Source of the DNA: a virus | Direction: 5' to 3' (one strand) | DNA length: 64,000 bases | IMG/VR virus record: IMGVR_UViG_3300005613_000025 | Coordinates: 1-64,000 of that record | Part shown: piece after piece, positions 1-64,000 of the stretch | Layout: each line of letters starts with the position of its first letter | Numbering within the stretch: position 1 is the stretch's first letter | Program-made: the position numbers and the translations under genes | Notes under the pieces: model-generated | What the model saw: the letters and a program-made list of their open reading frames with translations, nothing else | Databases searched by the model: none | Told to the model about the DNA's origin: nothing

Positions 1-289
1 ATTGTGCCAAAGATTGGTCCAATAATCAACATTCACTATGTCCATTCTTTTAGTGAGTTCTCTACCCTGTGATGTTATACTGCCTGCTACATACTCATTG
101 AATAGTATGAAGTAGGGTGTTGCAAGGGCACCATAAGTTCCATTCAATACATTTTTGTCCCCACCTACGAATAGGTGGGGACAATCAAACTAACTTCAGA
201 GCCAATTGCATGGCGTTGTAGTAATCAACGTCCTTCTTTAACTCCGAAGCCTGTTTTTTCAATTCCTTTATTTTTTGCTTCTTGTCCAA
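1..289 (-). CDS. Family B DNA polymerase, C-terminal (fingers/palm) subunit of a split gp43-like gene; interrupted by a 40-nt gap at 148-187 and running off the left edge
   Basis: TTG at 289 opens MDKKQKIKELKKQASELKKDVDYYNAMQLALKLV, then TGA. After the gap, a different frame (147..1) reads LNGTYGALATPYFILFNEYVAGSITSQGRELT. Joined, they give QLALKLVLNGTYGAL...SITSQGR, which is PolB motif B (KxxxNxxYG). Not in the ORF track. Confidence 0.88.
148..190 (-). other. Candidate programmed translational bypass element
   Basis: Minus strand: GTT(190-188) TGA(187-185) TTGTCCCCACCTA-TTCG-TAGGTGGGGACAA(184-155) AAAT GTA(150-148), then coding resumes at TTG AAT GGA. Confidence 0.65.
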
Positions 290-365
290 TTTAATATTTT
301 ATTTTTTAATTATATTCTAAGGGGAACTTATTGTTTTTATATATAAATAAAAGTTCAATAGTTAT

Positions 366-1505
366 ATGATAAAAGAAAAAAAAGTTAATGTAAAGATAGG
401 ATTAAGAAATATCTCACATTATCGAGACATGGGTTATGATGTTTCAGTTATAAATGATGATAATAAAATATTACCAGTTTCGGTACATGATGTTCCAAGA
501 AAATCAAAGATTCGAATCACTGCGATATGTGAGTTGTGTGGTTCTGAGCGTTCAATACAAATGGTCAAGTATTGGGCAAATCACGATAGATATGGTTTTT
601 ACTCTTGCTTCAATTGTAAAAATGTTAAGAAGGAAAAGACAAATTTGATAAAGTATGGAGAGAAGTCATATTCTAAAACTGAAGAGTTCAAAGAAAAGTT
701 CAAATCAACATGTTTAGATAGGTACGGTGTTGATAATCCAAATAAATTAAAATCTGTCAGGAGAAAGATAGCAGATACTTGTGAGTCAAAATATGGTGTG
801 TCTTCACCATTATTACAAGAGTCTGTTATTGAAAACAATAAGAAGTGGATGTCATCTCAAGAATTCAAGGACAAGTCAAAGAAAACACTTATTGAGAAGT
901 ATGGTGTTGATAGCTTTTCCAAGACAGATGAATTTAAGAAAATGTTACAGGACAAGAAAGAGGAAATTGTTGATAAAATAAAGAAAACATTCAATGATAA
1001 ATATGGATTTGACCATTATTCACAGACAGACCAATTTAAGGAAGATTACCTATCTAAGATTGATGAGATAGGTGAGAAAAGGATTGAAACTTGTTTGTCA
1101 AGATATGGTGTTGATAATGTGGCTAAAGTAAATGAATTTATGAAAAAAACGATAGCTACAAAAATTGAACGAGGTCTTATATCAGATGGTGATGATGAGT
1201 GGATAAAGTATAAGAAAAAGGTTAGGAGAATTACCAATAGGTTCAAAAAGGAATTATTCAATAGATGGGAAGGATATGATTATTATGATGATGAGTATAT
1301 AAAAGAAAATTTCAGATTTTCACATACACATCGATACTATCCAACAATCGATCATAAAGTAAGTGTCTTCTATGGCTATCAGAATAACATTGATGCATCA
1401 GTAGTAGGCCATATTGATAATCTATGCATAACAAAAAGATATATAAATTCAATCAAGAGAGCAACTATTGATTCGGAATTTATTTCACACCGAACATCCC
1501 TATAA
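366..1505 (+). CDS. Putative HNH homing endonuclease with Zn-ribbon and KYGVD-type repeats
   Basis: CxxC...CxxC, repeated (K/R)YGVDN/S units, C-terminal TIDHK...NLCITKRYINS HNH-like motif. Confidence 0.7.
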   Translation: MIKEKKVNVKIGLRNISHYRDMGYDVSVINDDNKILPVSVHDVPRKSKIRITAICELCGSERSIQMVKYWANHDRYGFYSCFNCKNVKKEKTNLIKYGEKSYSKTEEFKEKFKSTCLDRYGVDNPNKLKSVRRKIADTCESKYGVSSPLLQESVIENNKKWMSSQEFKDKSKKTLIEKYGVDSFSKTDEFKKMLQDKKEEIVDKIKKTFNDKYGFDHYSQTDQFKEDYLSKIDEIGEKRIETCLSRYGVDNVAKVNEFMKKTIATKIERGLISDGDDEWIKYKKKVRRITNRFKKELFNRWEGYDYYDDEYIKENFRFSHTHRYYPTIDHKVSVFYGYQNNIDASVVGHIDNLCITKRYINSIKRATIDSEFISHRTSL

Positions 1506-1572
1506 AAAATCCACCTTTCAATTTCACGGTATTTTAAGTCGATATATACATTAAAATAAATCGACAAGATAT

Positions 1573-3768
1573 ATGAAACCCGTACTAATTGTAGAGAACT
1601 CAACAAATGGTCTGACATTGAACGAATCGTCTAAATCAGACGATAGATATACACTTGGAGGTATATTCACTGAATTCGGAATTAAGAATCGAAATGACCG
1701 TGTTTATACTGCTGAGAAGTTCTTGCCAGCTTTGAATGAGTTGAATGAAAGAATAAATCAACTTGGTGTTGTATATGGTGAATTTGACCATCCAGATGTT
1801 TTCGATACTTCTTTATCAAGAGCATCTCACATCATCAAATCAACAAGTTATATTAAGGAACACAATCGTGTTGAAGGTGAGATAAAACTGCTTTCAACTT
1901 ACTGGGGTAAAGAGGCCAAATCATTGGTAAATGATGGCTGTCCAGTATTTGTTTCTTCTCGTGCTGCCGGTATCACAGAATCGGATGGCTCAGTTTCTCT
2001 TAAGAAATTATTCACTTATGATATAGTTGCTGATCCAGGATTCGGATCTGCTAAGATGCATGTTAAGTCAATTAACGAGTCTCTTGGATATGGTTCGAAC
2101 ACCAATTTCAGGATCTATGAAATGAATGATGAATCAAAAATTAATGAACTATTCGATATGAACAAAAATGAATTTGTAACAAAAACACAATTGACAGAAT
2201 ACTCAAAGTATCTGGTCAATGAGCTGGCTTCTACAAAGAAAGAAGTAAAATCAGCACTTACGAAAGGTGATCTTACACCTAAAAAATTGGAACAACTACT
2301 TGAGTATTACGAGGAGTTGAATGCAACTAACTCAAAAATGGTCAAGTATCTTGATTACTTGGCTGAGAAGGTTCAGGTTGTTGTCAATGAGAACAAGTCT
2401 CTTGCTAAGAAGACTGATAAGATCATCGAGCACAATGATTACTTGGCTGGAAATCTTGAAAAGTCTATCAATTACTCTGAGTATTTGGCAGAAAAATTGG
2501 ACAAGAACATCGAGTATTCTGAGTATATCGCTGAGAATCTTGACAAGTCTATTTCTTACGGAGAATACTTGGCTGAGAATCTTGACAAGTCTATTTCTTA
2601 CGGAGAATACTTGGCAGAGAACTTGGATAAGAACATTGCATACTCTGAGTATTTGGCAGAGAATTTGGATAAGAACATTGCATACTCTGAGTATATCGCA
2701 GAAAATCTTGACAAGTCTATCTCTTACGGAGAATACTTGGCAGAGAATTTGGATAACTCGATAGCTTACTCTGAATATTTGGCAGAGCATGTTGAGGGTA
2801 ACATTGCATACTCTGAGTATATCGCAGAAAATCTTGATGACAATATTGCATACTCCGAGTATGTTGCTGAGTCGCTAGACAAATCTATTTCTTATCAATC
2901 ACTTATTGTTGAAAAACTGAATGGTGGAAAACTTAACGAAAGTTATGGTGAGGAAGGAATGATGCTTCCAACACCTGAGGATATGGGTTTTGAAACATAT
3001 GATGAAGAAGAAGAGGTAGAGGAAGTTGAAAAAATGGGTGATGAAGGTACATACCCATCAAAAGAAGAGACACCACAAGTTGGTTGTGATGTTTCTGAGG
3101 AAGAAGAAGCTCAAGAAGAAGATGAAATGGAAGTTTCTGAGTCTTCAGATGAGCAAGTAATCAAAGACATGGATTCAGAAATGAAGTCCGAAGAAGAAGA
3201 TGAAGAAGAAGGTGAAGATGAAGAAGAAGCTGAATATGTAGGTGAATCAGACTCTGAACTTTCACAATCTATAGATAAATTGATCAAGGAAGCTAAAAAA
3301 CGAAAAGTAGCTGAAACAACAGATCTACACTTTTTAAAGTTCTTGAACAAATCACAGGTCGATAGTTTCTACTCTCTTACAAATGAGGAGCAAGAAACTG
3401 TTAAACTTCACATAAACGAAAGAAGTTTCTACTCTACACAGGATGTATTGAAGTTGATCTCTGAGGCGTTGAGCACTAAAAACGAATCTCTTGATGAAAG
3501 AGTAATCAGATTGATGCCGGAAAACATTAAGCCGATCTGGAACCAGTTGAACGAGAGCACTCGAAAGTCAGTCCTTTCACAGGCAAGACTTTATCCCGAA
3601 GAAGTACTTATGAATGAATCACAGGTAGAACACTTCTGGATGACGAGAAATCTCAAAAAGAACGAATCTGTAACTAAAAAATTGGTATCACACGACTCGT
3701 TGGTACAGGAAGACAAACTTTCTGACAATGAAGTGAAATCGATAATGGAAAGATTCAAAAACCTTTAA
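1573..3768 (+). CDS. Prohead protease (T4 gp21-like) fused to a coiled-coil repeat and acidic scaffold-like region
   Basis: KNRNDRVY, GEFDHP, VSSRAAG and YDIVADPGF motifs; directly upstream of the capsid gene. Confidence 0.9.
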   Translation: MKPVLIVENSTNGLTLNESSKSDDRYTLGGIFTEFGIKNRNDRVYTAEKFLPALNELNERINQLGVVYGEFDHPDVFDTSLSRASHIIKSTSYIKEHNRVEGEIKLLSTYWGKEAKSLVNDGCPVFVSSRAAGITESDGSVSLKKLFTYDIVADPGFGSAKMHVKSINESLGYGSNTNFRIYEMNDESKINELFDMNKNEFVTKTQLTEYSKYLVNELASTKKEVKSALTKGDLTPKKLEQLLEYYEELNATNSKMVKYLDYLAEKVQVVVNENKSLAKKTDKIIEHNDYLAGNLEKSINYSEYLAEKLDKNIEYSEYIAENLDKSISYGEYLAENLDKSISYGEYLAENLDKNIAYSEYLAENLDKNIAYSEYIAENLDKSISYGEYLAENLDNSIAYSEYLAEHVEGNIAYSEYIAENLDDNIAYSEYVAESLDKSISYQSLIVEKLNGGKLNESYGEEGMMLPTPEDMGFETYDEEEEVEEVEKMGDEGTYPSKEETPQVGCDVSEEEEAQEEDEMEVSESSDEQVIKDMDSEMKSEEEDEEEGEDEEEAEYVGESDSELSQSIDKLIKEAKKRKVAETTDLHFLKFLNKSQVDSFYSLTNEEQETVKLHINERSFYSTQDVLKLISEALSTKNESLDERVIRLMPENIKPIWNQLNESTRKSVLSQARLYPEEVLMNESQVEHFWMTRNLKKNESVTKKLVSHDSLVQEDKLSDNEVKSIMERFKNL
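2431..2892 (+). repeat. About 11 coding tandem repeats of 42 nt (14 aa, YxEYLAENLDK(S/N)Ix)
   Basis: Visible in DNA and protein; no spacers; wobble-position variation. Confidence 0.95.
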
Positions 3769-3808
3769 TCTATGGGTAAAATAGATAAAAAATTAAGAAA
3801 AAAAAATT

Positions 3809-5614
3809 ATGTCATACATTAGAATTAATAAAGACAAAGCCGTTAAGAAATGGACTCCTGTATTGGAGAACATGGGTGTTACTAATGAAGATAGACTAGA
3901 CTGGCTTTCAGAATACGCTGAATACCACACTATCAACGAGAACGCTTACGTTAACGCAACTACTGCTGGTATGGGTGGAGTCGTTTCTCCTCAACCAGGT
4001 ACACTTCCAGGTCTTCTTGGTGGTGGTGCTGGATTCGGTGCACAAGGTGCTCCAGATGGACAAAACTTACCATTGATTGGATCAGGTGATGTTGGTCAGA
4101 ACCTACTTCCAGTAGCAATGAAAATCGCAGCTCAGACAATCGGTCTTGACCTTGTTGCTGTAAAACCTACTCCAGGTCCAAAAATCGATCTTCTTTATAT
4201 TGATTTCCAATATGATGATCTAAGAGACCTTGGTACAGATGCAAGACCACAGGTGTTCAAGTTGAATTCAACTGATACTGATGCATTGACAGCGTTAGGA
4301 CTTACTCTTTCTGCGAATTTAGGTGCAGGTTTCGGTGCTGTTGGATCAACTATTACTATCAGAGAAACTTCTGGTGGATTGGAAGATGGACAATTGTTCC
4401 TGAACTTCGCTGACGGATCAGATGTATCTTATAAGATCAACAATGGTGTAGCGAATTTCATTGATATAGCCGATGACAAGTATGGTTGGTTGGAATTCCT
4501 TGGATTCTCTCGTGTTGATGAACTTCCAATGTTCAGAGCATTCAGACAAGCTAACTCTACTGTTCCTGGTGGAAATAACTATCCATACACATTACAGCCG
4601 AATCTGAACACATTTGCAAACACAGGATCAATCAATAGCCAACTTGATTTTACAATCGCTGGTGGTGGTGCTTCTGCATCTCTATTGGGTGTTACTTTCT
4701 CATCAGTTTCTGTTGAATTGATTTCAGCTCTTGAAGATCACCTTCCAGGTTTCTCAGCAAACTGGACAGCAAATCAAAATTCAGGTGACTATCCAATGGA
4801 TCGTGATACTGATGACAAACGTTACTCAGGTGTTATCGGACCGAAGATCTCTTCTAAGTCTGTTAAAACTGGTACTATCGAAGTATCTACAGCATTGAGA
4901 AGAACTGAGATCGAAGATATCAAAGCTAACACTGGTATGGATATCGTTCAAAAGATGGAATCTATCCTTGTTAATGAGTTGTCTCAGGTAATTTCAAGAC
5001 AGATCGTTTCAAGAATCTTCGAATTGGGAGATGTGAACAGAGCAAGTGCTCCTGCATATCAAGGAACATTGACAGGTATTGCAAGTCAAACTATATTTGA
5101 CCTTGATACTCAATATGTTGTTGGTGCAGGTGGTATCGGTGGTGAGACAACTCACGCTGTTCAAAGAAAATTGATCACTAAGATGGTTCATGCTTCTAAC
5201 TACATCGCAACAGAAGGTCGTGTGGGTCCTGCACAGTTTGCAGTGACAAACGGGGGTCTAGCGGCAGCTTTGATGGATGTAGCAGGTTACACTATTAACC
5301 CAGTGAAATCTAAAATCAACGGTCAAGGTCAGTTGTACCCAGTAGGACAGATCGGAGATATCCAGATCTATGTTGATCCTTACATGAAGTATAACGACAA
5401 CAGAATCGTTCTTGGTCGTAAGAACAACCCAGATCAGCCTGGTTTGATTTTCGTACCATATCTTATGGCACAATCAATCAGTGTTATTTCTGAGGCAACC
5501 TTCGCTCCAAGAATGTTGTTGAGATCACGATATGCAGTCGCGGATGTTGGTTTCTTCCCAGAAAAACAGTACATGACTATTGTTGTTCGTGATACACAAG
5601 GTTTCTTGAACTAA
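3809..5614 (+). CDS. Major capsid protein (T4 gp23-like)
   Basis: KKWTPVLE N-terminus, AQTIGLDLVAVKP, ILVNELSQVISRQI, IYVDPY, GLIFVPY, PRMLLRSRYA; strong codon bias; followed by a terminator. Confidence 0.92.
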   Translation: MSYIRINKDKAVKKWTPVLENMGVTNEDRLDWLSEYAEYHTINENAYVNATTAGMGGVVSPQPGTLPGLLGGGAGFGAQGAPDGQNLPLIGSGDVGQNLLPVAMKIAAQTIGLDLVAVKPTPGPKIDLLYIDFQYDDLRDLGTDARPQVFKLNSTDTDALTALGLTLSANLGAGFGAVGSTITIRETSGGLEDGQLFLNFADGSDVSYKINNGVANFIDIADDKYGWLEFLGFSRVDELPMFRAFRQANSTVPGGNNYPYTLQPNLNTFANTGSINSQLDFTIAGGGASASLLGVTFSSVSVELISALEDHLPGFSANWTANQNSGDYPMDRDTDDKRYSGVIGPKISSKSVKTGTIEVSTALRRTEIEDIKANTGMDIVQKMESILVNELSQVISRQIVSRIFELGDVNRASAPAYQGTLTGIASQTIFDLDTQYVVGAGGIGGETTHAVQRKLITKMVHASNYIATEGRVGPAQFAVTNGGLAAALMDVAGYTINPVKSKINGQGQLYPVGQIGDIQIYVDPYMKYNDNRIVLGRKNNPDQPGLIFVPYLMAQSISVISEATFAPRMLLRSRYAVADVGFFPEKQYMTIVVRDTQGFLN

Positions 5615-5637
5615 TAAGTTTATTGAACTTGATATTG

Positions 5638-5670
5638 AAAACACCTTCCATTTGGAAGGTGTTTTTTTTT
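5638..5670 (+). terminator. Rho-independent terminator after the capsid gene
   Basis: AAAACACCTTCC-ATTT-GGAAGGTGTTTT plus T run. Confidence 0.9.
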
Positions 5671-5725
5671 GCTTTAAATCCTTCTTGGAGCAAACAAGCC
5701 CTCTGATTTTAATATATAACAAATA

Positions 5726-7759
5726 ATGAACAGAAAAGAGATCATTGATAATATATTGGATGGAAGTCCTACACGAATGAGAATTTCCTATTTTCAAAAA
5801 AATCACATTGATGTTCTGAATGAGATAGAACAATTCTGTAAGAATATAGATGTTCCATTTAAACAGATGATATGGCATTGGGTCAATGATAGACCAAACA
5901 AGGTTTTATGCTCCTGTGGGAATCCTGTGAAATTCAATAGAAATTGGATTGATGGGTACAAGGAAAATTGCAGTCCGAAATGTGCCCAATCTAAAAGATC
6001 AACAAAAGAAAAGAGAAGGAAAACCGTAATGGAGAAATATGGGGTTGATAACATAGCAAAATCGACTGATATTAAAGAAAAACAGCGTAATACCAATATC
6101 GAGAGGTATGGTGCAACATCTTCATTTCAAAATAAGCATGTTCGTGATAAATGGAAAAACACAATGTTATCAAAGTATGGAGTAGACCATTATTTCAAAA
6201 CTGATGATTTCAAAGAAAAGTCAAAGGAAACAAATGAAAAAAAGTATGGAAAGCCATATTTTGTGCAGACAGATGATTATATTGAAAAGACAAAGCAAAC
6301 CATGAATGATAGATTCGGTGTTGATTGGTTCTCAAAAACTGATCAGTGGTATGAAATGTCAAAACGAACCAGTGAGGAAAAGTATGGTGTTGACCACTAT
6401 GCAAAGACCGATGAGTATAAAGAAAAAGTAAATTCCTATTACAATGAAAAATATAAAACAGATTGGTTTTTCCAGACCGATGAATTCAAAGTAAAAACAA
6501 AAGAGTTAATGAATGAAAAGTTCGGAGTTGACCATCACACGAAATCTGACTTTTACAAACAAAAGGTCATATCAGAATCACAAAGTAAATGGGGCAAGGA
6601 TCACTTTTTTCAAACTGATCAATTTTTAAATGTTTCAAAAAAGACAATGAATGAAAAGTATGGTGTTGATCATTTTCCATTATCGGATCAATATAAAGAT
6701 ATCATGTCCAGTGATAAGATGATCGAGAAAAGATTATCAAGGAGAAAGCTTTTCTATAAAGGTCTTGGATTCACTTTCATATCAGACTCTAAAAACAATG
6801 TATCACATGTTGTTTTGAAGAGTGAGGTGTGTGGACATGAATTTGAGATACATCCAACAACATTGCAAAGAAGAATGGATGCAAATATTCAAGCCTGTTC
6901 CGTGTGTAATCCATTCGATACACAATCTGGACAGGAGAAAAATGTCATTGAGTTCATCGGATCATTGGGAATTGATTTTGTTGCAAATAAAAGAGATATT
7001 ATACCGCCTTATGAAATTGATATTTATATTCCAGAGTTAAAGTTGGCGATCGAGTATAATGGTCTTTATTGGCATTCTGAGATGTACAGATCAAGAAAAT
7101 TTCACATCGAAAAAACTTCTAAGTGTAATGAGTCGGGTATAAGACTCATACATATATGGGAAGATGATTGGATGTTCAAAAATGACATAGTAAGATCCAT
7201 AATACTCAATGCTGTCAATAAAACGGGAAACCGTATATATGCTCGTAAGTGTGTCATAAAGGAGGTTACCGATAAGAAACTGGTGAATCATTTTTTCGAT
7301 TCAAATCACATACAAGGCAAGACAAACTTTAAAACAGCAATTGGTCTGTTCTATGATGATGAAATGGTTTCGTGTATGTTGTTTCATAAACCAAGGAAGC
7401 AACACGAGCTTGTAAGGTTCTGTAATAAAAAGTTTCATAATGTGATCGGTGCTGCATCCAAGCTGTTCAAGTATTACATTAAGAATTATGAAGTTGATGA
7501 GATCATTTCATTTGCTGATATTTCAATGTTCACTGGCGGTTTATATGAATCACTCGGATTTGAATTTGATAATAGAAGTGATGTGAATTATTGGTGGGTT
7601 GTCAATGGGATAAGAAGGCATAGGTTCTCTTTCTCCAAGAAAAAACTTGTCAGTAAAGGATATGATGAGAATTTAAGTGGTTCTGATATCATGCGTTCAC
7701 TTGGCAATTACAAAGTGTTCGGATGTGGATTGGATAAATGGGTATGGAATAGAAACTGA
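5726..7759 (+). CDS. Hef-like homing endonuclease (KYGVDH repeats, PD-(D/E)XK/Vsr-like nuclease, C-terminal GNAT-like domain)
   Basis: EIDIYIPELKLAIEYNGLYWH, IHIWEDDW, IYARKC, ELVRFC motifs. Confidence 0.8.
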   Translation: MNRKEIIDNILDGSPTRMRISYFQKNHIDVLNEIEQFCKNIDVPFKQMIWHWVNDRPNKVLCSCGNPVKFNRNWIDGYKENCSPKCAQSKRSTKEKRRKTVMEKYGVDNIAKSTDIKEKQRNTNIERYGATSSFQNKHVRDKWKNTMLSKYGVDHYFKTDDFKEKSKETNEKKYGKPYFVQTDDYIEKTKQTMNDRFGVDWFSKTDQWYEMSKRTSEEKYGVDHYAKTDEYKEKVNSYYNEKYKTDWFFQTDEFKVKTKELMNEKFGVDHHTKSDFYKQKVISESQSKWGKDHFFQTDQFLNVSKKTMNEKYGVDHFPLSDQYKDIMSSDKMIEKRLSRRKLFYKGLGFTFISDSKNNVSHVVLKSEVCGHEFEIHPTTLQRRMDANIQACSVCNPFDTQSGQEKNVIEFIGSLGIDFVANKRDIIPPYEIDIYIPELKLAIEYNGLYWHSEMYRSRKFHIEKTSKCNESGIRLIHIWEDDWMFKNDIVRSIILNAVNKTGNRIYARKCVIKEVTDKKLVNHFFDSNHIQGKTNFKTAIGLFYDDEMVSCMLFHKPRKQHELVRFCNKKFHNVIGAASKLFKYYIKNYEVDEIISFADISMFTGGLYESLGFEFDNRSDVNYWWVVNGIRRHRFSFSKKKLVSKGYDENLSGSDIMRSLGNYKVFGCGLDKWVWNRN

Positions 7760-7767
7760 TTCTTGAA

Positions 7768-8064
7768 TTGAATATATATGATATGTTCGATTATATTTCA
7801 TTTTTGGAATCGCGTGAAGGTGTTGAGGTCAAATATTTGAATATTGCAAATATCACAATGCCTGATAGATTACCACTGACACCTGAGACATTGGACCTTG
7901 CCATGAAGATAAAAAAAGGTAAAGTTGATTGGCGTTCATTGCCTCCTGTAAAGGTGACATATCACAATAATAAGTATATTCTTCGTGATGGTAGGCACAG
8001 ATATACAGCTTTGAGGTTGAATGATATAAAAGAAATAAAAGTAAAAATTTCAAAGAAAAAATAA
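7768..8064 (+). CDS. ParB/Srx-like domain protein
   Basis: PPVKV...YILRDGRHRYTAL. Confidence 0.65.
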   Translation: MNIYDMFDYISFLESREGVEVKYLNIANITMPDRLPLTPETLDLAMKIKKGKVDWRSLPPVKVTYHNNKYILRDGRHRYTALRLNDIKEIKVKISKKK

Positions 8065-8139
8065 ACTTTAAAAAATCCATGTATATAACATGAAAGCATT
8101 CAAATCCGTGATATTCGGATAAAAAAATAAAATGCTTAT

Positions 8140-8511
8140 ATGCACATAGACAATAAAGAACTATACTATGAGATAATAGTATCAAAGGCAAGAGGTAGAC
8201 TGACCAGAAAATCAGTTAAAATGTTAGAATTATTAGGCAGTGAGGCCATTAAGAGGATGAGTCGTAGATTTTTCACACACGATGATCAAATGGATTGTTA
8301 TCAATCGGGGTTGTTGAAAATGTATCAGAACTGGTATAATTTCAATGAAATGAAATCCGAAAATGCATTTGCCTATTACACAGAGATTTTCAAAAGGGCA
8401 CTCACAGAACAATTCAATGAGCTTTACAAGAAAAAAGGTGATCCTGAACATAATGTTAAGTTGATATCAATTCAAGGATCAAATGAGGGTCAAGGCCTGC
8501 ATTCAATATAG
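8140..8511 (+). CDS. Late-transcription sigma factor (T4 gp55-like)
   Basis: HIDNKELY N-terminus and NFNEMKSENAFAYYTEIFKRA motif. Confidence 0.8.
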   Translation: MHIDNKELYYEIIVSKARGRLTRKSVKMLELLGSEAIKRMSRRFFTHDDQMDCYQSGLLKMYQNWYNFNEMKSENAFAYYTEIFKRALTEQFNELYKKKGDPEHNVKLISIQGSNEGQGLHSI

Positions 8512-8571
8512 AATTGGAAAAAAATGAGTTTTCAAACATAATATATACATTAAAAATAAACAAATAATACT

Positions 8572-9324
8572 ATGGCAAGACCTTATTTAAATATTGGACA
8601 GATAACATACGCAACTGCATCCAATTTAGTAACAATACCTATTTCAGCTTTCAGAGTAAGAGGAACAGTGAGTCCTGAAACAGGAGCTGATGATCCACAG
8701 ATATCAATAACTGGATTCTCACAATCTATAACAATAGATCTTGATGATAATGGAGCATATATGGCAGAAGATGGTGTTTCTCCAAGAAATTACACATTCT
8801 CAGCTGATCTTGAAACATCAACAGCATCTACGAGTGACACAACAACTTATGTTGCTCCTTATGTTGATTGCTACATTTCGGGAACTGCAGTTGATGGTGA
8901 TACATTTGATTTATACACGGAATTGGGAACGGAACCAGGACTTAGAAATAAGACTTTTGGAAATACTTATAGTGCTTGGGAGGCTGTTGATTTTTTGTTA
9001 GGAACTTTCTCAACAACTTTAGGATTTACTGCGTCACGACCAAGTGCTGATGGAGTTAGTCCGGCTATTTTAAGAGTTTCGGCTCCATGGGGAGCATATT
9101 ACAATGGTTTGAACATAGGTAATGATGGTTCTGGACTACTTCAAGTTGTAACTTCTGGAAGTCTTACTGCATCATTCGCTGTTGATTCTCTGGTAACTGT
9201 TACAGAATTTACAGGAGGTGTAACCAAGTATAATCTATCTTTGAACGCACCTGATTACTTTGGATTCTCTGATGATGATACATTCAGCTTCACAGTTGGA
9301 TCAACACAATCAGGCGAGATCTGA
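8572..9324 (+). CDS. Probable virion structural protein (beta-rich, T/S/G-rich)
   Basis: Composition, upstream TAATATATA box, own terminator. Confidence 0.5.
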   Translation: MARPYLNIGQITYATASNLVTIPISAFRVRGTVSPETGADDPQISITGFSQSITIDLDDNGAYMAEDGVSPRNYTFSADLETSTASTSDTTTYVAPYVDCYISGTAVDGDTFDLYTELGTEPGLRNKTFGNTYSAWEAVDFLLGTFSTTLGFTASRPSADGVSPAILRVSAPWGAYYNGLNIGNDGSGLLQVVTSGSLTASFAVDSLVTVTEFTGGVTKYNLSLNAPDYFGFSDDDTFSFTVGSTQSGEI

Positions 9325-9348
9325 TAATTGAATTATTTTCAATATTGG

Positions 9349-9376
9349 AACCTCCATTTCATATGGAGGTTTTTTT
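9349..9376 (+). terminator. Rho-independent terminator
   Basis: AACCTCCAT-TTCAT-ATGGAGGTT plus T run. Confidence 0.85.
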
Positions 9377-9388
9377 ATATATATCAAT

Positions 9389-10204
9389 ATGAGATATTTG
9401 AGACCATATGGTGTAATAAATGAGAAATATGATTATAAGATCAATTTCGTTGATAGGGGTAATAGATACAATGATATCAGATATACTTTTTTGAAATTGG
9501 TTCAGAAAGCCATACCACATGGACAGGAATCATATTACGAATCCTTCTTACCTGGTCTCAATAGGGATAAAATAGGTAATTTCTATGTGAAGATAGGTGA
9601 TTCTGATGTCATGTTCACATCACATCTTGATACTGCTTCAGATGATATGTTTGATATAGAGCAATTTGCTTACGAGTCTGCTGGTGATGAGATAATTCAT
9701 ACGGGCAAAAAAAGTATATTAGGAGCAGATGACAGGTCAGGAGTTGCTCTCATGTTGAAGATGTTGCATAATAGAATTCCAGGACTTTATTATTTTTTTA
9801 TCGGAGAAGAGCGAGGTTCAATTGGATCTAAATTCGTGAGAGAGAATTTTCACAACATAGAGCACATGACATCTTTGAATAAGTGTATATCTTTTGATAG
9901 GAGTGGTATTGACTCGATAATAACACATCAGGCAGGTGATACCTGTTGTTCGGATCAGTTTTCAAGTGCCATATTGAATGAATTCAATCTATCAGGTATG
10001 AGAATGAAAAAGGATCCGACAGGAGTTTGGACCGATTCAGCAACATTCATGGATGTGATACCTGAATGCACGAACATATCAGTTGGATATTACAACGAAC
10101 ATAGCGAGAATGAATATCAGAACATGACATTTTTGAATAAATTGTCTGATAGTGTTTTGAGAATTGATTGGAATTCACTACCTTCGTTGAGAAATAAGTG
10201 GTAA
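9389..10204 (+). CDS. Zn-dependent peptidase (M28/M20 clan)
   Basis: SHLDT, GADDRSG, GEERG, FDR, YYNEH motifs. Confidence 0.85.
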   Translation: MRYLRPYGVINEKYDYKINFVDRGNRYNDIRYTFLKLVQKAIPHGQESYYESFLPGLNRDKIGNFYVKIGDSDVMFTSHLDTASDDMFDIEQFAYESAGDEIIHTGKKSILGADDRSGVALMLKMLHNRIPGLYYFFIGEERGSIGSKFVRENFHNIEHMTSLNKCISFDRSGIDSIITHQAGDTCCSDQFSSAILNEFNLSGMRMKKDPTGVWTDSATFMDVIPECTNISVGYYNEHSENEYQNMTFLNKLSDSVLRIDWNSLPSLRNKW

Positions 10205-10773
10205 TGACGATACAGGATATTCTAAAGAGTTTGGATTTCACGGTCGGTGATATTAAAAGTAGAGTGAATTCTGGTGTGATATCATTGAATGGTGATATTG
10301 TAAATGATGTCAGGTTGGATATCGGTGAGGTATCACAAGTGATGTCGTTCGGACATTTTCTAAGTCACTTGAATTCACATATCAATTTCGGTGATTTCAC
10401 TCAATTCTTGAAAGTGTTCGGATTCGATGATATTATGCACAATTCCAGTAATATAAAGAACGAATTGACCTTGTTTCTCAATGATTGGTCACTTGTCAGA
10501 ACAAGTGCGTTTGATGGATTTTTCATAAAACATGGGCCATGTGAGGAAAATGGCATTTTATTTCACATTGAGGGAACTCCTGAATTTTTCAAACAGATTG
10601 TCGTCAATAAAAATCCGAACATTGATATTGATAAATTGAAAGCAGACCTTGAAAAAGTGAACAAACAATTGAGCAATCAAGGATTTTTGAACAATGCTCC
10701 AAAATTCAAGGTGGATCAGTGTATCAAAAGAAAGGAAAAGTTGGAAAAACAAATTATGGAATTTAATATATAA
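10198..10773 (+). CDS. Protein with S4-like N-terminus and ValRS C-terminal coiled-coil-like arm
   Basis: GDIKSRVNSGVISLNG (TyrRS-type S4-like); LEKVNKQLSNQGFLNNAP (ValRS C-terminal arm). Confidence 0.6.
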   Translation: MVMTIQDILKSLDFTVGDIKSRVNSGVISLNGDIVNDVRLDIGEVSQVMSFGHFLSHLNSHINFGDFTQFLKVFGFDDIMHNSSNIKNELTLFLNDWSLVRTSAFDGFFIKHGPCEENGILFHIEGTPEFFKQIVVNKNPNIDIDKLKADLEKVNKQLSNQGFLNNAPKFKVDQCIKRKEKLEKQIMEFNI

Positions 10774-10781
10774 GTGAATAT

Positions 10782-11154
10782 GGGGGCGTTTTGGCATTTG
10801 ACTCATAATGTTGAAAGGTTATCATGCAGGTATCGGTTTGTTAGTTTCCGATCATAAAAAATTGACATTTTAAGTAAACGGCAACGTTTCAACAGAAGTA
10901 GGAAACAGTGAAGATGTAGTAGCTGTCCTACAAAACAACTTGCTCGAGGTAAGAGAGCTTGAAGTAGCTTAATTGACACTTCATAAATCACTTCCGCTGA
11001 GTCACAACAGGTAAAAAGTGTGATAGTTTTTGTTGGTCTTTTTTGAGTCGAAAAACCAAATATTTTGTTGAATTTTGAAAAATTCTCCTAAACCTGTGAA
11101 CGAGTGATGTCGGTCAGTTATGAACACGAGGGTTCGAGTCCCTCCGCTTCCACC
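10782..11154 (+). ncRNA. ssrA: tmRNA
   Basis: 5' GGGGGCG pairs with 3' CGCTTCC-ACC (G3-U70); T-arm GAGGG-TTCGAGT-CCCTC; internal tag ORF 10880-10972; smpB is in the same window. Confidence 0.92.
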
Positions 11155-11184
11155 GGAGCCTTTACTTTTAATATATAGAATATT

Positions 11185-12054
11185 ATGAAAGTAAAGGCTT
11201 TTTCTGTATATCAAATAACTAATGAAATAAATGGTAAGATATATGTTGGTATCCATGAAACTTATGACCTTGGTGACGGTTATATGGGAAGTGGTAAGAT
11301 ATTACATCGAGCATATAAAAAATATGGTTTGGAAAATTTTAAAAAAGATATATTATATGTGTTTGATAATAAAAAAGATATGTTGGATAAAGAACGTGAG
11401 ATTGTTAATGTGGATTTTATAAAGAGGAAAGATACATATAATGTTATTGTTGGTGGAGTTTTAAATACATCTAATTTCGTAAATGTTAAAGATTCTAATG
11501 GTAACTGCTTTCTTGTTCCTATTGATGATGAGAGATATTTATCCGGTGAGTTGGTTGGTATAACAAAAGGATTTGTGAATGTAATGGATAATGACGGTAA
11601 TACATTCCAAGTTTCTTCCGAAGAATATTTAAATAATGATAATTTATCGGGTATTACCCGGAATATGGTAACTGTTAAAAATTCAGATGGTGATACTTTT
11701 AATGTGTCTATTGATGATGAGAGATATCTTTCTGGTGAATTAGTAGGTGTAACCAAAGGTTATGTAACAGTTGTTGATCCAAATGGGGATGTCAAGCGTG
11801 TGTCTGTGGATTGTGAAGAATATTTGAATGGTACTTATAAAAAGTATAAAGTCCCCGGCAAAAAACATACTTCTGAAACAAAAGAACGAATAAGTATTTC
11901 TAAGAAAGGCAAGGGTTGTGGTTCAGATAATTCACAATATGGTACTAAATGGGTCTATTCTATGTCGTTAAAGATGAATAAGAAGATAGGTGTTGATGAA
12001 TTGGATAATTATCTATCAGATGGGTGGTTAATTGGTAGGAAGATGTCTTTTTGA
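11185..12054 (+). CDS. GIY-YIG (Seg-like) homing endonuclease
   Basis: VYQITNEINGKIYVGIH...GYMGSG; repeated DDERYLSGELVG units; KHTSETKERIS (NUMOD3-like). Confidence 0.88.
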   Translation: MKVKAFSVYQITNEINGKIYVGIHETYDLGDGYMGSGKILHRAYKKYGLENFKKDILYVFDNKKDMLDKEREIVNVDFIKRKDTYNVIVGGVLNTSNFVNVKDSNGNCFLVPIDDERYLSGELVGITKGFVNVMDNDGNTFQVSSEEYLNNDNLSGITRNMVTVKNSDGDTFNVSIDDERYLSGELVGVTKGYVTVVDPNGDVKRVSVDCEEYLNGTYKKYKVPGKKHTSETKERISISKKGKGCGSDNSQYGTKWVYSMSLKMNKKIGVDELDNYLSDGWLIGRKMSF

Positions 12055-12123
12055 TACAACAATTCCATTTATTTATAATAGAAGGGTATGGAATCAAATC
12101 AAGAAAGAATTGACCAATAGAGT

Positions 12124-12660
12124 ATGATAGAAAAATTCAAAGGTAGATATTACTTTCTTTCAAACTTTTACCCTTGTAAGGTAAAGCATCGTGGTATTGA
12201 GTACCCATCTGTTGAGCATTATTATGTTGCTCAGAAAATAAAGGGTATTCAACATTATCAAGGTCAATATTTCACAGAAACCGATTTCAAAGAATTATTG
12301 TCAAAGGTGAAAAATCCAGCTGATGTGAAGAAAATGGGAAGTGCCTTGAAATTGAGATCAGATTGGAATGATATAAAGTTCGGTGTCATGTTGTTCGGTG
12401 TTGAATATAAATTCTCAAAGGATGAGAAATTAAAGGAAATGTTGTTATCTACTGGTGACGAGCAGATAATTGAAGGTAATTTTTGGCACGATAATTTTTG
12501 GGGAAATTGCTCTTGTGATAAATGTAAAAATATTAATGGAGAGAACAATCTTGGAAAGATATTGATGCGAGTGAGGGAAGATATAAGGCCAAAAAAACAA
12601 TCAAGTTTCGAGGATATGATAAATGAGAATTTCTTCAGATCATCTGGGTCTGAAGAATGA
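12124..12660 (+). CDS. NADAR (YbiA-like) hydrolase
   Basis: FLSNFY, SVEHYY.AQK, LLSTG, EGN.WHDNFWG, GENNLGKILM. Confidence 0.92.
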   Translation: MIEKFKGRYYFLSNFYPCKVKHRGIEYPSVEHYYVAQKIKGIQHYQGQYFTETDFKELLSKVKNPADVKKMGSALKLRSDWNDIKFGVMLFGVEYKFSKDEKLKEMLLSTGDEQIIEGNFWHDNFWGNCSCDKCKNINGENNLGKILMRVREDIRPKKQSSFEDMINENFFRSSGSEE

Positions 12661-13053
12661 TATTCCAGTGTGTATATTCTTGTGTCCGTTTGGTTTCGAT
12701 TCTATATAGAAATAATTCAATATCAGTCCAAGATCATCGATCACTCTGTTCGTGAATTTTTTCATTTCTTCATAAACCTCTATATACATTTCAATTGATC
12801 GGTCAATATCAGTGAAGTCACGACCATGTTCTTGTTCATATGCCTCATATACCCCGAATTTTGCCTTTGATGTTATCATGATCCTGTATTCGTCATATCC
12901 TGTTGTGTAAGATTCATATCCCCACATTTCAACATTATCTACGATATCTTCAATATCACTTATCAGAAAGTTCAATTTTTCCAAAGTAGGATCATCTTTT
13001 GGAAAATGATCACCTTTGGCTTCAAATGTTCTGAAATTTTCTATTCTTGACAT
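12640..13053 (-). CDS. Hypothetical protein with capsid-targeting-like N-terminus
   Basis: MSRIENFRTFEA; upstream TATATA box. Confidence 0.6.
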   Translation of the reverse strand: MSRIENFRTFEAKGDHFPKDDPTLEKLNFLISDIEDIVDNVEMWGYESYTTGYDEYRIMITSKAKFGVYEAYEQEHGRDFTDIDRSIEMYIEVYEEMKKFTNRVIDDLGLILNYFYIESKPNGHKNIHTGISFFRPR

Positions 13054-13163
13054 ATAATATATATATTAACTACTCATTGTCTAAATACCAATGAGTTGTT
13101 TTTTTATCACACAAGATAAATACTTGTGTGTTTTAATATTTAATATAAAAATGAAAATTAGAC

Positions 13164-13376
13164 TTATACACCTAAAAGTTTTAATTTATAATTTCGAGTT
13201 TCTTTAAGAGAGAAGACCAAACCAACAAATTCAAGTCCGATTTGATTGATAGGAGATTCGTATGAAACACCATTATGTATCAGATTAGATTCTGAATTGA
13301 CAATTATCTTATCACTTTTCTTAATATTCATTCTTCCGAATAAATTCACATCTTTTTCTGCTATAAATACTTTCAT
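13164..13376 (-). CDS. Small hypothetical protein with C-terminal RxxKLxxL tag
   Basis: Ends RNYKLKLLGV; upstream TATATTTG box; start moved to ATG 13376. Confidence 0.55.
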   Translation of the reverse strand: MKVFIAEKDVNLFGRMNIKKSDKIIVNSESNLIHNGVSYESPINQIGLEFVGLVFSLKETRNYKLKLLGV

Positions 13377-13464
13377 GTTTTTAAATTTAATTATTGAATC
13401 ACAAATATAGATGATTATTTTCAAAAATCAAAGAATAGTTATCATTTTTTTAATATATATTAAT

Positions 13465-14256
13465 ATGAAATTCTTAAAATCATTCAGATTGTACGAGTCG
13501 GTCAGTGATTTCACAATAAACGATGTCGCATGGCTTTATTTCCTAAAATGCACATATGATGGTAAAATGAGTGTTGATCGTTGGAAAGGAGATAAAAGAA
13601 TGGGTGTTGATATAGATATCGCGTTTGAAAAATTCGACTTTGTGAATAAAATGAATGGTTGGTATAGAATATCTGATGAAAAAAAGGCAGATAAAATCAT
13701 AAACAAATACTTTGGAACAAAGAATTTCAAAGAGGCAGTTCGTAAAAAGATCGAATCCAATAACACCATGGTAAGAGGTATACCATATGATTATTTCATG
13801 TGGAAGAATCCCAATATAGAGACAGCATTTGATAGAATATCCGATAGGATCGTTGAGCATTTCAATTCACAGGGTTGTTATCAGATGATTCTTGAAAAAT
13901 TAAGCAGATCAAGAAGGTTGAAAGAATGGAATTTTAAAACGTTCTTTGATATGTTCCCTGATGAGCCAAGGACAATCACATTATACAGAGGAATAAAAAA
14001 AGAATATGAACCAAAAAGAAACGAAAAAGGATTTTCTTGTTGGACAACTGATAGAAAACAGGCCGAAAGGTTTGCAAGACATCACTTCACCGGTGGCATG
14101 CAATTTGATCCTATTTATTCCAAGGCGCCACATATATTGACAACCGAGGTAACATTTGATGATGTTGCTGTTTTCATAGGAGGTGATGAATCTGAGGTCA
14201 TATTGAGAAATCCTGTGAACATTTCAAATATTGAAAAGATAGAACGATTAAACTAA
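13465..14256 (+). CDS. Putative ADP-ribosyltransferase (R-S-E type), probably packaged in the head
   Basis: TLYRGI...FSCWTT...ESEVIL; N-terminus MKFLKSFRLYES. Confidence 0.6.
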   Translation: MKFLKSFRLYESVSDFTINDVAWLYFLKCTYDGKMSVDRWKGDKRMGVDIDIAFEKFDFVNKMNGWYRISDEKKADKIINKYFGTKNFKEAVRKKIESNNTMVRGIPYDYFMWKNPNIETAFDRISDRIVEHFNSQGCYQMILEKLSRSRRLKEWNFKTFFDMFPDEPRTITLYRGIKKEYEPKRNEKGFSCWTTDRKQAERFARHHFTGGMQFDPIYSKAPHILTTEVTFDDVAVFIGGDESEVILRNPVNISNIEKIERLN

Positions 14257-14301
14257 GTCTCACATACATCATATAATTTATCTAAATCAAATTAAGAAAA
14301 T

Positions 14302-14391
14302 ATGGTAGATATAGTAATTGGAATGCAATTCGGTGATGAGGGCAAAGGTAAGATAGTGGATTATTTGGCCGATAACTATGATGTTATATAA
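14302..14391 (+). pseudogene. purA: 29-codon N-terminal fragment of adenylosuccinate synthetase
   Basis: [29 protein letters not shown]; no continuation seen. Confidence 0.85.
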
Positions 14392-14408
14392 AAACGATAT
14401 GAAAAAAG

Positions 14409-14753
14409 TTGATGTACTATCTGACCATATATGATAAAGATTCTGAGATCGAATTGAGAGTTGACCAAATCAATAATATGTTAACTGGGAAATACATATT
14501 AAGTTGCAGTTCAAAATTATCACATCGTGTTTGGGGAGAATATGTTGCATCGATAAACATACAGAACATAACAAAAATAGGTATCTGTAAAATACTTGAA
14601 GTAGAGACCGATTACATACAACAACCATTTGATGGTCCTCGTAAGTCAGTTGAAGTGGTACACAGATATGAAATTGTATTCACAATAAATAATGAGGTCA
14701 GCTCAGTAAAGCAATTGCAAAGGCGAATGAAACTGCGTGATATACTGAATTGA
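14409..14753 (+). CDS. Hypothetical protein with C-terminal RxxKLxxIL tag
   Basis: Ends QRRMKLRDILN. Confidence 0.6.
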   Translation: MMYYLTIYDKDSEIELRVDQINNMLTGKYILSCSSKLSHRVWGEYVASINIQNITKIGICKILEVETDYIQQPFDGPRKSVEVVHRYEIVFTINNEVSSVKQLQRRMKLRDILN

Positions 14754-14754
14754 T

Positions 14755-14919
14755 CTAAATGTGTTTTTTGATTATTTCTTCTAAGAAGTCTTTCACCTTT
14801 ATATTATTTGACTTGCAATGATCCTTTACCTTTTTGTGTAATTCCTTTGATATTTGAAATGTTGATAGCTTGGAATTGTAAATTCTCTTTGATTCTGAAT
14901 ATTTATCATTTTTTTCCAT
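14755..14919 (-). CDS. Small ribbon-helix-helix-like protein (54 aa)
   Basis: MEKNDKYSESKRIYNSKLSTFQISKELHKKVKDHCKSNNIKVKDFLEEIIKKHI*; below the ORF-track cutoff. Confidence 0.55.
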   Translation of the reverse strand: MEKNDKYSESKRIYNSKLSTFQISKELHKKVKDHCKSNNIKVKDFLEEIIKKHI

Positions 14920-14975
14920 AGGAAGGAGTTGTTTTTTAATATATAGATTATATCAAAAAAAATAAACAAGGTTTC

Positions 14976-15308
14976 ATGAGAGGTGTGTTCGATGGTGATG
15001 GATGTATATCACTCAGAACAGATAAGAGAGATAATTCTCAAAGGGGCCAGGTCAATCTGTGTTCCGGTAGTTACGATTTCATCAAAGAATACTATGATAG
15101 ATTGGTGAAGTATTGTTGTTTGTCTGGTAAAAATAAGATTAGAAATCCCAAAGGGTCATATTATGTTGTTGATTGGGGTAAGATGTCGGATGTTGAAAAA
15201 ATATATCAATTTTTCTACAAAGATTCCAATGTATATCTCAAAAGAAAAAAAGAAACATTCGATAGGGTTTATGATATAATAAAAGTAAAAAATAAATATA
15301 GGAAATAA
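14976..15308 (+). CDS. LAGLIDADG endonuclease, single or truncated domain
   Basis: MRGVFDGDGCI start, YLKRK end; only one LAGLIDADG motif. Confidence 0.75.
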   Translation: MRGVFDGDGCISLRTDKRDNSQRGQVNLCSGSYDFIKEYYDRLVKYCCLSGKNKIRNPKGSYYVVDWGKMSDVEKIYQFFYKDSNVYLKRKKETFDRVYDIIKVKNKYRK

Positions 15309-16253
15309 ATGGCGATGTTAAGTTATTTTGGAGGCAAGAGTTCTAAAGATTTTATGGAACTTATCAATTCACGGATACCGAAAAGTGGAATAAAAACATA
15401 TGTTGAACCGTTCAGTGGTTCATTTGCAACTTACATGGATGACAAGTCGATATATTTCGATCAGGTCATATACAATGATAAGAACCGACATCAGGTGAAT
15501 CTTTATAGATGTTGTAAAGATCCTGAGAAGTTACTTGAAGCAATTGATGAGTTGAAATCAACTTTATTGAAGACCGACATCACTGACCTTGAAGAAAAGC
15601 GTATTTTCTATCGTGGTATATACAAAGAGTATATTCAGAATGATTTTCTTGATGATATGAATTTCGAGATCGGTGATTTCAAAAAGGCGGCCATTTATGC
15701 ATTTTTGATAACGTCTTCTTTCTCAGGTGTTTATCCAAGAGGTGGTGGATTTGTTGGATTCAATAAGAAAAAGGATGAGTTGAAGCTTGAAGTTCTCGTC
15801 AGAAAATTGAAAACAAACAAGTATGGTAAAAAAATTGAATCCATAACAGCTTTTCATAATATGGATTTCGAAGAGTTGATAAGGAAATATGATTCAGATG
15901 AAACTTATCTTTATCTTGATCCACCGTATTACAGATTCGATGAAAAGACCGGTGGTGATGATGCCAGAAGATTGTTCTGGTACGGAAGTGATTCTGATGA
16001 TGTTTTCGGACCGGCCTCTCACAGAAGATTACTTGAACTCATAAAGGAGACAAAGGCAAGGTGGTCACTTTCGTATTATTACTTTCCATTGCTTGAAGAA
16101 TTGTTACCAAAGGATCAATATTTCTGGTTTGAAAAAGAAGTAAGAAGAAGTTCAGCACAAGGTGGTAACAACTCAGATTCAAAAAAGGTTGCAGAAAAAG
16201 GAGTTGAACTTTTGATATGTAACTATGATCCAACGACAGGTGAAAAAATATGA
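15309..16253 (+). CDS. DNA adenine methyltransferase (Dam/D12 class)
   Basis: YFGGK, YVEPFSGS, YND, YLDPPY, ELLICNY. Confidence 0.92.
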   Translation: MAMLSYFGGKSSKDFMELINSRIPKSGIKTYVEPFSGSFATYMDDKSIYFDQVIYNDKNRHQVNLYRCCKDPEKLLEAIDELKSTLLKTDITDLEEKRIFYRGIYKEYIQNDFLDDMNFEIGDFKKAAIYAFLITSSFSGVYPRGGGFVGFNKKKDELKLEVLVRKLKTNKYGKKIESITAFHNMDFEELIRKYDSDETYLYLDPPYYRFDEKTGGDDARRLFWYGSDSDDVFGPASHRRLLELIKETKARWSLSYYYFPLLEELLPKDQYFWFEKEVRRSSAQGGNNSDSKKVAEKGVELLICNYDPTTGEKI

Positions 16254-16951
16254 CATATGAAGAGGAAATAAAGGATTGTATCGCGGCCAAGTTCAATGAA
16301 TCTGAATTTATTGAGTGTGGTGATATCAATAAAAATATCCCGATAGCACAATCAATGCAAGTATCTGTTCAACTTGATAGGAATATCGATTTTGATTATA
16401 TTACACATCTTATTGATGTTGCAAAACAGAATTTTTCGATCGAGATAAATAAACTGATATTGAAAGACTTTAAAAAGCTGAGTCCCTTTGTAATTGATCG
16501 AAGAGATTCGAAAGATATGAACACATATGAGTTATCGAATTCTGTTTTAAGGGAATTTGTTTATATCTGTAAAGGCAAGGGTCGGTCAATAACATCTTCA
16601 AAAGTTGTCATCGAATTACTTGAAACATCTTCTCAATATGAATTTTATAAGAACACCAGTTTGTCAAGTTCTCTGAGATGTGTTGGTAGAATTTATGATA
16701 TTGGTATTTTTGTTGATTCATATCTTGCTTGGTCAGAAAATTTTATTATGCATTTCAGCTCTCTCGATTACAATATCGAATTGGATAATGTTACATTTGG
16801 TGATGATCATGTTTTATCGGTCGGTATAAAATATGGATATCAAATTGACGATCCTAAGATGATATACATATTCACAGATGAACTCAATGATAATGTTGAT
16901 GTACTTGTCAGGCATCAAAGACGGGAAAAGATAAAAAAGTTACTGAACTGA
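16250..16951 (+). CDS. Divergent truncated major-capsid-protein paralog with C-terminal tag
   Basis: LRCVGRIYDIGIFVDSYLAWSENFI vs MCP LYPVGQIGDIQIYVDPYMKYNDNRI; ends QRREKIKKLLN. Confidence 0.65.
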   Translation: MTYEEEIKDCIAAKFNESEFIECGDINKNIPIAQSMQVSVQLDRNIDFDYITHLIDVAKQNFSIEINKLILKDFKKLSPFVIDRRDSKDMNTYELSNSVLREFVYICKGKGRSITSSKVVIELLETSSQYEFYKNTSLSSSLRCVGRIYDIGIFVDSYLAWSENFIMHFSSLDYNIELDNVTFGDDHVLSVGIKYGYQIDDPKMIYIFTDELNDNVDVLVRHQRREKIKKLLN

Positions 16952-17008
16952 AAAAAGAAACCCTGATAAAAAGTCTATCAGGGTCGGTCATAGAATGCTA
17001 TTCTATGA
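16951..17008. terminator. Terminator hairpin between convergent genes plus a second hairpin
   Basis: ACCCTGATA/TATCAGGGT with minus-strand U tract; TCATAGAAT/ATTCTATGA. Confidence 0.7.
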
Positions 17009-17012
17009 GTGG

Positions 17013-17420
17013 TTATCGTTTCATTTGTTCTTTAAGATAGTCTGCTGCATCATATAATCCAAGTCTATTTGCAACAAAAGTAAGTTCTTCCAATTGAGTT
17101 TCTGTATCATATTGTGCCTGTCTTTGTTGTGGTATGTTTTTCTTGACCATTTCGATTATATCTGAGTCATAGACGAATGATTCTTCGAACTGATCAAGTC
17201 GATCCTCGACATCTTCTATACCTACATCATCCAATTTCTTGGTTACTTTATTATATTTGAGTTTTCTTTCTTTTTGGCCTACTTCAAGTTCATTCTTTTT
17301 GAATGATCGTTTCATTTTTTTAAGTTCTTCTTTTTCGTCTGGGAGGCTCTGTAAGAAGTCTTTGAAATTTGCCATTTTTCTGTCACCGGCATTGAATGTT
17401 GGTTGATTATCTTTATACAT
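17013..17420 (-). CDS. Hypothetical protein
   Basis: ORF in a minus-strand operon. Confidence 0.65.
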   Translation of the reverse strand: MYKDNQPTFNAGDRKMANFKDFLQSLPDEKEELKKMKRSFKKNELEVGQKERKLKYNKVTKKLDDVGIEDVEDRLDQFEESFVYDSDIIEMVKKNIPQQRQAQYDTETQLEELTFVANRLGLYDAADYLKEQMKR

Positions 17421-17437
17421 GTTACTATATATTATTT

Positions 17438-18085
17438 TTATTTTTCAAAAAATTTAATTATCACTGAACTTCCATCTATCGTTTTTTTCATATCCACACC
17501 GTCCATATCAATTTGCCTCAATAGAAGTTTCAATCTTCTGTCAGTGAATGTCCATGTTGAACTGATCAATGTCAGAGTATTCTCTGATTCATCAAATTCG
17601 GTCCAAGTGTCATTTGAGAAGTCAGATTTTGATTTTAAAAGTCTTGATCTGATCTCAAGATAGATATCGTGTAATTTATTCTCTTTCTTTTCAACTTCCT
17701 TGTCTGTAAGTATATAGATATCTATTACTGATATATACTTACTTGTTCTTAACTTTACTCGTGTATCGAAATATTTTGTGATATTGGATATGGCAGAAAA
17801 AACATCCTTGTCTTTATTCGGTATCAGATATAATTGTTGTCCAACACTCTTTGGTGCCATGTTCTCCATTAAGCTTATCGATATCTTGTGACAGAATTTA
17901 TCCCTATTACTTGTAGGTTCTCTGAATAATAGTCCAGATCCATCGGATTCTATACCTTTTTCAAGTGAACTTTCTGAGAAGTAACCTTTTTGGTGATCAT
18001 ACTTGATCAATTCATCATCCAATTCTTGAAGTATTATATCCTCTACATGTGAGGAATCGATCGATTCATTGAATTTTCTGATCAT
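17438..18085 (-). CDS. Hypothetical protein with capsid-targeting-like N-terminus
   Basis: MIRKFNES. Confidence 0.7.
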   Translation of the reverse strand: MIRKFNESIDSSHVEDIILQELDDELIKYDHQKGYFSESSLEKGIESDGSGLLFREPTSNRDKFCHKISISLMENMAPKSVGQQLYLIPNKDKDVFSAISNITKYFDTRVKLRTSKYISVIDIYILTDKEVEKKENKLHDIYLEIRSRLLKSKSDFSNDTWTEFDESENTLTLISSTWTFTDRRLKLLLRQIDMDGVDMKKTIDGSSVIIKFFEK

Positions 18086-18087
18086 TT

Positions 18088-18780
18088 TTATCCTTTTAAT
18101 TTTTTGTCAAGTATTTTTGCAATATTCGATCCTATCATAAAGTGAATGTTCTGAAGTGAATCAGATTCCTCTGTTGTTATCTCGTCCATGAATTTAAAGT
18201 TGAATCTGTATGTATCAGGTTCTTCATCATCACTTTCTCTGTCAACCTTATATATTGACACATCGAATTTGTAATTGTTATTTATGTTTATCTCAAAGTC
18301 AAATGTGGTTGAGTCACATGGTTGTGTTTTGAATTTCGGTTCATATTTTACATCGAAAACCGAATATTCGGTTATTTCTGCTCTTCTCATGTAATAATTC
18401 AAGAACATGGCCGGTGCTTCGATAAAGTCACTCAATATCTTGATATCATCACCGAAATTGTTCTGTTCGACAATATTCGCTATTTTATTTTTCATGTCTA
18501 TCACATTTTGAAAGTCCATTTTATGGTAAATGCAGTTTATGTCATATAGATAGGTGAATGACTTATCTATCAATAACCGTTTCTCAAGATCTGTCTTGAA
18601 TATGAACTTTGTGTGTATTATCATTGTTTCTTCAACTGATAACCCATGTATCGTTATCACAAGGCGATAGAATTTCTCATCATTTGAAATCTCGTAAACG
18701 GTCTCAAGTGATTGTGCCATCCCATCTTCTTCTTGGAAAATGTCTTTGAATGCTTGTTCTACTTCTGCTATTCTTATCAT
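18088..18780 (-). CDS. Hypothetical protein
   Basis: 230-aa ORF coupled to its neighbours. Confidence 0.7.
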   Translation of the reverse strand: MIRIAEVEQAFKDIFQEEDGMAQSLETVYEISNDEKFYRLVITIHGLSVEETMIIHTKFIFKTDLEKRLLIDKSFTYLYDINCIYHKMDFQNVIDMKNKIANIVEQNNFGDDIKILSDFIEAPAMFLNYYMRRAEITEYSVFDVKYEPKFKTQPCDSTTFDFEININNNYKFDVSIYKVDRESDDEEPDTYRFNFKFMDEITTEESDSLQNIHFMIGSNIAKILDKKLKG

Positions 18781-19520
18781 TTTTTTGATTCAAATTGTTT
18801 ATCGTATGATGTTATTTTCATATTCACTATTTTCTCTATATATCCATTTCTTCTCAGCAATTTGAATACGAGATTTCCTGTTCCGAATTCCCCGCTTTTC
18901 AATCCCTTCTTTCTTTCGGATTTTATTTTTTCCCATGTTTTCTCTAAGTCCTTTATGAAATCTTTATATTCTTTTTTACTTTTATCAAGATCGTCTATTT
19001 CTTGCATTATCGGTTTTGCAACTTTCAATATTTCATCTTCATCAATATCAATTTCTTTCTGCTCAGGCTCTTCGACCCACTTATCATTCATAAGTGAGTA
19101 TATTCCTGTTGATACATGTGGTTCATTCACATCCTGTATATAAACCTCAACATCATATCCTTCGATTTTGATATCATGTCGATCGTTCCAAACGGATCTT
19201 GCATTATCGACCATTTTTTTGACAAGTTCAATGTCTTTATTCACTTTTTTGAAATCGATCAATATATGAAGGTCGAAATCTGAATATTTCTTATCCCAAT
19301 TGTAATTGGCAAGTGATCCTGTGAGTATTATATCTTCGATCTTAGCATCAAGTTCAAGTGGTCTATAAAAATCTCTTGCAATTTTCAAAAGATCCTTTTT
19401 GATATCCTTTTTTATTTCCATATCATTCCAAACCTTGGTGTCCAAATTGTTCTTGATTTTGAATGATTTCACTGGAGCAAGATCACTTTGATTGAATTCT
19501 AAGAATTTTTTAAGATGCAT
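18777..19520 (-). CDS. Nucleotidyltransferase (Pol beta superfamily)
   Basis: TGSLANYNW...SDFDLH, DVEVY; N-terminus MHLKKFLEFN. Confidence 0.8.
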   Translation of the reverse strand: MHLKKFLEFNQSDLAPVKSFKIKNNLDTKVWNDMEIKKDIKKDLLKIARDFYRPLELDAKIEDIILTGSLANYNWDKKYSDFDLHILIDFKKVNKDIELVKKMVDNARSVWNDRHDIKIEGYDVEVYIQDVNEPHVSTGIYSLMNDKWVEEPEQKEIDIDEDEILKVAKPIMQEIDDLDKSKKEYKDFIKDLEKTWEKIKSERKKGLKSGEFGTGNLVFKLLRRNGYIEKIVNMKITSYDKQFESKK

Positions 19521-19607
19521 TTGTTCGATTTCTTTTTAATATATATAAAATCCATTAAACGACTTTTTCGATTTTTAATGTATAAATAAAAAATATAACT
19601 AACTGAT

Positions 19608-20885
19608 ATGCAAACACTTAATGATGTAAAAGACAAAAACATCCTGAGTGACATCTTCGACAATGAAATAATCGTGTTTGAAGATGTCCAAGGCTCAAAG
19701 ATATGGGTCAATTGGAATGGTAAGGAATTCACCATAAAACCAAAAAGAATTTCAAATGAACCAATAAACCTTGTAGATCTGGCGATGCAGAACTTTTACA
19801 ACCCTGCAATGAATTACTTTAATTCTCTTTCAGATCGTGTCAAATCATTGATGCCAAAGAAATGGTGGTTCTGCTTTGAATATTTCCCAGATCAACAACC
19901 GGCCAATATAGATTATAATAGAATACCAAAGAATGGTCTTGTACTTACCGCAATAAACAAGAACAGAAAATATGACTATTCAGTTGAGGAACTTACAGAA
20001 TACGCCAGATTATTCGAGGTTGATCATCTTCCTGTGATATACAAAGGCACTTTGAATGATGATATGAAACAAGGAATTGAATATTTTCTTAATACCTCAG
20101 AAGAGGATCTTGAATATGTTTTCGGTGAAAAGAATTTTGCCTTTTTCTTTTATCGACTATTGAACCCGAATGAGGAAGGATCATTTCTAATGGGGAATGA
20201 GTTTCAAGATAATATTGAAAAAATAATAATCAGGATCAAAGACCAAGAAATGAGTTTTCAGATACTGAATCCCCTATATAAACGAATTAGTCAGGATAAT
20301 GCAACTGATTTTGTTGAGATATACACTCTCATATTGGTAAACTTTCTCACATTCTGTCAGGGTGTTGATATCTCTTCGATAAAACTTGATGGAAAATCGC
20401 GTGATGAAATGTATATTGAACTGGTGTGTAAGCTGTTCAATAAGTATATGAGTGATGTTAAGGATGATCTTGTGAACTTTGATTTCACGATACCTGAATT
20501 TTGGACACAGGATAAATTCAAGATAAATCGTGAACTCATTAAAAACAAAAGAACATCAAGTATAATTGATGAATCCGAAAAGATGGAGTATTATTTCAAG
20601 ATAATTCTTTCGTCATTCAATAAGAAACGAAAGAAACCTATTGGTATATTCACCGATAACACGGTAGAACTTTTCAATTCATATGTTGATAAGATAGATA
20701 GGACCATTGATAAGAAGCTCAAGATAATGCGTGATATGCATCTTGCTCAGACCGGTCTTGTTGACTTTGGATCATTCATTGATTTTGATGTTGAAACAGA
20801 CTCACAGGGACAAGTTTACCCATCTGTATGGGATGAAATTGAAAGTGGATCAATGGATAAAAAGAAGAAAGGCTTTAAAAAATAA
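19608..20885 (+). CDS. Ligase/nucleotidyltransferase-fold protein, possibly catalytically altered
   Basis: FEDVQGS at the position of the EKxDGS motif, FEY, LPVIYKG, IEKIII. Confidence 0.45.
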   Translation: MQTLNDVKDKNILSDIFDNEIIVFEDVQGSKIWVNWNGKEFTIKPKRISNEPINLVDLAMQNFYNPAMNYFNSLSDRVKSLMPKKWWFCFEYFPDQQPANIDYNRIPKNGLVLTAINKNRKYDYSVEELTEYARLFEVDHLPVIYKGTLNDDMKQGIEYFLNTSEEDLEYVFGEKNFAFFFYRLLNPNEEGSFLMGNEFQDNIEKIIIRIKDQEMSFQILNPLYKRISQDNATDFVEIYTLILVNFLTFCQGVDISSIKLDGKSRDEMYIELVCKLFNKYMSDVKDDLVNFDFTIPEFWTQDKFKINRELIKNKRTSSIIDESEKMEYYFKIILSSFNKKRKKPIGIFTDNTVELFNSYVDKIDRTIDKKLKIMRDMHLAQTGLVDFGSFIDFDVETDSQGQVYPSVWDEIESGSMDKKKKGFKK

Positions 20886-20896
20886 TCTTATTATGA

Positions 20897-22099
20897 ATGT
20901 CAAGTATAAAAGACCTGTCAAAGGAAATTCCGGTCATACCATTTCGGAAAAAAGAATTCTTTCTTCAATTCGTGCCAGAGAAGATGATGCATCTTTTGAA
21001 TGTTAAAAAGGTAACTTATAAGAACAAGAATCTCAAATCTGCATACTTGATCGACATTGTTCATGGTATGATTTTGAAATATTATTTCAAAAATGAAAAT
21101 GAATTTGCACTCAATACATTGGTTTTGAAAGAAAGATATGGATACCTTTATAATTATTATGTTGATTATCTGATAGATATAGGAACGATCAAATTGGTCA
21201 GAAAACACTTAGCTGGTGTCACTTCAAGGAAATATGAGATATGTCAGGAGGTATTGAATGGTGACATGCACCGTTGGAAGAATAATGATACGATACTTTT
21301 GAAAAAATATCACAATCGATATCTGAAATTTGAACTGAGTAAGACCGATATTATTCCCGATCACATAAAGGTGAAATTGATAAATGACCTTTTTTCAGTC
21401 ACAATAGACGAGTCAAGGTCCTTATTTTTCTTGGATTCACTCAAAGAAAAGGATAACATATATAAACGAAACAGATATTCTGTTCATTCGATTTCAGAGA
21501 AGCACATTTTTTATCATTTTGACCATTATGGTAGAATGCACACCAATTTCACGATATTGAGATCATTCATAAGAAAAACATGTCTTTTGATCAACAATGA
21601 GGAAACATTCGAGATCGACATTCCAAACTCACAACCCATGCTTCTTGCTAAATTGATAGATGATTCAATGACAAAATGGGTGAAAAAGGACGAGTTGGAA
21701 TTTTTCAAGGAGCTTTTAAGATATGGTAGTTTCTACGAATTCATTGCAGATAGATTGAACATAGAAAGAAAAGAGGCAAAGAAAATAACATATAAGGTTC
21801 TTTTCGGAAAAAATCACTTCAATTCAAAGGCTGATCGACAATTCAAGGAATTTTTTCCAACGATACACAATTTCATAAAACTTTATAAGAAGGAACATAA
21901 TGATTACAAGGTTCTTGCATATACTTTACAAAGGAATGAATCAGAGTTGATATACAAAAGGATCATTGGTGAAATAATGAAAGCGAGTGATGTGAATGTC
22001 ATAACAGTTCATGACTCGATAATCGGACCGTCATCACAAAGAGATCTGATAACTGGAATTTTTGAAAATCAGATGAAAAGGTTCTTTACTTTTCTGTGA
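20897..22099 (+). CDS. Minimal family A polymerase-like protein
   Basis: GRMH, EIDIPNSQP (motif A), RKEAKKITYKVLFG (motif B), LQRNES, ITVHDS (motif C). Confidence 0.65.
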   Translation: MSSIKDLSKEIPVIPFRKKEFFLQFVPEKMMHLLNVKKVTYKNKNLKSAYLIDIVHGMILKYYFKNENEFALNTLVLKERYGYLYNYYVDYLIDIGTIKLVRKHLAGVTSRKYEICQEVLNGDMHRWKNNDTILLKKYHNRYLKFELSKTDIIPDHIKVKLINDLFSVTIDESRSLFFLDSLKEKDNIYKRNRYSVHSISEKHIFYHFDHYGRMHTNFTILRSFIRKTCLLINNEETFEIDIPNSQPMLLAKLIDDSMTKWVKKDELEFFKELLRYGSFYEFIADRLNIERKEAKKITYKVLFGKNHFNSKADRQFKEFFPTIHNFIKLYKKEHNDYKVLAYTLQRNESELIYKRIIGEIMKASDVNVITVHDSIIGPSSQRDLITGIFENQMKRFFTFL

Positions 22100-22129
22100 A
22101 GTATGATATTCAAAATTAATATATAGAAC

Positions 22130-22666
22130 ATGTTCAACTTGAAAGATCCAAATATTTCATACATTGTTGTCTCAGGTGATGTGAATGCGTGTAGCAACTA
22201 CCTTTATTCGAGAGAAACATATCAGATATTGGAAATGAGTTCATATTTCCAAGGTGAATTTGATAGATCTTTGTTTGCTTTCACGAATATTGATAATACT
22301 GACATCAGAAGGGATGCCATGTCATTGATGATGCATTTCAATGAAGATCATATCATTGTGAAATATCATGGTGAGTCCGCGCCAACAAAGATCACTCCTG
22401 ATGGTAAGGAACATCCAATGGGTGTTTTGATGTATAACACAGATTCTGAAAAAAAGTCATACATATTTGAAGGAATTTCATTCAGTTTCATTGAACAACA
22501 ACTTTATTATTTTCCAAAGTCAAAGAAAGATTTCAAGCAAGGTATGGTAGTTGAATGTTACTCGAATAATGATTGGATCGAAAAACGAGTATTTGATGTT
22601 GATACTGAATATGATAGCATGTATCACCTTCTGATAAAGTATAAGAAGATCAGGATACCTGTCTGA
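22130..22666 (+). CDS. Hypothetical protein
   Basis: ORF with TATATA-N4-ATG start. Confidence 0.65.
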   Translation: MFNLKDPNISYIVVSGDVNACSNYLYSRETYQILEMSSYFQGEFDRSLFAFTNIDNTDIRRDAMSLMMHFNEDHIIVKYHGESAPTKITPDGKEHPMGVLMYNTDSEKKSYIFEGISFSFIEQQLYYFPKSKKDFKQGMVVECYSNNDWIEKRVFDVDTEYDSMYHLLIKYKKIRIPV

Positions 22667-23168
22667 ATGCCTCGTCAGTTGAGATTCTCGTGTTGTTTGA
22701 TATCAGTTCGAACCTTTTACATTGTCGTGTGATATACTCTGAGAATTCGATCACTTTTTCATTTGCGTGTCCAATGGTTATATGAAAATCATAATAAGGA
22801 TTCCTACCAAGACCCATTGACATTCTTATGTTCTCAGCGTCACGAGACCAAGCCCTGAGCCACCAGTGTTCTCCGTTTGACCGTGGCTCTGTATCATAAA
22901 GAAATTCTATTTCACGACCATTGAACATCTTTGCGGCATCATCGAATATCTTCTTATCCATTTTATCTGAGATGAATGTGATGTGTGTTCCTCTCAGATT
23001 CTTGTTCAAAACAAGGTTGAATCTTTTTTTCAAGAACCAAGCATAATATTGGTCAATGTCACAATTTGTTCGGATCAGAGCAACATGTTTCCAAGAAGAT
23101 TGTTCTTTGTGTTTGTTCGTAATATCCTCCGGTGAGAATTCAATTATGCCTTTTGCTCTCAGTATCAT
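22650..23168 (-). CDS. 2H phosphoesterase family protein
   Basis: Two HxT motifs (THITF, FHITI). Confidence 0.7.
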   Translation of the reverse strand: MILRAKGIIEFSPEDITNKHKEQSSWKHVALIRTNCDIDQYYAWFLKKRFNLVLNKNLRGTHITFISDKMDKKIFDDAAKMFNGREIEFLYDTEPRSNGEHWWLRAWSRDAENIRMSMGLGRNPYYDFHITIGHANEKVIEFSEYITRQCKRFELISNNTRISTDEAFRQVS

Positions 23169-23222
23169 ATTACAAATATAAGGAAAGAAAAAAAATGATA
23201 TATAAAAATAAACAATTATTTT

Positions 23223-23405
23223 ATGAAAGACGAATTATTGAAATCAAATGCATTATCCACAGAGGAAGTGTCAATGTTAAGAGAAAAGTTCATTCACGAG
23301 TACTCAAAGAAAATGGGTTGGAACTCAAAGGAACTTACCACACAACAGATGTTGGAAATTGCCACTCAGAAAGAATATAAGAATCCAGGATTAATTTTGG
23401 GATGA
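23223..23405 (+). CDS. Small hypothetical protein
   Basis: ORF with upstream TATATA box. Confidence 0.55.
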   Translation: MKDELLKSNALSTEEVSMLREKFIHEYSKKMGWNSKELTTQQMLEIATQKEYKNPGLILG

Positions 23406-23930
23406 TGTTCCCAGTATTGACTTTAATTTTTCTTTTCTTTGATGTTTCTTGATAATATCATTCATGTTTGTCTTGATATTTGTTTTCATGTCAGTGACGG
23501 TGTAATGTTTCAACCGTTCTTCATCATTTCTTAAATAGCTCAATGATATTGTGTTGTATCTGTATGGTTCTGCATCAAAGAAAAGTGTCTCGTCCCAATT
23601 CTTATATTTCTCAGGTGTGTTCGTATTTTTCACATAGATTATAGGCAGTTCAATCTTTTTCAAATTTGAAAGACACCATTCGATCGATTGTGGTTCTATC
23701 AGTATGAAATCACATCTGAATGAATTGTTTTTTATTGATTCGAATATTTCAGTATTTGTGAATTTTATTGTCTTAATTGAAGAACTTTCAGACATTCTGG
23801 TTCTATTTTCGTAGAAATAAACAAAAGTATTTCCGAGAAGATCGAGAAGTTTAAGGTATTCTGAAAGAGATGATACTGATCCGAAGTGTGATTTATTGTA
23901 AAGAAAAATAGTTCTATTTTTTATTTCCAT
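23391..23930 (-). CDS. Hypothetical protein with C-terminal tag
   Basis: Ends HQRKEKLKSILG. Confidence 0.6.
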   Translation of the reverse strand: MEIKNRTIFLYNKSHFGSVSSLSEYLKLLDLLGNTFVYFYENRTRMSESSSIKTIKFTNTEIFESIKNNSFRCDFILIEPQSIEWCLSNLKKIELPIIYVKNTNTPEKYKNWDETLFFDAEPYRYNTISLSYLRNDEERLKHYTVTDMKTNIKTNMNDIIKKHQRKEKLKSILGTSSQN

Positions 23931-23977
23931 TAAACAAATTTATTTATACTTATATAATACAAAAATAACACAATGTT

Positions 23978-24721
23978 TTGAAAATACCCTTTTTATTCAC
24001 CTATATAATTCCTTTCACACACTCACACGAAAGGATAACAAATCTCAAAAGGACCATCGAATGGTTATCTGGTTTCTCGAATGTTGAGATAATAGTTGTA
24101 GAGCAATCAAAGAGTCCTATGTTACACACATTTTCAATGCGTGGATTCAAACATATTTTCACACAAACTGATATGCCATTCAATATCGGATGGGCATATA
24201 ACATCGGTATAAAGAACTCAACATCTGATGTGATAGTTTTCGGAGATTGGAAAACAAAAATGAATCCAGACGATATGATACGATCACTGAATCAACTTCA
24301 AAATAATCAAGTGGTCATATGTAACTCAAAGACAGTAACACTACACCCACATGAATTCGACAATGATTTTCAAAAACTGGGTATGTTGAATAGAAATAAC
24401 GATAAATCTCATATATCACAGGCAATTGTTGCCATGAGAAAGGATGCTCTTGAAAGATTGTCATTGTGGCCTGAGGACTTTTTTGAAGGAGACCATGTGT
24501 ATCAACTTCAAGACATCAAAATAAAACAGCTCACATCTTATCAGGAAATGCCATTCACAGCTTTCAGATACATTGAAAGTGAGATGAATATAAGTCAGAT
24601 AAATGAATCAAGAAACAACATGTTGATCGAGAATTATAAGAAAATGGATAATTCAAACTTTGAGAGGAGTATTGCATCAACAAGGTCAAAAATAGGACTG
24701 AAAATGAGATTTACAGCATGA
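23978..24721 (+). CDS. Glycosyltransferase-like protein (GT-A fold)
   Basis: YIIPF, EIIVVEQ, FNIGWAYNIG; the DxD motif is degenerate (FGDWK). Confidence 0.65.
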   Translation: MKIPFLFTYIIPFTHSHERITNLKRTIEWLSGFSNVEIIVVEQSKSPMLHTFSMRGFKHIFTQTDMPFNIGWAYNIGIKNSTSDVIVFGDWKTKMNPDDMIRSLNQLQNNQVVICNSKTVTLHPHEFDNDFQKLGMLNRNNDKSHISQAIVAMRKDALERLSLWPEDFFEGDHVYQLQDIKIKQLTSYQEMPFTAFRYIESEMNISQINESRNNMLIENYKKMDNSNFERSIASTRSKIGLKMRFTA

Positions 24722-24921
24722 TGACCTACTCAATGACATATGAAAGATCTAAGATAAACGATCTATCACAATATGGATTCGATGTTAGTGATGAACTTAC
24801 TAAATTGTTATCAGAGGAGTTGGCCAAAGAAATTGATCAAGTGATTCTTTCCAGTTTAGGGATAGACACTTTTGATGAAAAATTAAAAAAATTAACAGAT
24901 AGGTTGTATGGAAAAGAATAA
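24718..24921 (+). CDS. Capsid-protein fragment (backbone-helix region) with FDEKLKKL tail
   Basis: RSKINDLSQYGFDVSDELTKLLSEELAKEIDQVIL vs MCP RTEIEDIKANTGMDIVQKMESILVNELSQVISRQIV. Confidence 0.65.
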   Translation: MMTYSMTYERSKINDLSQYGFDVSDELTKLLSEELAKEIDQVILSSLGIDTFDEKLKKLTDRLYGKE

Positions 24922-26020
24922 TGTTGATAGACAATATTTTGAACTTGCTAAGAAAATTCTCTATAAAGGTCGAAAAAAATCAGACCGAACAGGAACTGGA
25001 ACGGTATCAATATTCGGGTCCGAGATGAGATTCGATATGTCAGAAGGATTCCCACTACTTACCTCAAAGAAGGTTTTCACAAAGGCAGTTATACACGAAC
25101 TTATTTGGTTTCTGAGAGGTGACACCAATATAAAATACCTTTTAAAGAATGATGTTCATATTTGGGATGGTGATGCTTACAAGCACTATACGAAAACTCC
25201 TCTTGATAAATTAAGTGAAGATGAGTGTAAATTGGTATCAGCCTCGCATAAGTTGTTTGACCATTTTGATAAAGATGAATTCATTGAGAAAATAATGACA
25301 GATGAAAGTTTCTGTAAGAAATTTGGCGATCTTGGTCCGATCTATGGACATCAATGGAGAAATTGGGGAGGTTACTCTGAAACACATCTCTCAAATGAGA
25401 AAGATGAGAACGGCTTTTTGAAGTATTATGAAAAAAAGATACATGGTTTTGATCAAATAAAGAAATTGTTGGATGACCTTAGAAACGATCCAGATTCAAG
25501 AAGATTAATAGTTTCTGCATGGAATGTTGATGCACTCGATGACATGAAATTACCACCCTGTCATTATGGGTTCCAATGTTATACTTATGAAATGGACCTT
25601 CAAGAAAGGAGATATGAATGGTGTATGTCATTGGGTAAAGATATTTCGTACTCAGAAGATGTCACACACGAATGGCTTGACGACATTGAATTTCCAAAAA
25701 GAAAGATCAGTTTGAAATGGCATCAGCGTTCTGTCGATTTTTCATTGGGTCTGCCTTTCAATATTGCGTCATATGCGATTCTGTTACATTTGATAGCAAA
25801 TGAAGTTGGTATGTTACCTGACGAATTGATATTCACCGGAGGAGACACACACATCTATTTAAATCAAATTGATGGTATCAAAGAGCAATTGAAACAGGAG
25901 ACATTTGAATTACCAAGTATCGAACTCAGTAATGATTCCATATTTGATGTGAAATTCGAGGATATAAAGATAGTGAATTACCGATCATCGAAAAGGATCA
26001 GTATGCCACTTTCAAATTAA
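24908..26020 (+). CDS. thyA: Thymidylate synthase
   Basis: DRTGTGT, ELIWFLRG, DSRRLIVSAWN, LPPCH, QRSVD..LGLPFN, GDTHIY. Confidence 0.97.
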   Translation: MEKNNVDRQYFELAKKILYKGRKKSDRTGTGTVSIFGSEMRFDMSEGFPLLTSKKVFTKAVIHELIWFLRGDTNIKYLLKNDVHIWDGDAYKHYTKTPLDKLSEDECKLVSASHKLFDHFDKDEFIEKIMTDESFCKKFGDLGPIYGHQWRNWGGYSETHLSNEKDENGFLKYYEKKIHGFDQIKKLLDDLRNDPDSRRLIVSAWNVDALDDMKLPPCHYGFQCYTYEMDLQERRYEWCMSLGKDISYSEDVTHEWLDDIEFPKRKISLKWHQRSVDFSLGLPFNIASYAILLHLIANEVGMLPDELIFTGGDTHIYLNQIDGIKEQLKQETFELPSIELSNDSIFDVKFEDIKIVNYRSSKRISMPLSN

Positions 26021-26036
26021 AAAATAATATAAAAAA

Positions 26037-26534
26037 ATGGAGGAATTAAAAGAACAACAGCAATCAATATATGATTCAATTGTAGAACAATTGAAAGATG
26101 TTGACACAAAAGACCTGAGAGATGATATTGAACAATCTCCAATGACAAAAATAGTCGAACAACAGAAGGTTTACTTTTGGATAAGATTATACATAAATGA
26201 TGTTGATGATAAATTGGATGTTGGTGACGATATCGATATCATCTATATGGATGATGAATCACTTGACACCAAATTCATTACATATGGTAAAAAGAATGCA
26301 ACCCGTGACATGGACGAAGATATCATAAATTATGAACAGGAAGATGATACAAAATGTCTTTGTTTGATGGTTGATGAGGATCGTGTGAAGAGAAGTTCAG
26401 ATGACATTCCTTTCATAAGAACCTTGTTCAAAACATCACCATATTATCAAGAACAGGTTTATAGAAAAAAAGATCTTGTATTCAAAAATAAAAGAACCGG
26501 TGAGGTATATGAATATTATCAAGTTGATTTTTAA
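26037..26534 (+). CDS. Hypothetical acidic protein
   Basis: ORF in operon. Confidence 0.6.
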   Translation: MEELKEQQQSIYDSIVEQLKDVDTKDLRDDIEQSPMTKIVEQQKVYFWIRLYINDVDDKLDVGDDIDIIYMDDESLDTKFITYGKKNATRDMDEDIINYEQEDDTKCLCLMVDEDRVKRSSDDIPFIRTLFKTSPYYQEQVYRKKDLVFKNKRTGEVYEYYQVDF

Positions 26535-26707
26535 TGGATATGAAAGAAAACGATGAAAAAATATTGTTGGGCAAAAAACCAATGGAACAAGGATATGTTT
26601 ACGCACCTTATATAATCAAACATGAGGTTAGCATAATGTATAGCTCACAATTCGATTTCGATGAACGACTTAAAAAACTTTGTGAAAAATTATATAAAAA
26701 AAAATGA
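26534..26707 (+). CDS. Capsid-protein C-terminal fragment (57 aa) with FDERLKKL tail
   Basis: MDMKENDEKILLGKKPMEQGYVYAPYII...FDERLKKLCEKLY vs MCP DNRIVLGRKNNPDQPGLIFVPYL; coupled to both neighbours; not in the ORF track. Confidence 0.65.
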   Translation: MDMKENDEKILLGKKPMEQGYVYAPYIIKHEVSIMYSSQFDFDERLKKLCEKLYKKK

Positions 26708-26952
26708 GTAAAAGAAAATATCATGTATGGGAAGATATATATCCACTGACTTTGATTCAAATGAGGTATGGTGGTAAATATGTTGCATTCAATTGTGAAG
26801 AAGATTCAGGACATGTTCAAAATGTCAATACAGAAGAAGTTCATTATCATTTGGAAGATTGGTTGAAAGAGAATGTTTCACCATGTCATTATGGTGTGGG
26901 TGATACAATAATGGATGCTATGAATGACCTACTTGATTCTATGAATTCTTGA
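26704..26952 (+). CDS. Hypothetical protein
   Basis: Coupled ORF. Confidence 0.6.
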   Translation: MSKRKYHVWEDIYPLTLIQMRYGGKYVAFNCEEDSGHVQNVNTEEVHYHLEDWLKENVSPCHYGVGDTIMDAMNDLLDSMNS

Positions 26953-27471
26953 TCATTTCAAGAATCTCAGTTTATACACCAATTTGTATATGACAATAAG
27001 AACCTCATCGATCAGTGCTTGAAGATGTGCATCTTCTTCTTTTATTGCAGAGTATCTTGTTCTTTTTACGAATTCTGCAAGTTCTATAAAGTATTGAACA
27101 GGTTCCACATCTGAATTGACTGTCTTATCGATATTATCCCATCCTTCAATAAGATCATATTGTCCTTGATAAACTTCAACCAGGTCATCAATGAGGTCCA
27201 ATATACCACCATCATCTTCACCACCTTCGTAATATTCCTGTAAGGCAATGTGTGATGCAAATGCTCCATCGCCTTGTGCCTTCAAGTGAAACATATGAGC
27301 CATTTCACGACTTTCAAATAATTTTGAAAAGAATTTCACAGGTTCTGATTTCACAGGTCCTTCACCTAAATTTACAGGATCATCCTGTCTGATGGGCATA
27401 AGTTCATTCTGTTCATTTTCTACTATTCTTTTGACTTTTCTTGTTTGTTTGATGTCTGTGAATCTTTTCAT
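26953..27471 (-). CDS. Ferritin/Dps-like four-helix protein
   Basis: HMFHL...HIALQEYY...IDDLVEVYQG...YKLRFL. Confidence 0.65.
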   Translation of the reverse strand: MKRFTDIKQTRKVKRIVENEQNELMPIRQDDPVNLGEGPVKSEPVKFFSKLFESREMAHMFHLKAQGDGAFASHIALQEYYEGGEDDGGILDLIDDLVEVYQGQYDLIEGWDNIDKTVNSDVEPVQYFIELAEFVKRTRYSAIKEEDAHLQALIDEVLIVIYKLVYKLRFLK

Positions 27472-27487
27472 TGTTTTTTATTATTTT

Positions 27488-27928
27488 TTAGTTATTGTAT
27501 ATATCATCAACTTTTTTGGCCATTTCATGGTCAAGTTCTGTTATCTTGTTTTCCTTATTGGTTTTAAATAATAAGGTGACCTCATTGAATTTGATATTTA
27601 TTCTTGGGTGATGTTGTTCTTTTTCTGATAGTTCAGCGACCTTATTTACGAAATCAATTGATTCTTTGAAATTATCAAATTCATATTTTCTTCTTAAAAA
27701 TCCATTTACTTCGAGCCATTCAGTTGATTCGACCTGTTCATTGAATTGATCCATTTTTTGAACACTTGATATTGTGTAATGTATCACATAACCATTCTCA
27801 TCAAGCATTTCATTTACCTTATATGTGGCCTCACCTTCATTATCAGCATCGATCTCCATGGTGACATCTGCGCTCACAATATAATTCTGTTGTAAGTTGT
27901 TTTCTATCAGTTTAGTGAATTTTCTCAT
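27488..27928 (-). CDS. Pterin-4a-carbinolamine dehydratase domain protein
   Basis: FDNFKESIDFVNKVAELSEKEQHHP...ITELD; start at ATG 27928 after a TATATA box. Confidence 0.8.
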   Translation of the reverse strand: MRKFTKLIENNLQQNYIVSADVTMEIDADNEGEATYKVNEMLDENGYVIHYTISSVQKMDQFNEQVESTEWLEVNGFLRRKYEFDNFKESIDFVNKVAELSEKEQHHPRINIKFNEVTLLFKTNKENKITELDHEMAKKVDDIYNN

Positions 27929-28006
27929 AACATATATATTATGTTTCATTTTTACAAAATTCACATTTTAAAAAATAATATATACATCAAAATAAATATC
28001 ATTAAT

Positions 28007-28252
28007 ATGCAATTCATTAAGAAATTCACCAAATTCAAAGAGTCTGTTATGACTGAAGAGCCAGTTGTAAAACCAGACAGAACAAAAACAAAACCAAGTA
28101 CAAGACCTCAAAGACCGACACCCTTTCCGACCAAGAGGCCATCTGAACATGACCTACCAAGTCCAAAGGCAACTCAGGATGATGTTATCGATCGGTTCAT
28201 ACAACTTGCGATTGAGAACGAAATAGATATGAAAAAATATATTAAACAATAA
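28007..28252 (+). CDS. Small Pro-rich protein with capsid-targeting-like N-terminus
   Basis: MQFIKKFTKFKES. Confidence 0.6.
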   Translation: MQFIKKFTKFKESVMTEEPVVKPDRTKTKPSTRPQRPTPFPTKRPSEHDLPSPKATQDDVIDRFIQLAIENEIDMKKYIKQ

Positions 28253-29832
28253 TGAAGAATTATCAAGAATTCATAAAAGAAGCAGAACTTTCAAAGACAG
28301 AGGGTGTACCAGAGGATTGGATAAGAAAGACCGATGTGAAGGCGCAAAGAGAACTTGGTGTTAGAAAGGATGAGCCGACAGGGCGAGTGCCACACGGTCT
28401 ACGACCACCACCTGGAATGCCACCACTACCTCCTGGAACGGAATTGCCTGGACCTCAAACAATGGCTCTTGTTCAGAAAATGAATAGAATGATGCAAAAT
28501 GTCATGCCCATTTTCAGAAAATATGATAAAGATGAGGTTTACCCGAAAATGACTGAAATTGCAATTGAAGCAGTAAAATCTGAATTTCCAAATGTATTGG
28601 ATAATGTTACACTTGATGTCAAAATGGTTGATATGTTCAAAGTTGCAGAGGAGATGCCAGATATCAAGGAGACTCCAAAGGATCCAAAATCTGAGGAGGA
28701 ACAAAAAGAAAAAATAGAATCAGAGGAAGAATCTGAAAATGATGAGGGTTCTGATAATGATTCGAATGAAACCCCAATAGATGATTTTTTAAGATCACCT
28801 GAATTGAAAAAAGAGATCGACAAGGTAAAGTTGATGAATGCCATTTCACAGGGTGAAGGTTTGAACACTAAAATGATATTGCATAGTGATGTTGTAAAGG
28901 ATGGTTTGAAAGAAATATTCGGTGATGATTGGCAGATCGTTTTCAATACATATGATGAGATGTCGAAGATACATCTTCAAATGAACTGGTCTCAGTCAAT
29001 AGATTTCACTGCTAAGAACATGTCAGATAACTCAGAAGGAATTGCAGGAACAGTTCAAGTTGGTTGGGATGATAATAATGAAGAGGATGGTGATGAACAG
29101 ACACAAAGTGCAGAGGATATACTCAAATCAATTGAGCAAGGTGAATCTTTAAGTGATATGAGTGATGAGATAAGTGACCAACTTGAAGGTGGTAGAGGTA
29201 AAATAACCGTAAGAGCGGTTGATCTTGCCATGTTGATACATGAAATTGTCAAGGGCATCTATCAATTGGTTGTTGTGAGTGGTATGCAAGTAATGAAAGA
29301 TGAGAGAACTAAGATGGCTGCCAAGATGGCAACCGATAGTTTTGCCGATGAGGCAGAAGAGTTCCGATATGGTCCTTACATAGCTGCCGCATTGAGGGAT
29401 GTTGTGAATAAATGTGACGGATCAGATAAATATCCGAATGCAAGACTTTATGTTTTCGGGTTGATGGTTCAGATGGATGCACAGCCATTCTTGGATCTGA
29501 TGCTTGAAATACTAAAGGAAAGTGATAGTGCAACTGAGATGGTGCAATCCCTTGTTGATCAGGTCAATGAGATGTTTGATGAATATCAACAAAAAGAAGT
29601 TGAATACGATCTTGATAGTGACGGGGATGATGATCAGATGATTCCTTCACAATCGGATGAGAAAGAGTATAAGGATATGTCACAATCAGAATTGAAAGAG
29701 TTGATCGATATGTATCTTGATTCGGGAGACTTCGGCGAGATCGAGAAAATAAGACCTTACTTGAAAGAGTCGATCGACATGAGAATATATTTTGAAAGAC
29801 AAGTGCAAAAAATAAAGGAATCAAAAAAATGA
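28252..29832 (+). CDS. Probable internal head protein
   Basis: N-terminus MKNYQEFIKE resembles the T4 internal-protein targeting peptide; LIHEIVKG motif. Confidence 0.55.
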   Translation: MKNYQEFIKEAELSKTEGVPEDWIRKTDVKAQRELGVRKDEPTGRVPHGLRPPPGMPPLPPGTELPGPQTMALVQKMNRMMQNVMPIFRKYDKDEVYPKMTEIAIEAVKSEFPNVLDNVTLDVKMVDMFKVAEEMPDIKETPKDPKSEEEQKEKIESEEESENDEGSDNDSNETPIDDFLRSPELKKEIDKVKLMNAISQGEGLNTKMILHSDVVKDGLKEIFGDDWQIVFNTYDEMSKIHLQMNWSQSIDFTAKNMSDNSEGIAGTVQVGWDDNNEEDGDEQTQSAEDILKSIEQGESLSDMSDEISDQLEGGRGKITVRAVDLAMLIHEIVKGIYQLVVVSGMQVMKDERTKMAAKMATDSFADEAEEFRYGPYIAAALRDVVNKCDGSDKYPNARLYVFGLMVQMDAQPFLDLMLEILKESDSATEMVQSLVDQVNEMFDEYQQKEVEYDLDSDGDDDQMIPSQSDEKEYKDMSQSELKELIDMYLDSGDFGEIEKIRPYLKESIDMRIYFERQVQKIKESKK

Positions 29833-31826
29833 AGTTATTCAGATTCAATAATTTTAAGAGTGAAAAATTGATAAATGAGAATGTTGCTCAGGCAAAGAAA
29901 TTGGCCAAAGATACATATCAACTTAACAAGGCTATTGTAAGTTTATCAGATGGTAAGTATAAGACCGATAAAGAAGGTCTTGTGATACTCGATACTGATG
30001 GATATCCTGTCGAGCCAAAGGATATGGACCAAGAGATAGTTCAAAAAGCGAAAGATTCTGTTTCAGAGATAGAGGTCACTGAGGAAGAACTAAAAGCAGC
30101 TGAGAGGTCATCTGCCATGGGTGTCATTCGTGATATAGTTGGTAAAAAACAAGGATACACATATATGTTCCTTTATTTCAAGTTGGTTGAACAGGTTCCT
30201 GATGATATGCTCAAAACAATAATGTCAAGGTTGAAACAGAATGGTGATCTTTTGAATCGACTGAGAAGGAATATTTCAAATTACATTGATCCTGAGGTGA
30301 AAAACAATTCTGAGCAATTGGTTGATGATCTTGATGATATTGAAAGATATAGAAAGGCAAAGAAGTTCATCAATGAGTTCACATCAGTGCTCAAAGAAGA
30401 TTACGCACAAGCGCCACCATATTTGAAGGATAAACTTGTTGATGTTGCATCAGCATTTGATGAACTTGGAAAAGATGATTCTGGTAAAATAGATAAGGTA
30501 GCGCAAAAAGCATCACAGAAAATATTCTTCGATAAGATAAAGCGATATAACACAGTGAGAGAGATGTTGGTTGCTGCTGAGGCTCATCTAAAAGCTGAGG
30601 CAAATTCAGGATACACTAAATATCTGAAATCAATAAAAGAAGTGAATCGTAAATTCGGAAAATTCGGTGCGGATGCTTTATTTGTTGAAAATGGAATTCT
30701 TGTGATGGAGCTCAAATCCTACCAGGCAACCAAGAAACTGTGTGGTAACACTGCTTGGTGTATTAAGGATCTATACTATTGGAACAATTATGTTGGTGGA
30801 GATACTGTTTATAACAGACAATATGTTATTGTGAATTTCAATTTACCCACATCTGATAGGAAGAGTATGATAGGTGTCACAATAGGACCTAATCAGTCAA
30901 TATATGCTGCACACTATAAGAATGACAATGAGGCCAAACCGTATCTGAAACAAGATCTCAAAGAATTCGAAGATGAGTATGGTCTGCCAGAAGGATCATT
31001 GTGGTATTACTTACAACCAATGGATGAAAACGATATCGAAATGAAAAAGAGAAGGATCAGTGCAAATAGAAATGTCGTGAAAAAAGGAATATCGCTTGAC
31101 CAATTGAAACAATATGTTGTTGAAGATGGTGCTGATGTGAATGCTGAAAACGGAGCTCCACTGGACAATGCAGTTGAGGAAGATGATTATGACAAAGTGG
31201 AATTTTTGTTGAACAGTGAGGCAAGTCCGAATTTGAGGACTGAGTTTTCAGCAACTGTGAACAAAGTGAAATCGTTCAAAATATTGAAACTTATGTTGAA
31301 CAATGGTGCAGAGTTGACGAAACACGCATTCAGGCCGATGATGGATGACCGTGATGCTATCAAGTTCTGTCTTGAGAATGGAATGGATCCTGACCTTGGT
31401 AAAGGACTTCCTATCCGACAGGCCATCAAGCGAGGTGATTTGGATCTCATCAAGGTGTTCATTGAGAATGGTGCTACTTGGGGTATGGATGACGGAAGAG
31501 CTCAGCGAACAGCATTCGAAAAAGACCAGATCGGAGTTGCAGAATATCTTGTCGAGAACGGATTCAATAAGCGATTTGATATTGTGATGGATTGGATCGG
31601 CATGATAAAATCAATGCACTCTCCTGACAAAAGATACGAACTTCTTAGTATCTGTCAGGACTGGATAGACCGTAAAAGAGTTGAAATGCAACAAAGTGGA
31701 TACCGTGACAAGGATTCTGATGGAAAAACCATTGTCATTGACTATGATCGACTTGTTGAAAAGTATGGAAATTACATGAATTATGTCATAAGTAATGATC
31801 CATCTATGTCGAAATTTAAAAAATGA
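29829..31826 (+). CDS. Ankyrin-repeat protein
   Basis: GADVNAENGAPLDNA, PIRQAIKRGDLDLIKVFIENGA; central TAWCI motif. Confidence 0.75.
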   Translation: MKLFRFNNFKSEKLINENVAQAKKLAKDTYQLNKAIVSLSDGKYKTDKEGLVILDTDGYPVEPKDMDQEIVQKAKDSVSEIEVTEEELKAAERSSAMGVIRDIVGKKQGYTYMFLYFKLVEQVPDDMLKTIMSRLKQNGDLLNRLRRNISNYIDPEVKNNSEQLVDDLDDIERYRKAKKFINEFTSVLKEDYAQAPPYLKDKLVDVASAFDELGKDDSGKIDKVAQKASQKIFFDKIKRYNTVREMLVAAEAHLKAEANSGYTKYLKSIKEVNRKFGKFGADALFVENGILVMELKSYQATKKLCGNTAWCIKDLYYWNNYVGGDTVYNRQYVIVNFNLPTSDRKSMIGVTIGPNQSIYAAHYKNDNEAKPYLKQDLKEFEDEYGLPEGSLWYYLQPMDENDIEMKKRRISANRNVVKKGISLDQLKQYVVEDGADVNAENGAPLDNAVEEDDYDKVEFLLNSEASPNLRTEFSATVNKVKSFKILKLMLNNGAELTKHAFRPMMDDRDAIKFCLENGMDPDLGKGLPIRQAIKRGDLDLIKVFIENGATWGMDDGRAQRTAFEKDQIGVAEYLVENGFNKRFDIVMDWIGMIKSMHSPDKRYELLSICQDWIDRKRVEMQQSGYRDKDSDGKTIVIDYDRLVEKYGNYMNYVISNDPSMSKFKK

Positions 31827-31867
31827 GGAAGTGATAATAGAGATATATAAAATAAACATCTCTTTTT

Positions 31868-32581
31868 ATGAACATAATCAGTATAGACCCATCATTGATA
31901 TCAACTGCAATGGTTGTGAATGGTAAGATATTCAATTATTGCAGGGAAACAGATGCCACGACCAAAAATGGACTATCTAAGTGGTTCAAGATGGCCGAAC
32001 AATTATGTGAGTACAAATTCATCAGTTATAGAAAATTCAATGGATATTCGGATGGTGAGATAATCAAGTTGATGGATTATGATAGTATAACTCAAATGAT
32101 AGTTGATGATATCATTGAGAACATTGATGTGATGGAAGAAACCAAATGTGTTATAGAGGGTTATAATTTCGGAGCACAGGTTGGTGATCTACTTGATCTT
32201 GTTACCTTTTCCACACTATTGAGAAAAAAAATATTCGATCAGGTCACTCAAGATATAATAGTTTTCTCTCCAACTCAATTGAAATTGGAAAGCTGTAAAC
32301 TGACATATCCACCATTTGAACAGATAGTTGGTGTTAGGAAAAAGAAGATAAAGACAAGTTATAGAAACAATCAAGGAATTGCCGGTGGCAAATTCACCAA
32401 AAGAGAAATGCTTTTTTCAATATTGGAGAATAAAGAAATTGATACCGATTGGTTCAGTCATATAAAATCAATAAAACAGGATATCACTGAGAGAAAAACA
32501 ATTCCAAAACCATATGAGGACATCAATGATGCCATACTCATGTATCACATCATAGAAAAAAATATGAAAGATAATGTTTGA
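31868..32581 (+). CDS. RuvC-like Holliday junction resolvase/nuclease
   Basis: ISIDPSLIST, VIEGY, SPTQLK, EDINDA. Confidence 0.75.
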   Translation: MNIISIDPSLISTAMVVNGKIFNYCRETDATTKNGLSKWFKMAEQLCEYKFISYRKFNGYSDGEIIKLMDYDSITQMIVDDIIENIDVMEETKCVIEGYNFGAQVGDLLDLVTFSTLLRKKIFDQVTQDIIVFSPTQLKLESCKLTYPPFEQIVGVRKKKIKTSYRNNQGIAGGKFTKREMLFSILENKEIDTDWFSHIKSIKQDITERKTIPKPYEDINDAILMYHIIEKNMKDNV

Positions 32582-32870
32582 AGATGATATGCAAAATCTG
32601 CCTATGCAGGATCTCATTGAAAAATACAAATTGTATCCAGAAGTTGCTTTTGAAGAGGATGATCATGGAATTCTCATAAATGAAACATGGACATCCGATA
32701 CGGACCAAGACATAATGCTTGAGAGATTCTATTATTTTGACATATATTTTGCTGAATTCCTTCCAACTGAAATTAAAAAAGAATGTTTCAGTGTGGTTTT
32801 GGATATTTATGTGGCTCGTGAGATGTATGAGGAAGCTGCAATACTCAGGGATGAGATTCAGCTTTTATAG
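32574..32870 (+). CDS. Small protein with C-terminal UVR (UvrB/C) motif
   Basis: VAREMYEEAAILRDEI. Confidence 0.7.
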   Translation: MFEDDMQNLPMQDLIEKYKLYPEVAFEEDDHGILINETWTSDTDQDIMLERFYYFDIYFAEFLPTEIKKECFSVVLDIYVAREMYEEAAILRDEIQLL

Positions 32871-33040
32871 CTACCACCTCTTTTCTTTCTCTTACAGAAC
32901 TGTTTCTGTGAAAATCCCTTTGGATCATTACAGTTTATCGACTTTTTATACTTGACCGACCATCTTTTCTTCATTTTCTTTCGCGGTTGGTTGTACTCTT
33001 TCTTCTCGTTGAATTCGTAAAAGTCCTGTAAGTGTGTCAT
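32858..33040 (-). CDS. Small basic protein
   Basis: MTHLQDFYEFNE...WSVKYKKSINCNDPKGFSQKQFC. Confidence 0.6.
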   Translation of the reverse strand: MTHLQDFYEFNEKKEYNQPRKKMKKRWSVKYKKSINCNDPKGFSQKQFCKRKKRGGSYKS

Positions 33041-33378
33041 TTCTTTTCAACATTTATTATGATCCTGTTTCTATCTCTATCATAGTTTACTGATCCCATA
33101 TCAAGACCTTTTAATTCAAGTTCAGATTTCAATTGCTCGATAACTTTCTTTTCTTCAAGTTCTTTCAATTCAAGTTCAAGGTCATTATTTGGCTTTTCGT
33201 CCAACTCTTTATCGAATATCTCTATTGTAAAGTTGTTCTCATCTTTTTTATTCATTTCGATATCGAGAAAAAGCCATTTATCAAATAATTCATCAAGTGT
33301 TGACTTTATATCATCTGCATTTATGTTGAAATCATTATTGAGGTCAAAGAATTCATTTATAGGTTTCAAGTATTTCAT
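33037..33378 (-). CDS. Hypothetical protein with capsid-targeting-like N-terminus
   Basis: MKYLKPINEF. Confidence 0.65.
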   Translation of the reverse strand: MKYLKPINEFFDLNNDFNINADDIKSTLDELFDKWLFLDIEMNKKDENNFTIEIFDKELDEKPNNDLELELKELEEKKVIEQLKSELELKGLDMGSVNYDRDRNRIIINVEKK

Positions 33379-33422
33379 AGGAAATTATTTATTTTTCAGT
33401 TTATATATTAAAAAATAATACT

Positions 33423-33430
33423 TATATTTG
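33423..33430 (+). promoter_or_regulatory. Bacteroidota-type -7 promoter box TAnnTTTG (also at 34424, 39373, 48900 and minus-strand 23173-23180)
   Basis: TATATTTG four nt before the ATG. Confidence 0.7.
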
Positions 33431-33434
33431 TGTT

Positions 33435-33848
33435 ATGAAATCGAACAAGCTTAATAGACACGAATCTCTAAAATTCATTTTCGGTGGTAATTCAACATTT
33501 ACTTTTAAGAACAACATCACTGAGAACCGATTCACATATCGAGTGAGAAAACACAAGACAAACGACATTTACTTCGTAAGTGTTTTGACTCAGCCAGATA
33601 CATACACATTCATCGGATCAATTTTCAAAGAAGGAAATTACAGACATTCTGTGAAAAGTAAAATATCATCAAATGCGCAATCTGTGAAAGTTTTTGATTA
33701 TGTTCTTAGAAAATTGCATACAGATTCACTGAGTGAGTCCATTGAAGTATGGCACGAGGGTAGATGTGGTCGATGTAACAGAAAATTGACCGTTCCTGAA
33801 AGTATCGAGTCAGGATTCGGACCGGAATGTATAAGAAGGCAAAAATGA
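33435..33848 (+). CDS. DUF6011-like Zn-finger protein
   Basis: HEGRCGRCNRKLTVPESIESGFGPEC. Confidence 0.8.
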   Translation: MKSNKLNRHESLKFIFGGNSTFTFKNNITENRFTYRVRKHKTNDIYFVSVLTQPDTYTFIGSIFKEGNYRHSVKSKISSNAQSVKVFDYVLRKLHTDSLSESIEVWHEGRCGRCNRKLTVPESIESGFGPECIRRQK

Positions 33849-34414
33849 TATCATTACTTTTAATCACACTATTATCATATCATTTCATATTTCAATATCG
33901 ATACCTTCGAGTATTGTCTGAATTGAGGTCAATGTCGAGGTGTCATCATTGTTATGTTAAAAAAGATTCATATGATATAAGTTTCAATCAAAAAACTGGT
34001 GAGATCCATGCAAAACTCAATGGTAAATATTGCACATCTTGCCATGAAAAAATAACGAGAAAGAAAAAATTGAACTCACTTCTTTCTAAAAAATTCACAT
34101 ATTACAAAGAAAAGTTCGACCAATCCCAATTTGAAAAAAAATTCGATAATATACTACTGTTGTATCTTATTTCAATTTTTATTTTGAGTTTGTTCACTCT
34201 AATTTTCATAAGTGATGAGTCAGGAATCATTTTAAATGTTTACAATTTCGGGAATTGTATATATTGGATCTTTTTAGTGAGAAGGAATTATTTCATAAAG
34301 AAAAAGGTCCAAGAACATGACCGTTCTCAGACCTTAGGGCCAACACTTTTTGCTGACATCCACCACTTTATTTTTAAAAGAATAAAGAAACTTAAAGATT
34401 ATATTAAGAATTGA
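33827..34414 (+). CDS. Membrane protein with CxxC pairs
   Basis: Hydrophobic segments; CHHC/CTSC. Confidence 0.55.
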   Translation: MYKKAKMISLLLITLLSYHFIFQYRYLRVLSELRSMSRCHHCYVKKDSYDISFNQKTGEIHAKLNGKYCTSCHEKITRKKKLNSLLSKKFTYYKEKFDQSQFEKKFDNILLLYLISIFILSLFTLIFISDESGIILNVYNFGNCIYWIFLVRRNYFIKKKVQEHDRSQTLGPTLFADIHHFIFKRIKKLKDYIKN

Positions 34415-34435
34415 AAAAATGTTTATATTTGTGAT

Positions 34436-35554
34436 ATGAAAGAACAACTAATTCAACTTATTGAAGAAAAATCACCAGGTTCAATTCCTGTTTACCTCGT
34501 TATTCGTGGGTCACACGCATACGGAACTAATATCGAAACATCTGATGTTGATTATTCAGGAGTCTTTGTACAAAGCCAAGATTCCATTTATGGGATGTCT
34601 TATAAAGAGCAGATCAATGACGATACTAATGATATTGTTATTTACGAGATCCGTAGATTCCTTGAACTTCTTGAAAAAAACAATCCAACCATTTTGGAAC
34701 TTCTCAACACACCTGAGGATTGTATCATCTATAAACATCCTATCTTTGATGAAATTCTTAAAAATAAAGAGAAATTCATTACTAAGCAATGTGCTAATTC
34801 ATTTGGTGGTTACGCCAAACAACAGATCAGTAAGGCTCGTGGTATGAACAAGAAACAAAACTGGGAGAAACAAAAAGTAACTCGTAAAACACCACTTGAT
34901 TTTTGTTATATTCACAGAGGAGAAAAGTCGATGCCACTTTCTGATTTTCTAAAAGAAAAGGCAATGGATCAAAGATTCTGTGGACTTTCAAATGTTCCAC
35001 ATTCACGAGATACTTATGCTCTTTTCTATGATTTCAAAGAAGAAGAAACTGATGGTGAGATCAAAAACTTTGGATTCAAAGGAATTGCTTTTGAATCATC
35101 AAATCAATTGAGACTTTCATCTATTCCTAAGAACCTGACACAGACTAGGAATTTCATCGGGTATGTTTCATATAATAAAGATGGATATACTAAACACTGT
35201 ATTGATTATTCATCTTATCAGAAATGGCTTGAAGAAAGAAACGAGGCAAGATATGTTGATGTCAAAGGTCACGGACAAATGATCGATGGTAAGAACATGA
35301 TGCACTGTCGTAGGCTGATGGATATGGCAAGAGAAATTGCCGAAGGTAAAGGAATCATTGTAAGGAGACCAAACGCTGATCAACTACTTGATATCAGAAG
35401 AGGAAAGGTTGATCTGAAAACTCTTATTGATCATGTTGAAAGTGAGATCAAAGAGGTAGATAACCTGTTCAAAGAATCAACTTTACCACAATTGGTTGAT
35501 ACAAAATATGTAGAAGAGTTGTTGGTAAAAATCAGAAAAACTATATATAAATAA
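34436..35554 (+). CDS. Predicted nucleotidyltransferase (YcgL/RlaP-like)
   Basis: RGSHAYGTNIETSDVD, NNPTILELL, KNMMHCRRL. Confidence 0.85.
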   Translation: MKEQLIQLIEEKSPGSIPVYLVIRGSHAYGTNIETSDVDYSGVFVQSQDSIYGMSYKEQINDDTNDIVIYEIRRFLELLEKNNPTILELLNTPEDCIIYKHPIFDEILKNKEKFITKQCANSFGGYAKQQISKARGMNKKQNWEKQKVTRKTPLDFCYIHRGEKSMPLSDFLKEKAMDQRFCGLSNVPHSRDTYALFYDFKEEETDGEIKNFGFKGIAFESSNQLRLSSIPKNLTQTRNFIGYVSYNKDGYTKHCIDYSSYQKWLEERNEARYVDVKGHGQMIDGKNMMHCRRLMDMAREIAEGKGIIVRRPNADQLLDIRRGKVDLKTLIDHVESEIKEVDNLFKESTLPQLVDTKYVEELLVKIRKTIYK

Positions 35555-35555
35555 A

Positions 35556-36134
35556 ATGATCGAATTCTTAATTTTCATATTTGGTGCCGTTGTAGGATAT
35601 ATTATGAATATACTATATCAAGAACTTGTTAAATATCTTGGTGTGAGAAAAAACAAGATATTGTTCGATAGTTTACTCACATCAGTTGAAGGAGGTGAAG
35701 GTAAATTTGTCAGTAGGCTCGGTGATTCGATCACCATATTCTTGAAGAAAGGCTCTCATGTTGGAAAATACATCATATATGATAAGACTTCTAGATATGT
35801 CAGTATTATTTCTGATAATAAAGAATTGACCAACTCAAAAAAGGTAAGATTATACTTTCCAAAAGAAACGGTAGTTGATGACCTTATTGATGAGATCGAA
35901 TATAGATTCCATGAAAACATTGAAGATTATGTTGTTGTGAGTGGTATAAAAATAGACCGCGAATATCTTGATTCAATGATGAAAAAACAAATGGATAATT
36001 TAGATTCAATGTACAGTACATACCAAAAAAAGGAAGAAAGTTTCAACATTGATGACATCTTGGATAAGATAAATCAAGTTGGGTTCGAAGGACTTACAGA
36101 TAAAGAAAAAAACTATTTAAAAAATATAAAATAA
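35556..36134 (+). CDS. Membrane-anchored protein with DUF6576-like C-terminus
   Basis: N-terminal TM segment; IDDILDKINQVGFEGLTDKEKNYL. Confidence 0.6.
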   Translation: MIEFLIFIFGAVVGYIMNILYQELVKYLGVRKNKILFDSLLTSVEGGEGKFVSRLGDSITIFLKKGSHVGKYIIYDKTSRYVSIISDNKELTNSKKVRLYFPKETVVDDLIDEIEYRFHENIEDYVVVSGIKIDREYLDSMMKKQMDNLDSMYSTYQKKEESFNIDDILDKINQVGFEGLTDKEKNYLKNIK

Positions 36135-36538
36135 AATGGACGAATTAAAGGAAATACTTGACGAGAAAACTTTTTATGAACTTGAATTGTTTTTTGCAAA
36201 TACGAATTTGGACAGAAAAGGGCGAGAACAGTTGATTGATATCATAAAGAAGGTATCAAATCCAACACTTATTGACCAAGTTTTAAGTTTCAGTGAGGAA
36301 ATCAAAAGCAATATCTAATGTCTTCATACGAAAAATTACAGAATATCTTCAAAGAGGACGAGAAAAAACTCAGCAGTTCTGGTAGAAAGAGACTCGATGC
36401 GATTCTTGGTAAGAAAGAGTCTGTTGTGAAATGGCAATCATTCAAAGATATTTTTCAAAAATTGAAATCACCTTTTTTAAAATTGGATAGTCTCATTTTC
36501 AAAGATCCGCCTAAATACACAAATCAATTCAATAAGAG

Positions 36539-37018
36539 ATGAAAAAATTCAATAACAGACCAAATAGATTCGTAACATCTGATTCAGATTCTGGATGGAT
36601 TAGCAGATCATGTGTTGTGGTTGCACTTATACATCACGATAATAAAATATTGTGTGTTAAAAGAGGTGATGATATGACACAAAGTGGTAAATGGTGCATG
36701 CCGTGTGGATACCTTGATTGGAATGAAACCATAGAACAAGCTGTTCACAGAGAAGTGTATGAGGAATCCGGAATATATCTACCGGATATCGAACATGAGT
36801 TACATGGTCCTGTTCATATAAACTCACATCCTATCGGTAAAAAACAGAACATCACATTTCATTATCATATTGAATTGGATAGTTTGGTCGATTTCAATAT
36901 TAGTGTTGTTGATCCGGGAGAAGTTACCGATATTGCATGGGTCGAAAAAGATCACATAACTGAGTATGATTTTGCTTTTAACCATAATAATATAATCAAT
37001 GAATACTTTAAAGGATAA
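36539..37018 (+). CDS. Nudix hydrolase
   Basis: GYLDWNETIEQAVHREVYEESG. Confidence 0.92.
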   Translation: MKKFNNRPNRFVTSDSDSGWISRSCVVVALIHHDNKILCVKRGDDMTQSGKWCMPCGYLDWNETIEQAVHREVYEESGIYLPDIEHELHGPVHINSHPIGKKQNITFHYHIELDSLVDFNISVVDPGEVTDIAWVEKDHITEYDFAFNHNNIINEYFKG

Positions 37019-37844
37019 AAAAGGATTTCTTAAACTTTTTGACATCAAGATACCAAGAGAGTGTGATTTTGACTATTATATAGATCAATTGTCAAATCTA
37101 TCAAGATACTCCAATATCAAGGAACTGGTGGATATATATCACGAGGATGAGTTGAAATATGGTGACCTTTTCGAACTTAGAATGATTCTTTCGAATGAGA
37201 TCATCAATGAATTGAAAAACACACATGCTTATAATGAAATGTTGATCGATCAACTATCAGGACTTCCTACGAATAAAAGTTATTCATATGACAATGGTAT
37301 TTATGTTTCGATCGACCTTAGGTCTGCTAATTTCCAATCTCTGAAAAAGTATGACCAAAGAGGTGAAATTCCAACCAGTTATAGTGAGTTGTTAAGTAAT
37401 TTCAATTCACCAGAGATATTCAAGCATTCAAAATATCTCAGACAGGTGATTTTTGGTAATCTGAATCCTAAAAGACAACAACTTGTTCAACGACATATAG
37501 TTCAAGAACTTGTAAGAAAATTGGATTCAGAGAATATTCAAGCAGTGAGAAATGATGAGATAATCATAAAGTTGGAAAGTTATGATGAATATGAATCCAA
37601 TATAGAACCATATGTTGATTTTGAAAAGTATCGTGTGAAAATCTTTCAAAATTCAAACTATGATGGATTCAGGATCGAGCGTGAGATAGATAGTGATGGC
37701 CGACTTATTTCAAAGGATTTTTATGGATTGAACAGGAACATGTTATTTTGGAAGATCAAGGAACTTATAACATTCGAAGAAATAGAAGATCGAGATCTTT
37801 ATTTCATATCCGAAGGAAAACTTGCAAAATGGGTCATTGAGTGA
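36999..37844 (+). CDS. Hypothetical protein with polymerase-palm-like motifs
   Basis: SIDLRSANF, RQVIFG, NDEII. Confidence 0.45.
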   Translation: MNTLKDKKGFLKLFDIKIPRECDFDYYIDQLSNLSRYSNIKELVDIYHEDELKYGDLFELRMILSNEIINELKNTHAYNEMLIDQLSGLPTNKSYSYDNGIYVSIDLRSANFQSLKKYDQRGEIPTSYSELLSNFNSPEIFKHSKYLRQVIFGNLNPKRQQLVQRHIVQELVRKLDSENIQAVRNDEIIIKLESYDEYESNIEPYVDFEKYRVKIFQNSNYDGFRIEREIDSDGRLISKDFYGLNRNMLFWKIKELITFEEIEDRDLYFISEGKLAKWVIE

Positions 37845-38187
37845 CTTTTATTTGTAATTTTCCATCCATACTGCTGAAATTTTTATGCTGTTTTGTTTCT
37901 AAAAGATAATAGCTAACTTCGAATCCAATATCATTTAACCTTTTAAAGAATACATCACATTCTTTGTATATCTCTTGCATTTCATTTTGATTTTCATAGA
38001 TATTCATTGGAACATGTCCTTTTATTTCATATTTGAATTCCACCAAGTATAAACTCTGCTGTTTCCATCTATTGTGAAGTTTTGCAGTGAACTCATCGAC
38101 CTCATCTATCAGTTCATATGCAGCATCATATATCTTGCTGATGTTATCATCTGTTTCATTTTCAAATATGTGTCTGATATGCTTCAT
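37834..38187 (-). CDS. Hypothetical protein with capsid-targeting-like N-terminus
   Basis: MKHIRHIFENE. Confidence 0.65.
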   Translation of the reverse strand: MKHIRHIFENETDDNISKIYDAAYELIDEVDEFTAKLHNRWKQQSLYLVEFKYEIKGHVPMNIYENQNEMQEIYKECDVFFKRLNDIGFEVSYYLLETKQHKNFSSMDGKLQIKVTQ

Positions 38188-38242
38188 TTTTATTTCTATT
38201 TCTATTTTTGTATATAACCAGCTAGCTGTTTATACAGTAGTT

Positions 38243-38458
38243 CTATTTTTTTCTGTAATGATCTATGATATCACGACCATTTACTAACTCATCTGGTGCA
38301 TTCTTTATTTTTGAATCTTCGCAATTGTGAGATACCTTATATTTTCTTTTCACCTTTTCAATGATCTTCACTGGTGTTATCATATTATTGTACCAATATT
38401 CTATCAATACAACATCACCTTCATTGAAATAACTTTTATATTCGAGTAAATGTCTCAT
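38243..38458 (-). CDS. Small SH3/Tudor-like protein
   Basis: EGDVVLIEY...VKII...YKV. Confidence 0.45.
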   Translation of the reverse strand: MRHLLEYKSYFNEGDVVLIEYWYNNMITPVKIIEKVKRKYKVSHNCEDSKIKNAPDELVNGRDIIDHYRKK

Positions 38459-39344
38459 AATTCTGTAAATTTTTAAGAACCTGTTCTCGGTTGTTCATTA
38501 TATATCTGATGACATCAGGTCTTATTTTATTTCCCACATATCCGAAGACTTCGGTCGAAAATTTGGTTTCCTCTGGATTCTTGGCCAATTTTCTGAGTTC
38601 TTCTGTCGAAACTTTTGGAAGTATCACTCTTGAAATATTATGAACTTGTTTATCAGTGTATGTGGAATTTATTGCAAGCTGATACTGTTTTATCCAACCA
38701 CCTTTACCAGCTACCGTATTGCCTGTAAGTACGAAATTACCCATTTGTTCTTTTGTGAAATAATGCATTATTATCTCGGTCTCGTCAGAGTTGGGATGTG
38801 CGATCAACCAACCATTAACATCTTTTGATATGATATCCCATATTTCTTTTTTCAATTGATAATCATCTGAATGAAATACCTTACCAAGCGATTCATATCC
38901 ACCTATTTCATCTTTGTAATCAGAAAGTATTGATTCATATGATCCTAATTGTACTCTTTCGTTTTCATCTCTGTAAAATTTGACTGAAATATTCTCACCA
39001 TTAACGGTGATATCGTATTTACTACCCCTTTTGGTCAATGTGCCACCATAAACACCACATAAGAACCCCTCAAAATTATGTCCTCTGATATCCTGGTGTT
39101 TTATAAGTGAGTCAAAATAATCTGCAAATCTCACCTTATCGTGTGTTTCTTGATAATCTAGATCTATATTTTCCCCAAGTTTAAAGAATTCACCCTTTGT
39201 TTTCATTATGATCCTTTTTATAACTTGTGATGATTTTTCCTTAGGTAATGGAATCGAACCATATAAGTGTAATAATTTACCCATAAGATCGTCATACTCA
39301 CTATCATGTGATTCAAACAATTGAAAACTCACTAAATTCTTCAT
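38436..39344 (-). CDS. Possible PD-(D/E)XK nuclease-like protein with capsid-targeting-like N-terminus
   Basis: RGHNFEG...KYDI...ISVK; MKNLVSFQLFES. Confidence 0.45.
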   Translation of the reverse strand: MKNLVSFQLFESHDSEYDDLMGKLLHLYGSIPLPKEKSSQVIKRIIMKTKGEFFKLGENIDLDYQETHDKVRFADYFDSLIKHQDIRGHNFEGFLCGVYGGTLTKRGSKYDITVNGENISVKFYRDENERVQLGSYESILSDYKDEIGGYESLGKVFHSDDYQLKKEIWDIISKDVNGWLIAHPNSDETEIIMHYFTKEQMGNFVLTGNTVAGKGGWIKQYQLAINSTYTDKQVHNISRVILPKVSTEELRKLAKNPEETKFSTEVFGYVGNKIRPDVIRYIMNNREQVLKNLQNYETFTRI

Positions 39345-39384
39345 ATTATCTATATATTAAATTAAATTTTCATATATTTGTATT

Positions 39385-39774
39385 ATGAAGGATTATCCTC
39401 TTTTTATTACTTTGGTCAGATATTATCGAGATAAAACAACATCTCATAATTTCAAACAAGGCAAGCTGTCGATAGCTGAACTTGTTCTCACCGAAGATGG
39501 CCAATTATATTTACATCAATCTGATAATAATGTGATAACCATGAATTCCCCAGAAAAACTTGCTGAATCAAGATGCATCATATATTACTCATGGGTAAAT
39601 TTAGATCAAATTAAATATGTTCATGATTATTGTGAAATGTTGTCAGATGAAAAAGAATGGTTGGTCGGTCACACATACACAAAGGAGTTCATGGCATCTG
39701 TGATCAAAGATTTCAGAAAATATAAATTGAAACTCATCACCGGTGATCTTGATATCGAAAAGATAAAGTTTTAA
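39385..39774 (+). CDS. Hypothetical protein with C-terminal tag
   Basis: FRKYKLKLIT near the C-terminus; TATATTTG-N4-ATG. Confidence 0.6.
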   Translation: MKDYPLFITLVRYYRDKTTSHNFKQGKLSIAELVLTEDGQLYLHQSDNNVITMNSPEKLAESRCIIYYSWVNLDQIKYVHDYCEMLSDEKEWLVGHTYTKEFMASVIKDFRKYKLKLITGDLDIEKIKF

Positions 39775-40568
39775 ACTTTGTATCTTTTCATTATATCGAT
39801 CAAAAATGGATCCCGCACAATGTCATCTTCTGTGAATTCAACTATTCCGACACCATCCATCTCTTTGAATCTTTCTATGGCATCAACGAGTCCATTTTTT
39901 TCATTTTTATTTAATTTGATATCACATTGTTCTGGATCACCACATATTACCATTTTTGAGTTTTCACCTAATCTTGAAATGAAAGTTTTCATTTCAGAAA
40001 CAGTAAGGTTCTGTGCTTCATCCAATAAACAATAAGTGCCGATAGGCTCATTGTTCTCATCGTATTTTCCAAAAGTTGTTCCTCTCATGAAATTAACAAC
40101 CTTATCATTGACAACATTACTTCCCTTTAAGAATTTTCTAACTTTGCTTCCGACCATCTTATCCAAGTTATCATAGAAATGGTCAAAATAATTGGTTATC
40201 TTATCTTGAAGGTCGCCAGGCAATGCACCCAATGATTTTGGAGAAACTTCAATTATAGGAGTGGTCAACATCATATCTCCAATTCTAAAATCATCTGACT
40301 TCAATAATTCCAATCCTGTTTTCAAGGCAATGAAAGTTTTTCCTGATCCTGGACTTCCAGTTACGAATGTTATTCTATTTTCTTTTATCGTATTGGCCAA
40401 TTGTTTTTGCTTTTGGTTCTTGAACTTACAATTGATCTTGAAATTCAGATTCATCAATTGTCTCATTTCATCAGCTCTGATATCTTCCATTTCGTTCAAA
40501 GCATCTTGTAATTCTTGTTTCTTGGTTCTTCGTCTAGCCATGTAATTGATTTTTTTAATAGTTGTCAA
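39771..40568 (-). CDS. phoH: PhoH family ATPase
   Basis: GSPGSGKT, GALPGD, FMRG, DEAQN, RLG, GDPEQCD, DIVR. Confidence 0.95.
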   Translation of the reverse strand: MTTIKKINYMARRRTKKQELQDALNEMEDIRADEMRQLMNLNFKINCKFKNQKQKQLANTIKENRITFVTGSPGSGKTFIALKTGLELLKSDDFRIGDMMLTTPIIEVSPKSLGALPGDLQDKITNYFDHFYDNLDKMVGSKVRKFLKGSNVVNDKVVNFMRGTTFGKYDENNEPIGTYCLLDEAQNLTVSEMKTFISRLGENSKMVICGDPEQCDIKLNKNEKNGLVDAIERFKEMDGVGIVEFTEDDIVRDPFLIDIMKRYKV

Positions 40569-41010
40569 ACAGAAAATCTCTCAATTTACTGCCTTTCAAT
40601 TCGATACCATAATATGATTTTCTTAATATTGTCGTTTCAATTATCTCACCATCATATGGGAAGTATATCCATGAATGCTGTCGCCATACACTATCATCAA
40701 TACCTAAGGCCCATCCTGTCATCAATGAAATTTCATCTGGTGAATTGTTCTGATCCATCCAATTCTCATAGAATGTTGCAGAATTTCTATGACATTTTGA
40801 TGGATCCATCTCATACAATATGACTGAATAATCATCTGAATCGTAAAAATCACCTGATCCGATCAATTGTTCGATGTCTTCTTCAAAAACTTGATTCACT
40901 TGATCACCATCGTGCTCCAATAATATTGATTCAAGCTCTTTGAATCTATTGAATGATTCGTATTTTTTTATTGTTTTATCATCTTTCATAGAATCCAGCA
41001 AATAATTCAT
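40555..41010 (-). CDS. Hypothetical protein (Cys...His motif)
   Basis: CHRNSA...TGWAL...QHSW. Confidence 0.55.
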   Translation of the reverse strand: MNYLLDSMKDDKTIKKYESFNRFKELESILLEHDGDQVNQVFEEDIEQLIGSGDFYDSDDYSVILYEMDPSKCHRNSATFYENWMDQNNSPDEISLMTGWALGIDDSVWRQHSWIYFPYDGEIIETTILRKSYYGIELKGSKLRDFLFDNY

Positions 41011-42034
41011 GTTGTGTCAGATAATTGTAATGATCATCTTTCATATATTTTGGATTTATCAAAAATCCTTTCAAGTATATATCAAGTGGCTCAATTGACC
41101 CTCCTGATTTTTCTCTTTCATTTAAAAATTTTCTTCCTTTCAGTGAATGTTTTATTACTTTTGTTATAAGAAATTCTTCACGCTCTCGTTTCATATTCAT
41201 TCCCTGTTCATATCCTCTACCTATTGAATATCCCCAGTTATATGGTACTATTTTATATTTCTGTTTCAATTTGTCTTGATCGAATATGAAAACAACTGAT
41301 TGCCATTTTTTTGCATATTCAACATCTCTTGTAAGTGATATTCCTCTCATCCACCAAGAATCATCATATCCTGGCATGTCATCTTTCAGTCTTTTACCAC
41401 CTGGCCAAGTTCTTTGAAATCCATAGCAGTCCAATCTGTTCAATTCAAGTGCATTGATAGCATACTTTGCTTCAAGTGCGTGATAAAGGTCAGCTCTTGA
41501 CACTTCTTCTGTGATATATTCAGAGAATCTTATCACCTTTGGATTCATTTTGAAATCAAGTAAGTAATCTTCGTTGAATTTACCACCACCACACTTTGAA
41601 CATGATAATTTGTTCTTTGGCTTTATGTTCTTATAGAACTTTTTATGACATGTTCTGCACTCAGCTATCCATTTTGCAACATTGTCCATATTCACACTTG
41701 AAAGTGGTGTGCATTCTTTTGCATTGCAACCTATTTCTTTTGCAATTCGTTGCCACTTACTATCATGGTTTGATTTCTTACCTCTATTATTGAAGTCAAT
41801 TGCGTGTGCTATCTCATGCAATATCGTGTTCTTTATTCTATCAAGTGATGTTTCATTCTTGGTCAATTTTCTTGATAGTATGATTTGTTTATATCGATAG
41901 TTACATCTTGCAAAATAAAATTTCTGATTGTCTTTCATTTCACGATCGTTACCGAATTTGAATGTCCAATCACTCAGTCCATGTTGTCTTAGCATGGAAT
42001 CTCCCATTTTTTTTATTTTGTTCAGGTCCATCAT
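40979..42034 (-). CDS. SprT-like metalloprotease fused to a possible ART-like domain
   Basis: HEIAH plus CxxC pairs; second domain LYH...ISLTRD...EREE. Confidence 0.7.
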   Translation of the reverse strand: MMDLNKIKKMGDSMLRQHGLSDWTFKFGNDREMKDNQKFYFARCNYRYKQIILSRKLTKNETSLDRIKNTILHEIAHAIDFNNRGKKSNHDSKWQRIAKEIGCNAKECTPLSSVNMDNVAKWIAECRTCHKKFYKNIKPKNKLSCSKCGGGKFNEDYLLDFKMNPKVIRFSEYITEEVSRADLYHALEAKYAINALELNRLDCYGFQRTWPGGKRLKDDMPGYDDSWWMRGISLTRDVEYAKKWQSVVFIFDQDKLKQKYKIVPYNWGYSIGRGYEQGMNMKREREEFLITKVIKHSLKGRKFLNEREKSGGSIEPLDIYLKGFLINPKYMKDDHYNYLTQHELFAGFYER

Positions 42035-42044
42035 ATTATTTCAA

Positions 42045-42770
42045 TCATATTATTTCAACATCAATTGCGCTAGTCAGTTCGATAACTATTGATGACAAGT
42101 CATTTGTTCTGAATATGCCGATGAATACCCGATTTCTGATCCTGCTAGTGAACACTGGAAAGGTTTCTCCTGGGTTTCGGACCCATGTTATATCTTTTAA
42201 TTCTTCCCATAGTTTATTCATCATACTTTTTTTGATTTTATCTGATGTTATAACTAAATGATTTCTATCCAGATTCTTAGTGTGATTGATAGACATATCC
42301 TTCAAATTGAATTCTTTTTCAAGATATTCTGTAAATAACTTTTTATTGAGTGTCAAAGTGTTGTCTTTAATAGAGAATGAATTCGATGCTTTATCCCACC
42401 ATTTTTCGAAAATGAACAGGATAGCGATCTTATTCATGTTTTCGAAATTTACCCATACCTTATCGAAATTATCTTCGATCTTGCCTATACTTTCTTTTAT
42501 GAGTTCGACTATTTTCAGGCTGTTACTCATTTGATTTATAACTCTATCAACATCACTGACAGATTTTGCGAACATGTTCGATTCACCTATCTGTTTATCA
42601 AGTGTCACTAAAATGAGATGCTCTTGATTTTCGTATTTTATCTCATAATCGGTCAATTCATCCTCGACATCCAACATAGCTTCATTTACGAGTGTACGCA
42701 ACTTTCTTTTCATTTCTACCTTATCTTTAAGGTCACTGGATTCATTGAACTGACTGAATTTGTGTATCAT
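42045..42770 (-). CDS. Hypothetical protein with capsid-targeting-like N-terminus
   Basis: MIHKFSQFNES. Confidence 0.65.
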   Translation of the reverse strand: MIHKFSQFNESSDLKDKVEMKRKLRTLVNEAMLDVEDELTDYEIKYENQEHLILVTLDKQIGESNMFAKSVSDVDRVINQMSNSLKIVELIKESIGKIEDNFDKVWVNFENMNKIAILFIFEKWWDKASNSFSIKDNTLTLNKKLFTEYLEKEFNLKDMSINHTKNLDRNHLVITSDKIKKSMMNKLWEELKDITWVRNPGETFPVFTSRIRNRVFIGIFRTNDLSSIVIELTSAIDVEII

Positions 42771-42834
42771 TTATCAATTTTATTTTGTTACTCTATATAT
42801 TAAAACCAAACTACAATAACCAACTATAATTCAC

Positions 42835-44505
42835 ATGTCAATAAGGAGAGATGTAAATAAATATAAGCCAAGAAAAGAGCAACAAGAGTGTTTGGATTTC
42901 ATTGATTCAAATTATAAGAAAAATCCACAGGATAAGATATATCTTTTGGATCTTCCAGTAGGTGTGGGAAAGTCACATCTTGCTATGATGATATCACAAT
43001 GGTATTTTGATAATGTTAACAGGATGGCAAGAGTTGATGTCATCACGAATTCAAAGATATTGCAGGATCAATATTCATCGACCTATAATTCAATTCAAGA
43101 CCTGAAAGGAAAGGATAACTATGAATGTAAAGAATATGGATGTTCCTGTGCGCAAGGTGCAGAGTTCAATAAATTGAATAAGACGAAATGTGATGATTGT
43201 CCTTATCAGTATGCAAGAGAGTCATTCATAAATGGTAAAATTTCATTGACCAACTTTTATCTTTATGTACTTTATGCACTTTACATACCAAAGGTGTTGG
43301 AAAATAGAGCAGCATCTGTTCTTATAGTCGATGAGGCTCATTCATTTGATGAGGTCATGAGTAATTTCATATCAGTAAAGATAACTGAGAAAACCATTAA
43401 AAAGATGAAACTCACCGATGAGAGGAAAATGCTAAGTGAGTTGAAGTCGGTCAAGACGATATCAGAATATATCAAATTCTTGAAGAAGCTTGAAAAAACA
43501 ATTTCAAATTCAATGAATGACATTACACGATCAATGATGGGCAGATCACGAAGCATCACAAAAGATAAAAGAAGTGTTAAATTATCAGTGATACTGGAAA
43601 AAGGTCCGAACAGTGATGTGAAAATGATGAATCTCATATCTGACCTTGATCAGTTGAGATCAAAGATCGAGATATTTTTAAAAGAGTATGAGAATGATCC
43701 TGACAATTGGATATTGGAATCAAATTGGAATGAAAAGACCAAGAAGGTTGAACTTTCACTTGAGCCGATATGGGCCTATGAATATCTTGATAAATATGTT
43801 TTCTCAAAATACGATATGGTCTTTCTCATGTCAGGAACAATATTGAACAAATCTCTTTTCTGTGAAATAAATGGCCTCGATGTTGATCGGTCAGTATATT
43901 ACTCGATCAATTCACCATTTGAAGTAAGTAAAAGACCTATATTTTATATGCCGCTTGGTAAAATGTCATATAAACAAAAAGAAACAACATTCAAGAATTA
44001 CATACCATATATACATAAGATACTGAAAAAGTACAATGATAAGAAGGGGATCATCCACACAAATTCCTTTGAATTGTCAAAATGGATCGAGGATTCAGTC
44101 AAGGATGATAGATTGATGTTCCATGATTCATCAAATAAAGATCAGGTCCTGAACGAACATTATGACTCTACTAAGCCGTCAGTGATTGTCTCACCATCAA
44201 TGGATACCGGTGTAAGCTTCGATGATGATAAGGCAAGATTTCAGATCATTGCAAAGGTTCCATATCCTACACTCGCATCTAAAAAGAACAAGATGCGTCA
44301 AAAAATGAAACCTGATTGGTACATATGGAGAACCGTGTCCGGCTTGATACAAATGACCGGAAGAGCTGTAAGATCAGTGGATGATCATGCCGATACAATT
44401 ATAATAGATGGAGGATTCGGTGATGTAATGAGATTCAGTTCACATTTTTTACCGAAATGGTTTCAAAATGCAATAAGATCGGTCAATATCAAAACAAAAG
44501 TTTGA
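42835..44505 (+). CDS. DinG/XPD-family SF2 helicase
   Basis: PVGVGKS, Cys cluster, DEAH, MSGT, KVPYP, QMTGRAVR. Confidence 0.92.
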   Translation: MSIRRDVNKYKPRKEQQECLDFIDSNYKKNPQDKIYLLDLPVGVGKSHLAMMISQWYFDNVNRMARVDVITNSKILQDQYSSTYNSIQDLKGKDNYECKEYGCSCAQGAEFNKLNKTKCDDCPYQYARESFINGKISLTNFYLYVLYALYIPKVLENRAASVLIVDEAHSFDEVMSNFISVKITEKTIKKMKLTDERKMLSELKSVKTISEYIKFLKKLEKTISNSMNDITRSMMGRSRSITKDKRSVKLSVILEKGPNSDVKMMNLISDLDQLRSKIEIFLKEYENDPDNWILESNWNEKTKKVELSLEPIWAYEYLDKYVFSKYDMVFLMSGTILNKSLFCEINGLDVDRSVYYSINSPFEVSKRPIFYMPLGKMSYKQKETTFKNYIPYIHKILKKYNDKKGIIHTNSFELSKWIEDSVKDDRLMFHDSSNKDQVLNEHYDSTKPSVIVSPSMDTGVSFDDDKARFQIIAKVPYPTLASKKNKMRQKMKPDWYIWRTVSGLIQMTGRAVRSVDDHADTIIIDGGFGDVMRFSSHFLPKWFQNAIRSVNIKTKV

Positions 44506-44910
44506 TCATTTGAAGCTATCGAATCGAACTATACTGGATTCATTCTTCTTCTTTTTCTCAATTGCCTTTCTCAATCCTTCTGGAAGCTTCTTTTGTTTTG
44601 CAGTTAATCCTTTTGATTTTCCTTCTTCTTTATCTTCCATTGAATCTTCGATCGCTTTTCCTCTTGATTTCTCATACTTAGAGATTTTCTTGTTCTTATC
44701 GAGGTCAGCTTTTTTTGGATTTTTCAATCCTGATTTTTCGTACGATACTTCGTTCTTTTTCTTTTCATCAACCTCGACAACTTCTGATGCCTCAGACTCA
44801 CAGGTATCACAACCTTCTTCTTCAAGTTCGGATATTTCATCCTCTTCTTCGTATTCGTCTTCAAATTCTGGTTCTACATAGAATTTTTCAAATTTAGTGA
44901 GGTGTTTCAT
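44506..44910 (-). CDS. Charged low-complexity protein, probably head-associated
   Basis: MKHLTKFEKF; ADLDKNKKIS. Confidence 0.55.
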   Translation of the reverse strand: MKHLTKFEKFYVEPEFEDEYEEEDEISELEEEGCDTCESEASEVVEVDEKKKNEVSYEKSGLKNPKKADLDKNKKISKYEKSRGKAIEDSMEDKEEGKSKGLTAKQKKLPEGLRKAIEKKKKNESSIVRFDSFK

Positions 44911-44979
44911 AATAAAAGATTTAATTTTAATGTATATATATTATTCTAAAAATAGAAAATGTGATTTTATATATATTTC

Positions 44980-46212
44980 ATGAAAAAAATTTTCGATTAT
45001 TACCAGTTCATAAATGAGTCGAAATATGTGAAGGTTCCATTTGTTTTCTCAATAGATTTCGGAAAAACAATAAGAAAAATAGATGAGTTGATCGGAACAG
45101 ATGTTGCCAATAAATTACTTGATAGAACAATCGATTTCAGGTCGGATATTTCTTTGATCGACCTATCAGATGATCCGAACATGGTTGAATTCACAACTGC
45201 AGATAAAATATCACAAAAGTTCAATACAACTGATTTTGTCCTATTAGGTCTTAATATATCACCTTTGGTCTATTCTGGATCTAAAATTTACAATGAACAA
45301 AGATCCAAGATGAGGATAGGAAAATTCCTTAAAAAAATATTAGGTGCTGATATCAATGACCAAGAAGTTGAAAAGTTCTCAAAGGCATATGAATCACAGA
45401 ATCGAGAAGATTCAAAATATTTCGAGATATATCGAGGAGTTGATATCAAAATAGGTTATGATACTGAAAATTTTGTTGAAGCGGGATCAAGTGAGTTGCA
45501 CAATTCATGCATGAATGATCGATTTTATGAATTGGAATTCTTTCTTGGGTGTCCTGTCATGTTACTTACTTTGAAACAGAATGAAAAGATATGTGCAAGA
45601 GCGCTTATTTGGGAAGTTGAGGTTATTGATAGGTCAGGAACTTTATCCGGCAAATCCAAAAAATACAATTTCATGGATCGTGTGTATTACATTGATACAA
45701 AAGACCTATACAGGTTTCAGAGATGGTCCAAGGAAAATAAAGTGTTGTACAAGAGCGATAATAAAACAGGCCCATTCGAAAAAATAACAATGCCTGATGG
45801 AACACAAACATTTCTGAATATGAAATGTGAGATAAAAATCGATCTTGATGAGTGGCTTGATATAGATAATCCTTATATGGTTCCTTACATTGACACTCTC
45901 TGCCATGGTCAGAAAAATCAACTTAGTAATTTCATACCATCAGATGGAAAATATTATGTGTTTCAAGAAACAGATGGTACCGTATTGGTGCAATCGAATA
46001 TGAAAGATGTAAATGGTGAAAGAATACCGGAATCAGAATCACACAATTATGTGATGTCGAATTATCAGCAAGGACTTGTTCATGTAGATGATGTCGAATA
46101 TGTTGAATATGAAGCTGATGGAAAAATTATGAAAGATCCGATTGATATAGAAGTTCTTAAACAGTCTGATGATTTTAAACAAATAGATAATAAATGGATA
46201 AAAGTCAAGTAA
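44980..46212 (+). CDS. Conserved phage protein with capsid-targeting-like N-terminus
   Basis: MKKIFDYYQFINES; NSCM...ARALIW...MDRVY...PYIDT. Confidence 0.6.
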   Translation: MKKIFDYYQFINESKYVKVPFVFSIDFGKTIRKIDELIGTDVANKLLDRTIDFRSDISLIDLSDDPNMVEFTTADKISQKFNTTDFVLLGLNISPLVYSGSKIYNEQRSKMRIGKFLKKILGADINDQEVEKFSKAYESQNREDSKYFEIYRGVDIKIGYDTENFVEAGSSELHNSCMNDRFYELEFFLGCPVMLLTLKQNEKICARALIWEVEVIDRSGTLSGKSKKYNFMDRVYYIDTKDLYRFQRWSKENKVLYKSDNKTGPFEKITMPDGTQTFLNMKCEIKIDLDEWLDIDNPYMVPYIDTLCHGQKNQLSNFIPSDGKYYVFQETDGTVLVQSNMKDVNGERIPESESHNYVMSNYQQGLVHVDDVEYVEYEADGKIMKDPIDIEVLKQSDDFKQIDNKWIKVK

Positions 46213-46221
46213 AATGTTAGA

Positions 46222-46854
46222 ATGATGCTTGATAAAATAAAAGAAAATTTCAAATACAGTGAATCAATTCACGGATCATTTTATTATTTGAATGAATCAA
46301 AAATCAATAAACACATTTTTGATGTAAATGTTCTGAGCTTTAAAAACTTCTACGCCAACCTCATACTTTATGTGAATGATAACATATTCGAACTGGGCGA
46401 CGAATCTATTGAAGAATTGAGAAGCTTAATGGATCAAAATGACATAGACAGTAAGTATTACAGGAACTCTTTTTTTGGAAAAAAACTGATGAACAAATAT
46501 CACAGTATCAATAGAGAGGATCAAAGAGGAATGAAAATGGGAAACATGGTCATACAGATCGGACGGGAGATAATGGAATCAGTGAGACATAACTATCATG
46601 ATGTTACATGTATTGATACAGACATGATAATCTCTGAGTCAACAATAGAAATTGACATAGAATTACCAATTGAGAAGGAAAAATACGAATGTATCAGGTT
46701 TATAAATGCAAAAAGGTATGTCTTTAAGGAGTATGGAGAATCAGAGATCAAAGTAAGAGGGTACACCAGAAGAGACCTTCAGAAAACCTTGGGTTACCAA
46801 CAAGAAATGATGAAATTATTAAGAAAGCAAAAGCTTAAAAAAATCTTAGAATGA
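46222..46854 (+). CDS. Degenerate family B polymerase-like fragment with C-terminal tag
   Basis: SFKNFYANL, CIDTD, AKRYV, KVRG; ends LRKQKLKKILE. Confidence 0.5.
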   Translation: MMLDKIKENFKYSESIHGSFYYLNESKINKHIFDVNVLSFKNFYANLILYVNDNIFELGDESIEELRSLMDQNDIDSKYYRNSFFGKKLMNKYHSINREDQRGMKMGNMVIQIGREIMESVRHNYHDVTCIDTDMIISESTIEIDIELPIEKEKYECIRFINAKRYVFKEYGESEIKVRGYTRRDLQKTLGYQQEMMKLLRKQKLKKILE

Positions 46855-47045
46855 AAAAAAGATGTGAAACATGTGCTCATTTTAGAGAATACTTCCATAT
46901 GGATACAATATATTCGGACGAGTATATATGTAAATTACATGGGGACTCTGCACTCATAACACATCCTGATACACAATGTTGTGAGAAGCATATAAGTGAT
47001 TTAGGTCACAAACGAAAAGAAAAATTAAAAAAACTTCTTGATTGA
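46851..47045 (+). CDS. Small Cys-rich protein with C-terminal tag
   Basis: CETC...C...CC; ends KRKEKLKKLLD. Confidence 0.6.
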   Translation: MKKRCETCAHFREYFHMDTIYSDEYICKLHGDSALITHPDTQCCEKHISDLGHKRKEKLKKLLD

Positions 47046-47076
47046 TTTCTATTATAATAGAAAAATATAAATTAAA

Positions 47077-47397
47077 ATGGCAGAATCAGTAACAGATAAT
47101 AACTTCTCAGAATTCATCCAGAATAAAGTAGTTCTGGTGGATGTATTCACAACTTGGTGTGGACCATGTAAGATGCTAGGACCTATCATAGAAGATGTTT
47201 CAAATCACTACGAGAATGATGAAAAAGTGAGTATAGGAAAGATGAATGGTGAGGAAAACAGAGAAACTATCACACAACTACAAGTGAGAAATGTTCCTAC
47301 GATCATATTTTATAAGGATGGTCAAGAAGTTGAGAGAAAAGTGGGTGTTGTTCAAAAAAGTGAATTGATCAATATCATTGATAATCTTAAAGATTAG
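47077..47397 (+). CDS. trxA: Thioredoxin
   Basis: WCGPC. Confidence 0.95.
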   Translation: MAESVTDNNFSEFIQNKVVLVDVFTTWCGPCKMLGPIIEDVSNHYENDEKVSIGKMNGEENRETITQLQVRNVPTIIFYKDGQEVERKVGVVQKSELINIIDNLKD

Positions 47398-47402
47398 TCT
47401 AA

Positions 47403-47957
47403 ATGGATGAGTTCTTAGAGATATTGAACGACCATTCGATAATAACGATGAGTTATAATTCATCATATGAAATAAAGGTCAACAGCTTTATCAAGTATTT
47501 TTACAATGATCCTACATTTTTCTCGGATATGGATATCGATGAGATATTTGAGAAACTGAATGAAAAAAAGTTCAATCGATCTATTGTGATATCATCGATA
47601 GTTGGTAATGAGAAAACAATAGTCATAGATCTACCATCATTGCATCTACCAGATGGTTTGCCTCTTAATTCGAGAAATCAACATAAAACTCTGATGCACC
47701 GATTATCTGAACTTATTTTCATTAATGATGAAATAAAATGGAGGTTCATAATTCTCTCACATAAATATACATCTTTTGGCAAGCATAATATTTTAGGTGG
47801 TGAGCAGCTTTTATATCACTCACATCATGTGCTCGATATTGATGAAGATATCAACATAATCAAATCCAGAAATTTCTCACCGAAATATCTTGAAAAATCA
47901 GATAAATTACTTAGAAAGATCAAATTGAATGACATACTCAATGAAACTGAAAAATAA
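47403..47957 (+). CDS. Degenerate RecA/DnaB-fold-like protein with C-terminal tag
   Basis: TIVID, GGEQLLYHS, IIKSR; no P-loop; ends LRKIKLNDILNE. Confidence 0.4.
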   Translation: MDEFLEILNDHSIITMSYNSSYEIKVNSFIKYFYNDPTFFSDMDIDEIFEKLNEKKFNRSIVISSIVGNEKTIVIDLPSLHLPDGLPLNSRNQHKTLMHRLSELIFINDEIKWRFIILSHKYTSFGKHNILGGEQLLYHSHHVLDIDEDINIIKSRNFSPKYLEKSDKLLRKIKLNDILNETEK

Positions 47958-48378
47958 AAAAGCATATTTTGACTTTGATATAGAACAAGAATATGTTTGT
48001 GGTATCAAACTTGTTGGATCCGAGGTCAAATCCGTTAGAATGAAGATGATATCATTCTCAGACTCATATGTTCTGATAGATAATGAGAATCAGGTGATCC
48101 TTAGAAATCTCAGTATTGCAAAATATGAGAATGCATCATTTGACAATCACGATGAGAAGCGGGATAGGATACTTCTTTTGAATAAAAAGGAGATTGAAAA
48201 GATATCTCACTCACAGATGGCAAAGAACCTTTCTATCATTCCTCTTGAAATATTCACAAAAGGAACACTTATAAAAGTGAAGATAGGTCTTGGCCGTGGT
48301 AAAAAGAAGTATGATAAGAGGAATTCAATTAAGGAAAAGGACATAGAAAGAGAAGTAAAAAGAAATGAGAAAAATTGA
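47941..48378 (+). CDS. smpB: SsrA-binding protein
   Basis: NKKAYFDF, GIKLVGSEVKS, RDRILLL, GRGKKKYDKR. Confidence 0.95.
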   Translation: MKLKNKKAYFDFDIEQEYVCGIKLVGSEVKSVRMKMISFSDSYVLIDNENQVILRNLSIAKYENASFDNHDEKRDRILLLNKKEIEKISHSQMAKNLSIIPLEIFTKGTLIKVKIGLGRGKKKYDKRNSIKEKDIEREVKRNEKN

Positions 48379-48739
48379 TATTGAATTTGGTGATGTAACA
48401 TCTGAGTTCTTGGACAGAAGTAGTATAATGGCTCGAAGTCTTATAAAACAACTTATACGAGAAGGTATAAACAAAGATTTCTCATCAGTTCTACTATCAC
48501 CTGGTGTCATATTAGAGGTCGATTTTCCAAGATACAGTTTGATACCATCCGAAAATCAATCAACCGGTCAAATAATGATGATAGGTATGTGTGATGGTTT
48601 TTTCATATTCAAGGATATGGTTGGATTTTTAGACCATTCACATCAAGCATGTTTATTTGACACATATGATATTCAAGTAGTATCAAGTATGATATTGAAA
48701 GATATCAGAATGAAAAAAATGAAAGATATACTTAATTAA
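48365..48739 (+). CDS. Possible capsid-protein fragment with C-terminal tag
   Basis: TGQIMMIGMCDGFFIFKD vs MCP QGQLYPVGQIGDIQIYVD (weak); ends IRMKKMKDILN. Confidence 0.45.
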   Translation: MRKIDIEFGDVTSEFLDRSSIMARSLIKQLIREGINKDFSSVLLSPGVILEVDFPRYSLIPSENQSTGQIMMIGMCDGFFIFKDMVGFLDHSHQACLFDTYDIQVVSSMILKDIRMKKMKDILN

Positions 48740-48931
48740 GATTCCTCGGATTGTTCATTTTTACCTTCTTCCTTTGTCTTATCAAAGTTTTCAGAGCTTA
48801 TCACAACCAATTTATTTATTTCAACATCTGAACCGTTCTCGGTTTTCACTTATATATAAAAAAATAAAAATAAAATTTTGGTGGTAAACTTTTAATATAT
48901 ATATTTGTATAACAATTGAGAGTCAATTAAT

Positions 48932-49067
48932 AGACACTTGGAATTCTCACACTGAGATAGGCCGTCGCATTAAAACGGGGTTGTTTTATAAAATAAAACT
49001 ATACGTGATGTAACCCGTGGCTGAATCCCTTTCTTGGATGTGGGTGAAAATCCCACCGAAAGTGTCT
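48932..49067 (+). ncRNA. Candidate structured RNA 1
   Basis: Closing helix AGACACTT/AAGTGTCT around several hairpins; TATATTTG box at 48900. Confidence 0.55.
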
Positions 49068-49308
49068 TTAAAGAACTTGGTTAATAATTTTTATCTCTTT
49101 TATAAACCCTGGTTTGAGATTACTTTCAATTATAATATTATAATATAGATATAATAAAAAAATAAAGAGGTCTTTTGTGTTAGTATATGGTAAGTGTAAC
49201 TTTCACAGATGATATATGATTTAGATAAAATATATAATTGAATTATATATGAATAGCTTACCTTGATGTGTCTATGATGGTATGACACATCAATAAGATG
49301 AAACCATT

Positions 49309-49486
49309 ATGGAGAGTTGAATACGGCAAAACGGGACATTGCCAAACCAAGGGACATTAGAGTAGCTCATATTCTTTTGTCTTTTAAGATAAAGTCCAAG
49401 TGGTCAGACCACAAAAGTTAAACGAACATCAAGTTCAAGGTTTTAGGCTTTAGACCTAGTTTAACAGAAGTTCCACAACTCTCCAT
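49309..49486 (+). ncRNA. Candidate structured RNA 2 (strand inferred)
   Basis: 11-bp closing helix ATGGAGAGTTG/CAACTCTCCAT around multiple hairpins; no ORF. Confidence 0.55.
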
Positions 49487-49518
49487 TTATTTTGCAACAA
49501 TTTTAAAATCAATATAAA

Positions 49519-49917
49519 ATGACACTTAAAGAACAGATCAAAAAAGATTTCATGGCAGCTTTCAAAGCAAAGCAAACTCTGAAAAAACAATTGCTATCAA
49601 CCATCAAAGGTGAGATTGAAACACAGGAGAAATCAGGTGTTGAGATGACAGATGACCAGGTTGAGAAGATCCTACAGAAATTCAAAAAGAATCTTGAGCA
49701 ATCATTGAGTGTGAGAGATGATGAATCAACCAGAGAGGAATTGAACATTGTATCTAAATATCTTCCTGAGGAATTGTCAGAGGAGGCCATTCGTGAAAAG
49801 GTGTCACAACTCATTTCCAGTGGAGTTGGACACATTGGACAGATCATGAAAGAATTTTCAAATGTTCCTTGTGATAAAAAGGTTGTATCACAGGTTGCAA
49901 GAGAGATGCTTCAGTGA
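49519..49917 (+). CDS. GatB/YqeY domain protein
   Basis: TLKEQIKKDFMAAFKAK...ELNIVSKYLPEELSEE...IGQIMK. Confidence 0.88.
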   Translation: MTLKEQIKKDFMAAFKAKQTLKKQLLSTIKGEIETQEKSGVEMTDDQVEKILQKFKKNLEQSLSVRDDESTREELNIVSKYLPEELSEEAIREKVSQLISSGVGHIGQIMKEFSNVPCDKKVVSQVAREMLQ

Positions 49918-49941
49918 TATCGATTTTTTTTGAGATGAGAG

Positions 49942-49970
49942 ACCGGATTGAAAATCAATCCGGTTTTTTT
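49942..49970 (+). terminator. Rho-independent terminator
   Basis: ACCGGATTGA-AAA-TCAATCCGGT plus T run. Confidence 0.88.
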
Positions 49971-49981
49971 ATATATATGAC

Positions 49982-51058
49982 ATGGCAAAAGAGTTCAAAA
50001 CAATAGATGAGTTTGTAAGTTACCTCAGGTCAAGGAATAGAGAATCCAATATCAATGTCCGCAAAGGAGAAATATATTCAATCGGTGATGTTAGAATGTA
50101 TAATGATGATATCGATAAAGTGCCTTTTAAGTTTGAATTTGTAGATGGGTATATTGATGTATCAAATAATGATCTAATGAGTTTTGAATTTCTTCCTGAA
50201 GATGCAAAATCCTATGATATATCAGGCAATCCAGGAGTTACCGGTATCTTAAAAGAGATAACTGATAAATGTTCACACTGGACATTCAAAAAAATATACA
50301 ACCAACTCATACAGAATTGTCTTATCAATGATGTCTGGGTGGATGGTGTAACAAATCTTGAGATCATCGAAGAAATTTGGAAAGAAACAAAAAATGACAT
50401 TTATTTGGAGGATAAAAATGGATTCATGTCAAGATACTACAAATTACTTGACTCGAATGACATCGATCTTCTGGCGGATTATTATGATGTCACAGGTGAC
50501 ATATGGTCAAGTGATGATATATTGAAAAAGATATTTGACAAATTCGCTTCAGATAAATCAAATGAAAGAATTTTGAATTTCAGAATCTTATCAGTTCTCA
50601 TGTCAAATGATGAGGATAGCAAGATCAAAGACCTTATAGTGAAAAGTGGTTATGAGAAAGTATTGCCTTATATTTCATTATCTGAAAGACAAGATGAAGA
50701 AAAGAACATTCAAAAGGTGATATACCTGTTAGGTAAAAAAGTAACTCGTGGTGAGAAAACAATACAACGCGATGAGGAAAATGAGTGTCTTGTTTTCAAT
50801 GCATCATACGAGTTCATAGAAAATGATCAAGGTCTGTTCAAGAAGCAATTGAATATTGAAAGATTGATGAAGGTGGACATATACGATGCATCTGACCTTC
50901 AGATCATTAACATGATGAAGATGAGATCAAGATTCCAACAGGATGTTGAAACATATTTCATATGGGTTCCAAAAGGATCATTCGATGAATACATAGAAAC
51001 GAATGATATTCCCGATTATATCCTTGATCTCATAGATAAAAAGAAAACAAGAACATGA
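49982..51058 (+). CDS. Hypothetical protein with short LRR-like N-terminal segment
   Basis: VDGYIDVSNNDLMSFEFLP...DISGNP. Confidence 0.55.
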   Translation: MAKEFKTIDEFVSYLRSRNRESNINVRKGEIYSIGDVRMYNDDIDKVPFKFEFVDGYIDVSNNDLMSFEFLPEDAKSYDISGNPGVTGILKEITDKCSHWTFKKIYNQLIQNCLINDVWVDGVTNLEIIEEIWKETKNDIYLEDKNGFMSRYYKLLDSNDIDLLADYYDVTGDIWSSDDILKKIFDKFASDKSNERILNFRILSVLMSNDEDSKIKDLIVKSGYEKVLPYISLSERQDEEKNIQKVIYLLGKKVTRGEKTIQRDEENECLVFNASYEFIENDQGLFKKQLNIERLMKVDIYDASDLQIINMMKMRSRFQQDVETYFIWVPKGSFDEYIETNDIPDYILDLIDKKKTRT

Positions 51059-51702
51059 AATCATTTAAACAATTCAATGAATCGAATCAGGAATCTCTTC
51101 CATACCTTAATATCAAGGATGGGAAGTATAAATATGATTATTCTAAGATGTCAGTTGATGACCTTAATAGACAATTTGACTTTCATAGAGAAAAACATAT
51201 TGAAATGGAAGATTCAGATCCTGAATTATCAAAACATCATCTTAATATGATGAGACAAATACACACTAAATTGATAAATTCGCAAAAGAAGCAAAGAGCT
51301 AAGAAAAGACAAGATGATATTGCTCAACATAAAGAAAGGATAACTGATATCTTTCAAGATATGATAGACGAGGATCTTACTGATTTCAGTATTAAAACCT
51401 TCAGTCATACCGGTGAGTTCGGAGTAATTCGTGACGAATCGATTTACAGAACGATACTTGTTGGAATGACGATGGAAATAATGAACAGTTCAGATAGTGC
51501 ATTCATTGAGACTGAGCATTTCAGCGGATTTACGAATTTCGATGGTATGTATGAAAAGCTTGGATTTTTAAAGAAATTCGATCAGATACAAAAAGTGTTG
51601 AAGGATGCAGGGTATGATTTTACTTTCACATGCGAAGTTGATATAAATGAAGATGAAACTTCTAAAATTCATGTGAAAGGTTTCTGTGCATTGAAAAAAT
51701 AG
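51055..51702 (+). CDS. Hypothetical protein with capsid-targeting-like N-terminus
   Basis: MKSFKQFNES. Confidence 0.65.
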   Translation: MKSFKQFNESNQESLPYLNIKDGKYKYDYSKMSVDDLNRQFDFHREKHIEMEDSDPELSKHHLNMMRQIHTKLINSQKKQRAKKRQDDIAQHKERITDIFQDMIDEDLTDFSIKTFSHTGEFGVIRDESIYRTILVGMTMEIMNSSDSAFIETEHFSGFTNFDGMYEKLGFLKKFDQIQKVLKDAGYDFTFTCEVDINEDETSKIHVKGFCALKK

Positions 51703-51726
51703 TTATATTTGTAAAAAATAAATTAA

Positions 51727-52116
51727 ATGCACTCAATACAAGTTTATCTATTGGACAAAAAAGAAATAAGAGGTGAAAAGATCAGATCCGTAACAGAAGG
51801 TGAAAGTTCGGATATAAAATTCACCAAAATGGGTGAAGGTATCTTAGCAACTACTCACATTCCAAAATTCAAAGAATTCAGAAAAGGAAAGACAATAGCC
51901 AAGATCGAAACAGATTATTTTGGAGGATCTGGTGAGCAATCTGCCAAACTTTATGTTGATGGAGTCAAGAAGTATGATGAATCAGATGTTTTTGATTATT
52001 CAAAAACTCCTATCAATGATGTTCTCAAAATGATGGGTGTTGTTAAAAAAACAGGTATGGATGAATTTGATACTATCGGACTTGGGAAATTTAGAACAAA
52101 TCAAGATTTCGAATGA
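51727..52116 (+). CDS. Hypothetical protein
   Basis: ETDYFGGSGEQSA...DEFDTIGLG. Confidence 0.6.
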   Translation: MHSIQVYLLDKKEIRGEKIRSVTEGESSDIKFTKMGEGILATTHIPKFKEFRKGKTIAKIETDYFGGSGEQSAKLYVDGVKKYDESDVFDYSKTPINDVLKMMGVVKKTGMDEFDTIGLGKFRTNQDFE

Positions 52117-52589
52117 AAGATAAGGTATTGAAAATTGTAAATGACGAAGAATTCCAAAAACATTTCAATAAGTGGAACTTTTTTGATTATGAGGGAACCT
52201 TAGAAAATGAATTAGGACATTTGCCATATTCCAAGGATCTTTCATTGAGAAAACCTGGTCAGATATTCTTATTTGAGAATTTTCAAGATAGTGATTATCA
52301 AATAATACATTATCCAACATTAGCAGTTTTCTTAGACTATATTCCGTGTGATCAAACCGTTGAAATTGAGTATTCACCTATCAAAAGAAATCATCAATTA
52401 AAGAAAAACGAATATCTCGAAGCAGAGATAAGAAGAGATGCACAATGGCATAATTATCATTTGATATATGGTGTTTGGAATTCTTATCCAACTTGGAAAG
52501 AATTAAGAAGAGCATATGAAAGAACATGGTGGTTCCATAAAACAAAAAAACAAAAAAGAAATATAAAGATCAATCAAATTTTTAAATGA
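52113..52589 (+). CDS. Hypothetical protein with C-terminal tag
   Basis: Ends KRNIKINQIFK. Confidence 0.6.
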   Translation: MKDKVLKIVNDEEFQKHFNKWNFFDYEGTLENELGHLPYSKDLSLRKPGQIFLFENFQDSDYQIIHYPTLAVFLDYIPCDQTVEIEYSPIKRNHQLKKNEYLEAEIRRDAQWHNYHLIYGVWNSYPTWKELRRAYERTWWFHKTKKQKRNIKINQIFK

Positions 52590-53095
52590 GAAAAAACACA
52601 GAGCACAAACTCAATAATCAAGTAAGATTTCCAAAAGTAAGAGTTATCGGTGATGGTGACGGTGAGATAATGTCATCTTATGATGCATTTCAACTTGCAA
52701 AATCACAGGACAAAGACCTTATACTCATATCAGAAAAGGCAGATCCGCCTGTTGTGAAAATAGAAGAGTATAGCAAATTCATCTATGATCAGAAACAGCG
52801 TGAGAAAAAGATGAAAAAGAACCAAAAGCGGGTCGAGATGAAAGAATTGAAACTGAGTGTGAATATTGCAGAACATGACCTCATGGTAAAGGCAAAAAAA
52901 GGTGAAGAGTTTCTCAAAAAGGGAAATAAGATCAAATGCACTTTGATGATGAAGGGCCGACAGAACCAGAACAAACAACAAGGAGAGGTTGTCATGTTGA
53001 AATTCGCAGATATTCTTTCTGACATCGGTGTTCCTGAGTATCTTCCAAAATTACAGGGAAATAAATGGCAAATGACTCTGAAGCCAAAGCAATGA
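52586..53095 (+). CDS. infC: Translation initiation factor IF-3
   Basis: LNNQVRFPKVRVI, PPVVKI, KELKLS..IAEHD, GNKIK, KGRQ. Confidence 0.95.
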   Translation: MRKNTEHKLNNQVRFPKVRVIGDGDGEIMSSYDAFQLAKSQDKDLILISEKADPPVVKIEEYSKFIYDQKQREKKMKKNQKRVEMKELKLSVNIAEHDLMVKAKKGEEFLKKGNKIKCTLMMKGRQNQNKQQGEVVMLKFADILSDIGVPEYLPKLQGNKWQMTLKPKQ

Positions 53096-53406
53096 ACTTA
53101 AATGAACCTTTTTTCATTCTTTATTTGAATGTTGATGGAATGAGTCAGCAATTTATCGATGAATATACTTCACAGTGTTCAAAGACCTTATCACATCAAG
53201 GTATAGTATCATTTGTTATTCCTGTAAGAAATCAGGAAACAAAATTCGAATGTGTTTGGAAAGGTTCAAAAGAAGATCCGCAGAATTTCGATTTTATGGT
53301 CGAAAAAATGAACAAATTATTTAAAATGATGAGTGATGGTATTGATAATGATACCATTACAAGGAAAGTAAGACAATTCACACTTGAAAATATTCTAAAT
53401 GAGTGA
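53092..53406 (+). CDS. Hypothetical protein with tag-like C-terminus
   Basis: Ends VRQFTLENILNE. Confidence 0.55.
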   Translation: MNLNEPFFILYLNVDGMSQQFIDEYTSQCSKTLSHQGIVSFVIPVRNQETKFECVWKGSKEDPQNFDFMVEKMNKLFKMMSDGIDNDTITRKVRQFTLENILNE

Positions 53407-53794
53407 CATTTCAGAAAAAGTAAAAAATGAAGGTGACCACCATGAATTCAATTATAGAGGATTCAGATGCTCTATGATCAGAAATGCTTTTTCCACATGG
53501 TGTGGTTATATTGATATACCATCAGATTATGATGGAGATATCAACCATATACATGTTCATGGTGGTATCACCTATGATCAAGTGGATGGTGATATAAGAA
53601 CAATTGGGTTTGATTGTGCTCATGCAGGAGATCGTGTGCCTTTTTATGATCATATCGGATTATATGATAGTGGAATTTACCGAGATAAACAATTCGTGAT
53701 AGGTGAACTAAGATCAGTTGTTGATCAATTGATGAATATCGACTTTTTCATCAGATATTCAAGAAATAAGACATTGAAGTTTTTAAAGGAATGA
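53399..53794 (+). CDS. Conserved phage protein with tag-like C-terminus
   Basis: WCGY...VHGGITY...GFDCAH; ends SRNKTLKFL. Confidence 0.65.
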   Translation: MSDISEKVKNEGDHHEFNYRGFRCSMIRNAFSTWCGYIDIPSDYDGDINHIHVHGGITYDQVDGDIRTIGFDCAHAGDRVPFYDHIGLYDSGIYRDKQFVIGELRSVVDQLMNIDFFIRYSRNKTLKFLKE

Positions 53795-54234
53795 TTATAT
53801 TTGAAAAAAAAGAAAATGGAATATAACTATATTGAAGAATTGAAAGAATCGGTATCTGAATCAAAATATTTTGATATCTGTGTAATGGAAGAAGAGTATT
53901 TTCAACAACTTGAAATAGAAAATATCATAGAAAAAGAAAAAAGCGATGAAAGTTACATTTGATAATATAGAAAGTATAATTGAAAATCTACCCTTGGATC
54001 AGAACACAAAAGATAAAATGGTTGAAAACTCAAGAATAATAACGAGCTTCAGAGATCATTTGTGTGATTGTGACGGTCTAACAAAAGAGGAGGCCGAGAA
54101 AATGATACAGAATGTTACTACATCTTCATTTGATGGATCAGTAGAATCCATAAATGAATCACTCGTTAAATTTGCAAGAGAAAAGAATTTCAAAGATGTT
54201 GATAAGATTGAAAAATCATTGAATTATTTTAAAA

Positions 54235-54750
54235 ATGTCAAGCGATAAATTCATATCCAAACTTAGAAAGCTAAAGATGAAGGTTGTCTTTGGTGAGGTT
54301 GAGTTCAATATATCGCGTGATAAATTAAAAGAATTCAAAAAAAGCAAAGAGTTCAAAATATACAAAAAACATTATCAAGGCGAGGTTATAACAGGATCAA
54401 CTGTCCTTTTGGTATATGATATGTTGTTAAGATATCCAGTCGATATCGACATTCTTGATACGCTATCAAGAGATACCGACATTGTTAGAGGTGAATATCC
54501 ATCGGATTTTCCTGATGGATACCGTGGTTCAGTGAAACACCAATTCGGTAAAATATTCAAAGATTTTATTTATGTTGATCTCTTTGAACCTAAAACTGAT
54601 GGTCATACTGAGATCGATGGTATAAAATTTGACAATGTTCTAAATGTATTGAAATCCAAGATACGTCTTATCGAAAGGTCATCATCGATGACACAAAGAA
54701 ACAAACACATAAATGATATTTCACATATTTTCACTAAATTTGATATATGA
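54235..54750 (+). CDS. Nucleotidyltransferase-like protein
   Basis: ITGS...DIDI...VDLF...KHIND. Confidence 0.55.
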   Translation: MSSDKFISKLRKLKMKVVFGEVEFNISRDKLKEFKKSKEFKIYKKHYQGEVITGSTVLLVYDMLLRYPVDIDILDTLSRDTDIVRGEYPSDFPDGYRGSVKHQFGKIFKDFIYVDLFEPKTDGHTEIDGIKFDNVLNVLKSKIRLIERSSSMTQRNKHINDISHIFTKFDI

Positions 54751-55379
54751 AATATGAAAATTACAGATATCTTTATCCACCAAGGCCAAAGAATGCCATA
54801 CCTCCATCTGAGCTGAAAGGATATGATAATAATATACTATTTGCACAGCCAAAACTCAATGGGTCAAATTGTGTGATATTCACCAACGGCACTGAGTGTC
54901 ATATGATGAATAGACATTATCAGAGAATGTCAAATTTTAAAATATCGAAAAATGAGATAATCAGCACATTCAAACCCAATGGAAAGTGGATCGTTCTCAA
55001 TGGTGAGTATATGAACAAGTCAAAGCGTGATGAAAGGAATGAGTTGTTCAATCACAAGTTTGTTCTATTTGATTGTCTTGTCATTGATAATAAATATCTA
55101 GTTGGTAAAACATTCAAACAACGAGTTGATATCATTGAGAAATTCAATGATATTGGTTCAAATATCGAACATCTTGATAGATTGTCTGAAAACATATATA
55201 GAGTGAGAACATATAATGAACACTTTACTGAACTATTTGAGAAGTTGATAGAAGTTGATATGATGGAAGGTCTTGTTCTGAAAAGAAAACGAGCAAGACT
55301 TGAGACCGGATACAATGAATTGAATAACACAAAAACTCAGTTAAAGTGTAGAAAGCCTACAAAAAATTATCACTTTTGA
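54747..55379 (+). CDS. ATP-dependent ligase adenylation-domain protein
   Basis: QPKLNG, LNGEY, LFD, EGLVLK, LKCR. Confidence 0.8.
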   Translation: MKYENYRYLYPPRPKNAIPPSELKGYDNNILFAQPKLNGSNCVIFTNGTECHMMNRHYQRMSNFKISKNEIISTFKPNGKWIVLNGEYMNKSKRDERNELFNHKFVLFDCLVIDNKYLVGKTFKQRVDIIEKFNDIGSNIEHLDRLSENIYRVRTYNEHFTELFEKLIEVDMMEGLVLKRKRARLETGYNELNNTKTQLKCRKPTKNYHF

Positions 55380-55775
55380 ATGAAAATATATTTAGATTTT
55401 GATGGAACTGTTGTTGAACACATGTATCCTGAAATTGGAAAAATAAATCCAGGATCTTTGGATGTAATACAAAAATTACACGATGCTGGTCACGAAATAA
55501 TAATAAACACGATGCGTGCTGATATGAGAAACGGTACACTACAACAGGCACTGTACTTCCTCAACTCAATACCTTACTGTAATATCAAGTTTGAAAAGTT
55601 CTGTGCATCAAAAGTTGATCCTGATGAATGGGTAACCCCAAATAAAGAAATGGAAAAGATATACATTGATGACATTGCACACGGAATCCCACTCAGAGAC
55701 GGATTCCATGTAGGTTCAAAAATGGTTGATTGGCAAGAACTGAATAGACAATTTACAGATAATAATATTTATTGA
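55380..55775 (+). CDS. HAD-family phosphatase
   Basis: LDFDGTVV, NTMR, YIDD. Confidence 0.85.
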   Translation: MKIYLDFDGTVVEHMYPEIGKINPGSLDVIQKLHDAGHEIIINTMRADMRNGTLQQALYFLNSIPYCNIKFEKFCASKVDPDEWVTPNKEMEKIYIDDIAHGIPLRDGFHVGSKMVDWQELNRQFTDNNIY

Positions 55776-56260
55776 TGAAGAAGGAATTAAGAAAACTCAA
55801 ATTATTTGAACTTGGTATAGGAGAATGGCCATATACTACCTCCTACGAATCGATGAAAGATGTGGTTGATCGAAATCTTGATGGGTGTGTTATCAAGACA
55901 AGTGATGATTGCCCAGATTCTTATGTTTTCATTCAAGGGGGAAAGTATATTATGGAGCAGGATAAAAAAAATGACGCTTTATGGGTCAGATGGGATGGTC
56001 TTTGGTCCATTTTTTCAAATGACTTTTCTTTGGAACATAGTGACATTCAAGCAATTATAAAGTTCCTGGTGGAACAACATCTCAAATCAAAGGTAGGAAC
56101 ACCAAAATACGACTATCCGAATTCAACATCTGAGGTGGAACAACATCTCAAATCAAAGGTAGGAACACCTGGTCTTCATATCAATTACACCATTGAAGGG
56201 GTGGAAAAACATCTCAAATCAAAGGTAGGAACACCCCAGGAATCTACTTGGTACAACTGA
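55772..56260 (+). CDS. Small protein (about 100-aa unique part) reading in frame into the repeat array
   Basis: Repeats translate as VEQHLKSKVGTP; the stop lies inside spacer 3. Confidence 0.7.
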   Translation: MMKKELRKLKLFELGIGEWPYTTSYESMKDVVDRNLDGCVIKTSDDCPDSYVFIQGGKYIMEQDKKNDALWVRWDGLWSIFSNDFSLEHSDIQAIIKFLVEQHLKSKVGTPKYDYPNSTSEVEQHLKSKVGTPGLHINYTIEGVEKHLKSKVGTPQESTWYN

Positions 56261-56301
56261 ACACCGGTGGAACAACATCTCAAATCAAAGGTAGGAACAT
56301 C
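56068..56301. CRISPR. CRISPR-like mini-array: four 36-nt repeats, three 30-nt unique spacers, no cas gene in the window
   Basis: Repeat GGTGGAACAACATCTCAAATCAAAGGTAGGAACACC at 56068, 56134, 56200 (1 mismatch) and 56266 (1 mismatch); terminal GGTG/CACC inverted repeat. Confidence 0.75.
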
Positions 56302-56447
56302 CGATTGGGTCACGCGGATCCTGAGTTGAAAAAATTAGTGGATAATTGAACTCGTGAAAGACTATCAATAGTATCAACATCTGAAAGCCCAAACAACTTT
56401 GACAGATATTTTCAATAGAATTTAAAACTGTTAAAAATATAAAAAAA

Positions 56448-57173
56448 ATGGATTTAGGAAAAGATTTTAGAAAATTTGCCAATTCTGAAGGAATTGCATC
56501 AACAACATTGGACTCAATAGAAGCGTCACTTACACCTTATATTCTTGAAGAACGAGAAATGAGAGCAACTCAGATCGATATATTTTCAAGATTGATGAGA
56601 GATAGAATTCTTTGGGTAAGTGGTGTGGTTGATCAAAGAATGTCTGATGTTGTTCAGGCACAACTTCTATACTTGGACCAAGCAGAAAAGAAAGATATCA
56701 ATATGTATATCAATTCACCAGGTGGTTCTGTTATGAACGGTCTTGGTATTTATGATGTTATGAATTATATCTCATGTGATGTTGCAACTATGAACTTGGG
56801 TATGTGTGCAAGTATGGGATCGGTTCTTCTGTCAAGTGGTGCCAAAGGTAAACGATCATCTTTGATATACTCAAGAGTTATGACACACCAAGTAAGTAGT
56901 GGAAATCAAGGCGTGATTGAAGATACTAGAATATCACAAATAGAAAGTGAAAAGTATAATTACATACTATTCAGAATATTGGCAAAGAATTGTGGTAAAA
57001 CATTTGATGAGATGTTAGATTCGTCAAGAAGAGATAAGTGGTTTAATTCACAGGAGGCTCTTAATTTTGGACTAATTGATGAGGTAATAGGAATTGAAAA
57101 AAACAATGGAATTGAGAACTTATTGGAGGGATTTGATTCATATTATAAAAAAGAGGTTTTAGGAAAATTTTAA
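56448..57173 (+). CDS. clpP: ATP-dependent Clp protease proteolytic subunit
   Basis: DIFSRLMRDRI, YINSPGG, ASMG, MTHQ, RDKW, FGLIDEV. Confidence 0.96.
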   Translation: MDLGKDFRKFANSEGIASTTLDSIEASLTPYILEEREMRATQIDIFSRLMRDRILWVSGVVDQRMSDVVQAQLLYLDQAEKKDINMYINSPGGSVMNGLGIYDVMNYISCDVATMNLGMCASMGSVLLSSGAKGKRSSLIYSRVMTHQVSSGNQGVIEDTRISQIESEKYNYILFRILAKNCGKTFDEMLDSSRRDKWFNSQEALNFGLIDEVIGIEKNNGIENLLEGFDSYYKKEVLGKF

Positions 57174-58294
57174 TCATTTCCAAGCCAATCATACCAATTT
57201 GTCCATTCTTCTTTGTAAACATAATCTGGGGCGGATGGTAAACGAATGAACTCTTCTGGTTTATTTTTACACCATTCTCTCCATTCTTTATTTGTGTTGA
57301 TATTCAAACTTCTTGAAATTTTTCTAGCTTCATTAAAATTCATGTAAAATTCTTTACTTTTACTTCTCTGATTGCTGAATAGATATTCCGACCATTTGAA
57401 GTTTTCATAGTATCTCTCTGGTTTTTTCGGTAAAAAATCAGATAATGTGTTTTCTTTCGATTTCTTTCTATACTCAGCGACGGTAATCTTACCGTAATTT
57501 TCTTTTATCCATATTTTAGCCGATTCAAAATCAAGATAATCATTACCTTTCCTTATTTTAGATTCATATCCTATAAAATCCTCCCACTCAAACAATTCTT
57601 TATAGATATTTTTAGGATTCTTCGGTATAAATAAAGGAATTTCTTTACACCTTCTAAAATCCATAGAATTTTTAAAATCAAAGTTCTCTTTCAGATATTT
57701 TTTAGCTTCTTCGTAACTCAAATAAATATCTTTTCTATTATGTGCATGTATATTTCCTGTTCCTAGATAATCTCCCCAGTATGTCCAATCTGGAAAAACT
57801 TTATTAGGAGCCTTTGGGAGAAAATCGGGAAATTTTTTCATTTTTGACCATTTTTTGTAGTCAATCATTCTTGTTACCCATTCAGGTTTATTTAATTTCA
57901 GCCAAGTTTTACACTCATCAAATGACTTATTATATTTGTTAAACATTTTACCATCACCACCGTCTGTAAGATTTACAAGATTGCATTTTTCTCTGTATTC
58001 CTTAATTGTCTCGGTTTCAACTTTTTTCCATAATTCTTGACTTGACACTTTCAAAACCTTAATACCAACATCACTACCTTTGGAAACAACACTTTTTATC
58101 CAAGATGATTTATAGCTTGTTCTTCTTTTATCATTTTTGTGATCTCTTATTCTCTTTTTTGGATTATCGGTTTTACCAATGTATCTTATTTCATCCTCTT
58201 TACCTATTTCATAGAGTCCATATATGTATGTAATTTTGCAACTGTTCATTAAACTAATGTATATTTTTTCATATACTATATATAAAAAAACCAC
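57170..58294 (-). CDS. GIY-YIG endonuclease with repeated C-terminal DNA-binding units
   Basis: YIYGL...RYIGKT..P..R..DH, NLTDGGDG; repeated LPK.P..Y...W..W units. Confidence 0.8.
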   Translation of the reverse strand: MVFLYIVYEKIYISLMNSCKITYIYGLYEIGKEDEIRYIGKTDNPKKRIRDHKNDKRRTSYKSSWIKSVVSKGSDVGIKVLKVSSQELWKKVETETIKEYREKCNLVNLTDGGDGKMFNKYNKSFDECKTWLKLNKPEWVTRMIDYKKWSKMKKFPDFLPKAPNKVFPDWTYWGDYLGTGNIHAHNRKDIYLSYEEAKKYLKENFDFKNSMDFRRCKEIPLFIPKNPKNIYKELFEWEDFIGYESKIRKGNDYLDFESAKIWIKENYGKITVAEYRKKSKENTLSDFLPKKPERYYENFKWSEYLFSNQRSKSKEFYMNFNEARKISRSLNINTNKEWREWCKNKPEEFIRLPSAPDYVYKEEWTNWYDWLGND

Positions 58295-58478
58295 TTCCCT
58301 ATATGGAAATAAATGAGAATATCAAGAAATCAAAAAGAAAATATGGTGATAGATACAATAAAGAGAATGTAAATGTTCAATTGAATCGAGAATTGATAAA
58401 TAAATTGAAAGAGAAATTGAATAAAGAGAAAAGCATCAAATCTCATATTGAGGAATTGATAGAAAAAGATATCTTAAA

Positions 58479-59213
58479 ATGATAGAATTGAATAGAATAT
58501 TCAACGAAGATTGTCGTGAAACCATGTCAAGGATGGGTGATGATTCGATCGATCTTGTATTGACCTCACCACCATATAATATGATGACACAGGTCAAATA
58601 TAACAAGTATATACGAAGGGTATCACCAAAACACAGATCCAACAAATATCTTGATTTCAATGATGGATTGAAACCTGATGAATTTTATCGGACACACTCA
58701 GAGATACTTAAAGAACTTTTAAGGGTCTCTAAGTGTGTTCTTTATAATTTTCAGATTGTGAGTGGTTCAAAAGAAGCTTTCTTCAAGATAATAGGAGAAT
58801 TCAATACTTATATCAAGGATATAATAATATGGGATAAATGTAGGTCTCTTCCTGCAAGTAGAGAAAAAATATTGAACGCAGGATATGAGATGATACTTGT
58901 CATGGAGAACGACCAACATTTAGGTAGAACAATTCAAAATGCTCAATTTGCAAGATGTGAATTGGATAACATCCTAAGAATTGAAAGAAAAAAAGTTGTC
59001 ATCGATGGTGAAAAACACAACGCTGTCTATCCAGAAGAACTTTGTCGTATCTTGATAGATGCGTTCTCCAAAGAGAACGATATTGTTTATGATCCGTTCA
59101 GTGGTACAGGAACCACATTGAAAATAGCAAAGGAAAGAAATAGGAATTTTATTGGAAGTGAAGTTTCAAGTGAATATTGTAAATTGATTGAAAAAAGGAT
59201 AAGTCTGATTTAA
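58479..59213 (+). CDS. DNA methyltransferase (N4-C/N6-A, beta class)
   Basis: TSPPY, H.AVYPEEL, DPFSGTGTT. Confidence 0.92.
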   Translation: MIELNRIFNEDCRETMSRMGDDSIDLVLTSPPYNMMTQVKYNKYIRRVSPKHRSNKYLDFNDGLKPDEFYRTHSEILKELLRVSKCVLYNFQIVSGSKEAFFKIIGEFNTYIKDIIIWDKCRSLPASREKILNAGYEMILVMENDQHLGRTIQNAQFARCELDNILRIERKKVVIDGEKHNAVYPEELCRILIDAFSKENDIVYDPFSGTGTTLKIAKERNRNFIGSEVSSEYCKLIEKRISLI

Positions 59214-59239
59214 TATATAATGAAATCATACTTATCAAT

Positions 59240-59809
59240 ATGCAAAGATTTTCAAAGCTAAAACCAAAAACAGAATTCGAACCAAAAAAGGATGATGTTG
59301 TCTTCAAGACAGATCATATGTCATTGATCGAGTATGAAGGATGGTCAATAGTAGATGAGCCTGATATGGTTGTTTGTATCATATACCTTATTCAAGAAAA
59401 TCTTTTCATACTCAGACATGAGTATATACCAACATTCAAATATTGTGAAGGCCAGGAGTATCACATGACCGTATTGAGTGGTACAATGGAAAGAGGGGAA
59501 GATCCAAAGGTAACTTTATTGAGAGAAATTGAAGAAGAGGCCGGTATAGTAATATCTCCCGATATAGAGATAGAATTTGAAAAGCCTCTTTTTGTGTCGA
59601 AAGGCAATACTGCTAAATACCACCCTGCAATAATAACATTGACCGAAAGTGATTATCACGAGATAATTCCACCAACTGATGGATCGAATGCAGAGAAGAA
59701 AAGTAAAACCGTAAAACTTGAAACGAGATACTTGAATTCAATAAACTCATCAGATCTGATAACTGAATACATGCTCGATAAGTTCAAAAAATTCATAAAT
59801 TTCCAATGA
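59240..59809 (+). CDS. Nudix hydrolase
   Basis: SGTMERGEDPKVTLLREIEEEAG. Confidence 0.85.
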   Translation: MQRFSKLKPKTEFEPKKDDVVFKTDHMSLIEYEGWSIVDEPDMVVCIIYLIQENLFILRHEYIPTFKYCEGQEYHMTVLSGTMERGEDPKVTLLREIEEEAGIVISPDIEIEFEKPLFVSKGNTAKYHPAIITLTESDYHEIIPPTDGSNAEKKSKTVKLETRYLNSINSSDLITEYMLDKFKKFINFQ

Positions 59810-59865
59810 AACATTTAAATCGGAAATTATGTTTGATTTTTTAATATATAATAAAAATTGATGTA

Positions 59866-60753
59866 ATGATAATGAAAAAATTGAAATATTTTGGTGAATT
59901 TGTAAATGAAAATTATAACCAATCATTAAATGAGGGTTTATTTGGTAAATTATTTGATTGGGCTGGTGGCATTTTAAAACTTGGAAAAGTTAAGAAAGCA
60001 TTAGAGACATATGAAAAAGAGTTAATAGGCAACATTCAAGTTGATATGACTGATGAAAATGAAGACAAAATGGGCATCTTTGCAAAGATATTAAAGAAAG
60101 AATTCGAAATTGAGATAGCAAAGAAAAATAAACAAAATACAGAAGAATTTAAAAAACAATTAAATTTATTGAAAGAGGAAGAAAAAAATATAAAAGAATT
60201 TTTAGATAATGAAATTTCACAAGCAATAAAAAAGAAACCAAATATTAAATATAAAGCTACTAAACTTAAACTTGAAATGAATAAGAAAGGTATAGAAGCT
60301 AAAAGAAAGATATTGGAAAAATTTCAAAAAGATGAAAAATACAAAGGAATATCATCGATAAGTGCTAAGCTAAAAGATATTAAAAATATTGAAAACAAAA
60401 TGAATTCAGAATTGGCTAAAATCGATAATATATCTAAAGGATATCAACCAGGTGATGTGGTTAAATATAAGTCTAAGGATGGTGGTGAAAATATAATATT
60501 AATAACAAAAGTCGAAAACGATGATAGGGGTGAAATCAAAGATATAATGGCAAAAACATTAAAAGAAGGTGATGGAGAATTAAGAACTGAAAAAGAAATG
60601 CAAGAAAAAGATTCTTTTACACCTATTAGAAATAATATTGGCGAAAAGATAACAGATGAAAAGGAATTATCAGATTTATTTGGTGGTGAAGAAGGTAGTT
60701 TAGATAAATATAAAGAATATAAAGAAAAAAATATAATAAAGTCTAAAGATTAA
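59866..60753 (+). CDS. Coiled-coil protein with capsid-targeting-like N-terminus
   Basis: MKKLKYFGEFVNE...LNEG. Confidence 0.6.
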   Translation: MIMKKLKYFGEFVNENYNQSLNEGLFGKLFDWAGGILKLGKVKKALETYEKELIGNIQVDMTDENEDKMGIFAKILKKEFEIEIAKKNKQNTEEFKKQLNLLKEEEKNIKEFLDNEISQAIKKKPNIKYKATKLKLEMNKKGIEAKRKILEKFQKDEKYKGISSISAKLKDIKNIENKMNSELAKIDNISKGYQPGDVVKYKSKDGGENIILITKVENDDRGEIKDIMAKTLKEGDGELRTEKEMQEKDSFTPIRNNIGEKITDEKELSDLFGGEEGSLDKYKEYKEKNIIKSKD

Positions 60754-60755
60754 TT

Positions 60756-61001
60756 ATGAAACATTTAAAAAGATTCAATGAAAGTATCAAGAATGAAATA
60801 ATATCACACCTATCAGAAAAAGAAGGAGATATTGATTCAGAGGAGATACAAAATGTTTTTGATATACTCAATGAGTATGATGATGATCTGACCGGATTGA
60901 CATCAATTGACAGTAAATTGATATCAAGATTATTGGATGATAAACGAATCATTTCAAGGATCGAGGCTGATGATTCTTTTAGTGATCCATTTGAATTTTA
61001 A
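60756..61001 (+). CDS. Small acidic protein with capsid-targeting-like N-terminus
   Basis: MKHLKRFNES. Confidence 0.6.
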   Translation: MKHLKRFNESIKNEIISHLSEKEGDIDSEEIQNVFDILNEYDDDLTGLTSIDSKLISRLLDDKRIISRIEADDSFSDPFEF

Positions 61002-61051
61002 ACTTTTTGTAAATAACATATATAATCATTCAAATTATTAATATTACTGAA

Positions 61052-61522
61052 ATGAAAAATTATGTTACAAAAAAGGGATATGACCAACTACAATCTCAAC
61101 TTGATAAACTTGTTCGTGTAGATGCACGAGAGGCAATTGAAATGATAGCAGATGCCAAGGACAAAGGTGATCTTTCTGAGAATGCTGAGTATGAAGCTGC
61201 AAAAGCTTATCAAGAATCGGTTCAAATAAAAATACACCAACTTTCTGAAAAATTGAGAAACAGTGAGATAATTTCGACTCCGAAAGATGTCACATCTGTT
61301 GGTATGTTGACACAAGTTGAATTGAAAAATCACACGAACGGTCAGAACATGATCTGGTCATTGGTTCCAGAGAATGAAATAGATATTAAAAATGGTAAGA
61401 TATCATTCAATTCTCCGATAGCTGCCGGACTGATAGGAAGAAAGGTGGGTGAGATGGTTGATGTGAAAGTTCCTGTTGGTGAGATGCGATTTGAAATACT
61501 CGCCATCAAACCACACCTTTGA
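61052..61522 (+). CDS. greA: Transcription elongation factor GreA
   Basis: GDLSENAEYEAAK, ISFNSPIA.GLIG. Confidence 0.95.
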   Translation: MKNYVTKKGYDQLQSQLDKLVRVDAREAIEMIADAKDKGDLSENAEYEAAKAYQESVQIKIHQLSEKLRNSEIISTPKDVTSVGMLTQVELKNHTNGQNMIWSLVPENEIDIKNGKISFNSPIAAGLIGRKVGEMVDVKVPVGEMRFEILAIKPHL

Positions 61523-61558
61523 TTTTTTTAATTCAAAAAAAATTCATATATTAGTGGT

Positions 61559-61996
61559 ATGAAAAAATTCAGTTTTGACATACATGGAGTGATTGATGCG
61601 ACCCCTGATATGTTTTCATTCCTGACATCAATATTGGTTGATTCTGGTTGTGAGGTACATATTCTTACTGGTGGATCTTGGAACGAACAACTTGAATCAC
61701 AATTACGAGAAATGAACATAAAATGGACACATAGTTTCTCTGTGTATGACCATCTCATAGAAAATAACACACCAACAAAAGGACATGTTGAATTTCCTGA
61801 TGGGACGGTTCAAAAAAAATTTATTGATGGATATTGGGATAAAGTGAAGGGTGAATATTGTAAGAAACATAATATTGACCTTCATATTGATGATACTCTG
61901 ATATATAATGATTTCTTTTCTACGCCATTCGCAAGGTTCTGGTCACATAATAACAAACCAAAGGCAAAACATAAAGATGTGAGATTATTGAAATGA
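61559..61996 (+). CDS. HAD-like protein
   Basis: FDIHGVI, LTGG, K...C, HIDD. Confidence 0.7.
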   Translation: MKKFSFDIHGVIDATPDMFSFLTSILVDSGCEVHILTGGSWNEQLESQLREMNIKWTHSFSVYDHLIENNTPTKGHVEFPDGTVQKKFIDGYWDKVKGEYCKKHNIDLHIDDTLIYNDFFSTPFARFWSHNNKPKAKHKDVRLLK

Positions 61997-61999
61997 ATA

Positions 62000-62281
62000 T
62001 CAATTTCCACTGAAAGAGTCAGAAAATTTTCCACCTTCTACCCACTTTCCCTTTTTATCATCCCAGTTCACATAATTGACATCTGGGTTTTTTCTTATGA
62101 ATTCGACATATTTTTCTGCCTTTTCATCTTCACTCTTTTTTAAAAGATCGTTATAAATTTTTCTTTTTGCCGGGTGTTTATCTATGATACCCAAAGCTTC
62201 TTCTCGAGATTTCTTACCGAATCCTAAGAAACCTTCATTTGTTGGATTTTCAAAAGATTCAAATGTTGTCAAATGCTTCAT
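62000..62281 (-). CDS. Small protein with capsid-targeting-like N-terminus
   Basis: MKHLTTFESFE...NEG. Confidence 0.6.
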   Translation of the reverse strand: MKHLTTFESFENPTNEGFLGFGKKSREEALGIIDKHPAKRKIYNDLLKKSEDEKAEKYVEFIRKNPDVNYVNWDDKKGKWVEGGKFSDSFSGN

Positions 62282-62332
62282 TTCAAAATAATATATTTTT
62301 AATTATATATTAAGTTAAAAATACCTTTATTT

Positions 62333-62734
62333 TCAAATTTCAGATAAAACTTGCCTATCATATTCTGATAGGCTTTCTATTCCATGTAAATTTATTTTAT
62401 CCAATACTATATCAACCGTCAAATTAGAATTTATATAATCTTGTTTTATGAGATCGAATTCAGTATCATCAAAGTCAATATTGTCAGTGATGACATCGAA
62501 TGTTACATCGTTGAACTCAAATTTGATCTCATTGTCAAAAAATACATTGATGAAGAAATCCAGATCGGTTTCGTTAATATACACATAAGATATTAAATGG
62601 TCAGTAGATACCCATTTATCCAATGTGTCGCCTGGCATATTATGAAGTTTTTCTAAAATTGTAATAGGCAAATTATTTTCGATGAAAGAAATCCTTTTTT
62701 TGGTTTCAAATATGTCGAACCTATAGAACCTCAT
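62333..62734 (-). CDS. Hypothetical protein with DUF6576-like C-terminus
   Basis: VDIVLDKINLHGIESLSEYDRQVL. Confidence 0.55.
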   Translation of the reverse strand: MRFYRFDIFETKKRISFIENNLPITILEKLHNMPGDTLDKWVSTDHLISYVYINETDLDFFINVFFDNEIKFEFNDVTFDVITDNIDFDDTEFDLIKQDYINSNLTVDIVLDKINLHGIESLSEYDRQVLSEI

Positions 62735-63363
62735 CTTAATTGAGCGAAATTTTGCACGAACTTAATGTTTTGGCAATTATCAACCTGAACGACAGCGACA
62801 ATATTCCATTTTTCATTGAAAATGTTTTTTCTGTGACCTTTGTTATCATTGTTGCTATCAATTATGAATTGTAACATCGTATCGATAACTTCATCACTTG
62901 TGGAGATATTCTCACCCCATGATAAATGATCGGTTTGTGAGTTATCGATGTGCTTGATCGAATCATTTTTTTCATTTTGTTTGAAGTTATGATTCTTCAT
63001 TGTATTATACATCGTGGTGTCGAATTTGAGAGGAGATACTGGTGAAACGGTATCTAGAAAAGAAATGGTCTCATCAATATCTCGAATTATGTTTCGTTTT
63101 TCAAATTTTTCAGATTGTGATGTTTTAAAAGATACCATGATATTTTCTGATATCTTTTTCTTCAATTCATCGACCAAACTCATCGTATTGTTTTGGTTCT
63201 CATACTCAAGTTCTTTATTTTTAAGTGAGTCGAGCATTGGTATGAATGATCTAGGTGATGTTCTGATTTGATTTATAAGGTTCAACATTTTAACTTCTTC
63301 GATTGTCTGTGTGAAAGAAACAAATGGAAGTATGATCAAAAGAAGTGTCAGTGATTTTTTCAT
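62731..63363 (-). CDS. Secreted CAP/SCP-domain protein
   Basis: Signal peptide, INQIR, WGENI, GHRKNIFN. Confidence 0.8.
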   Translation of the reverse strand: MKKSLTLLLIILPFVSFTQTIEEVKMLNLINQIRTSPRSFIPMLDSLKNKELEYENQNNTMSLVDELKKKISENIMVSFKTSQSEKFEKRNIIRDIDETISFLDTVSPVSPLKFDTTMYNTMKNHNFKQNEKNDSIKHIDNSQTDHLSWGENISTSDEVIDTMLQFIIDSNNDNKGHRKNIFNEKWNIVAVVQVDNCQNIKFVQNFAQLR

Positions 63364-63405
63364 ACTTTAAATATATGAAATATTTTTAACATATCCAAAA
63401 AGATG

Positions 63406-64000
63406 TCATCTGCGTTTAACTCGTTTTTTCTTGAAATCTTCACAACCACCAGCCTTGCATGTCGAAAAAATTGTCGTTACAGGATTATTATTTATTGAAT
63501 TTTTGCTCTTTTTCGTTTTTTTGGATTTTTTCTTTTTACCATATACTTTTGTCATCATCAGGTCATATAATATAACGGAGCTTTTATCATTATCAATATC
63601 AAACACTGGATCCTTTGCCTCTATATCTTCATCAAAATCCGTGAAATATATTTTGATATTTACATATCTGGCTTCAGGATCTTGCTCTTGTGATGAACCT
63701 AATTCACCTTTACCCTGTTCATATAATATGTTTTGGTCAATCATTGGCAATCCTTTCTCTGGAACACCTTTTCCCTTTAAAAATTCTACTATTTCAGATC
63801 TTACTTTGTTATTTCTTACAGTCGATAATCCTTTATTATCACCAGAAACTCCTAAATTCATTAACTTTTTTGATAAATTTTCAGAAACTCTTTGTTTATC
63901 TGTTGATGATTCTATTTCAATTTTCAATATGGTACCACCAGATGAATTTAACAATTCTAAAGTCCTGTGTATATTTTCCTTGAATTTTTCTGTAATATCA
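63406..64000 (-). CDS. Hypothetical protein (C-terminal part, possibly OmpA-like); probably starts beyond the window
   Basis: IESSTD...NKGLSTVR...RYVNIKI. Confidence 0.4.
   Translation of the reverse strand, partial: DITEKFKENIHRTLELLNSSGGTILKIEIESSTDKQRVSENLSKKLMNLGVSGDNKGLSTVRNNKVRSEIVEFLKGKGVPEKGLPMIDQNILYEQGKGELGSSQEQDPEARYVNIKIYFTDFDEDIEAKDPVFDIDNDKSSVILYDLMMTKVYGKKKKSKKTKKSKNSINNNPVTTIFSTCKAGGCEDFKKKRVKRR

Follow-up and report, generated by a model that had tools for sequence, protein, structure and literature searches.

A probable programmed translational bypass element in motif B of a split family B DNA polymerase gene of a megaphage

Among bacteria and their phages, to our knowledge, ribosomes are known to bypass long stretches efficiently in essentially a single evolutionary lineage, that of T4 gene 60 and its homologues in topoisomerase genes. 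In the mitochondria of Magnusiomyces capitatus, "byp" elements of 27 to 55 nt, which Lang et al. are said to have described in 2014, reportedly occur in dozens of copies across many genes, and "fractured genes" with split inteins and homing endonucleases were reportedly described by Dassa et al. in 2009; T4-like phages also include examples with split polymerase genes, 43A and 43B. Gene 60 cassettes have been found only in the topoisomerase genes of myoviruses, and their common features are a codon pair that may differ at the wobble base, a take-off site followed by a stop or hungry codon, a stem-loop with a stable loop, and a 5' stem-loop; the cassettes carry an N-terminal extension, and the nuclease is occasionally lost or replaced (Manning and Atkins, bioRxiv 10.1101/2022.08.31.505936). 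Hairpins that stimulate frameshifting have been reported to block the ribosomal A site (Bao et al. 2020, PMC7282821).

The stretch analyzed here (the window) covers the initial 64 kb of an IMG/VR fragment of 91,722 bp (IMGVR_UViG_3300005613_000025), and near its start the only gene for the C-terminal half of a split family B DNA polymerase (PolB) contains 40 nt that are probably a programmed translational bypass element, similar in function to gene 60/mobA and not homologous to it; there are no protein data, and the RNA data are weak. As in T4 gene 60, where 50 nt are bypassed and the nuclease is mobA, an essential replication enzyme is encoded in pieces and the downstream piece has a noncoding gap after 30 to 46 codons; take-off and landing codons match, with wobble allowed, and the former is followed by a stop or poorly decoded codon. 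Both systems also have a stem-loop closed by a stable tetraloop, which is UUCG in the window, and a 5' stem-loop upstream of take-off, and in both the cassette brings an N-terminal coding segment and adjoins a homing endonuclease (putative in the window), which can be lost from a locus that retains the gap. The differences are that the host gene is PolB, at motif B, rather than Topo2L, that the nuclease belongs to DUF7487 with no match to MobA, and that the gaps are 36 to 48 nt long (40 in the window) at five codons, compared with about 50 nt at one or two codons; there is also no evidence of Shine-Dalgarno (SD) use and no sequence homology. The hairpin lies past the take-off codon in most versions, not around it, and the likeness to the gene 60 hairpin drawn in the original prediction has to be qualified, as here the hairpin starts 3 to 6 nt past the take-off codon and does not contain it. 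In its inferred function the PolB element resembles gene 60, yet it falls outside the gene 60 family.

The other systems share fewer features with this locus. Like the byps, these gaps are short GC-rich hairpin inserts in an AT-rich genome with matching codons and an adjacent stop or unassigned codon, but the PolB hairpin is unique in 92 kb, is confined to one site, is linked to a homing endonuclease, and operates in a bacterial-type system. The polymerase is divided by mobile nuclease elements, as are split and fractured phage polymerases, but fractured genes are solved at the protein level, whereas the PolB gap has no intein and has to be resolved by the time the message is translated. With the A-site-blocking hairpins it shares a stable stem-loop positioned slightly downstream of the codon being decoded, at which the ribosome is expected to stall, although the PolB gap needs a jump of 36 to 48 nt rather than a 1-nt shift. 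A full-text literature search found no report of bypassing in a polymerase gene, nor any report of DUF7487.

The source fragment has a CheckV completeness of 16% and a GC content of 32.7% over its 92 kb, and is derived from a megaphage with a genome of roughly 0.6 Mb. The closest named relatives are the huge phages LR745206, LR756502, LR756501, LR756503, and LR756504 (0.63 to 0.74 Mb), with the Lak phages as distant relatives, and the window stretch occurs in 20 runs from 15 studies of aquatic, marine, and estuary origin. The long open reading frames (ORFs) of the window are open under code 11. No tRNA genes were found in the window, and there is a phage tmRNA gene (10782 to 11154, plus strand) with the tag peptide VLQNNLLEVRELEVA (ARAGORN). 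An SD-like motif precedes only 5 of 78 long ORFs on the whole contig, and because this is rarer than the background of 11%, it points to a host with SD-independent initiation, for example a member of the Bacteroidota; we know of no test of bypassing in a host of this type.

The family B polymerase is encoded by two genes across the whole clade. The N-half (contig positions 75,049 to 76,563, plus strand, outside the window and corresponding to L004:400-1914) codes for 504 aa with an exonuclease domain and motif A, and has as neighbors a ParB-like ORF (motif DGHHR) and a TnpB-like fragment on the opposite strand. The C-half, of ∼474 aa, is tens of kilobases away from the N-half, starts ∼34 to 38 codons ahead of motif B, and contains both KxxxNxxYG and DTDS, completing the set of family B features. 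The first 70 residues of the C-half profile align to motif B of solved family B polymerases, placing the conserved motif B lysine in the segment upstream of the gap (exon 1). Motif B is uninterrupted in the four complete genomes LR745206, LR756502, LR756501, and LR756504, where it reads KLVLNGSYG (e.g., AAA TTA GTA TTA AAC GGA). In an insert-bearing relative that is 98% complete (483 kb), a single N-half gene is accompanied by a single C-half gene, which is the interrupted one, and no second C-half exists in that genome; the original prediction would have taken another intact polB as the sign of a pseudogene.

The anatomy of the gap can be read directly from the letters of the window, with all of its features on the minus strand. 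Exon 1 of the C-half (188 to 289) has 34 codons from a TTG (289 to 287) to the take-off codon and encodes ...YYNAMQLALKLV, including the motif B lysine. It is homologous to the first 37 to 38 codons of uninterrupted C-halves, and there is no in-frame ATG in the window, such that a TTG or ATT start is assumed. The short, lysine-rich upstream peptide had been likened to the nascent-peptide signal of gene 60, but it is simply the normal N terminus of the C-half and is equally lysine-rich in uninterrupted relatives. The take-off codon GTT (Val, 188 to 190) is preceded by AAG TTA and followed immediately by a TGA stop (185 to 187), which opens the 40-nt gap (148 to 187); the rest of the gap is the hairpin (155 to 184), an AAAT spacer (154 to 151), and the landing codon GTA (Val, 148 to 150), which is the first GUN triplet past the hairpin. 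The hairpin has a perfect 13-bp stem (184 to 172 with 167 to 155), with a C-run in the 5' arm and a G-run in the 3' arm, and a UUCG loop (171 to 168). Exon 2 (1 to 147) starts with TTG AAT GGA ACT TAT GGT (LNGTYGAL...) in a different frame and is open to base 1, where it is cut by the contig end. Removal of the 40 nt from 187 to 148 restores KLVLNGTYG, which is motif B, and a rereading of positions 1 to 300 bears out every letter of the minus-strand sequence, the skip, and the restored motif as first described.

Exon 1 of the window also contains a 5' stem-loop (187 to 256, minus strand) in which the arm at 256 to 238 pairs with the arm at 205 to 187, the latter taking in the take-off GTT and the first base of the stop, and between the two helices just two bases of the TGA, its G and its A, are left unpaired. 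Positions 120 to 230 have a fold z-score of -4.6 and positions 140 to 262, in which the upstream stem is included, one of -7.1, and a further fold of the 5' stem-loop gave a z-score of -3.7; the 30-nt hairpin is expected 0 times in shuffled sequences, and the structure is not due to chance. No second copy of the hairpin and no similar GC hairpin was found in the 92-kb contig (∼16% of the genome), which rules out a dispersed repeat within that portion, and an exact search of IMG/VR for the hairpin returned only the window's own record. An Rfam search of the gap region gave no match (best E value of about 7). An intrinsic terminator on the sense strand was also ruled out, as A-rich sequence follows the hairpin.

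The 40-nt insert is not an assembly artifact. An independent JGI metagenome contig, L089 (2,421 nt), has a gap identical to that in the window, with few, mostly synonymous, differences upstream of it, and DNA contigs of run X2 contain a variant hairpin whose C/G run is longer and whose loop is CATG, which settles the doubt about assembly raised at the outset. Because the window begins at a contig end that cuts the gene, the downstream frame was read from L089, where exon 2 is complete (1970 to 642, minus strand) with 443 intact codons, YADTDS, and a conserved C terminus; the intact downstream frame with motif C on which the original prediction relied is thus present. A contig from run X1 reaches 1,625 nt past the window start. 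No contig crosses the hairpin in X1 or X15, but these absences are uninformative because palindromes break de Bruijn assemblies. A contig from the X16 RNA library (169 nt, depth of 2) spans positions 131 to 299 unbroken, hairpin included, and is a weak hint that the gap is retained in RNA, as it extends just 17 nt past the 3' junction, which is below the 31-nt bridging rule, and DNA carryover is possible. In all 32 of the first-found insert-bearing loci, the downstream frame is open and the C terminus conserved, and these patterns strongly support an interrupted polymerase gene that is needed and alive.

An IMG/VR scan with the C-half profile yielded 80 loci, of which 37 carry an insert within one 27-nt stretch, and comparison of the 27 distinct versions, including the window's, demonstrates that the gap is conserved. 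The gaps are placed at five codons of motif B and have lengths of 36, 38, 39, 40, 41, 42, 43, 44, 46, and 48 nt, thus occurring in all three phases; together with loci L050 and L051, whose gaps differ by a single G, this means that neither frameshifting nor read-through can serve as a general solution. Leucine is the most common site (14 versions, CTT, CTG, or CTC at take-off and CTA at landing), followed by alanine (5 versions, GCT to GCA or GCT), tyrosine (4 versions, TAT or TAC with no Tyr triplet at landing), valine (3 versions including the window's, GTT to GTA or GTT), and serine (1 version, TCT to TCA). Take-off and landing codons specify the same amino acid in 23 of the 27 versions, over four amino acid sites. 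The Leu take-off codon is always CTN (14/14), compared with 10 of 18 uninterrupted genes, and the Leu landing codon is always CTA. For the 22 first-found versions, the landing codon is without exception the first cognate triplet past the hairpin in any frame. The third base is mostly T at take-off and A at landing, from which we infer that the pattern would suit a tRNA with U34 that is weak on NNU and firm on NNA.

The four Tyr-site versions (L022, L023, L029, and L062, around positions 2575 to 2730 of these loci) have gaps of 39 to 48 nt after the Tyr of NGSYG (48 nt in L022, 39 nt in L023, and 42 nt in L029). The triplet ahead of GGA is AAC, AGC, or GAC, with which the Tyr anticodon can pair at positions 2 and 3 only, and in L022 the hairpin reaches over the take-off codon itself. 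A stop codon lies 0 to 1 codons past take-off in 19 of the 22 first-found versions, and there is no early in-frame stop in the other three; TAA, TAG, and TGA all occur. Substitutions in exon 1 among insert-bearing loci are concentrated at third codon positions, which indicates that exon 1 evolves as coding sequence. The cassette-borne exon 1 also has residues of its own (S at -14 and SE at -8/-7), and their codons are those that form the 5' stem.

The RNA structures are common to the insert-bearing relatives, in which, as would be expected if the original prediction holds, the gap recurs within motif B, flanked by matched codons and with stems that covary. The base of the gap hairpin is 5 to 6 nt past the take-off codon in the relatives and 3 nt past it in the window, where the stem is two pairs longer. 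Stems are 10 to 13 bp with loops of 4 to 6 nt, always with the C-run first and the G-run second, and an A-rich spacer of 4 to 10 nt separates the hairpin from the landing codon; this variable distance fits codon scanning rather than a cut measured from the structure. Up to six pair types are seen at stem positions 5 to 9, all 16 non-Watson-Crick pairs in the hairpin are G.U in the mRNA sense, and the gap region folds at -20.3 kcal/mol in the sense orientation compared with -17.3 kcal/mol in the antisense. The second, longer stem-loop is inside exon 1 of every insert-bearing gene, and the mean folding energy of the last 69 nt of exon 1 is -19.3 kcal/mol, compared with -7.7 kcal/mol in uninterrupted genes. 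Its 3' arm extends as far as the take-off codon or takes it in, with a register that tracks the site, whether Ala, Leu, Val, Ser, or Tyr. Among 19 Ala- and Leu-site versions, 87% of cells are paired and 7 of 13 pairs have compensatory changes, whereas none of 500 shuffles match, slid registers give 30 to 43%, and the same columns of insert-free genes give 45%. Some of the compensatory changes alter amino acids (ELKK to ELQR in L044 and SE to NQ in L049), and since pairing is maintained at the cost of amino acid changes, it is the RNA and not the peptide that is being kept. Judged by this covariation, both the gap hairpin and the 5' stem-loop are under selection as mRNA structures. In L024 (2494 to 2603), the gene is uninterrupted and exon 1 still makes 10 of the 13 pairs of a cassette-type 5' stem, and the gap may have been lost after invasion. 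The G-run of the hairpin is 5 to 9 nt ahead of the landing codon, but the genes of the window phage do not use SD sequences. That spacing would fit a G-rich 3' arm acting as an SD landing aid, but the idea was set aside because so few of the long ORFs have SD-like leaders relative to background, and a gene 60-like landing aid of this kind is doubtful in the window phage.

Divergent from the polymerase gene and 76 nt from the start of exon 1 is a putative free-standing homing endonuclease gene (366 to 1505, plus strand) coding for a 379-aa protein of Pfam family DUF7487. It matches PHROG families named "homing endonuclease," and Pfam and PDB searches recognized no catalytic domain in it. A contig from run X1 joins position 337 to position 1485 with two other letters between them (338 to 1484 missing), and a phage variant without the DUF7487 gene thus coexists in that sample. 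Of 25 assessable insert versions, 18 have a homologue at this position with this orientation, compared with 0 of 17 uninterrupted versions from the near clade, and the gap is kept without the nuclease in seven versions, as also happens with mobA. In independent contrasts, the nuclease and the insert change in the same direction in ∼5 of 8 and in opposite directions in ∼0, with a median sign-test p value of 0.06, a figure constrained by how many contrasts there are. On the polymerase tree, the insert state has a scattered distribution that requires at least 9 to 12 changes; the tree was rebuilt without intein-bearing rows, which had formed an artifactual long branch. At the nucleotide level, homology to uninterrupted sister loci begins right after the gap and returns upstream of the nuclease, and pairs of cassettes are 90 to 94% identical in exon 1 and 72 to 73% identical in exon 2. 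These homology boundaries, the contrast between exon 1 and exon 2 identities, the scatter on the tree, and the nuclease linkage demonstrate, or at the least strongly support at the level of sequence comparison, that the mobile unit is a cassette of the nuclease gene, the divergent intergenic region, exon 1, and the gap, and that it has spread among related phages.

Other nuclease-associated features are present at these loci. L089 codes for a second, short DUF7487-like ORF (131 aa; 234 to 629, minus strand) that immediately follows the C-half gene. A further split, at motif C, divides the C-half in L047 (757 to 3595), L055, L057, L088, L050 to L052, L066, L068, L071, L076, and L077. In the L047-type arrangement, DTDS is followed by a segment that begins with C and ends with ...KILVLKTNIY, after which come a 366-aa nuclease-like ORF and then a piece ending ...VHN|SLFVSF; the arrangement resembles a fractured gene, in which the two halves of a split intein flank a homing endonuclease.

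How the gap would be passed can be set out for the window as a series of inferred steps. The ribosome would translate 34 codons and arrive with GUU (Val) in the P site and UGA in the A site, where the very stable hairpin would jam the mRNA entrance. Peptidyl-tRNA-Val would detach from GUU, and the mRNA would be drawn through, probably aided by the exon 1 stem-loop, and after it the gap hairpin, re-zipping behind the ribosome, until the tRNA re-pairs at GUA, the first Val triplet past the hairpin. Resumed translation would yield a single polypeptide with motif B (KLVLNGTYG) intact and with the predicted junction peptides ...LALKLVLNGTYGAL... and LVLNGTYGALATPYF.... The forward-drive idea follows a model argued for gene 60 (bioRxiv 10.1101/2024.12.09.627546). 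The gap also interrupts motif B DNA that is probably cut by the nuclease, such that the carrier would be protected, as in T4 mobA/gene 60. It is an inference that the ribosome, rather than an RNA-processing enzyme, omits the gap, as are the drive from stem re-pairing and the shielding of the carrier from its own nuclease, cleavage included. Ribosome hopping, the main inference of the original prediction, has gained support from the comparative evidence, although it remains an inference in the absence of protein data and with RNA data that are weak. The further suggestion that the gap ties DNA replication to translation status has no evidence behind it, and the linkage to a homing endonuclease explains the presence of the gap better. 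Several observations count against bypassing: the stems, with a ΔG of about -20 kcal/mol, would need to be melted or passed, the four Tyr-site versions have no cognate landing codon, and three versions have no early in-frame stop. The hairpin geometry unlike that of gene 60, the scarcity of SD sequences in the phage, and the missing ATG of exon 1 in the window count on the same side. The matched flanking codons could also be in part a footprint of the insertion mechanism.

The Tyr-site versions are the natural starting point for the idea that the gap is an ultra-short intron, in which the two helices mark 36 to 48 nt for excision by a phage or host endonuclease and an RNA ligase rejoins the ends, as excision needs no cognate landing codon; it also accounts equally for gaps in every phase, for downstream frames that stay intact, and for the conservation of the RNA structures. 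We consider it unlikely, though not excluded, as it does not explain why the flanks are synonymous in 23 of 27 versions, why Leu take-off is restricted to CTN, or why cognate triplets are missing ahead of the landing site, and it would have to place its 3' boundary at a variable distance from the hairpin. The length is moreover far below that of group I and group II introns, there is a single hairpin with no Rfam match, bulge-helix-bulge geometry is absent, and the RNA library contig, for what little weight it bears, keeps the gap. Were excision nevertheless correct, the gaps would be a new class of ultra-short (36 to 48 nt) mobile introns, excised and religated by an unknown enzyme pair, and if these are hops, landing at the Tyr site might occur by mRNA structure alone without a cognate P-site codon; we hold out only a slim chance for this pair of possibilities.

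An outcome with two polypeptides, in which a 34-aa peptide is released at the TGA, translation restarts past the hairpin, and the pieces assemble noncovalently as the N- and C-halves do, is made conceivable by a polymerase that is already divided into two genes and by the in-frame TTG after the landing codon in the window. It is nonetheless improbable to a high degree, since most versions lack an in-frame start codon after the gap (L047 reads CTA AAA TTA GTA TTA AAC), the break would fall inside one helix between the K and the N of KxxxNxxYG, and the matched codons and the site-tracking 5' stem-loop would be left unexplained. The feature is only 148 nt from the contig end and exon 1 has no ATG, as might be expected of a dead gene with a junk insert or of an assembly or chimera error, yet the identical gap in an independent assembly and related variants in other runs, the 27 versions with intact and conserved frames on both sides, and the status of the C-half as the sole copy in a 98%-complete genome leave very little room for either. 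Least credible of all is that the hairpin is decoded, with stop reassignment and a frameshift adding ∼13 residues within motif B; stop codons are recoded in some megaphages, including the Lak phages, but TAA, TAG, and TGA all follow take-off in different versions, the phases differ, the window genes are long and open under code 11, and residues added between the K and the N would destroy motif B.

If the bypass reading is true, this is a second, unrelated family, and selfish nucleases that enter essential genes can arrive at hopping as a solution more than once. The family would in addition provide dozens of natural variants, with five take-off codons, gaps of 36 to 48 nt, and two covarying helices, for models of bypassing, including those in which mRNA re-pairing behind the ribosome acts as the forward drive. 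Gene callers and completeness tools will label such megaphage polymerases as truncated or as pseudogenes.

A further ORF near the start of the window (1573 to 3768, plus strand) codes for a 731-aa protein with an N-terminal region resembling a prohead protease or scaffold, a long run of ∼14-aa repeats (YSEYLAENLDKSIS and variants), and an acidic tail; its start is covered at higher depth by RNA library contigs of X15 and X16.

Follow-up and report, generated by a model that had tools for sequence, protein, structure and literature searches.

Outside its head module, the contig IMGVR_UViG_3300005613_000025 of a giant uncultured phage carries a set of genes that are under selection and share T4-type capsid protein ancestry. 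The set comprises an apparently complete minimal HK97-fold protein, encoded at positions 16250-16951 of the window (the whole analysed stretch of 64,000 nucleotides), and two single-element pieces at 24718-24921 and 26534-26707. Our best guess is that these genes encode tagged molecular mimics of capsid surfaces, for which a role as defence decoys is one option. We give this explanation, selected and tagged capsid-derived genes together with mimicry and docking, a probability of about 0.5 as a whole. Its first part, that the genes are capsid-derived and tagged, is very probable, and the mimic-plus-docking mechanism is advanced tentatively, at somewhat below even odds.

A preliminary description of this DNA had presented four genes as fragments of the phage's own major capsid protein (MCP). 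All four open reading frames (ORFs) exist. Three of them are true relatives of T4-type MCPs and give a profile match to gp23; the fourth, at 48365-48739, has no demonstrable capsid likeness. The label itself fits neither the fourth ORF nor two of the others, one being a predicted whole fold (16250-16951) and the other lying nearer to gp24 (24718-24921). The genes concerned are as follows.

3809-5614, plus strand: resident MCP, 601 aa (Pfam Gp23, E 1.5e-26), the reference in every comparison
16250-16951, plus strand: mini-HK97 protein, 233 aa, a minimal capsid fold (residues ~1-213) and a tag helix (216-232)
16919-16948, plus strand: class I tag of the mini-HK97 protein (RREKIKKLLN, then stop)
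24718-24921, plus strand: 67-aa mini-gene, a gp23/gp24 spine-helix piece with a class II tail (FDEKLKKLTDRLYGKE)
26534-26707, plus strand: 57-aa mini-gene, the MCP C-terminal strands (MCP 526-565) with a class II tail (FDERLKKLCEKLYKKK)
48365-48739, plus strand: 124-aa tagged protein after SmpB, class I tag (RMKKMKDILN), related to the capsid genes by its tail only

The single-sequence match of 16250-16951 to the MCP is at noise level (E 0.06-0.08), and a hydrophobic ORF at contig positions 90829-91014 scored equally well by chance; the homology is therefore settled by the family profile only. The profile of the 19-member mini-HK97 family aligns with MCP residues 353-575 with an hhalign E of 3.6e-16, and its best non-self match in the contig proteome is the phage's own MCP (1.3e-16). 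An ESM Atlas search with 16250-16951 returned no usable match. The AF2 model of the protein (pLDDT 87, pTM 0.81) superimposes on T4 gp23 (7vrt) with a VIA Z of 11.4 and an rmsd of 3.5 A over 187 aligned residues, and its top structural matches are all capsids or encapsulins. The HK97 core covers residues 1-213, and helix 216-232 lies outside every structural alignment. In the predicted structure the core fold is present with a much reduced E-loop and N-arm. YxxGxLxxIxVDPYMxWxDN and TFxPR, which are the best-conserved motifs in the A and P domains of the MCP, are retained. The claimed kinship with the MCP is borne out, but the predicted structure is that of a complete minimal HK97 fold instead of a fragment; judging by the model, few natural HK97 folds in the T4 lineage would be smaller.

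The 67-aa product of 24718-24921 matches positions 160-194 of Pfam Gp23 with E 1.2e-4 and 22.1 bits, just below the 24.4-bit cut-off, and all nine members of its family match the same entry (best E 2.8e-6), in agreement with its earlier assignment to the backbone or spine-helix region of a T4-type capsid protein. The top three PDB matches of the family profile are to T4 gp24 residues 185-223 (E 0.013). A tblastn search with the piece gave ~800 weak matches, mostly in T4-type phages, the matches listed lying on capsid vertex and head genes. Since the piece is closer to T4-type gp24 (38.6% over 57 aa) than to the resident MCP (24%), it cannot accurately be described as derived from the phage's own MCP. 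Orthologues, which carry the tag as well, are found in LR745206, LR756502 and six IMG/VR huge-phage contigs.

The 57-aa product of 26534-26707 corresponds to the last P-domain strands of the MCP. It matches residues 526-565 of the phage's own MCP by blastp with E 1e-8 in the pairwise comparison and 5.7e-6 when all 140 contig proteins are searched, and the family profile aligns with the clade MCP profile at MCP 526-584 (hhalign E 4.1e-11, probability 97%); alone, it has no match in Pfam. As each covers one element, neither the 57-aa nor the 67-aa gene can form an HK97 fold. They are not exons of one gene split around thymidylate synthase: each is closed by a tail and a stop of its own, and the second piece is missing from a relative (L059) that has the first, on which grounds the split-gene reading was rejected. 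In LR745206 and in LR756501, two adjacent ORFs with MCP pieces share one tail in each genome, the tail in LR756501 being of a different, acidic type.

The fourth gene, 48365-48739, appeared to share only the tail. Its similarity to the MCP is not significant in the single-sequence comparison (E 13-15), nor is that to the mini-HK97 profile by hhalign and HMM (0.11 and 0.47), and nothing significant was obtained by tblastn against phages or in a search of 5.8 billion proteins. Its AF2 model, with a pLDDT of 35, is of no use, and the gene that follows SmpB in relatives is unrelated to it.

The setting of these genes is non-structural and translationally coupled, as had been proposed. Glycosyltransferase, thymidylate synthase, D12 methyltransferase and SmpB genes lie beside the ORFs. 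Each capsid-derived gene stands outside the head module, preceded by a methyltransferase, by a glycosyltransferase or by a gene of no assigned function beside thymidylate synthase. Coupling is by ATGA or TAATG overlaps, or by 14-nt overlaps; the start of the 67-aa gene overlaps the upstream stop (ATGA), and the 57-aa gene overlaps both neighbours (TAATG and ATGA). An alternative genetic code or read-through was rejected, as adjacent ORFs lie in different frames with ATGA overlaps and none continues in frame into the next. Around the mini-HK97 gene, the following elements are relevant.

12124-12660, plus strand: NADAR-domain gene of the operon 5' of mini-HK97 (Pfam NADAR, E 1.1e-30; synteny)
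15309-16253, plus strand: D12-class DNA methyltransferase, whose stop overlaps the mini-HK97 start by ATGA (Pfam, E 2.1e-17; synteny)
16959-16985, no strand assigned: hairpin terminator with a 12-bp stem just 3' of the mini-HK97 stop, between convergent genes

The mini-HK97 gene always comes after the NADAR-methyltransferase operon, downstream of the MCP; in the window and in the three other contigs with both genes, it lies 7-12 kb downstream on the same strand.

The resident MCP is 61% identical to the MCPs of the uncultured phages LR756502 and LR745206 (635-642 kb), and the capsid-derived genes are kept with intact reading frames in many huge-phage contigs. Their dN/dS is below 1, at 0.16-0.52 (mini-HK97) and 0.27-0.44, although values of 0.2-0.5 are equally typical of weakly constrained accessory genes. 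Being intact, conserved and constrained, the genes are not debris; neutral decay, the outcome that the preliminary description regarded as fatal to its proposal, is excluded. The mini-HK97 gene evolves fast: in the same pairs the adjacent methyltransferase has a dN/dS of 0.02-0.11, the dN of mini-HK97 is 3-7 times that of the methyltransferase, and where the neighbours hold 55-70% amino-acid identity, mini-HK97 drops to 23-27%. Together with the NADAR-methyltransferase neighbourhood, this is compatible with a role in conflict, without showing one.

The basic amphipathic tail noticed at the ends of the capsid pieces is real and shared, but it is not special to them. It is a short amphipathic C-terminal helix of the form R-x-x-K-(L/I)-x-x-(I/L)-L-x-stop, a portable tag carried by about 8% of the phage's genes, including those for unrelated small proteins. 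The tag stands at the C-terminus of 10 of the 141 contig genes against 0.12 expected by chance, a count that none of 2000 shuffles reached, whereas internal matches to the motif (3) are as frequent as expected (2.5). Other carriers in the window are listed below.

14409-14753, plus strand: 114-aa protein ending in RRMKLRDILN
23391-23930, minus strand: 179-aa protein ending in RKEKLKSILGTSSQN
46222-46854, plus strand: 210-aa protein ending in RKQKLKKILE
46851-47045, plus strand: Cys-rich 64-aa protein ending in RKEKLKKLLD
47403-47957, plus strand: 184-aa protein ending in RKIKLNDILNETEK
52113-52589, plus strand: 158-aa protein ending in RNIKINQIFK

The gene at 46222-46854 had been considered as a DNA-polymerase fragment from DTD and KRY motifs seen by eye, which Pfam, PHROGs and the genomes of relatives do not support. 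The two small capsid-derived ORFs carry the variant, class II tail, and the pattern FDE(K/R)LKKLxx(R/K)LY that they were said to have in common indeed occurs nowhere else in the six-frame translation of the 91.7 kb contig. Every one of the 19 members of the mini-HK97 family carries the tag, as do all of the >25 mini-HK97 loci. Its codons differ at synonymous sites and there is no conservation beyond the stop; therefore the tail is not a DNA element such as a promoter or slippery site, and the tag is kept at the protein level. Searching PDB sequences for the tag peptide yielded nothing.

We propose that the capsid-derived part of each protein would mimic a surface of the MCP and occupy the usual binder of that surface, which could be a further capsid subunit, a factor involved in assembly or a capsid sensor of the host. 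Through its tag the mimic would dock onto a putative reader used by all tagged proteins, an idea suggested by the position of the tag, its portability and selection on the peptide. A more elaborate version, which we consider rather unlikely, is a modular system of the huge phages of this clade. The small proteins of a library, among them the single capsid elements and the minimal capsid fold, would each have a specific host or viral partner, and one helix would route them all to a common reader, e.g., the procapsid, a protease or some compartment; those derived from capsid proteins would then counteract immunity that senses capsids or spoil the capsids of competing phages. A helix or hairpin of 35-40 residues may neither fold nor bind alone, and the complete mini-HK97 protein could instead be structural or compartment-forming, needing another explanation than the fragments.

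Among the narrower readings, the one that survives best, though still improbable, is the decoy idea of the preliminary description, namely that the mimics soak up host sensors of the conserved HK97 core or its epitopes, while the tag may send the captured sensor to a common sink. NADAR and DNA methyltransferase are typical counter-defence functions, and mini-HK97 directly follows genes for both in conserved synteny, but this argument is guilt by association. The elevated dN of mini-HK97 points the same way, as does the 67-aa piece, in which the generic gp23/gp24 consensus is better preserved than in the resident MCP. Several defence families, namely Avs7, Avs8, Avs10 and Dsr1, sense MCP core folds (PMC13581612). 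Nevertheless, no capsid-derived decoy is described in the literature found, and, through its likeness to the trigger, a decoy could set off the sensor.

Slightly less probable is that the proteins modulate capsid assembly or are encapsidated, the tag being a scaffold-like helix that binds the interior of the HK97 shell and the capsid pieces capping, timing or sizing assembly in the phage itself or in a competitor. The scaffold SP of phage 80alpha and CpmB of the satellite SaPI1 possess a 16-residue C-terminal capsid-binding element, with essential Arg and Ile, which the tag resembles (PMC5644958). Retention of the best-conserved A/P-domain motifs in mini-HK97 and its position downstream of the MCP are also in line with this. 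However, the hydrophobic spacing of the tag is unlike that of the element (RIIK), the phage's protease-scaffold protein has no tag at its C-terminus, the coupling is to nucleotide-metabolism, methylase and glycosyltransferase genes and not to head genes, and a tag on 8% of genes would imply a very large capsid cargo.

It is unlikely that 16250-16951 is the vertex (penton) protein, with the small ORFs as remains of additional copies of the capsid gene. In T4, the vertex protein gp24 is exactly this kind of paralogue of gp23, both T4 proteins are among the best structural matches of the predicted fold, and the position downstream of the MCP is conserved. Against this reading, the protein has 233 aa, lacks a long E-loop and N-arm, bears a tag shared with non-structural proteins and diverges more than its neighbours, and LR756501 has a better penton candidate in a separate 479-aa MCP-like paralogue. 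The small ORFs are not leftovers, since they form conserved families with dN/dS below 1. The last alternative, functionless debris of partial capsid-gene duplications driven by homing endonucleases or recombination, is brought to mind by homing-endonuclease genes flanking the MCP (366-1505, 5726-7759 and 11185-12054), a LAGLIDADG remnant at 14976-15308 and a LAGLIDADG-like gene (motifs by eye) near the fragments in LR756501, but it is already largely refuted by the intact orthologous frames in many divergent genomes, the dN/dS, the tails conserved as peptides with differing codons and the 67-aa piece, which was not copied recently from the resident MCP.

Extra capsid-fold genes are already known, as in T4 gp24 and the encapsulins. 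Literature searches aimed at paralogues of capsid proteins, at capsid decoys and at truncated HK97 proteins found no description of genes of the present kind, nor did the literature found describe conserved stand-alone genes for single capsid-protein pieces, each with a portable address tag. If they encode mimics, they would represent a new strategy of counter-defence or inter-phage competition, aimed at the phage part that many bacterial immune sensors recognise, and would offer a natural handle on the capsid surfaces that are sensed or used in assembly. For the largest phages, a tag on about 8% of genes points to a putative hub in their biology.

Sequence homology to T4 gp23/gp24 (Pfam PF07068, HK97 fold; PDB 7vrt, 5vf3, 6uzc, 1yue) holds for three of the four genes. 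Mini-HK97 is predicted to share its core fold with gp23, and its gene, like that of gp24, adds a second capsid fold downstream of the MCP. The T4 proteins, however, are full-length components of the virion (>400 aa) with genes in the head module. Here, the minimal fold has 233 aa and the single-element pieces have 57-67 aa; their genes are coupled to non-structural ones, and each protein has a portable C-terminal tag.

An encapsulin is a self-assembling HK97-fold protein of ~260-300 aa with tagged cargo genes adjacent. Mini-HK97, known from its sequence and predicted fold, is similar to these shells in size and structure (Z 9.4-9.6), and the tag recalls their cargo-loading peptides in that one C-terminal peptide is found on many unrelated proteins. 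Unlike in encapsulins, the shell-like protein itself bears the tag, no cargo enzyme or cargo-enzyme operon was found next to it, and the peptide is unrelated in sequence to known loading peptides.

The helix-and-hook of 80alpha SP and SaPI1 CpmB (RIIK; PDB 6b0x, 6b23) is likewise a short C-terminal amphipathic helix with an essential Arg and hydrophobic residues, portable between unrelated proteins. It docks onto an HK97-fold protein, and the tag is likened to it by sequence pattern and predicted helix; the tag differs in motif and spacing and occurs on about 8% of genes as compared to one or two scaffolds. In the RIIK case, one element mimics the capsid-binding peptide of another. Finally, viral pseudosubstrate or mimic decoys and capsid sensing of the Lit (T4 Gol peptide) or CapRel type provide a parallel on the side of defence. 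MCPs are known triggers (PMC13581612), and a virus-encoded copy of the sensed or targeted surface could compete for the sensor.

Three genes of this uncultured huge phage are capsid-derived, and the short C-terminal helix motif that recurs in its proteins (the tag, basic type R-x-x-K-(L/I)-x-x-(I/L)-L-x-stop) is real. The fragment of which the window forms the first 64 kb is 91.7 kb long, with a G+C content of 32.7% and a completeness of about 16% (CheckV estimate). Its major capsid protein (MCP) has 61% identity to its counterparts in two uncultured phages, LR756502 (642 kb) and LR745206 (635 kb), 50% to those of LR756501/3 (735 kb) and 31% to those of Lak phages. The features concerned are as follows.

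366-1505, 5726-7759 and 11185-12054: three homing-endonuclease genes around the MCP gene
1573-3768: protease-scaffold fusion, ahead of the MCP gene
3809-5614: MCP, 601 aa, Pfam Gp23 with E 1.5e-26
12124-12660 and 15309-16253: NADAR-domain gene and D12 DNA methyltransferase, in a conserved operon with the mini-HK97 gene last
14976-15308: LAGLIDADG remnant, 110 aa, just upstream of the methyltransferase and kept in several relatives
16250-16951: mini-HK97 protein, 233 aa, aligned by hhalign to MCP 353-575, with an AlphaFold2 fold
24718-24921: spine-helix piece, 67 aa, Pfam Gp23 positions 160-194
26534-26707: C-terminal piece, 57 aa, MCP 526-565
47077-47397 and 47929-48378: thioredoxin and SmpB (tmRNA partner), both kept in the 635-735-kb relatives

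The preliminary description took 16250-16951 for a fragment of the phage's own MCP. As a single sequence, it matches the MCP no better than a chance hydrophobic ORF does. An exhaustive profile-free search yielded 19 clusters of relatives (217-270 aa), the alignment of which contains the MCP-like motifs ITN..LQDS, Y.IG.L....I.VDPYM.W.DN.I and E.TF.PR and matches MCP 353-575 with an hhalign E of 3.6e-16. In the contig proteome, the best non-self match of the mini-HK97 HMM is the MCP (1.3e-16), followed by the 67-aa gene (0.007). The AlphaFold2 model (pLDDT 87, pTM 0.81) retrieves only capsid and encapsulin proteins with Foldseek and VIA-align, the best match being T4 gp23 (7vrt; Z 11.4, rmsd 3.5 A over 187 residues). 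Since the structural alignments span residues 1-213, with the last helix (216-232) outside the fold, the model indicates that 16250-16951 is a whole minimal HK97 protein rather than a fragment.

Synteny around this gene is conserved in at least 10 contigs, in the order protease-scaffold, MCP, peptidase, NADAR, (LAGLIDADG), D12 methyltransferase, mini-HK97 and then convergent genes. The start of the mini-HK97 gene overlaps the stop of the methyltransferase, and a hairpin terminator follows it. Its dN/dS is 0.16-0.52 vs. 0.02-0.11 for the methyltransferase next to it, measured on the same pairs of genomes, and its amino-acid identity to the window copy falls to 23-27% where the neighbours hold 55-70%. 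The NADAR, methyltransferase and mini-HK97 operon may be a counter-defence cluster. Both this neighbourhood and the fast evolution of the gene are compatible with the idea that the capsid-derived proteins are defence decoys.

The 67-aa product of 24718-24921 falls just below the cut-off of Pfam Gp23 (E 1.2e-4; 22.1 bits vs. 24.4). By tblastn it matched 817 phage records, mostly T4-type phages; among the matches listed, all lie on capsid vertex/head genes, with 38.6% identity over 57 residues. Orthologues of 66-80 aa are found in LR745206, LR756502, six IMG/VR huge-phage contigs and several metagenome clusters; Gp23 is the Pfam match of all nine aligned family members (best E 2.8e-6). Against 177,635 PDB sequences, the top three matches of the family profile all fall on the long spine helix of T4 gp24 (residues 185-223). 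The clade's own MCPs are matched less well (hhalign E 0.0066, 24% identity, MCP 368-401). The gene is thus closer to the general gp23/gp24 consensus than the resident MCP is and did not arise by recent copying of that MCP, so that its description as a spine piece stands while its origin from the phage's own MCP does not. Less saturated pairs of the family give a dN/dS of 0.27-0.44.

The reported match of 26534-26707 to the resident MCP is borne out, with E 1e-8 in the pairwise comparison with MCP 526-565 and 5.7e-6 in a search of the 140 other proteins of the contig. Aligned together with a pair of close homologues and with two ORFs of LR756501 and LR745206 that are analogous to it, this ORF matches the MCP alignment at 526-584 (hhalign E 4.1e-11, probability 97%).

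The fourth gene, 48365-48739 (124 aa), had been linked to the MCP by a weak match; it revealed no significant capsid relationship in any test, and structure prediction failed to give a usable model. Only its tail is common to it and the capsid-derived ORFs. As described earlier, all four ORFs are coupled to non-structural neighbours, overlapping them by ATGA, TAATG or 14 nt; the surrounding genes encode glycosyltransferase, thymidylate synthase, methyltransferase and SmpB. The thymidylate synthase (24908-26020) has 370 aa vs. 266 positions in the Pfam profile, which implies an insertion of ~100 residues; in a relative (L059), the enzyme reaches 430 aa.

The pattern R..[KR][LIMV]..[ILMV][LFIY] occurs within 7 residues of the C-terminus in 10 of 141 genes (0.12 expected), a count reached in none of 2000 composition-preserving shuffles. 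Internal matches are at chance level (3 vs. 2.5 expected), and exactly one residue follows the motif in seven of the ten. The tag codons differ at synonymous sites and conservation does not extend beyond the stop, so that it is the tag peptide that is under selection. Both the whole mini-HK97 family (RDxKIDxILN) and the orthologues of the 67-aa gene (KRRxNSINKIFK) have the tag as an integral part. The variant tail FDE(K/R)LKKLxx(R/K)LY, already noticed on the window's two small ORFs, is found nowhere else in the six-frame translation. In the tag-bearing 210-aa protein of 46222-46854, the motifs DTD and KRY resemble those of a polymerase on inspection by eye, a reading supported by no tool. In LR745206 and LR756502, an ORF (L142/L143) between thioredoxin and SmpB, the position of window 47403-47957 and similar to it by eye only, carries a tag-like LRDIKINQIL internally, near residue 60, rather than C-terminally; the part order looks permuted. 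On a 152-kb IMG/VR contig (L058), six ORFs within 12 kb carry the tag at their C-terminus; some relatives can thus have a much greater density of tags.

The same design is seen in relatives. LR745206 has two adjacent ORFs with a common basic tag, a 75-aa clear MCP C-terminal piece and a 50-aa ORF whose MCP origin was read by eye, and a third tagged piece elsewhere. In LR756501, two adjacent MCP-piece ORFs at ~145.1-146.1 kb (L008/L015; 101 and 78 aa) have in common an acidic C-terminal tail, LDPYGEE[DN]WxN, which differs in type from the basic tag. An ORF with LAGLIDADG-like motifs, recognized by eye without a family scan, lies ~700 bp upstream of them. The same genome encodes a 479-aa MCP paralogue and, at ~276.4 kb on the minus strand (L018), a 196-aa ORF that looks like an internally deleted MCP, with the N-terminal arm, spine helix and last strands but without the middle. 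Co-evolution with a common reader, a postulated partner onto which the tag would dock, would be expected to yield tails that are alike within a genome and unlike between genomes.

We favour the view that the capsid-derived proteins are tagged molecular mimics. The capsid-derived surface would vie with the MCP for one of its partners, and docking onto the common putative reader would be the role of the tag. Besides the decoy role, the tagged proteins might take part in capsid assembly or be encapsidated, for which there is a precedent. It is less likely that the 233-aa protein serves as a penton, and the same holds for the genes being debris: the dN/dS and conservation of the mini-HK97 and 67-aa families exclude neutral decay, the constraint being moderate.

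Known systems offer parallels to both roles. MCP core folds are sensed by Avs7/8/10 and Dsr1 (PMC13581612), which the decoy role fits. The precedent for assembly or encapsidation comes from the 80alpha scaffold and SaPI1 CpmB, both of which bind an HK97 capsid protein through a C-terminal RIIK helix-and-hook (PMC5644958).

Follow-up and report, generated by a model that had tools for sequence, protein, structure and literature searches.

A small protein-coding gene in a phage genome fragment was found to run directly into a CRISPR-type array, with the last codons of the gene forming the first repeat. Gene and array together form a self-contained module, of which this locus is one copy, and a search of the literature found no description of a CRISPR-type array with a coding leader and a coding first repeat. 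The window analyzed here covers positions 1 to 64,000 of an IMG/VR virus record of 91.7 kb, which CheckV rates as 16% complete. In this window a 36-nt unit occurs four times (Table 1), with a start-to-start period of 66 nt at all intervals and with 100, 100, 97 and 97% identity to copy 1 for copies 1 to 4. Dinucleotide-preserving shuffles of the window gave 0.00 repeat matches, against the four observed. The repeats have the ends GGTG...CACC, except for copy 4, which closes with CATC, and the three spacers between them are 30 nt each and mutually unrelated. The original prediction of four near-identical 36-nt repeats and three unrelated 30-nt spacers was therefore borne out in every detail. 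It had also held that repeat 1 continues the frame of a protein of about 100 amino acids. Indeed, the protein has 110 residues, and repeat 1 comprises the third base of codon 98 and codons 99 to 110, which encode its final 12 residues. The ORF (start at 55772 or 55775) crosses repeats 1 to 3 and is closed by a TGA in spacer 3, leaving repeat 4 beyond the stop, as predicted; the ATG of the 110-aa gene overlaps the stop of an upstream 131-aa ORF. The observation of a gene-terminal repeat-spacer array is thus confirmed.

Table 1. Features of the gene-plus-array module in the 64-kb window.
Feature	Position	Strand	Basis or remark
Small gene, 110-aa conserved protein (P0001)	55775..56104	+	ORF as called extends to 56260
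15 invariant nt at the gene end preceding repeat 1, presumed leader-repeat junction	56053..56067	+	Identical in six diverged modules
Repeat 1, codons 98 (third base) to 110	56068..56103	+	Repeat match, translation and fold model
Spacer 1, 30 nt, newest by position	56104..56133	+	No source found
Repeat 2, identical to repeat 1	56134..56169	+	Repeat match
Spacer 2, 30 nt	56170..56199	+	Repeat match
Repeat 3, one mismatch (C8 to A)	56200..56235	+	Repeat match
Spacer 3, 30 nt, with in-frame TGA at 56258-56260	56236..56265	+	ORF list
Repeat 4, distal, one mismatch near the 3' end (CATC for CACC)	56266..56301	+	Repeat match
Trailer from the array to the ClpP-like gene, without a further clear repeat	56302..56447	+	ORF list

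The phage record has a G+C content of 32.7% and contains genes for a gp23-type capsid protein, a helicase and a DNA ligase, for homologues of ClpP, GreA and IF-3, and for NUDIX, methyltransferase and GIY-YIG proteins. A 731-aa protein of this phage is 78-79% identical to proteins of the uncultured phages LR756502.1 (642 kb) and LR745206.1 (635 kb). Genomes larger than 634 kb have all been placed in the Mahaphage clade, with predicted infection of Bacteroidetes (Al-Shayeb et al. 2020, PMC7162821). Furthermore, the genes for ClpP and GreA are similar in DNA sequence to Flavobacteriales genes. From its genes and relatives, the phage is best explained as a giant, Mahaphage-like phage that would infect Flavobacteriales; its genome size was taken as roughly 570 kb. 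Compared with LR756502.1, the window has an insertion of 3.8 kb that separates the ligase and NUDIX genes and contains the module, and no member of the gene family was found in four complete Mahaphage genomes.

Judged by its codons, the small gene is real and under purifying selection: across six diverged modules, identity at codon position 3 was 0.57-0.60, compared with 0.78-0.87 at positions 1 and 2. AlphaFold2 with a deep alignment gave a pLDDT of 96.3 and a pTM of 0.87 across all 110 residues (with a shallow alignment the model was poor, at pLDDT 55). In the deep-alignment model the residues encoded by repeat 1 have a pLDDT of about 97 and finish the last helix. The protein matched no Pfam, PHROG or PADLOC family. 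Foldseek against the PDB returned nothing at E <= 0.001, a wide fold search with VIA-align reached a best Z of just 4.5 and matched no solved structure, and the ESM Atlas gave no usable match for the fold. The fold matches in BFVD were only uncharacterized proteins of one uncultured phage. The protein family is unnamed, and its fold is confidently predicted and has no PDB match. By residue count from the translation, the protein is slightly acidic, and therefore unlike a typical nucleic-acid binder.

A second copy of the module is located 9 kb downstream in the same 91.7-kb record, outside the window. Its gene is 78% identical and likewise ends in repeat 1, which is part of an array of three repeats and a degenerate fourth. 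The repeat of this copy differs at two bases, and its spacers (29, 30 and 30 nt) are all different. Because the first spacer is 29 nt, the frame is lost in this copy and dies in the next repeat. A further phage fragment (G001, 108.5 kb) carries a gene that is 71% identical and is followed by five repeats, and a metagenome scan for the repeat flanks revealed five more loci. Two of these five have a tandem gene-array-gene-array arrangement, in which the next gene starts 16 nt past the last, degenerate repeat. Among the arrays read, size ranged from two to six repeats, and the structure was assembled independently in IMG/VR, JGI and ENA data. The expectation that homologues would be followed by arrays with different spacers proved correct: each close homologue with readable DNA has its own array with its own spacers. 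The exact repeat occurs in no other IMG/VR record, and neither the three arrays nor tblastn searches with P0001 and P0026 gave a match in GenBank phages.

The 15 close protein homologues share the C-terminal motif and diverge beyond it. An exhaustive profile-free search extended the family to 114 representatives of 50% identity clusters (25-56% identical), a family of considerable size with no Pfam entry. The distant homologues are mostly 100-170 aa long and end in V/M/L-E-x-x-F/L-K ... T-P, and many of them continue into copies of this C-terminus. An internal repeat of the protein's own C-terminus was present in 41 of 127 homologues (25-78% identity), at an offset of exactly 22 aa (66 nt) in 37; this count was made on protein sequences, and array DNA was read only for close relatives. 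Each family member has its own repeat, cut from its own 3' end. In two cases the open frame extends far into the arrays: homologue P0022 is a 760-aa open frame across five tandem modules, and the gene at metagenome locus L017 remains open through four spacers. The module neighbors vary from place to place, with no conserved neighbor gene; two 374-aa ORFs near the two modules of the record were considered as a conserved neighbor and rejected, as they are unrelated.

The array is CRISPR-type and is not a repeat maintained as protein. Its borders are sharp, with base-identical repeats within an array and spacers that share nothing, and the predicted lack of synonymous drift in the repeats was seen within the arrays. 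The 26 spacers of related arrays are all different and nearly constant in length (30 nt in 21, 29 nt in four and 31 nt in one). A comparison of two loci, L015 and L008, is informative about polarity: their 1401 nt of upstream flank agree at 100% and their 1816 nt of downstream flank at 99.9%, and L008 equals L015 plus one 66-nt repeat-spacer unit adjoining the gene (loss of the first unit through a single deletion would look alike). The far repeat is the degenerate one, in the window array as well as in sister arrays. These loci thus show the generic features of CRISPR arrays, namely near-identical regular repeats, unique spacers of near-constant length, and polarized gain with a degenerate far end. 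The one usual feature they lack is a non-coding A+T-rich leader, as the sequence upstream of repeat 1 is a coding 3' end under purifying selection. The building of the arrays is documented by their anatomy, their growth polarity and their family-wide spread.

At the junction of gene and array, six modules show no variation, even at synonymous sites, in the final 15 nt of the gene or in the repeat's first 12 nt, compared with third codon positions elsewhere in these modules that are only about 60% alike. In view of these invariant 15 nt, the 3' end of the gene is read as the leader. The original prediction that the array has no leader therefore needs rewording, since the 3' end of the gene acts as one. 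Codons that are rare in the phage are found at the junction: CTG, which accounts for 8% of its Leu codons, and GTG, which accounts for 16% of its Val codons. They supply the G's for the GGTG/CACC pairing at the repeat ends. In the three phage modules that were folded, the terminal GTTCCT of the gene is complementary to GGAAC/AGGAAC inside repeat 1. In type VI-B systems, a hairpin between leader and repeat prevents an extraneous crRNA from the first repeat (PMC13187072), and the GTTCCT pairing of the phage junction is alike. It is a resemblance, not a demonstrated element, and it differs in that the predicted helix is short (5-6 bp) and its fold energies are no better than those of shuffles (z -0.3 to -1.5).

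Mean spacer G+C is about 0.44, compared with 0.33 in the phage, and none of the 26 spacers matched either phage fragment with up to six mismatches. Zero self matches would be expected with P = 0.008 if all spacers were self-derived and 17% of the genome were in hand. A search of about 400 sampled Flavobacteriales species found sources for two spacers of L017, one matching a phosphoglucose/phosphomannose isomerase gene (27/29) and another matching valS (27/30), both at orthologous sites in several Flavobacteriales genomes. In addition, a cystathionine gamma-synthase-family gene in three genomes contains a match, with a 25/25 core, to the oldest spacer of one sister array. These matches show that spacers of sister arrays come from housekeeping genes of the presumed host. 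The true host-derived share is probably higher than what was caught, because only spacers from conserved gene segments are detectable in this way. Relative to the mRNA, the three matches comprise two in antisense and one in sense orientation, with no clear strand rule, and no acquisition motif of the F. columnare type was evident beside the two protospacers examined, a number too small to judge. The proposed search of phages and Bacteroidota for spacer sources was thus productive for three sister-array spacers, but the window's own spacers gave nothing above chance in the same Flavobacteriales sample and no match in GenBank phages.

Neither Cas1 (PF01867) nor Cas13b (NF038190) was matched in the 91.7-kb and 108.5-kb records (about 200 kb, 16-18% complete), and the longest ORF in the 91.7-kb record is 731 aa. 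PADLOC, run on eight proteins (both module proteins and their nearest neighbors), found no cas family. Its only matches were of methyltransferase models to the gene at 58479-59213. The description of the array as Cas-less therefore holds for the readable DNA of the 91.7-kb record, but the whole phage is beyond the reach of a record of this completeness.

The proposed likeness to type VI-B arrays held for the 36/30 geometry and the G-N-T-G...C-A-N-C ends, but not for the sequence or the hairpin. Reference arrays were those next to cas13b (NF038190) in Bergeyella zoohelcum, Capnocytophaga and two further Bacteroidota genomes. The phage repeat is identical to three verified Cas13b repeats at 18-20 of 36 positions, compared with 24-27 among those three, and its reverse strand does about as well (16-22/36). 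Its internal stem has 4 bp and a predicted energy of -4.3 kcal/mol (z -0.4), compared with 7 bp and -11.2 kcal/mol (z -3.4) for the Bergeyella repeat. No CRISPR-DR family of Rfam matches the repeat. The sole CRISPR-DR row, CRISPR-DR41 (17 bits, E 8.4), falls in the trailer on the other strand and is at chance level. Cas13b was found in 3 of 401 sampled Bacteroidota genomes, and the 20 flanking bases of the repeat were absent from 185,579 species genomes, among which the true host is perhaps not represented. The spacer-then-repeat direction does fit type VI-B, since leader to array follows the strand of the gene. Filing the array as type VI-B was nevertheless rejected because of the low identity, the weak stem, the rarity of Cas13b and the lack of a cellular match to the repeat flanks.

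Among known systems, the VI-B arrays of Flavobacteriales and other Bacteroidota provide the closest comparison in several respects. In F. columnare, the II-C Cas1 fills both the II-C and the VI-B arrays, which have 36-bp repeats; acquired spacers are 28-32 nt and mostly 30 nt, and about half of the new VI-B spacers are from the cell's own chromosome, with many that do not target mRNA (PMC8092290). In P. gingivalis, the VI-B array is co-transcribed with an upstream gene (PMC13187072). The phage module is like these arrays in its 36-nt repeats, its 30-nt spacers and its paired G-N-T-G...C-A-N-C ends, and like those of F. columnare in growth at the leader end, transcription from leader to array, the absence of adaptation genes at the locus and the bacterial chromosomal origin of many spacers. 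It differs in that no cas13b was found with it, in its divergent repeat and weak stem, and in that its leader is the 3' end of a coding gene and repeat 1 is translated. It is, moreover, phage-borne and multicopy, with a repeat particular to each paralogue.

Viral mini-CRISPR arrays are known from Sulfolobales viruses (PMC6858448) and huge phages (PMC7162821). They are short (a median of six repeats in huge phages), lack interference and integration genes, and are thought to use host Cas proteins or hybridization (PMC6858448, PMC7162821). The phage module is alike in being short and virus-carried and in having no cas gene found. However, viral mini-arrays carry the repeat of the host and mostly target rival viruses, whereas the repeat of the phage module has no match among the 185,579 species genomes, its identified spacer sources are host housekeeping genes, and its array is fused to a conserved gene. 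Another parallel is offered by neo-CRISPR arrays, which non-canonical spacer integration reportedly creates, according to Nivala et al. (Nat Microbiol, 2018). There, Cas1-Cas2 is said to insert at a non-CRISPR site and to duplicate a ruler-length stretch, which becomes a new repeat. This likeness explains how the end of a gene can become repeat 1. These events are reportedly rare laboratory accidents at scattered sites, whereas in the phages an entire gene family conserves the site, and its arrays have been kept across deep divergence.

From these features we infer both an enzyme and an output for the array. It is likely that the 3' end conserved in this gene family serves a Cas1-Cas2-type integrase, of the host or of the phage, as both leader and first repeat. 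Such an integrase, with a 36/30-nt ruler, would insert 30-nt DNA fragments at the junction and duplicate the repeat each time; therefore, the gene would keep its full coding end while everything beyond it changes. The ruler would be that of Flavobacteriales type II-C adaptation modules, which also fill VI-B arrays in trans, and the integrase may be the host's own or may be encoded elsewhere in the phage genome. For the output, our preferred but tentative reading is that of co-transcribed guide or antisense RNAs. The array would be transcribed together with the gene, giving spacer-repeat RNAs that could target host transcripts or DNA by way of an as yet unseen effector, or serve as simple antisense RNA. 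Translation into the array would follow from the layout as a side effect. Perhaps it is mildly favored, for example if ribosomes running into the array sustain transcription, which is speculation. Taken as a whole, between its building step and its output, we regard this explanation as close to, but short of, an even call.

Several observations stand against it. No integrase or effector gene was found in the 16-18% of each phage genome that is readable. Cas13b is rare in the likely hosts, the repeat is only 50-55% identical to VI-B repeats and has a weak internal stem, and the 185,579 species genomes gave no cellular array that carries it. A single effector would fit poorly with repeats that vary from one family member to the next, and the search for sources of the window's own spacers gave none. 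Finally, the host matches follow no clear strand rule, and in-frame stops are somewhat depleted, hinting that translation matters.

This depletion leads to the first alternative, in which the array is there to be translated. Each captured 30-nt fragment would add a 10-residue peptide, together with copies of the 12-residue motif, to the C-terminus, and if this were true, a phage protein would be diversified by CRISPR-style DNA capture. The ORF always enters the array, the repeat-encoded residues are within the confident fold, in-frame stops occur in 5 of 26 spacers as opposed to about 41% in the five other frames (P = 0.015), and the open frames of P0022 and L017 span five modules and four spacers, respectively. 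The frame is, however, broken in ~35-40% of spacers, by a stop in 5/26 and by a length of 29 or 31 nt in 5/26, and in the same phage's sister copy it does not outlast the second repeat. Only 41 of the 127 homologues reach a second repeat at all, as random 30-mers would give, and repeat 4 of the window can never be translated. Tails made of random host DNA would also be without evident use, and we consider this alternative unlikely.

Another alternative, which we likewise hold to be unlikely, is that the array is an integration decoy or a by-product. The 3' end of the gene would mimic a leader-repeat junction and soak up integration by the host Cas1-Cas2, the many sites and genome copies would spare the host array, and the arrays would be scars without functional RNA. 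The existence of non-canonical integration that makes new arrays, reportedly described by Nivala et al. in 2018, fits such an origin. No effector would be needed, different repeats among paralogues would be tolerated, and the module copies are indeed multiple and tandem and their arrays short, with two to six repeats. Spacers from the host chromosome would fit unselected uptake in a cell with DNA breakdown, and in F. columnare unselected uptake into the VI-B array draws about half of its spacers from the cell itself (PMC8092290). Against this, phage DNA should dominate an infected cell, yet no phage-derived spacer was found. An array on every module read at the DNA level, with a 22-aa period family-wide, would call for selection or a very high integration rate, and the rare codons keep a pairing of the repeat ends that a pure integration target would not need.

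It is doubtful that the 110-aa protein and its array form an autonomous RNA-guided phage system, hitherto undescribed. In such a system, the protein would be dedicated to the repeat that its own final codons encode, as its partner, and would bind or stabilize spacer-repeat RNAs cut out of the protein's mRNA. To silence host functions during takeover, the phage would fill the array with host gene fragments, borrowing only the integrase.

We regard it as improbable that the module is an RNA anti-CRISPR (Racr-like) or crRNA sponge, whose repeats would mimic those of a host Cas13b-family system and load the effector with harmless guides. Phage-borne repeat mimics are reportedly known (Camara-Wilpert et al. 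2023), the 36/30 geometry and the G-N-T-G...C-A-N-C ends agree with the idea, and the array is co-oriented with an expressed-looking gene. However, no similar host repeat was found in the 185,579 species genomes and Cas13b is uncommon in the order of the hosts. A sponge would have no need of arrays that grow and hold host-derived spacers, and guides antisense to host mRNAs would trigger Cas13 rather than silence it. Finally, an ordinary protein tandem repeat or an assembly artefact can be set aside as barely credible: CRISPR finders can be fooled by repeat proteins and the 66-nt period does preserve the frame, but the kept frame, synonymous drift and homologous linkers expected of such a repeat were not found, nor was the combination of synonymous repeat variation and conserved spacer peptides that was looked for, while the repeats are base-identical with sharp borders and unrelated spacers, some spacers break the frame or hold stops, others match bacterial genes, and the structure was assembled independently in three data sources.

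[quoted passage not shown] The origin of new CRISPR arrays is one question on which this bears, and another is how phages without nearby cas genes keep evolving arrays. It also bears on the archiving of host gene fragments by phages, be it for host shut-down or as a decoy against host immunization. The module is about 0.6 kb in size, and a working II-C/VI-B adaptation assay exists in Flavobacterium.

The same phage record carries a second gene-plus-array module outside the window. Its gene is a paralogue of the window's small gene (78% identity), and its array consists of three repeats, which differ from the window's repeat at two bases, followed by a degenerate fourth. The spacers are 29, 30 and 30 nt long, and because the first of them is 29 nt, the ORF leaves the frame and ends at a TAG within repeat 2. 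A related array in L018 has successive spacers of 29 and then 31 nt, so that the frame is lost and restored two units further on.

Among distant family members, P0022 (JGI, 148-kb contig) is annotated as one 760-aa ORF that stays open, without a stop, across five tandem domain-plus-repeat modules, and P0019 as one 346-aa ORF open in the same way across three. As annotated, these are either real polyproteins or chance-open frames. In locus L017 the second array is directly followed by the start of a further, third small-gene copy, which is reduced to about 14 codons. This remnant shows both tandem duplication of modules and their decay.

The window's own module lies within an insertion of about 3.8 kb relative to LR756502.1, a 642-kb phage. 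This insertion is bounded by a ligase gene and a NUDIX gene, and looks like a variable island. The ClpP-like gene in it and a GreA-like gene show 65-89% DNA-level identity to genes of many Flavobacteriales genomes, which supports the assignment of the host to this order and points to their recent acquisition from the host's lineage. An IF-3 homologue is likewise encoded by the phage.

Positions of the modules, the insertion and the host-like genes
Feature	Position	Remarks
Second gene-plus-array module	G000:C1:65061-65585 (= L005:1208-1730)	same phage record
Related array	L018:62-295	
Third small-gene copy, remnant	L017 (oriented copy) about 8190-8240	
Insertion	window 55380-59213	131-aa ORF, module, ClpP-like gene, GIY-YIG gene (minus strand), type II-like methyltransferase
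ClpP-like gene	window 56448-57173	
GreA-like gene	window 61052-61522	
IF-3 homologue	window 52586-53095
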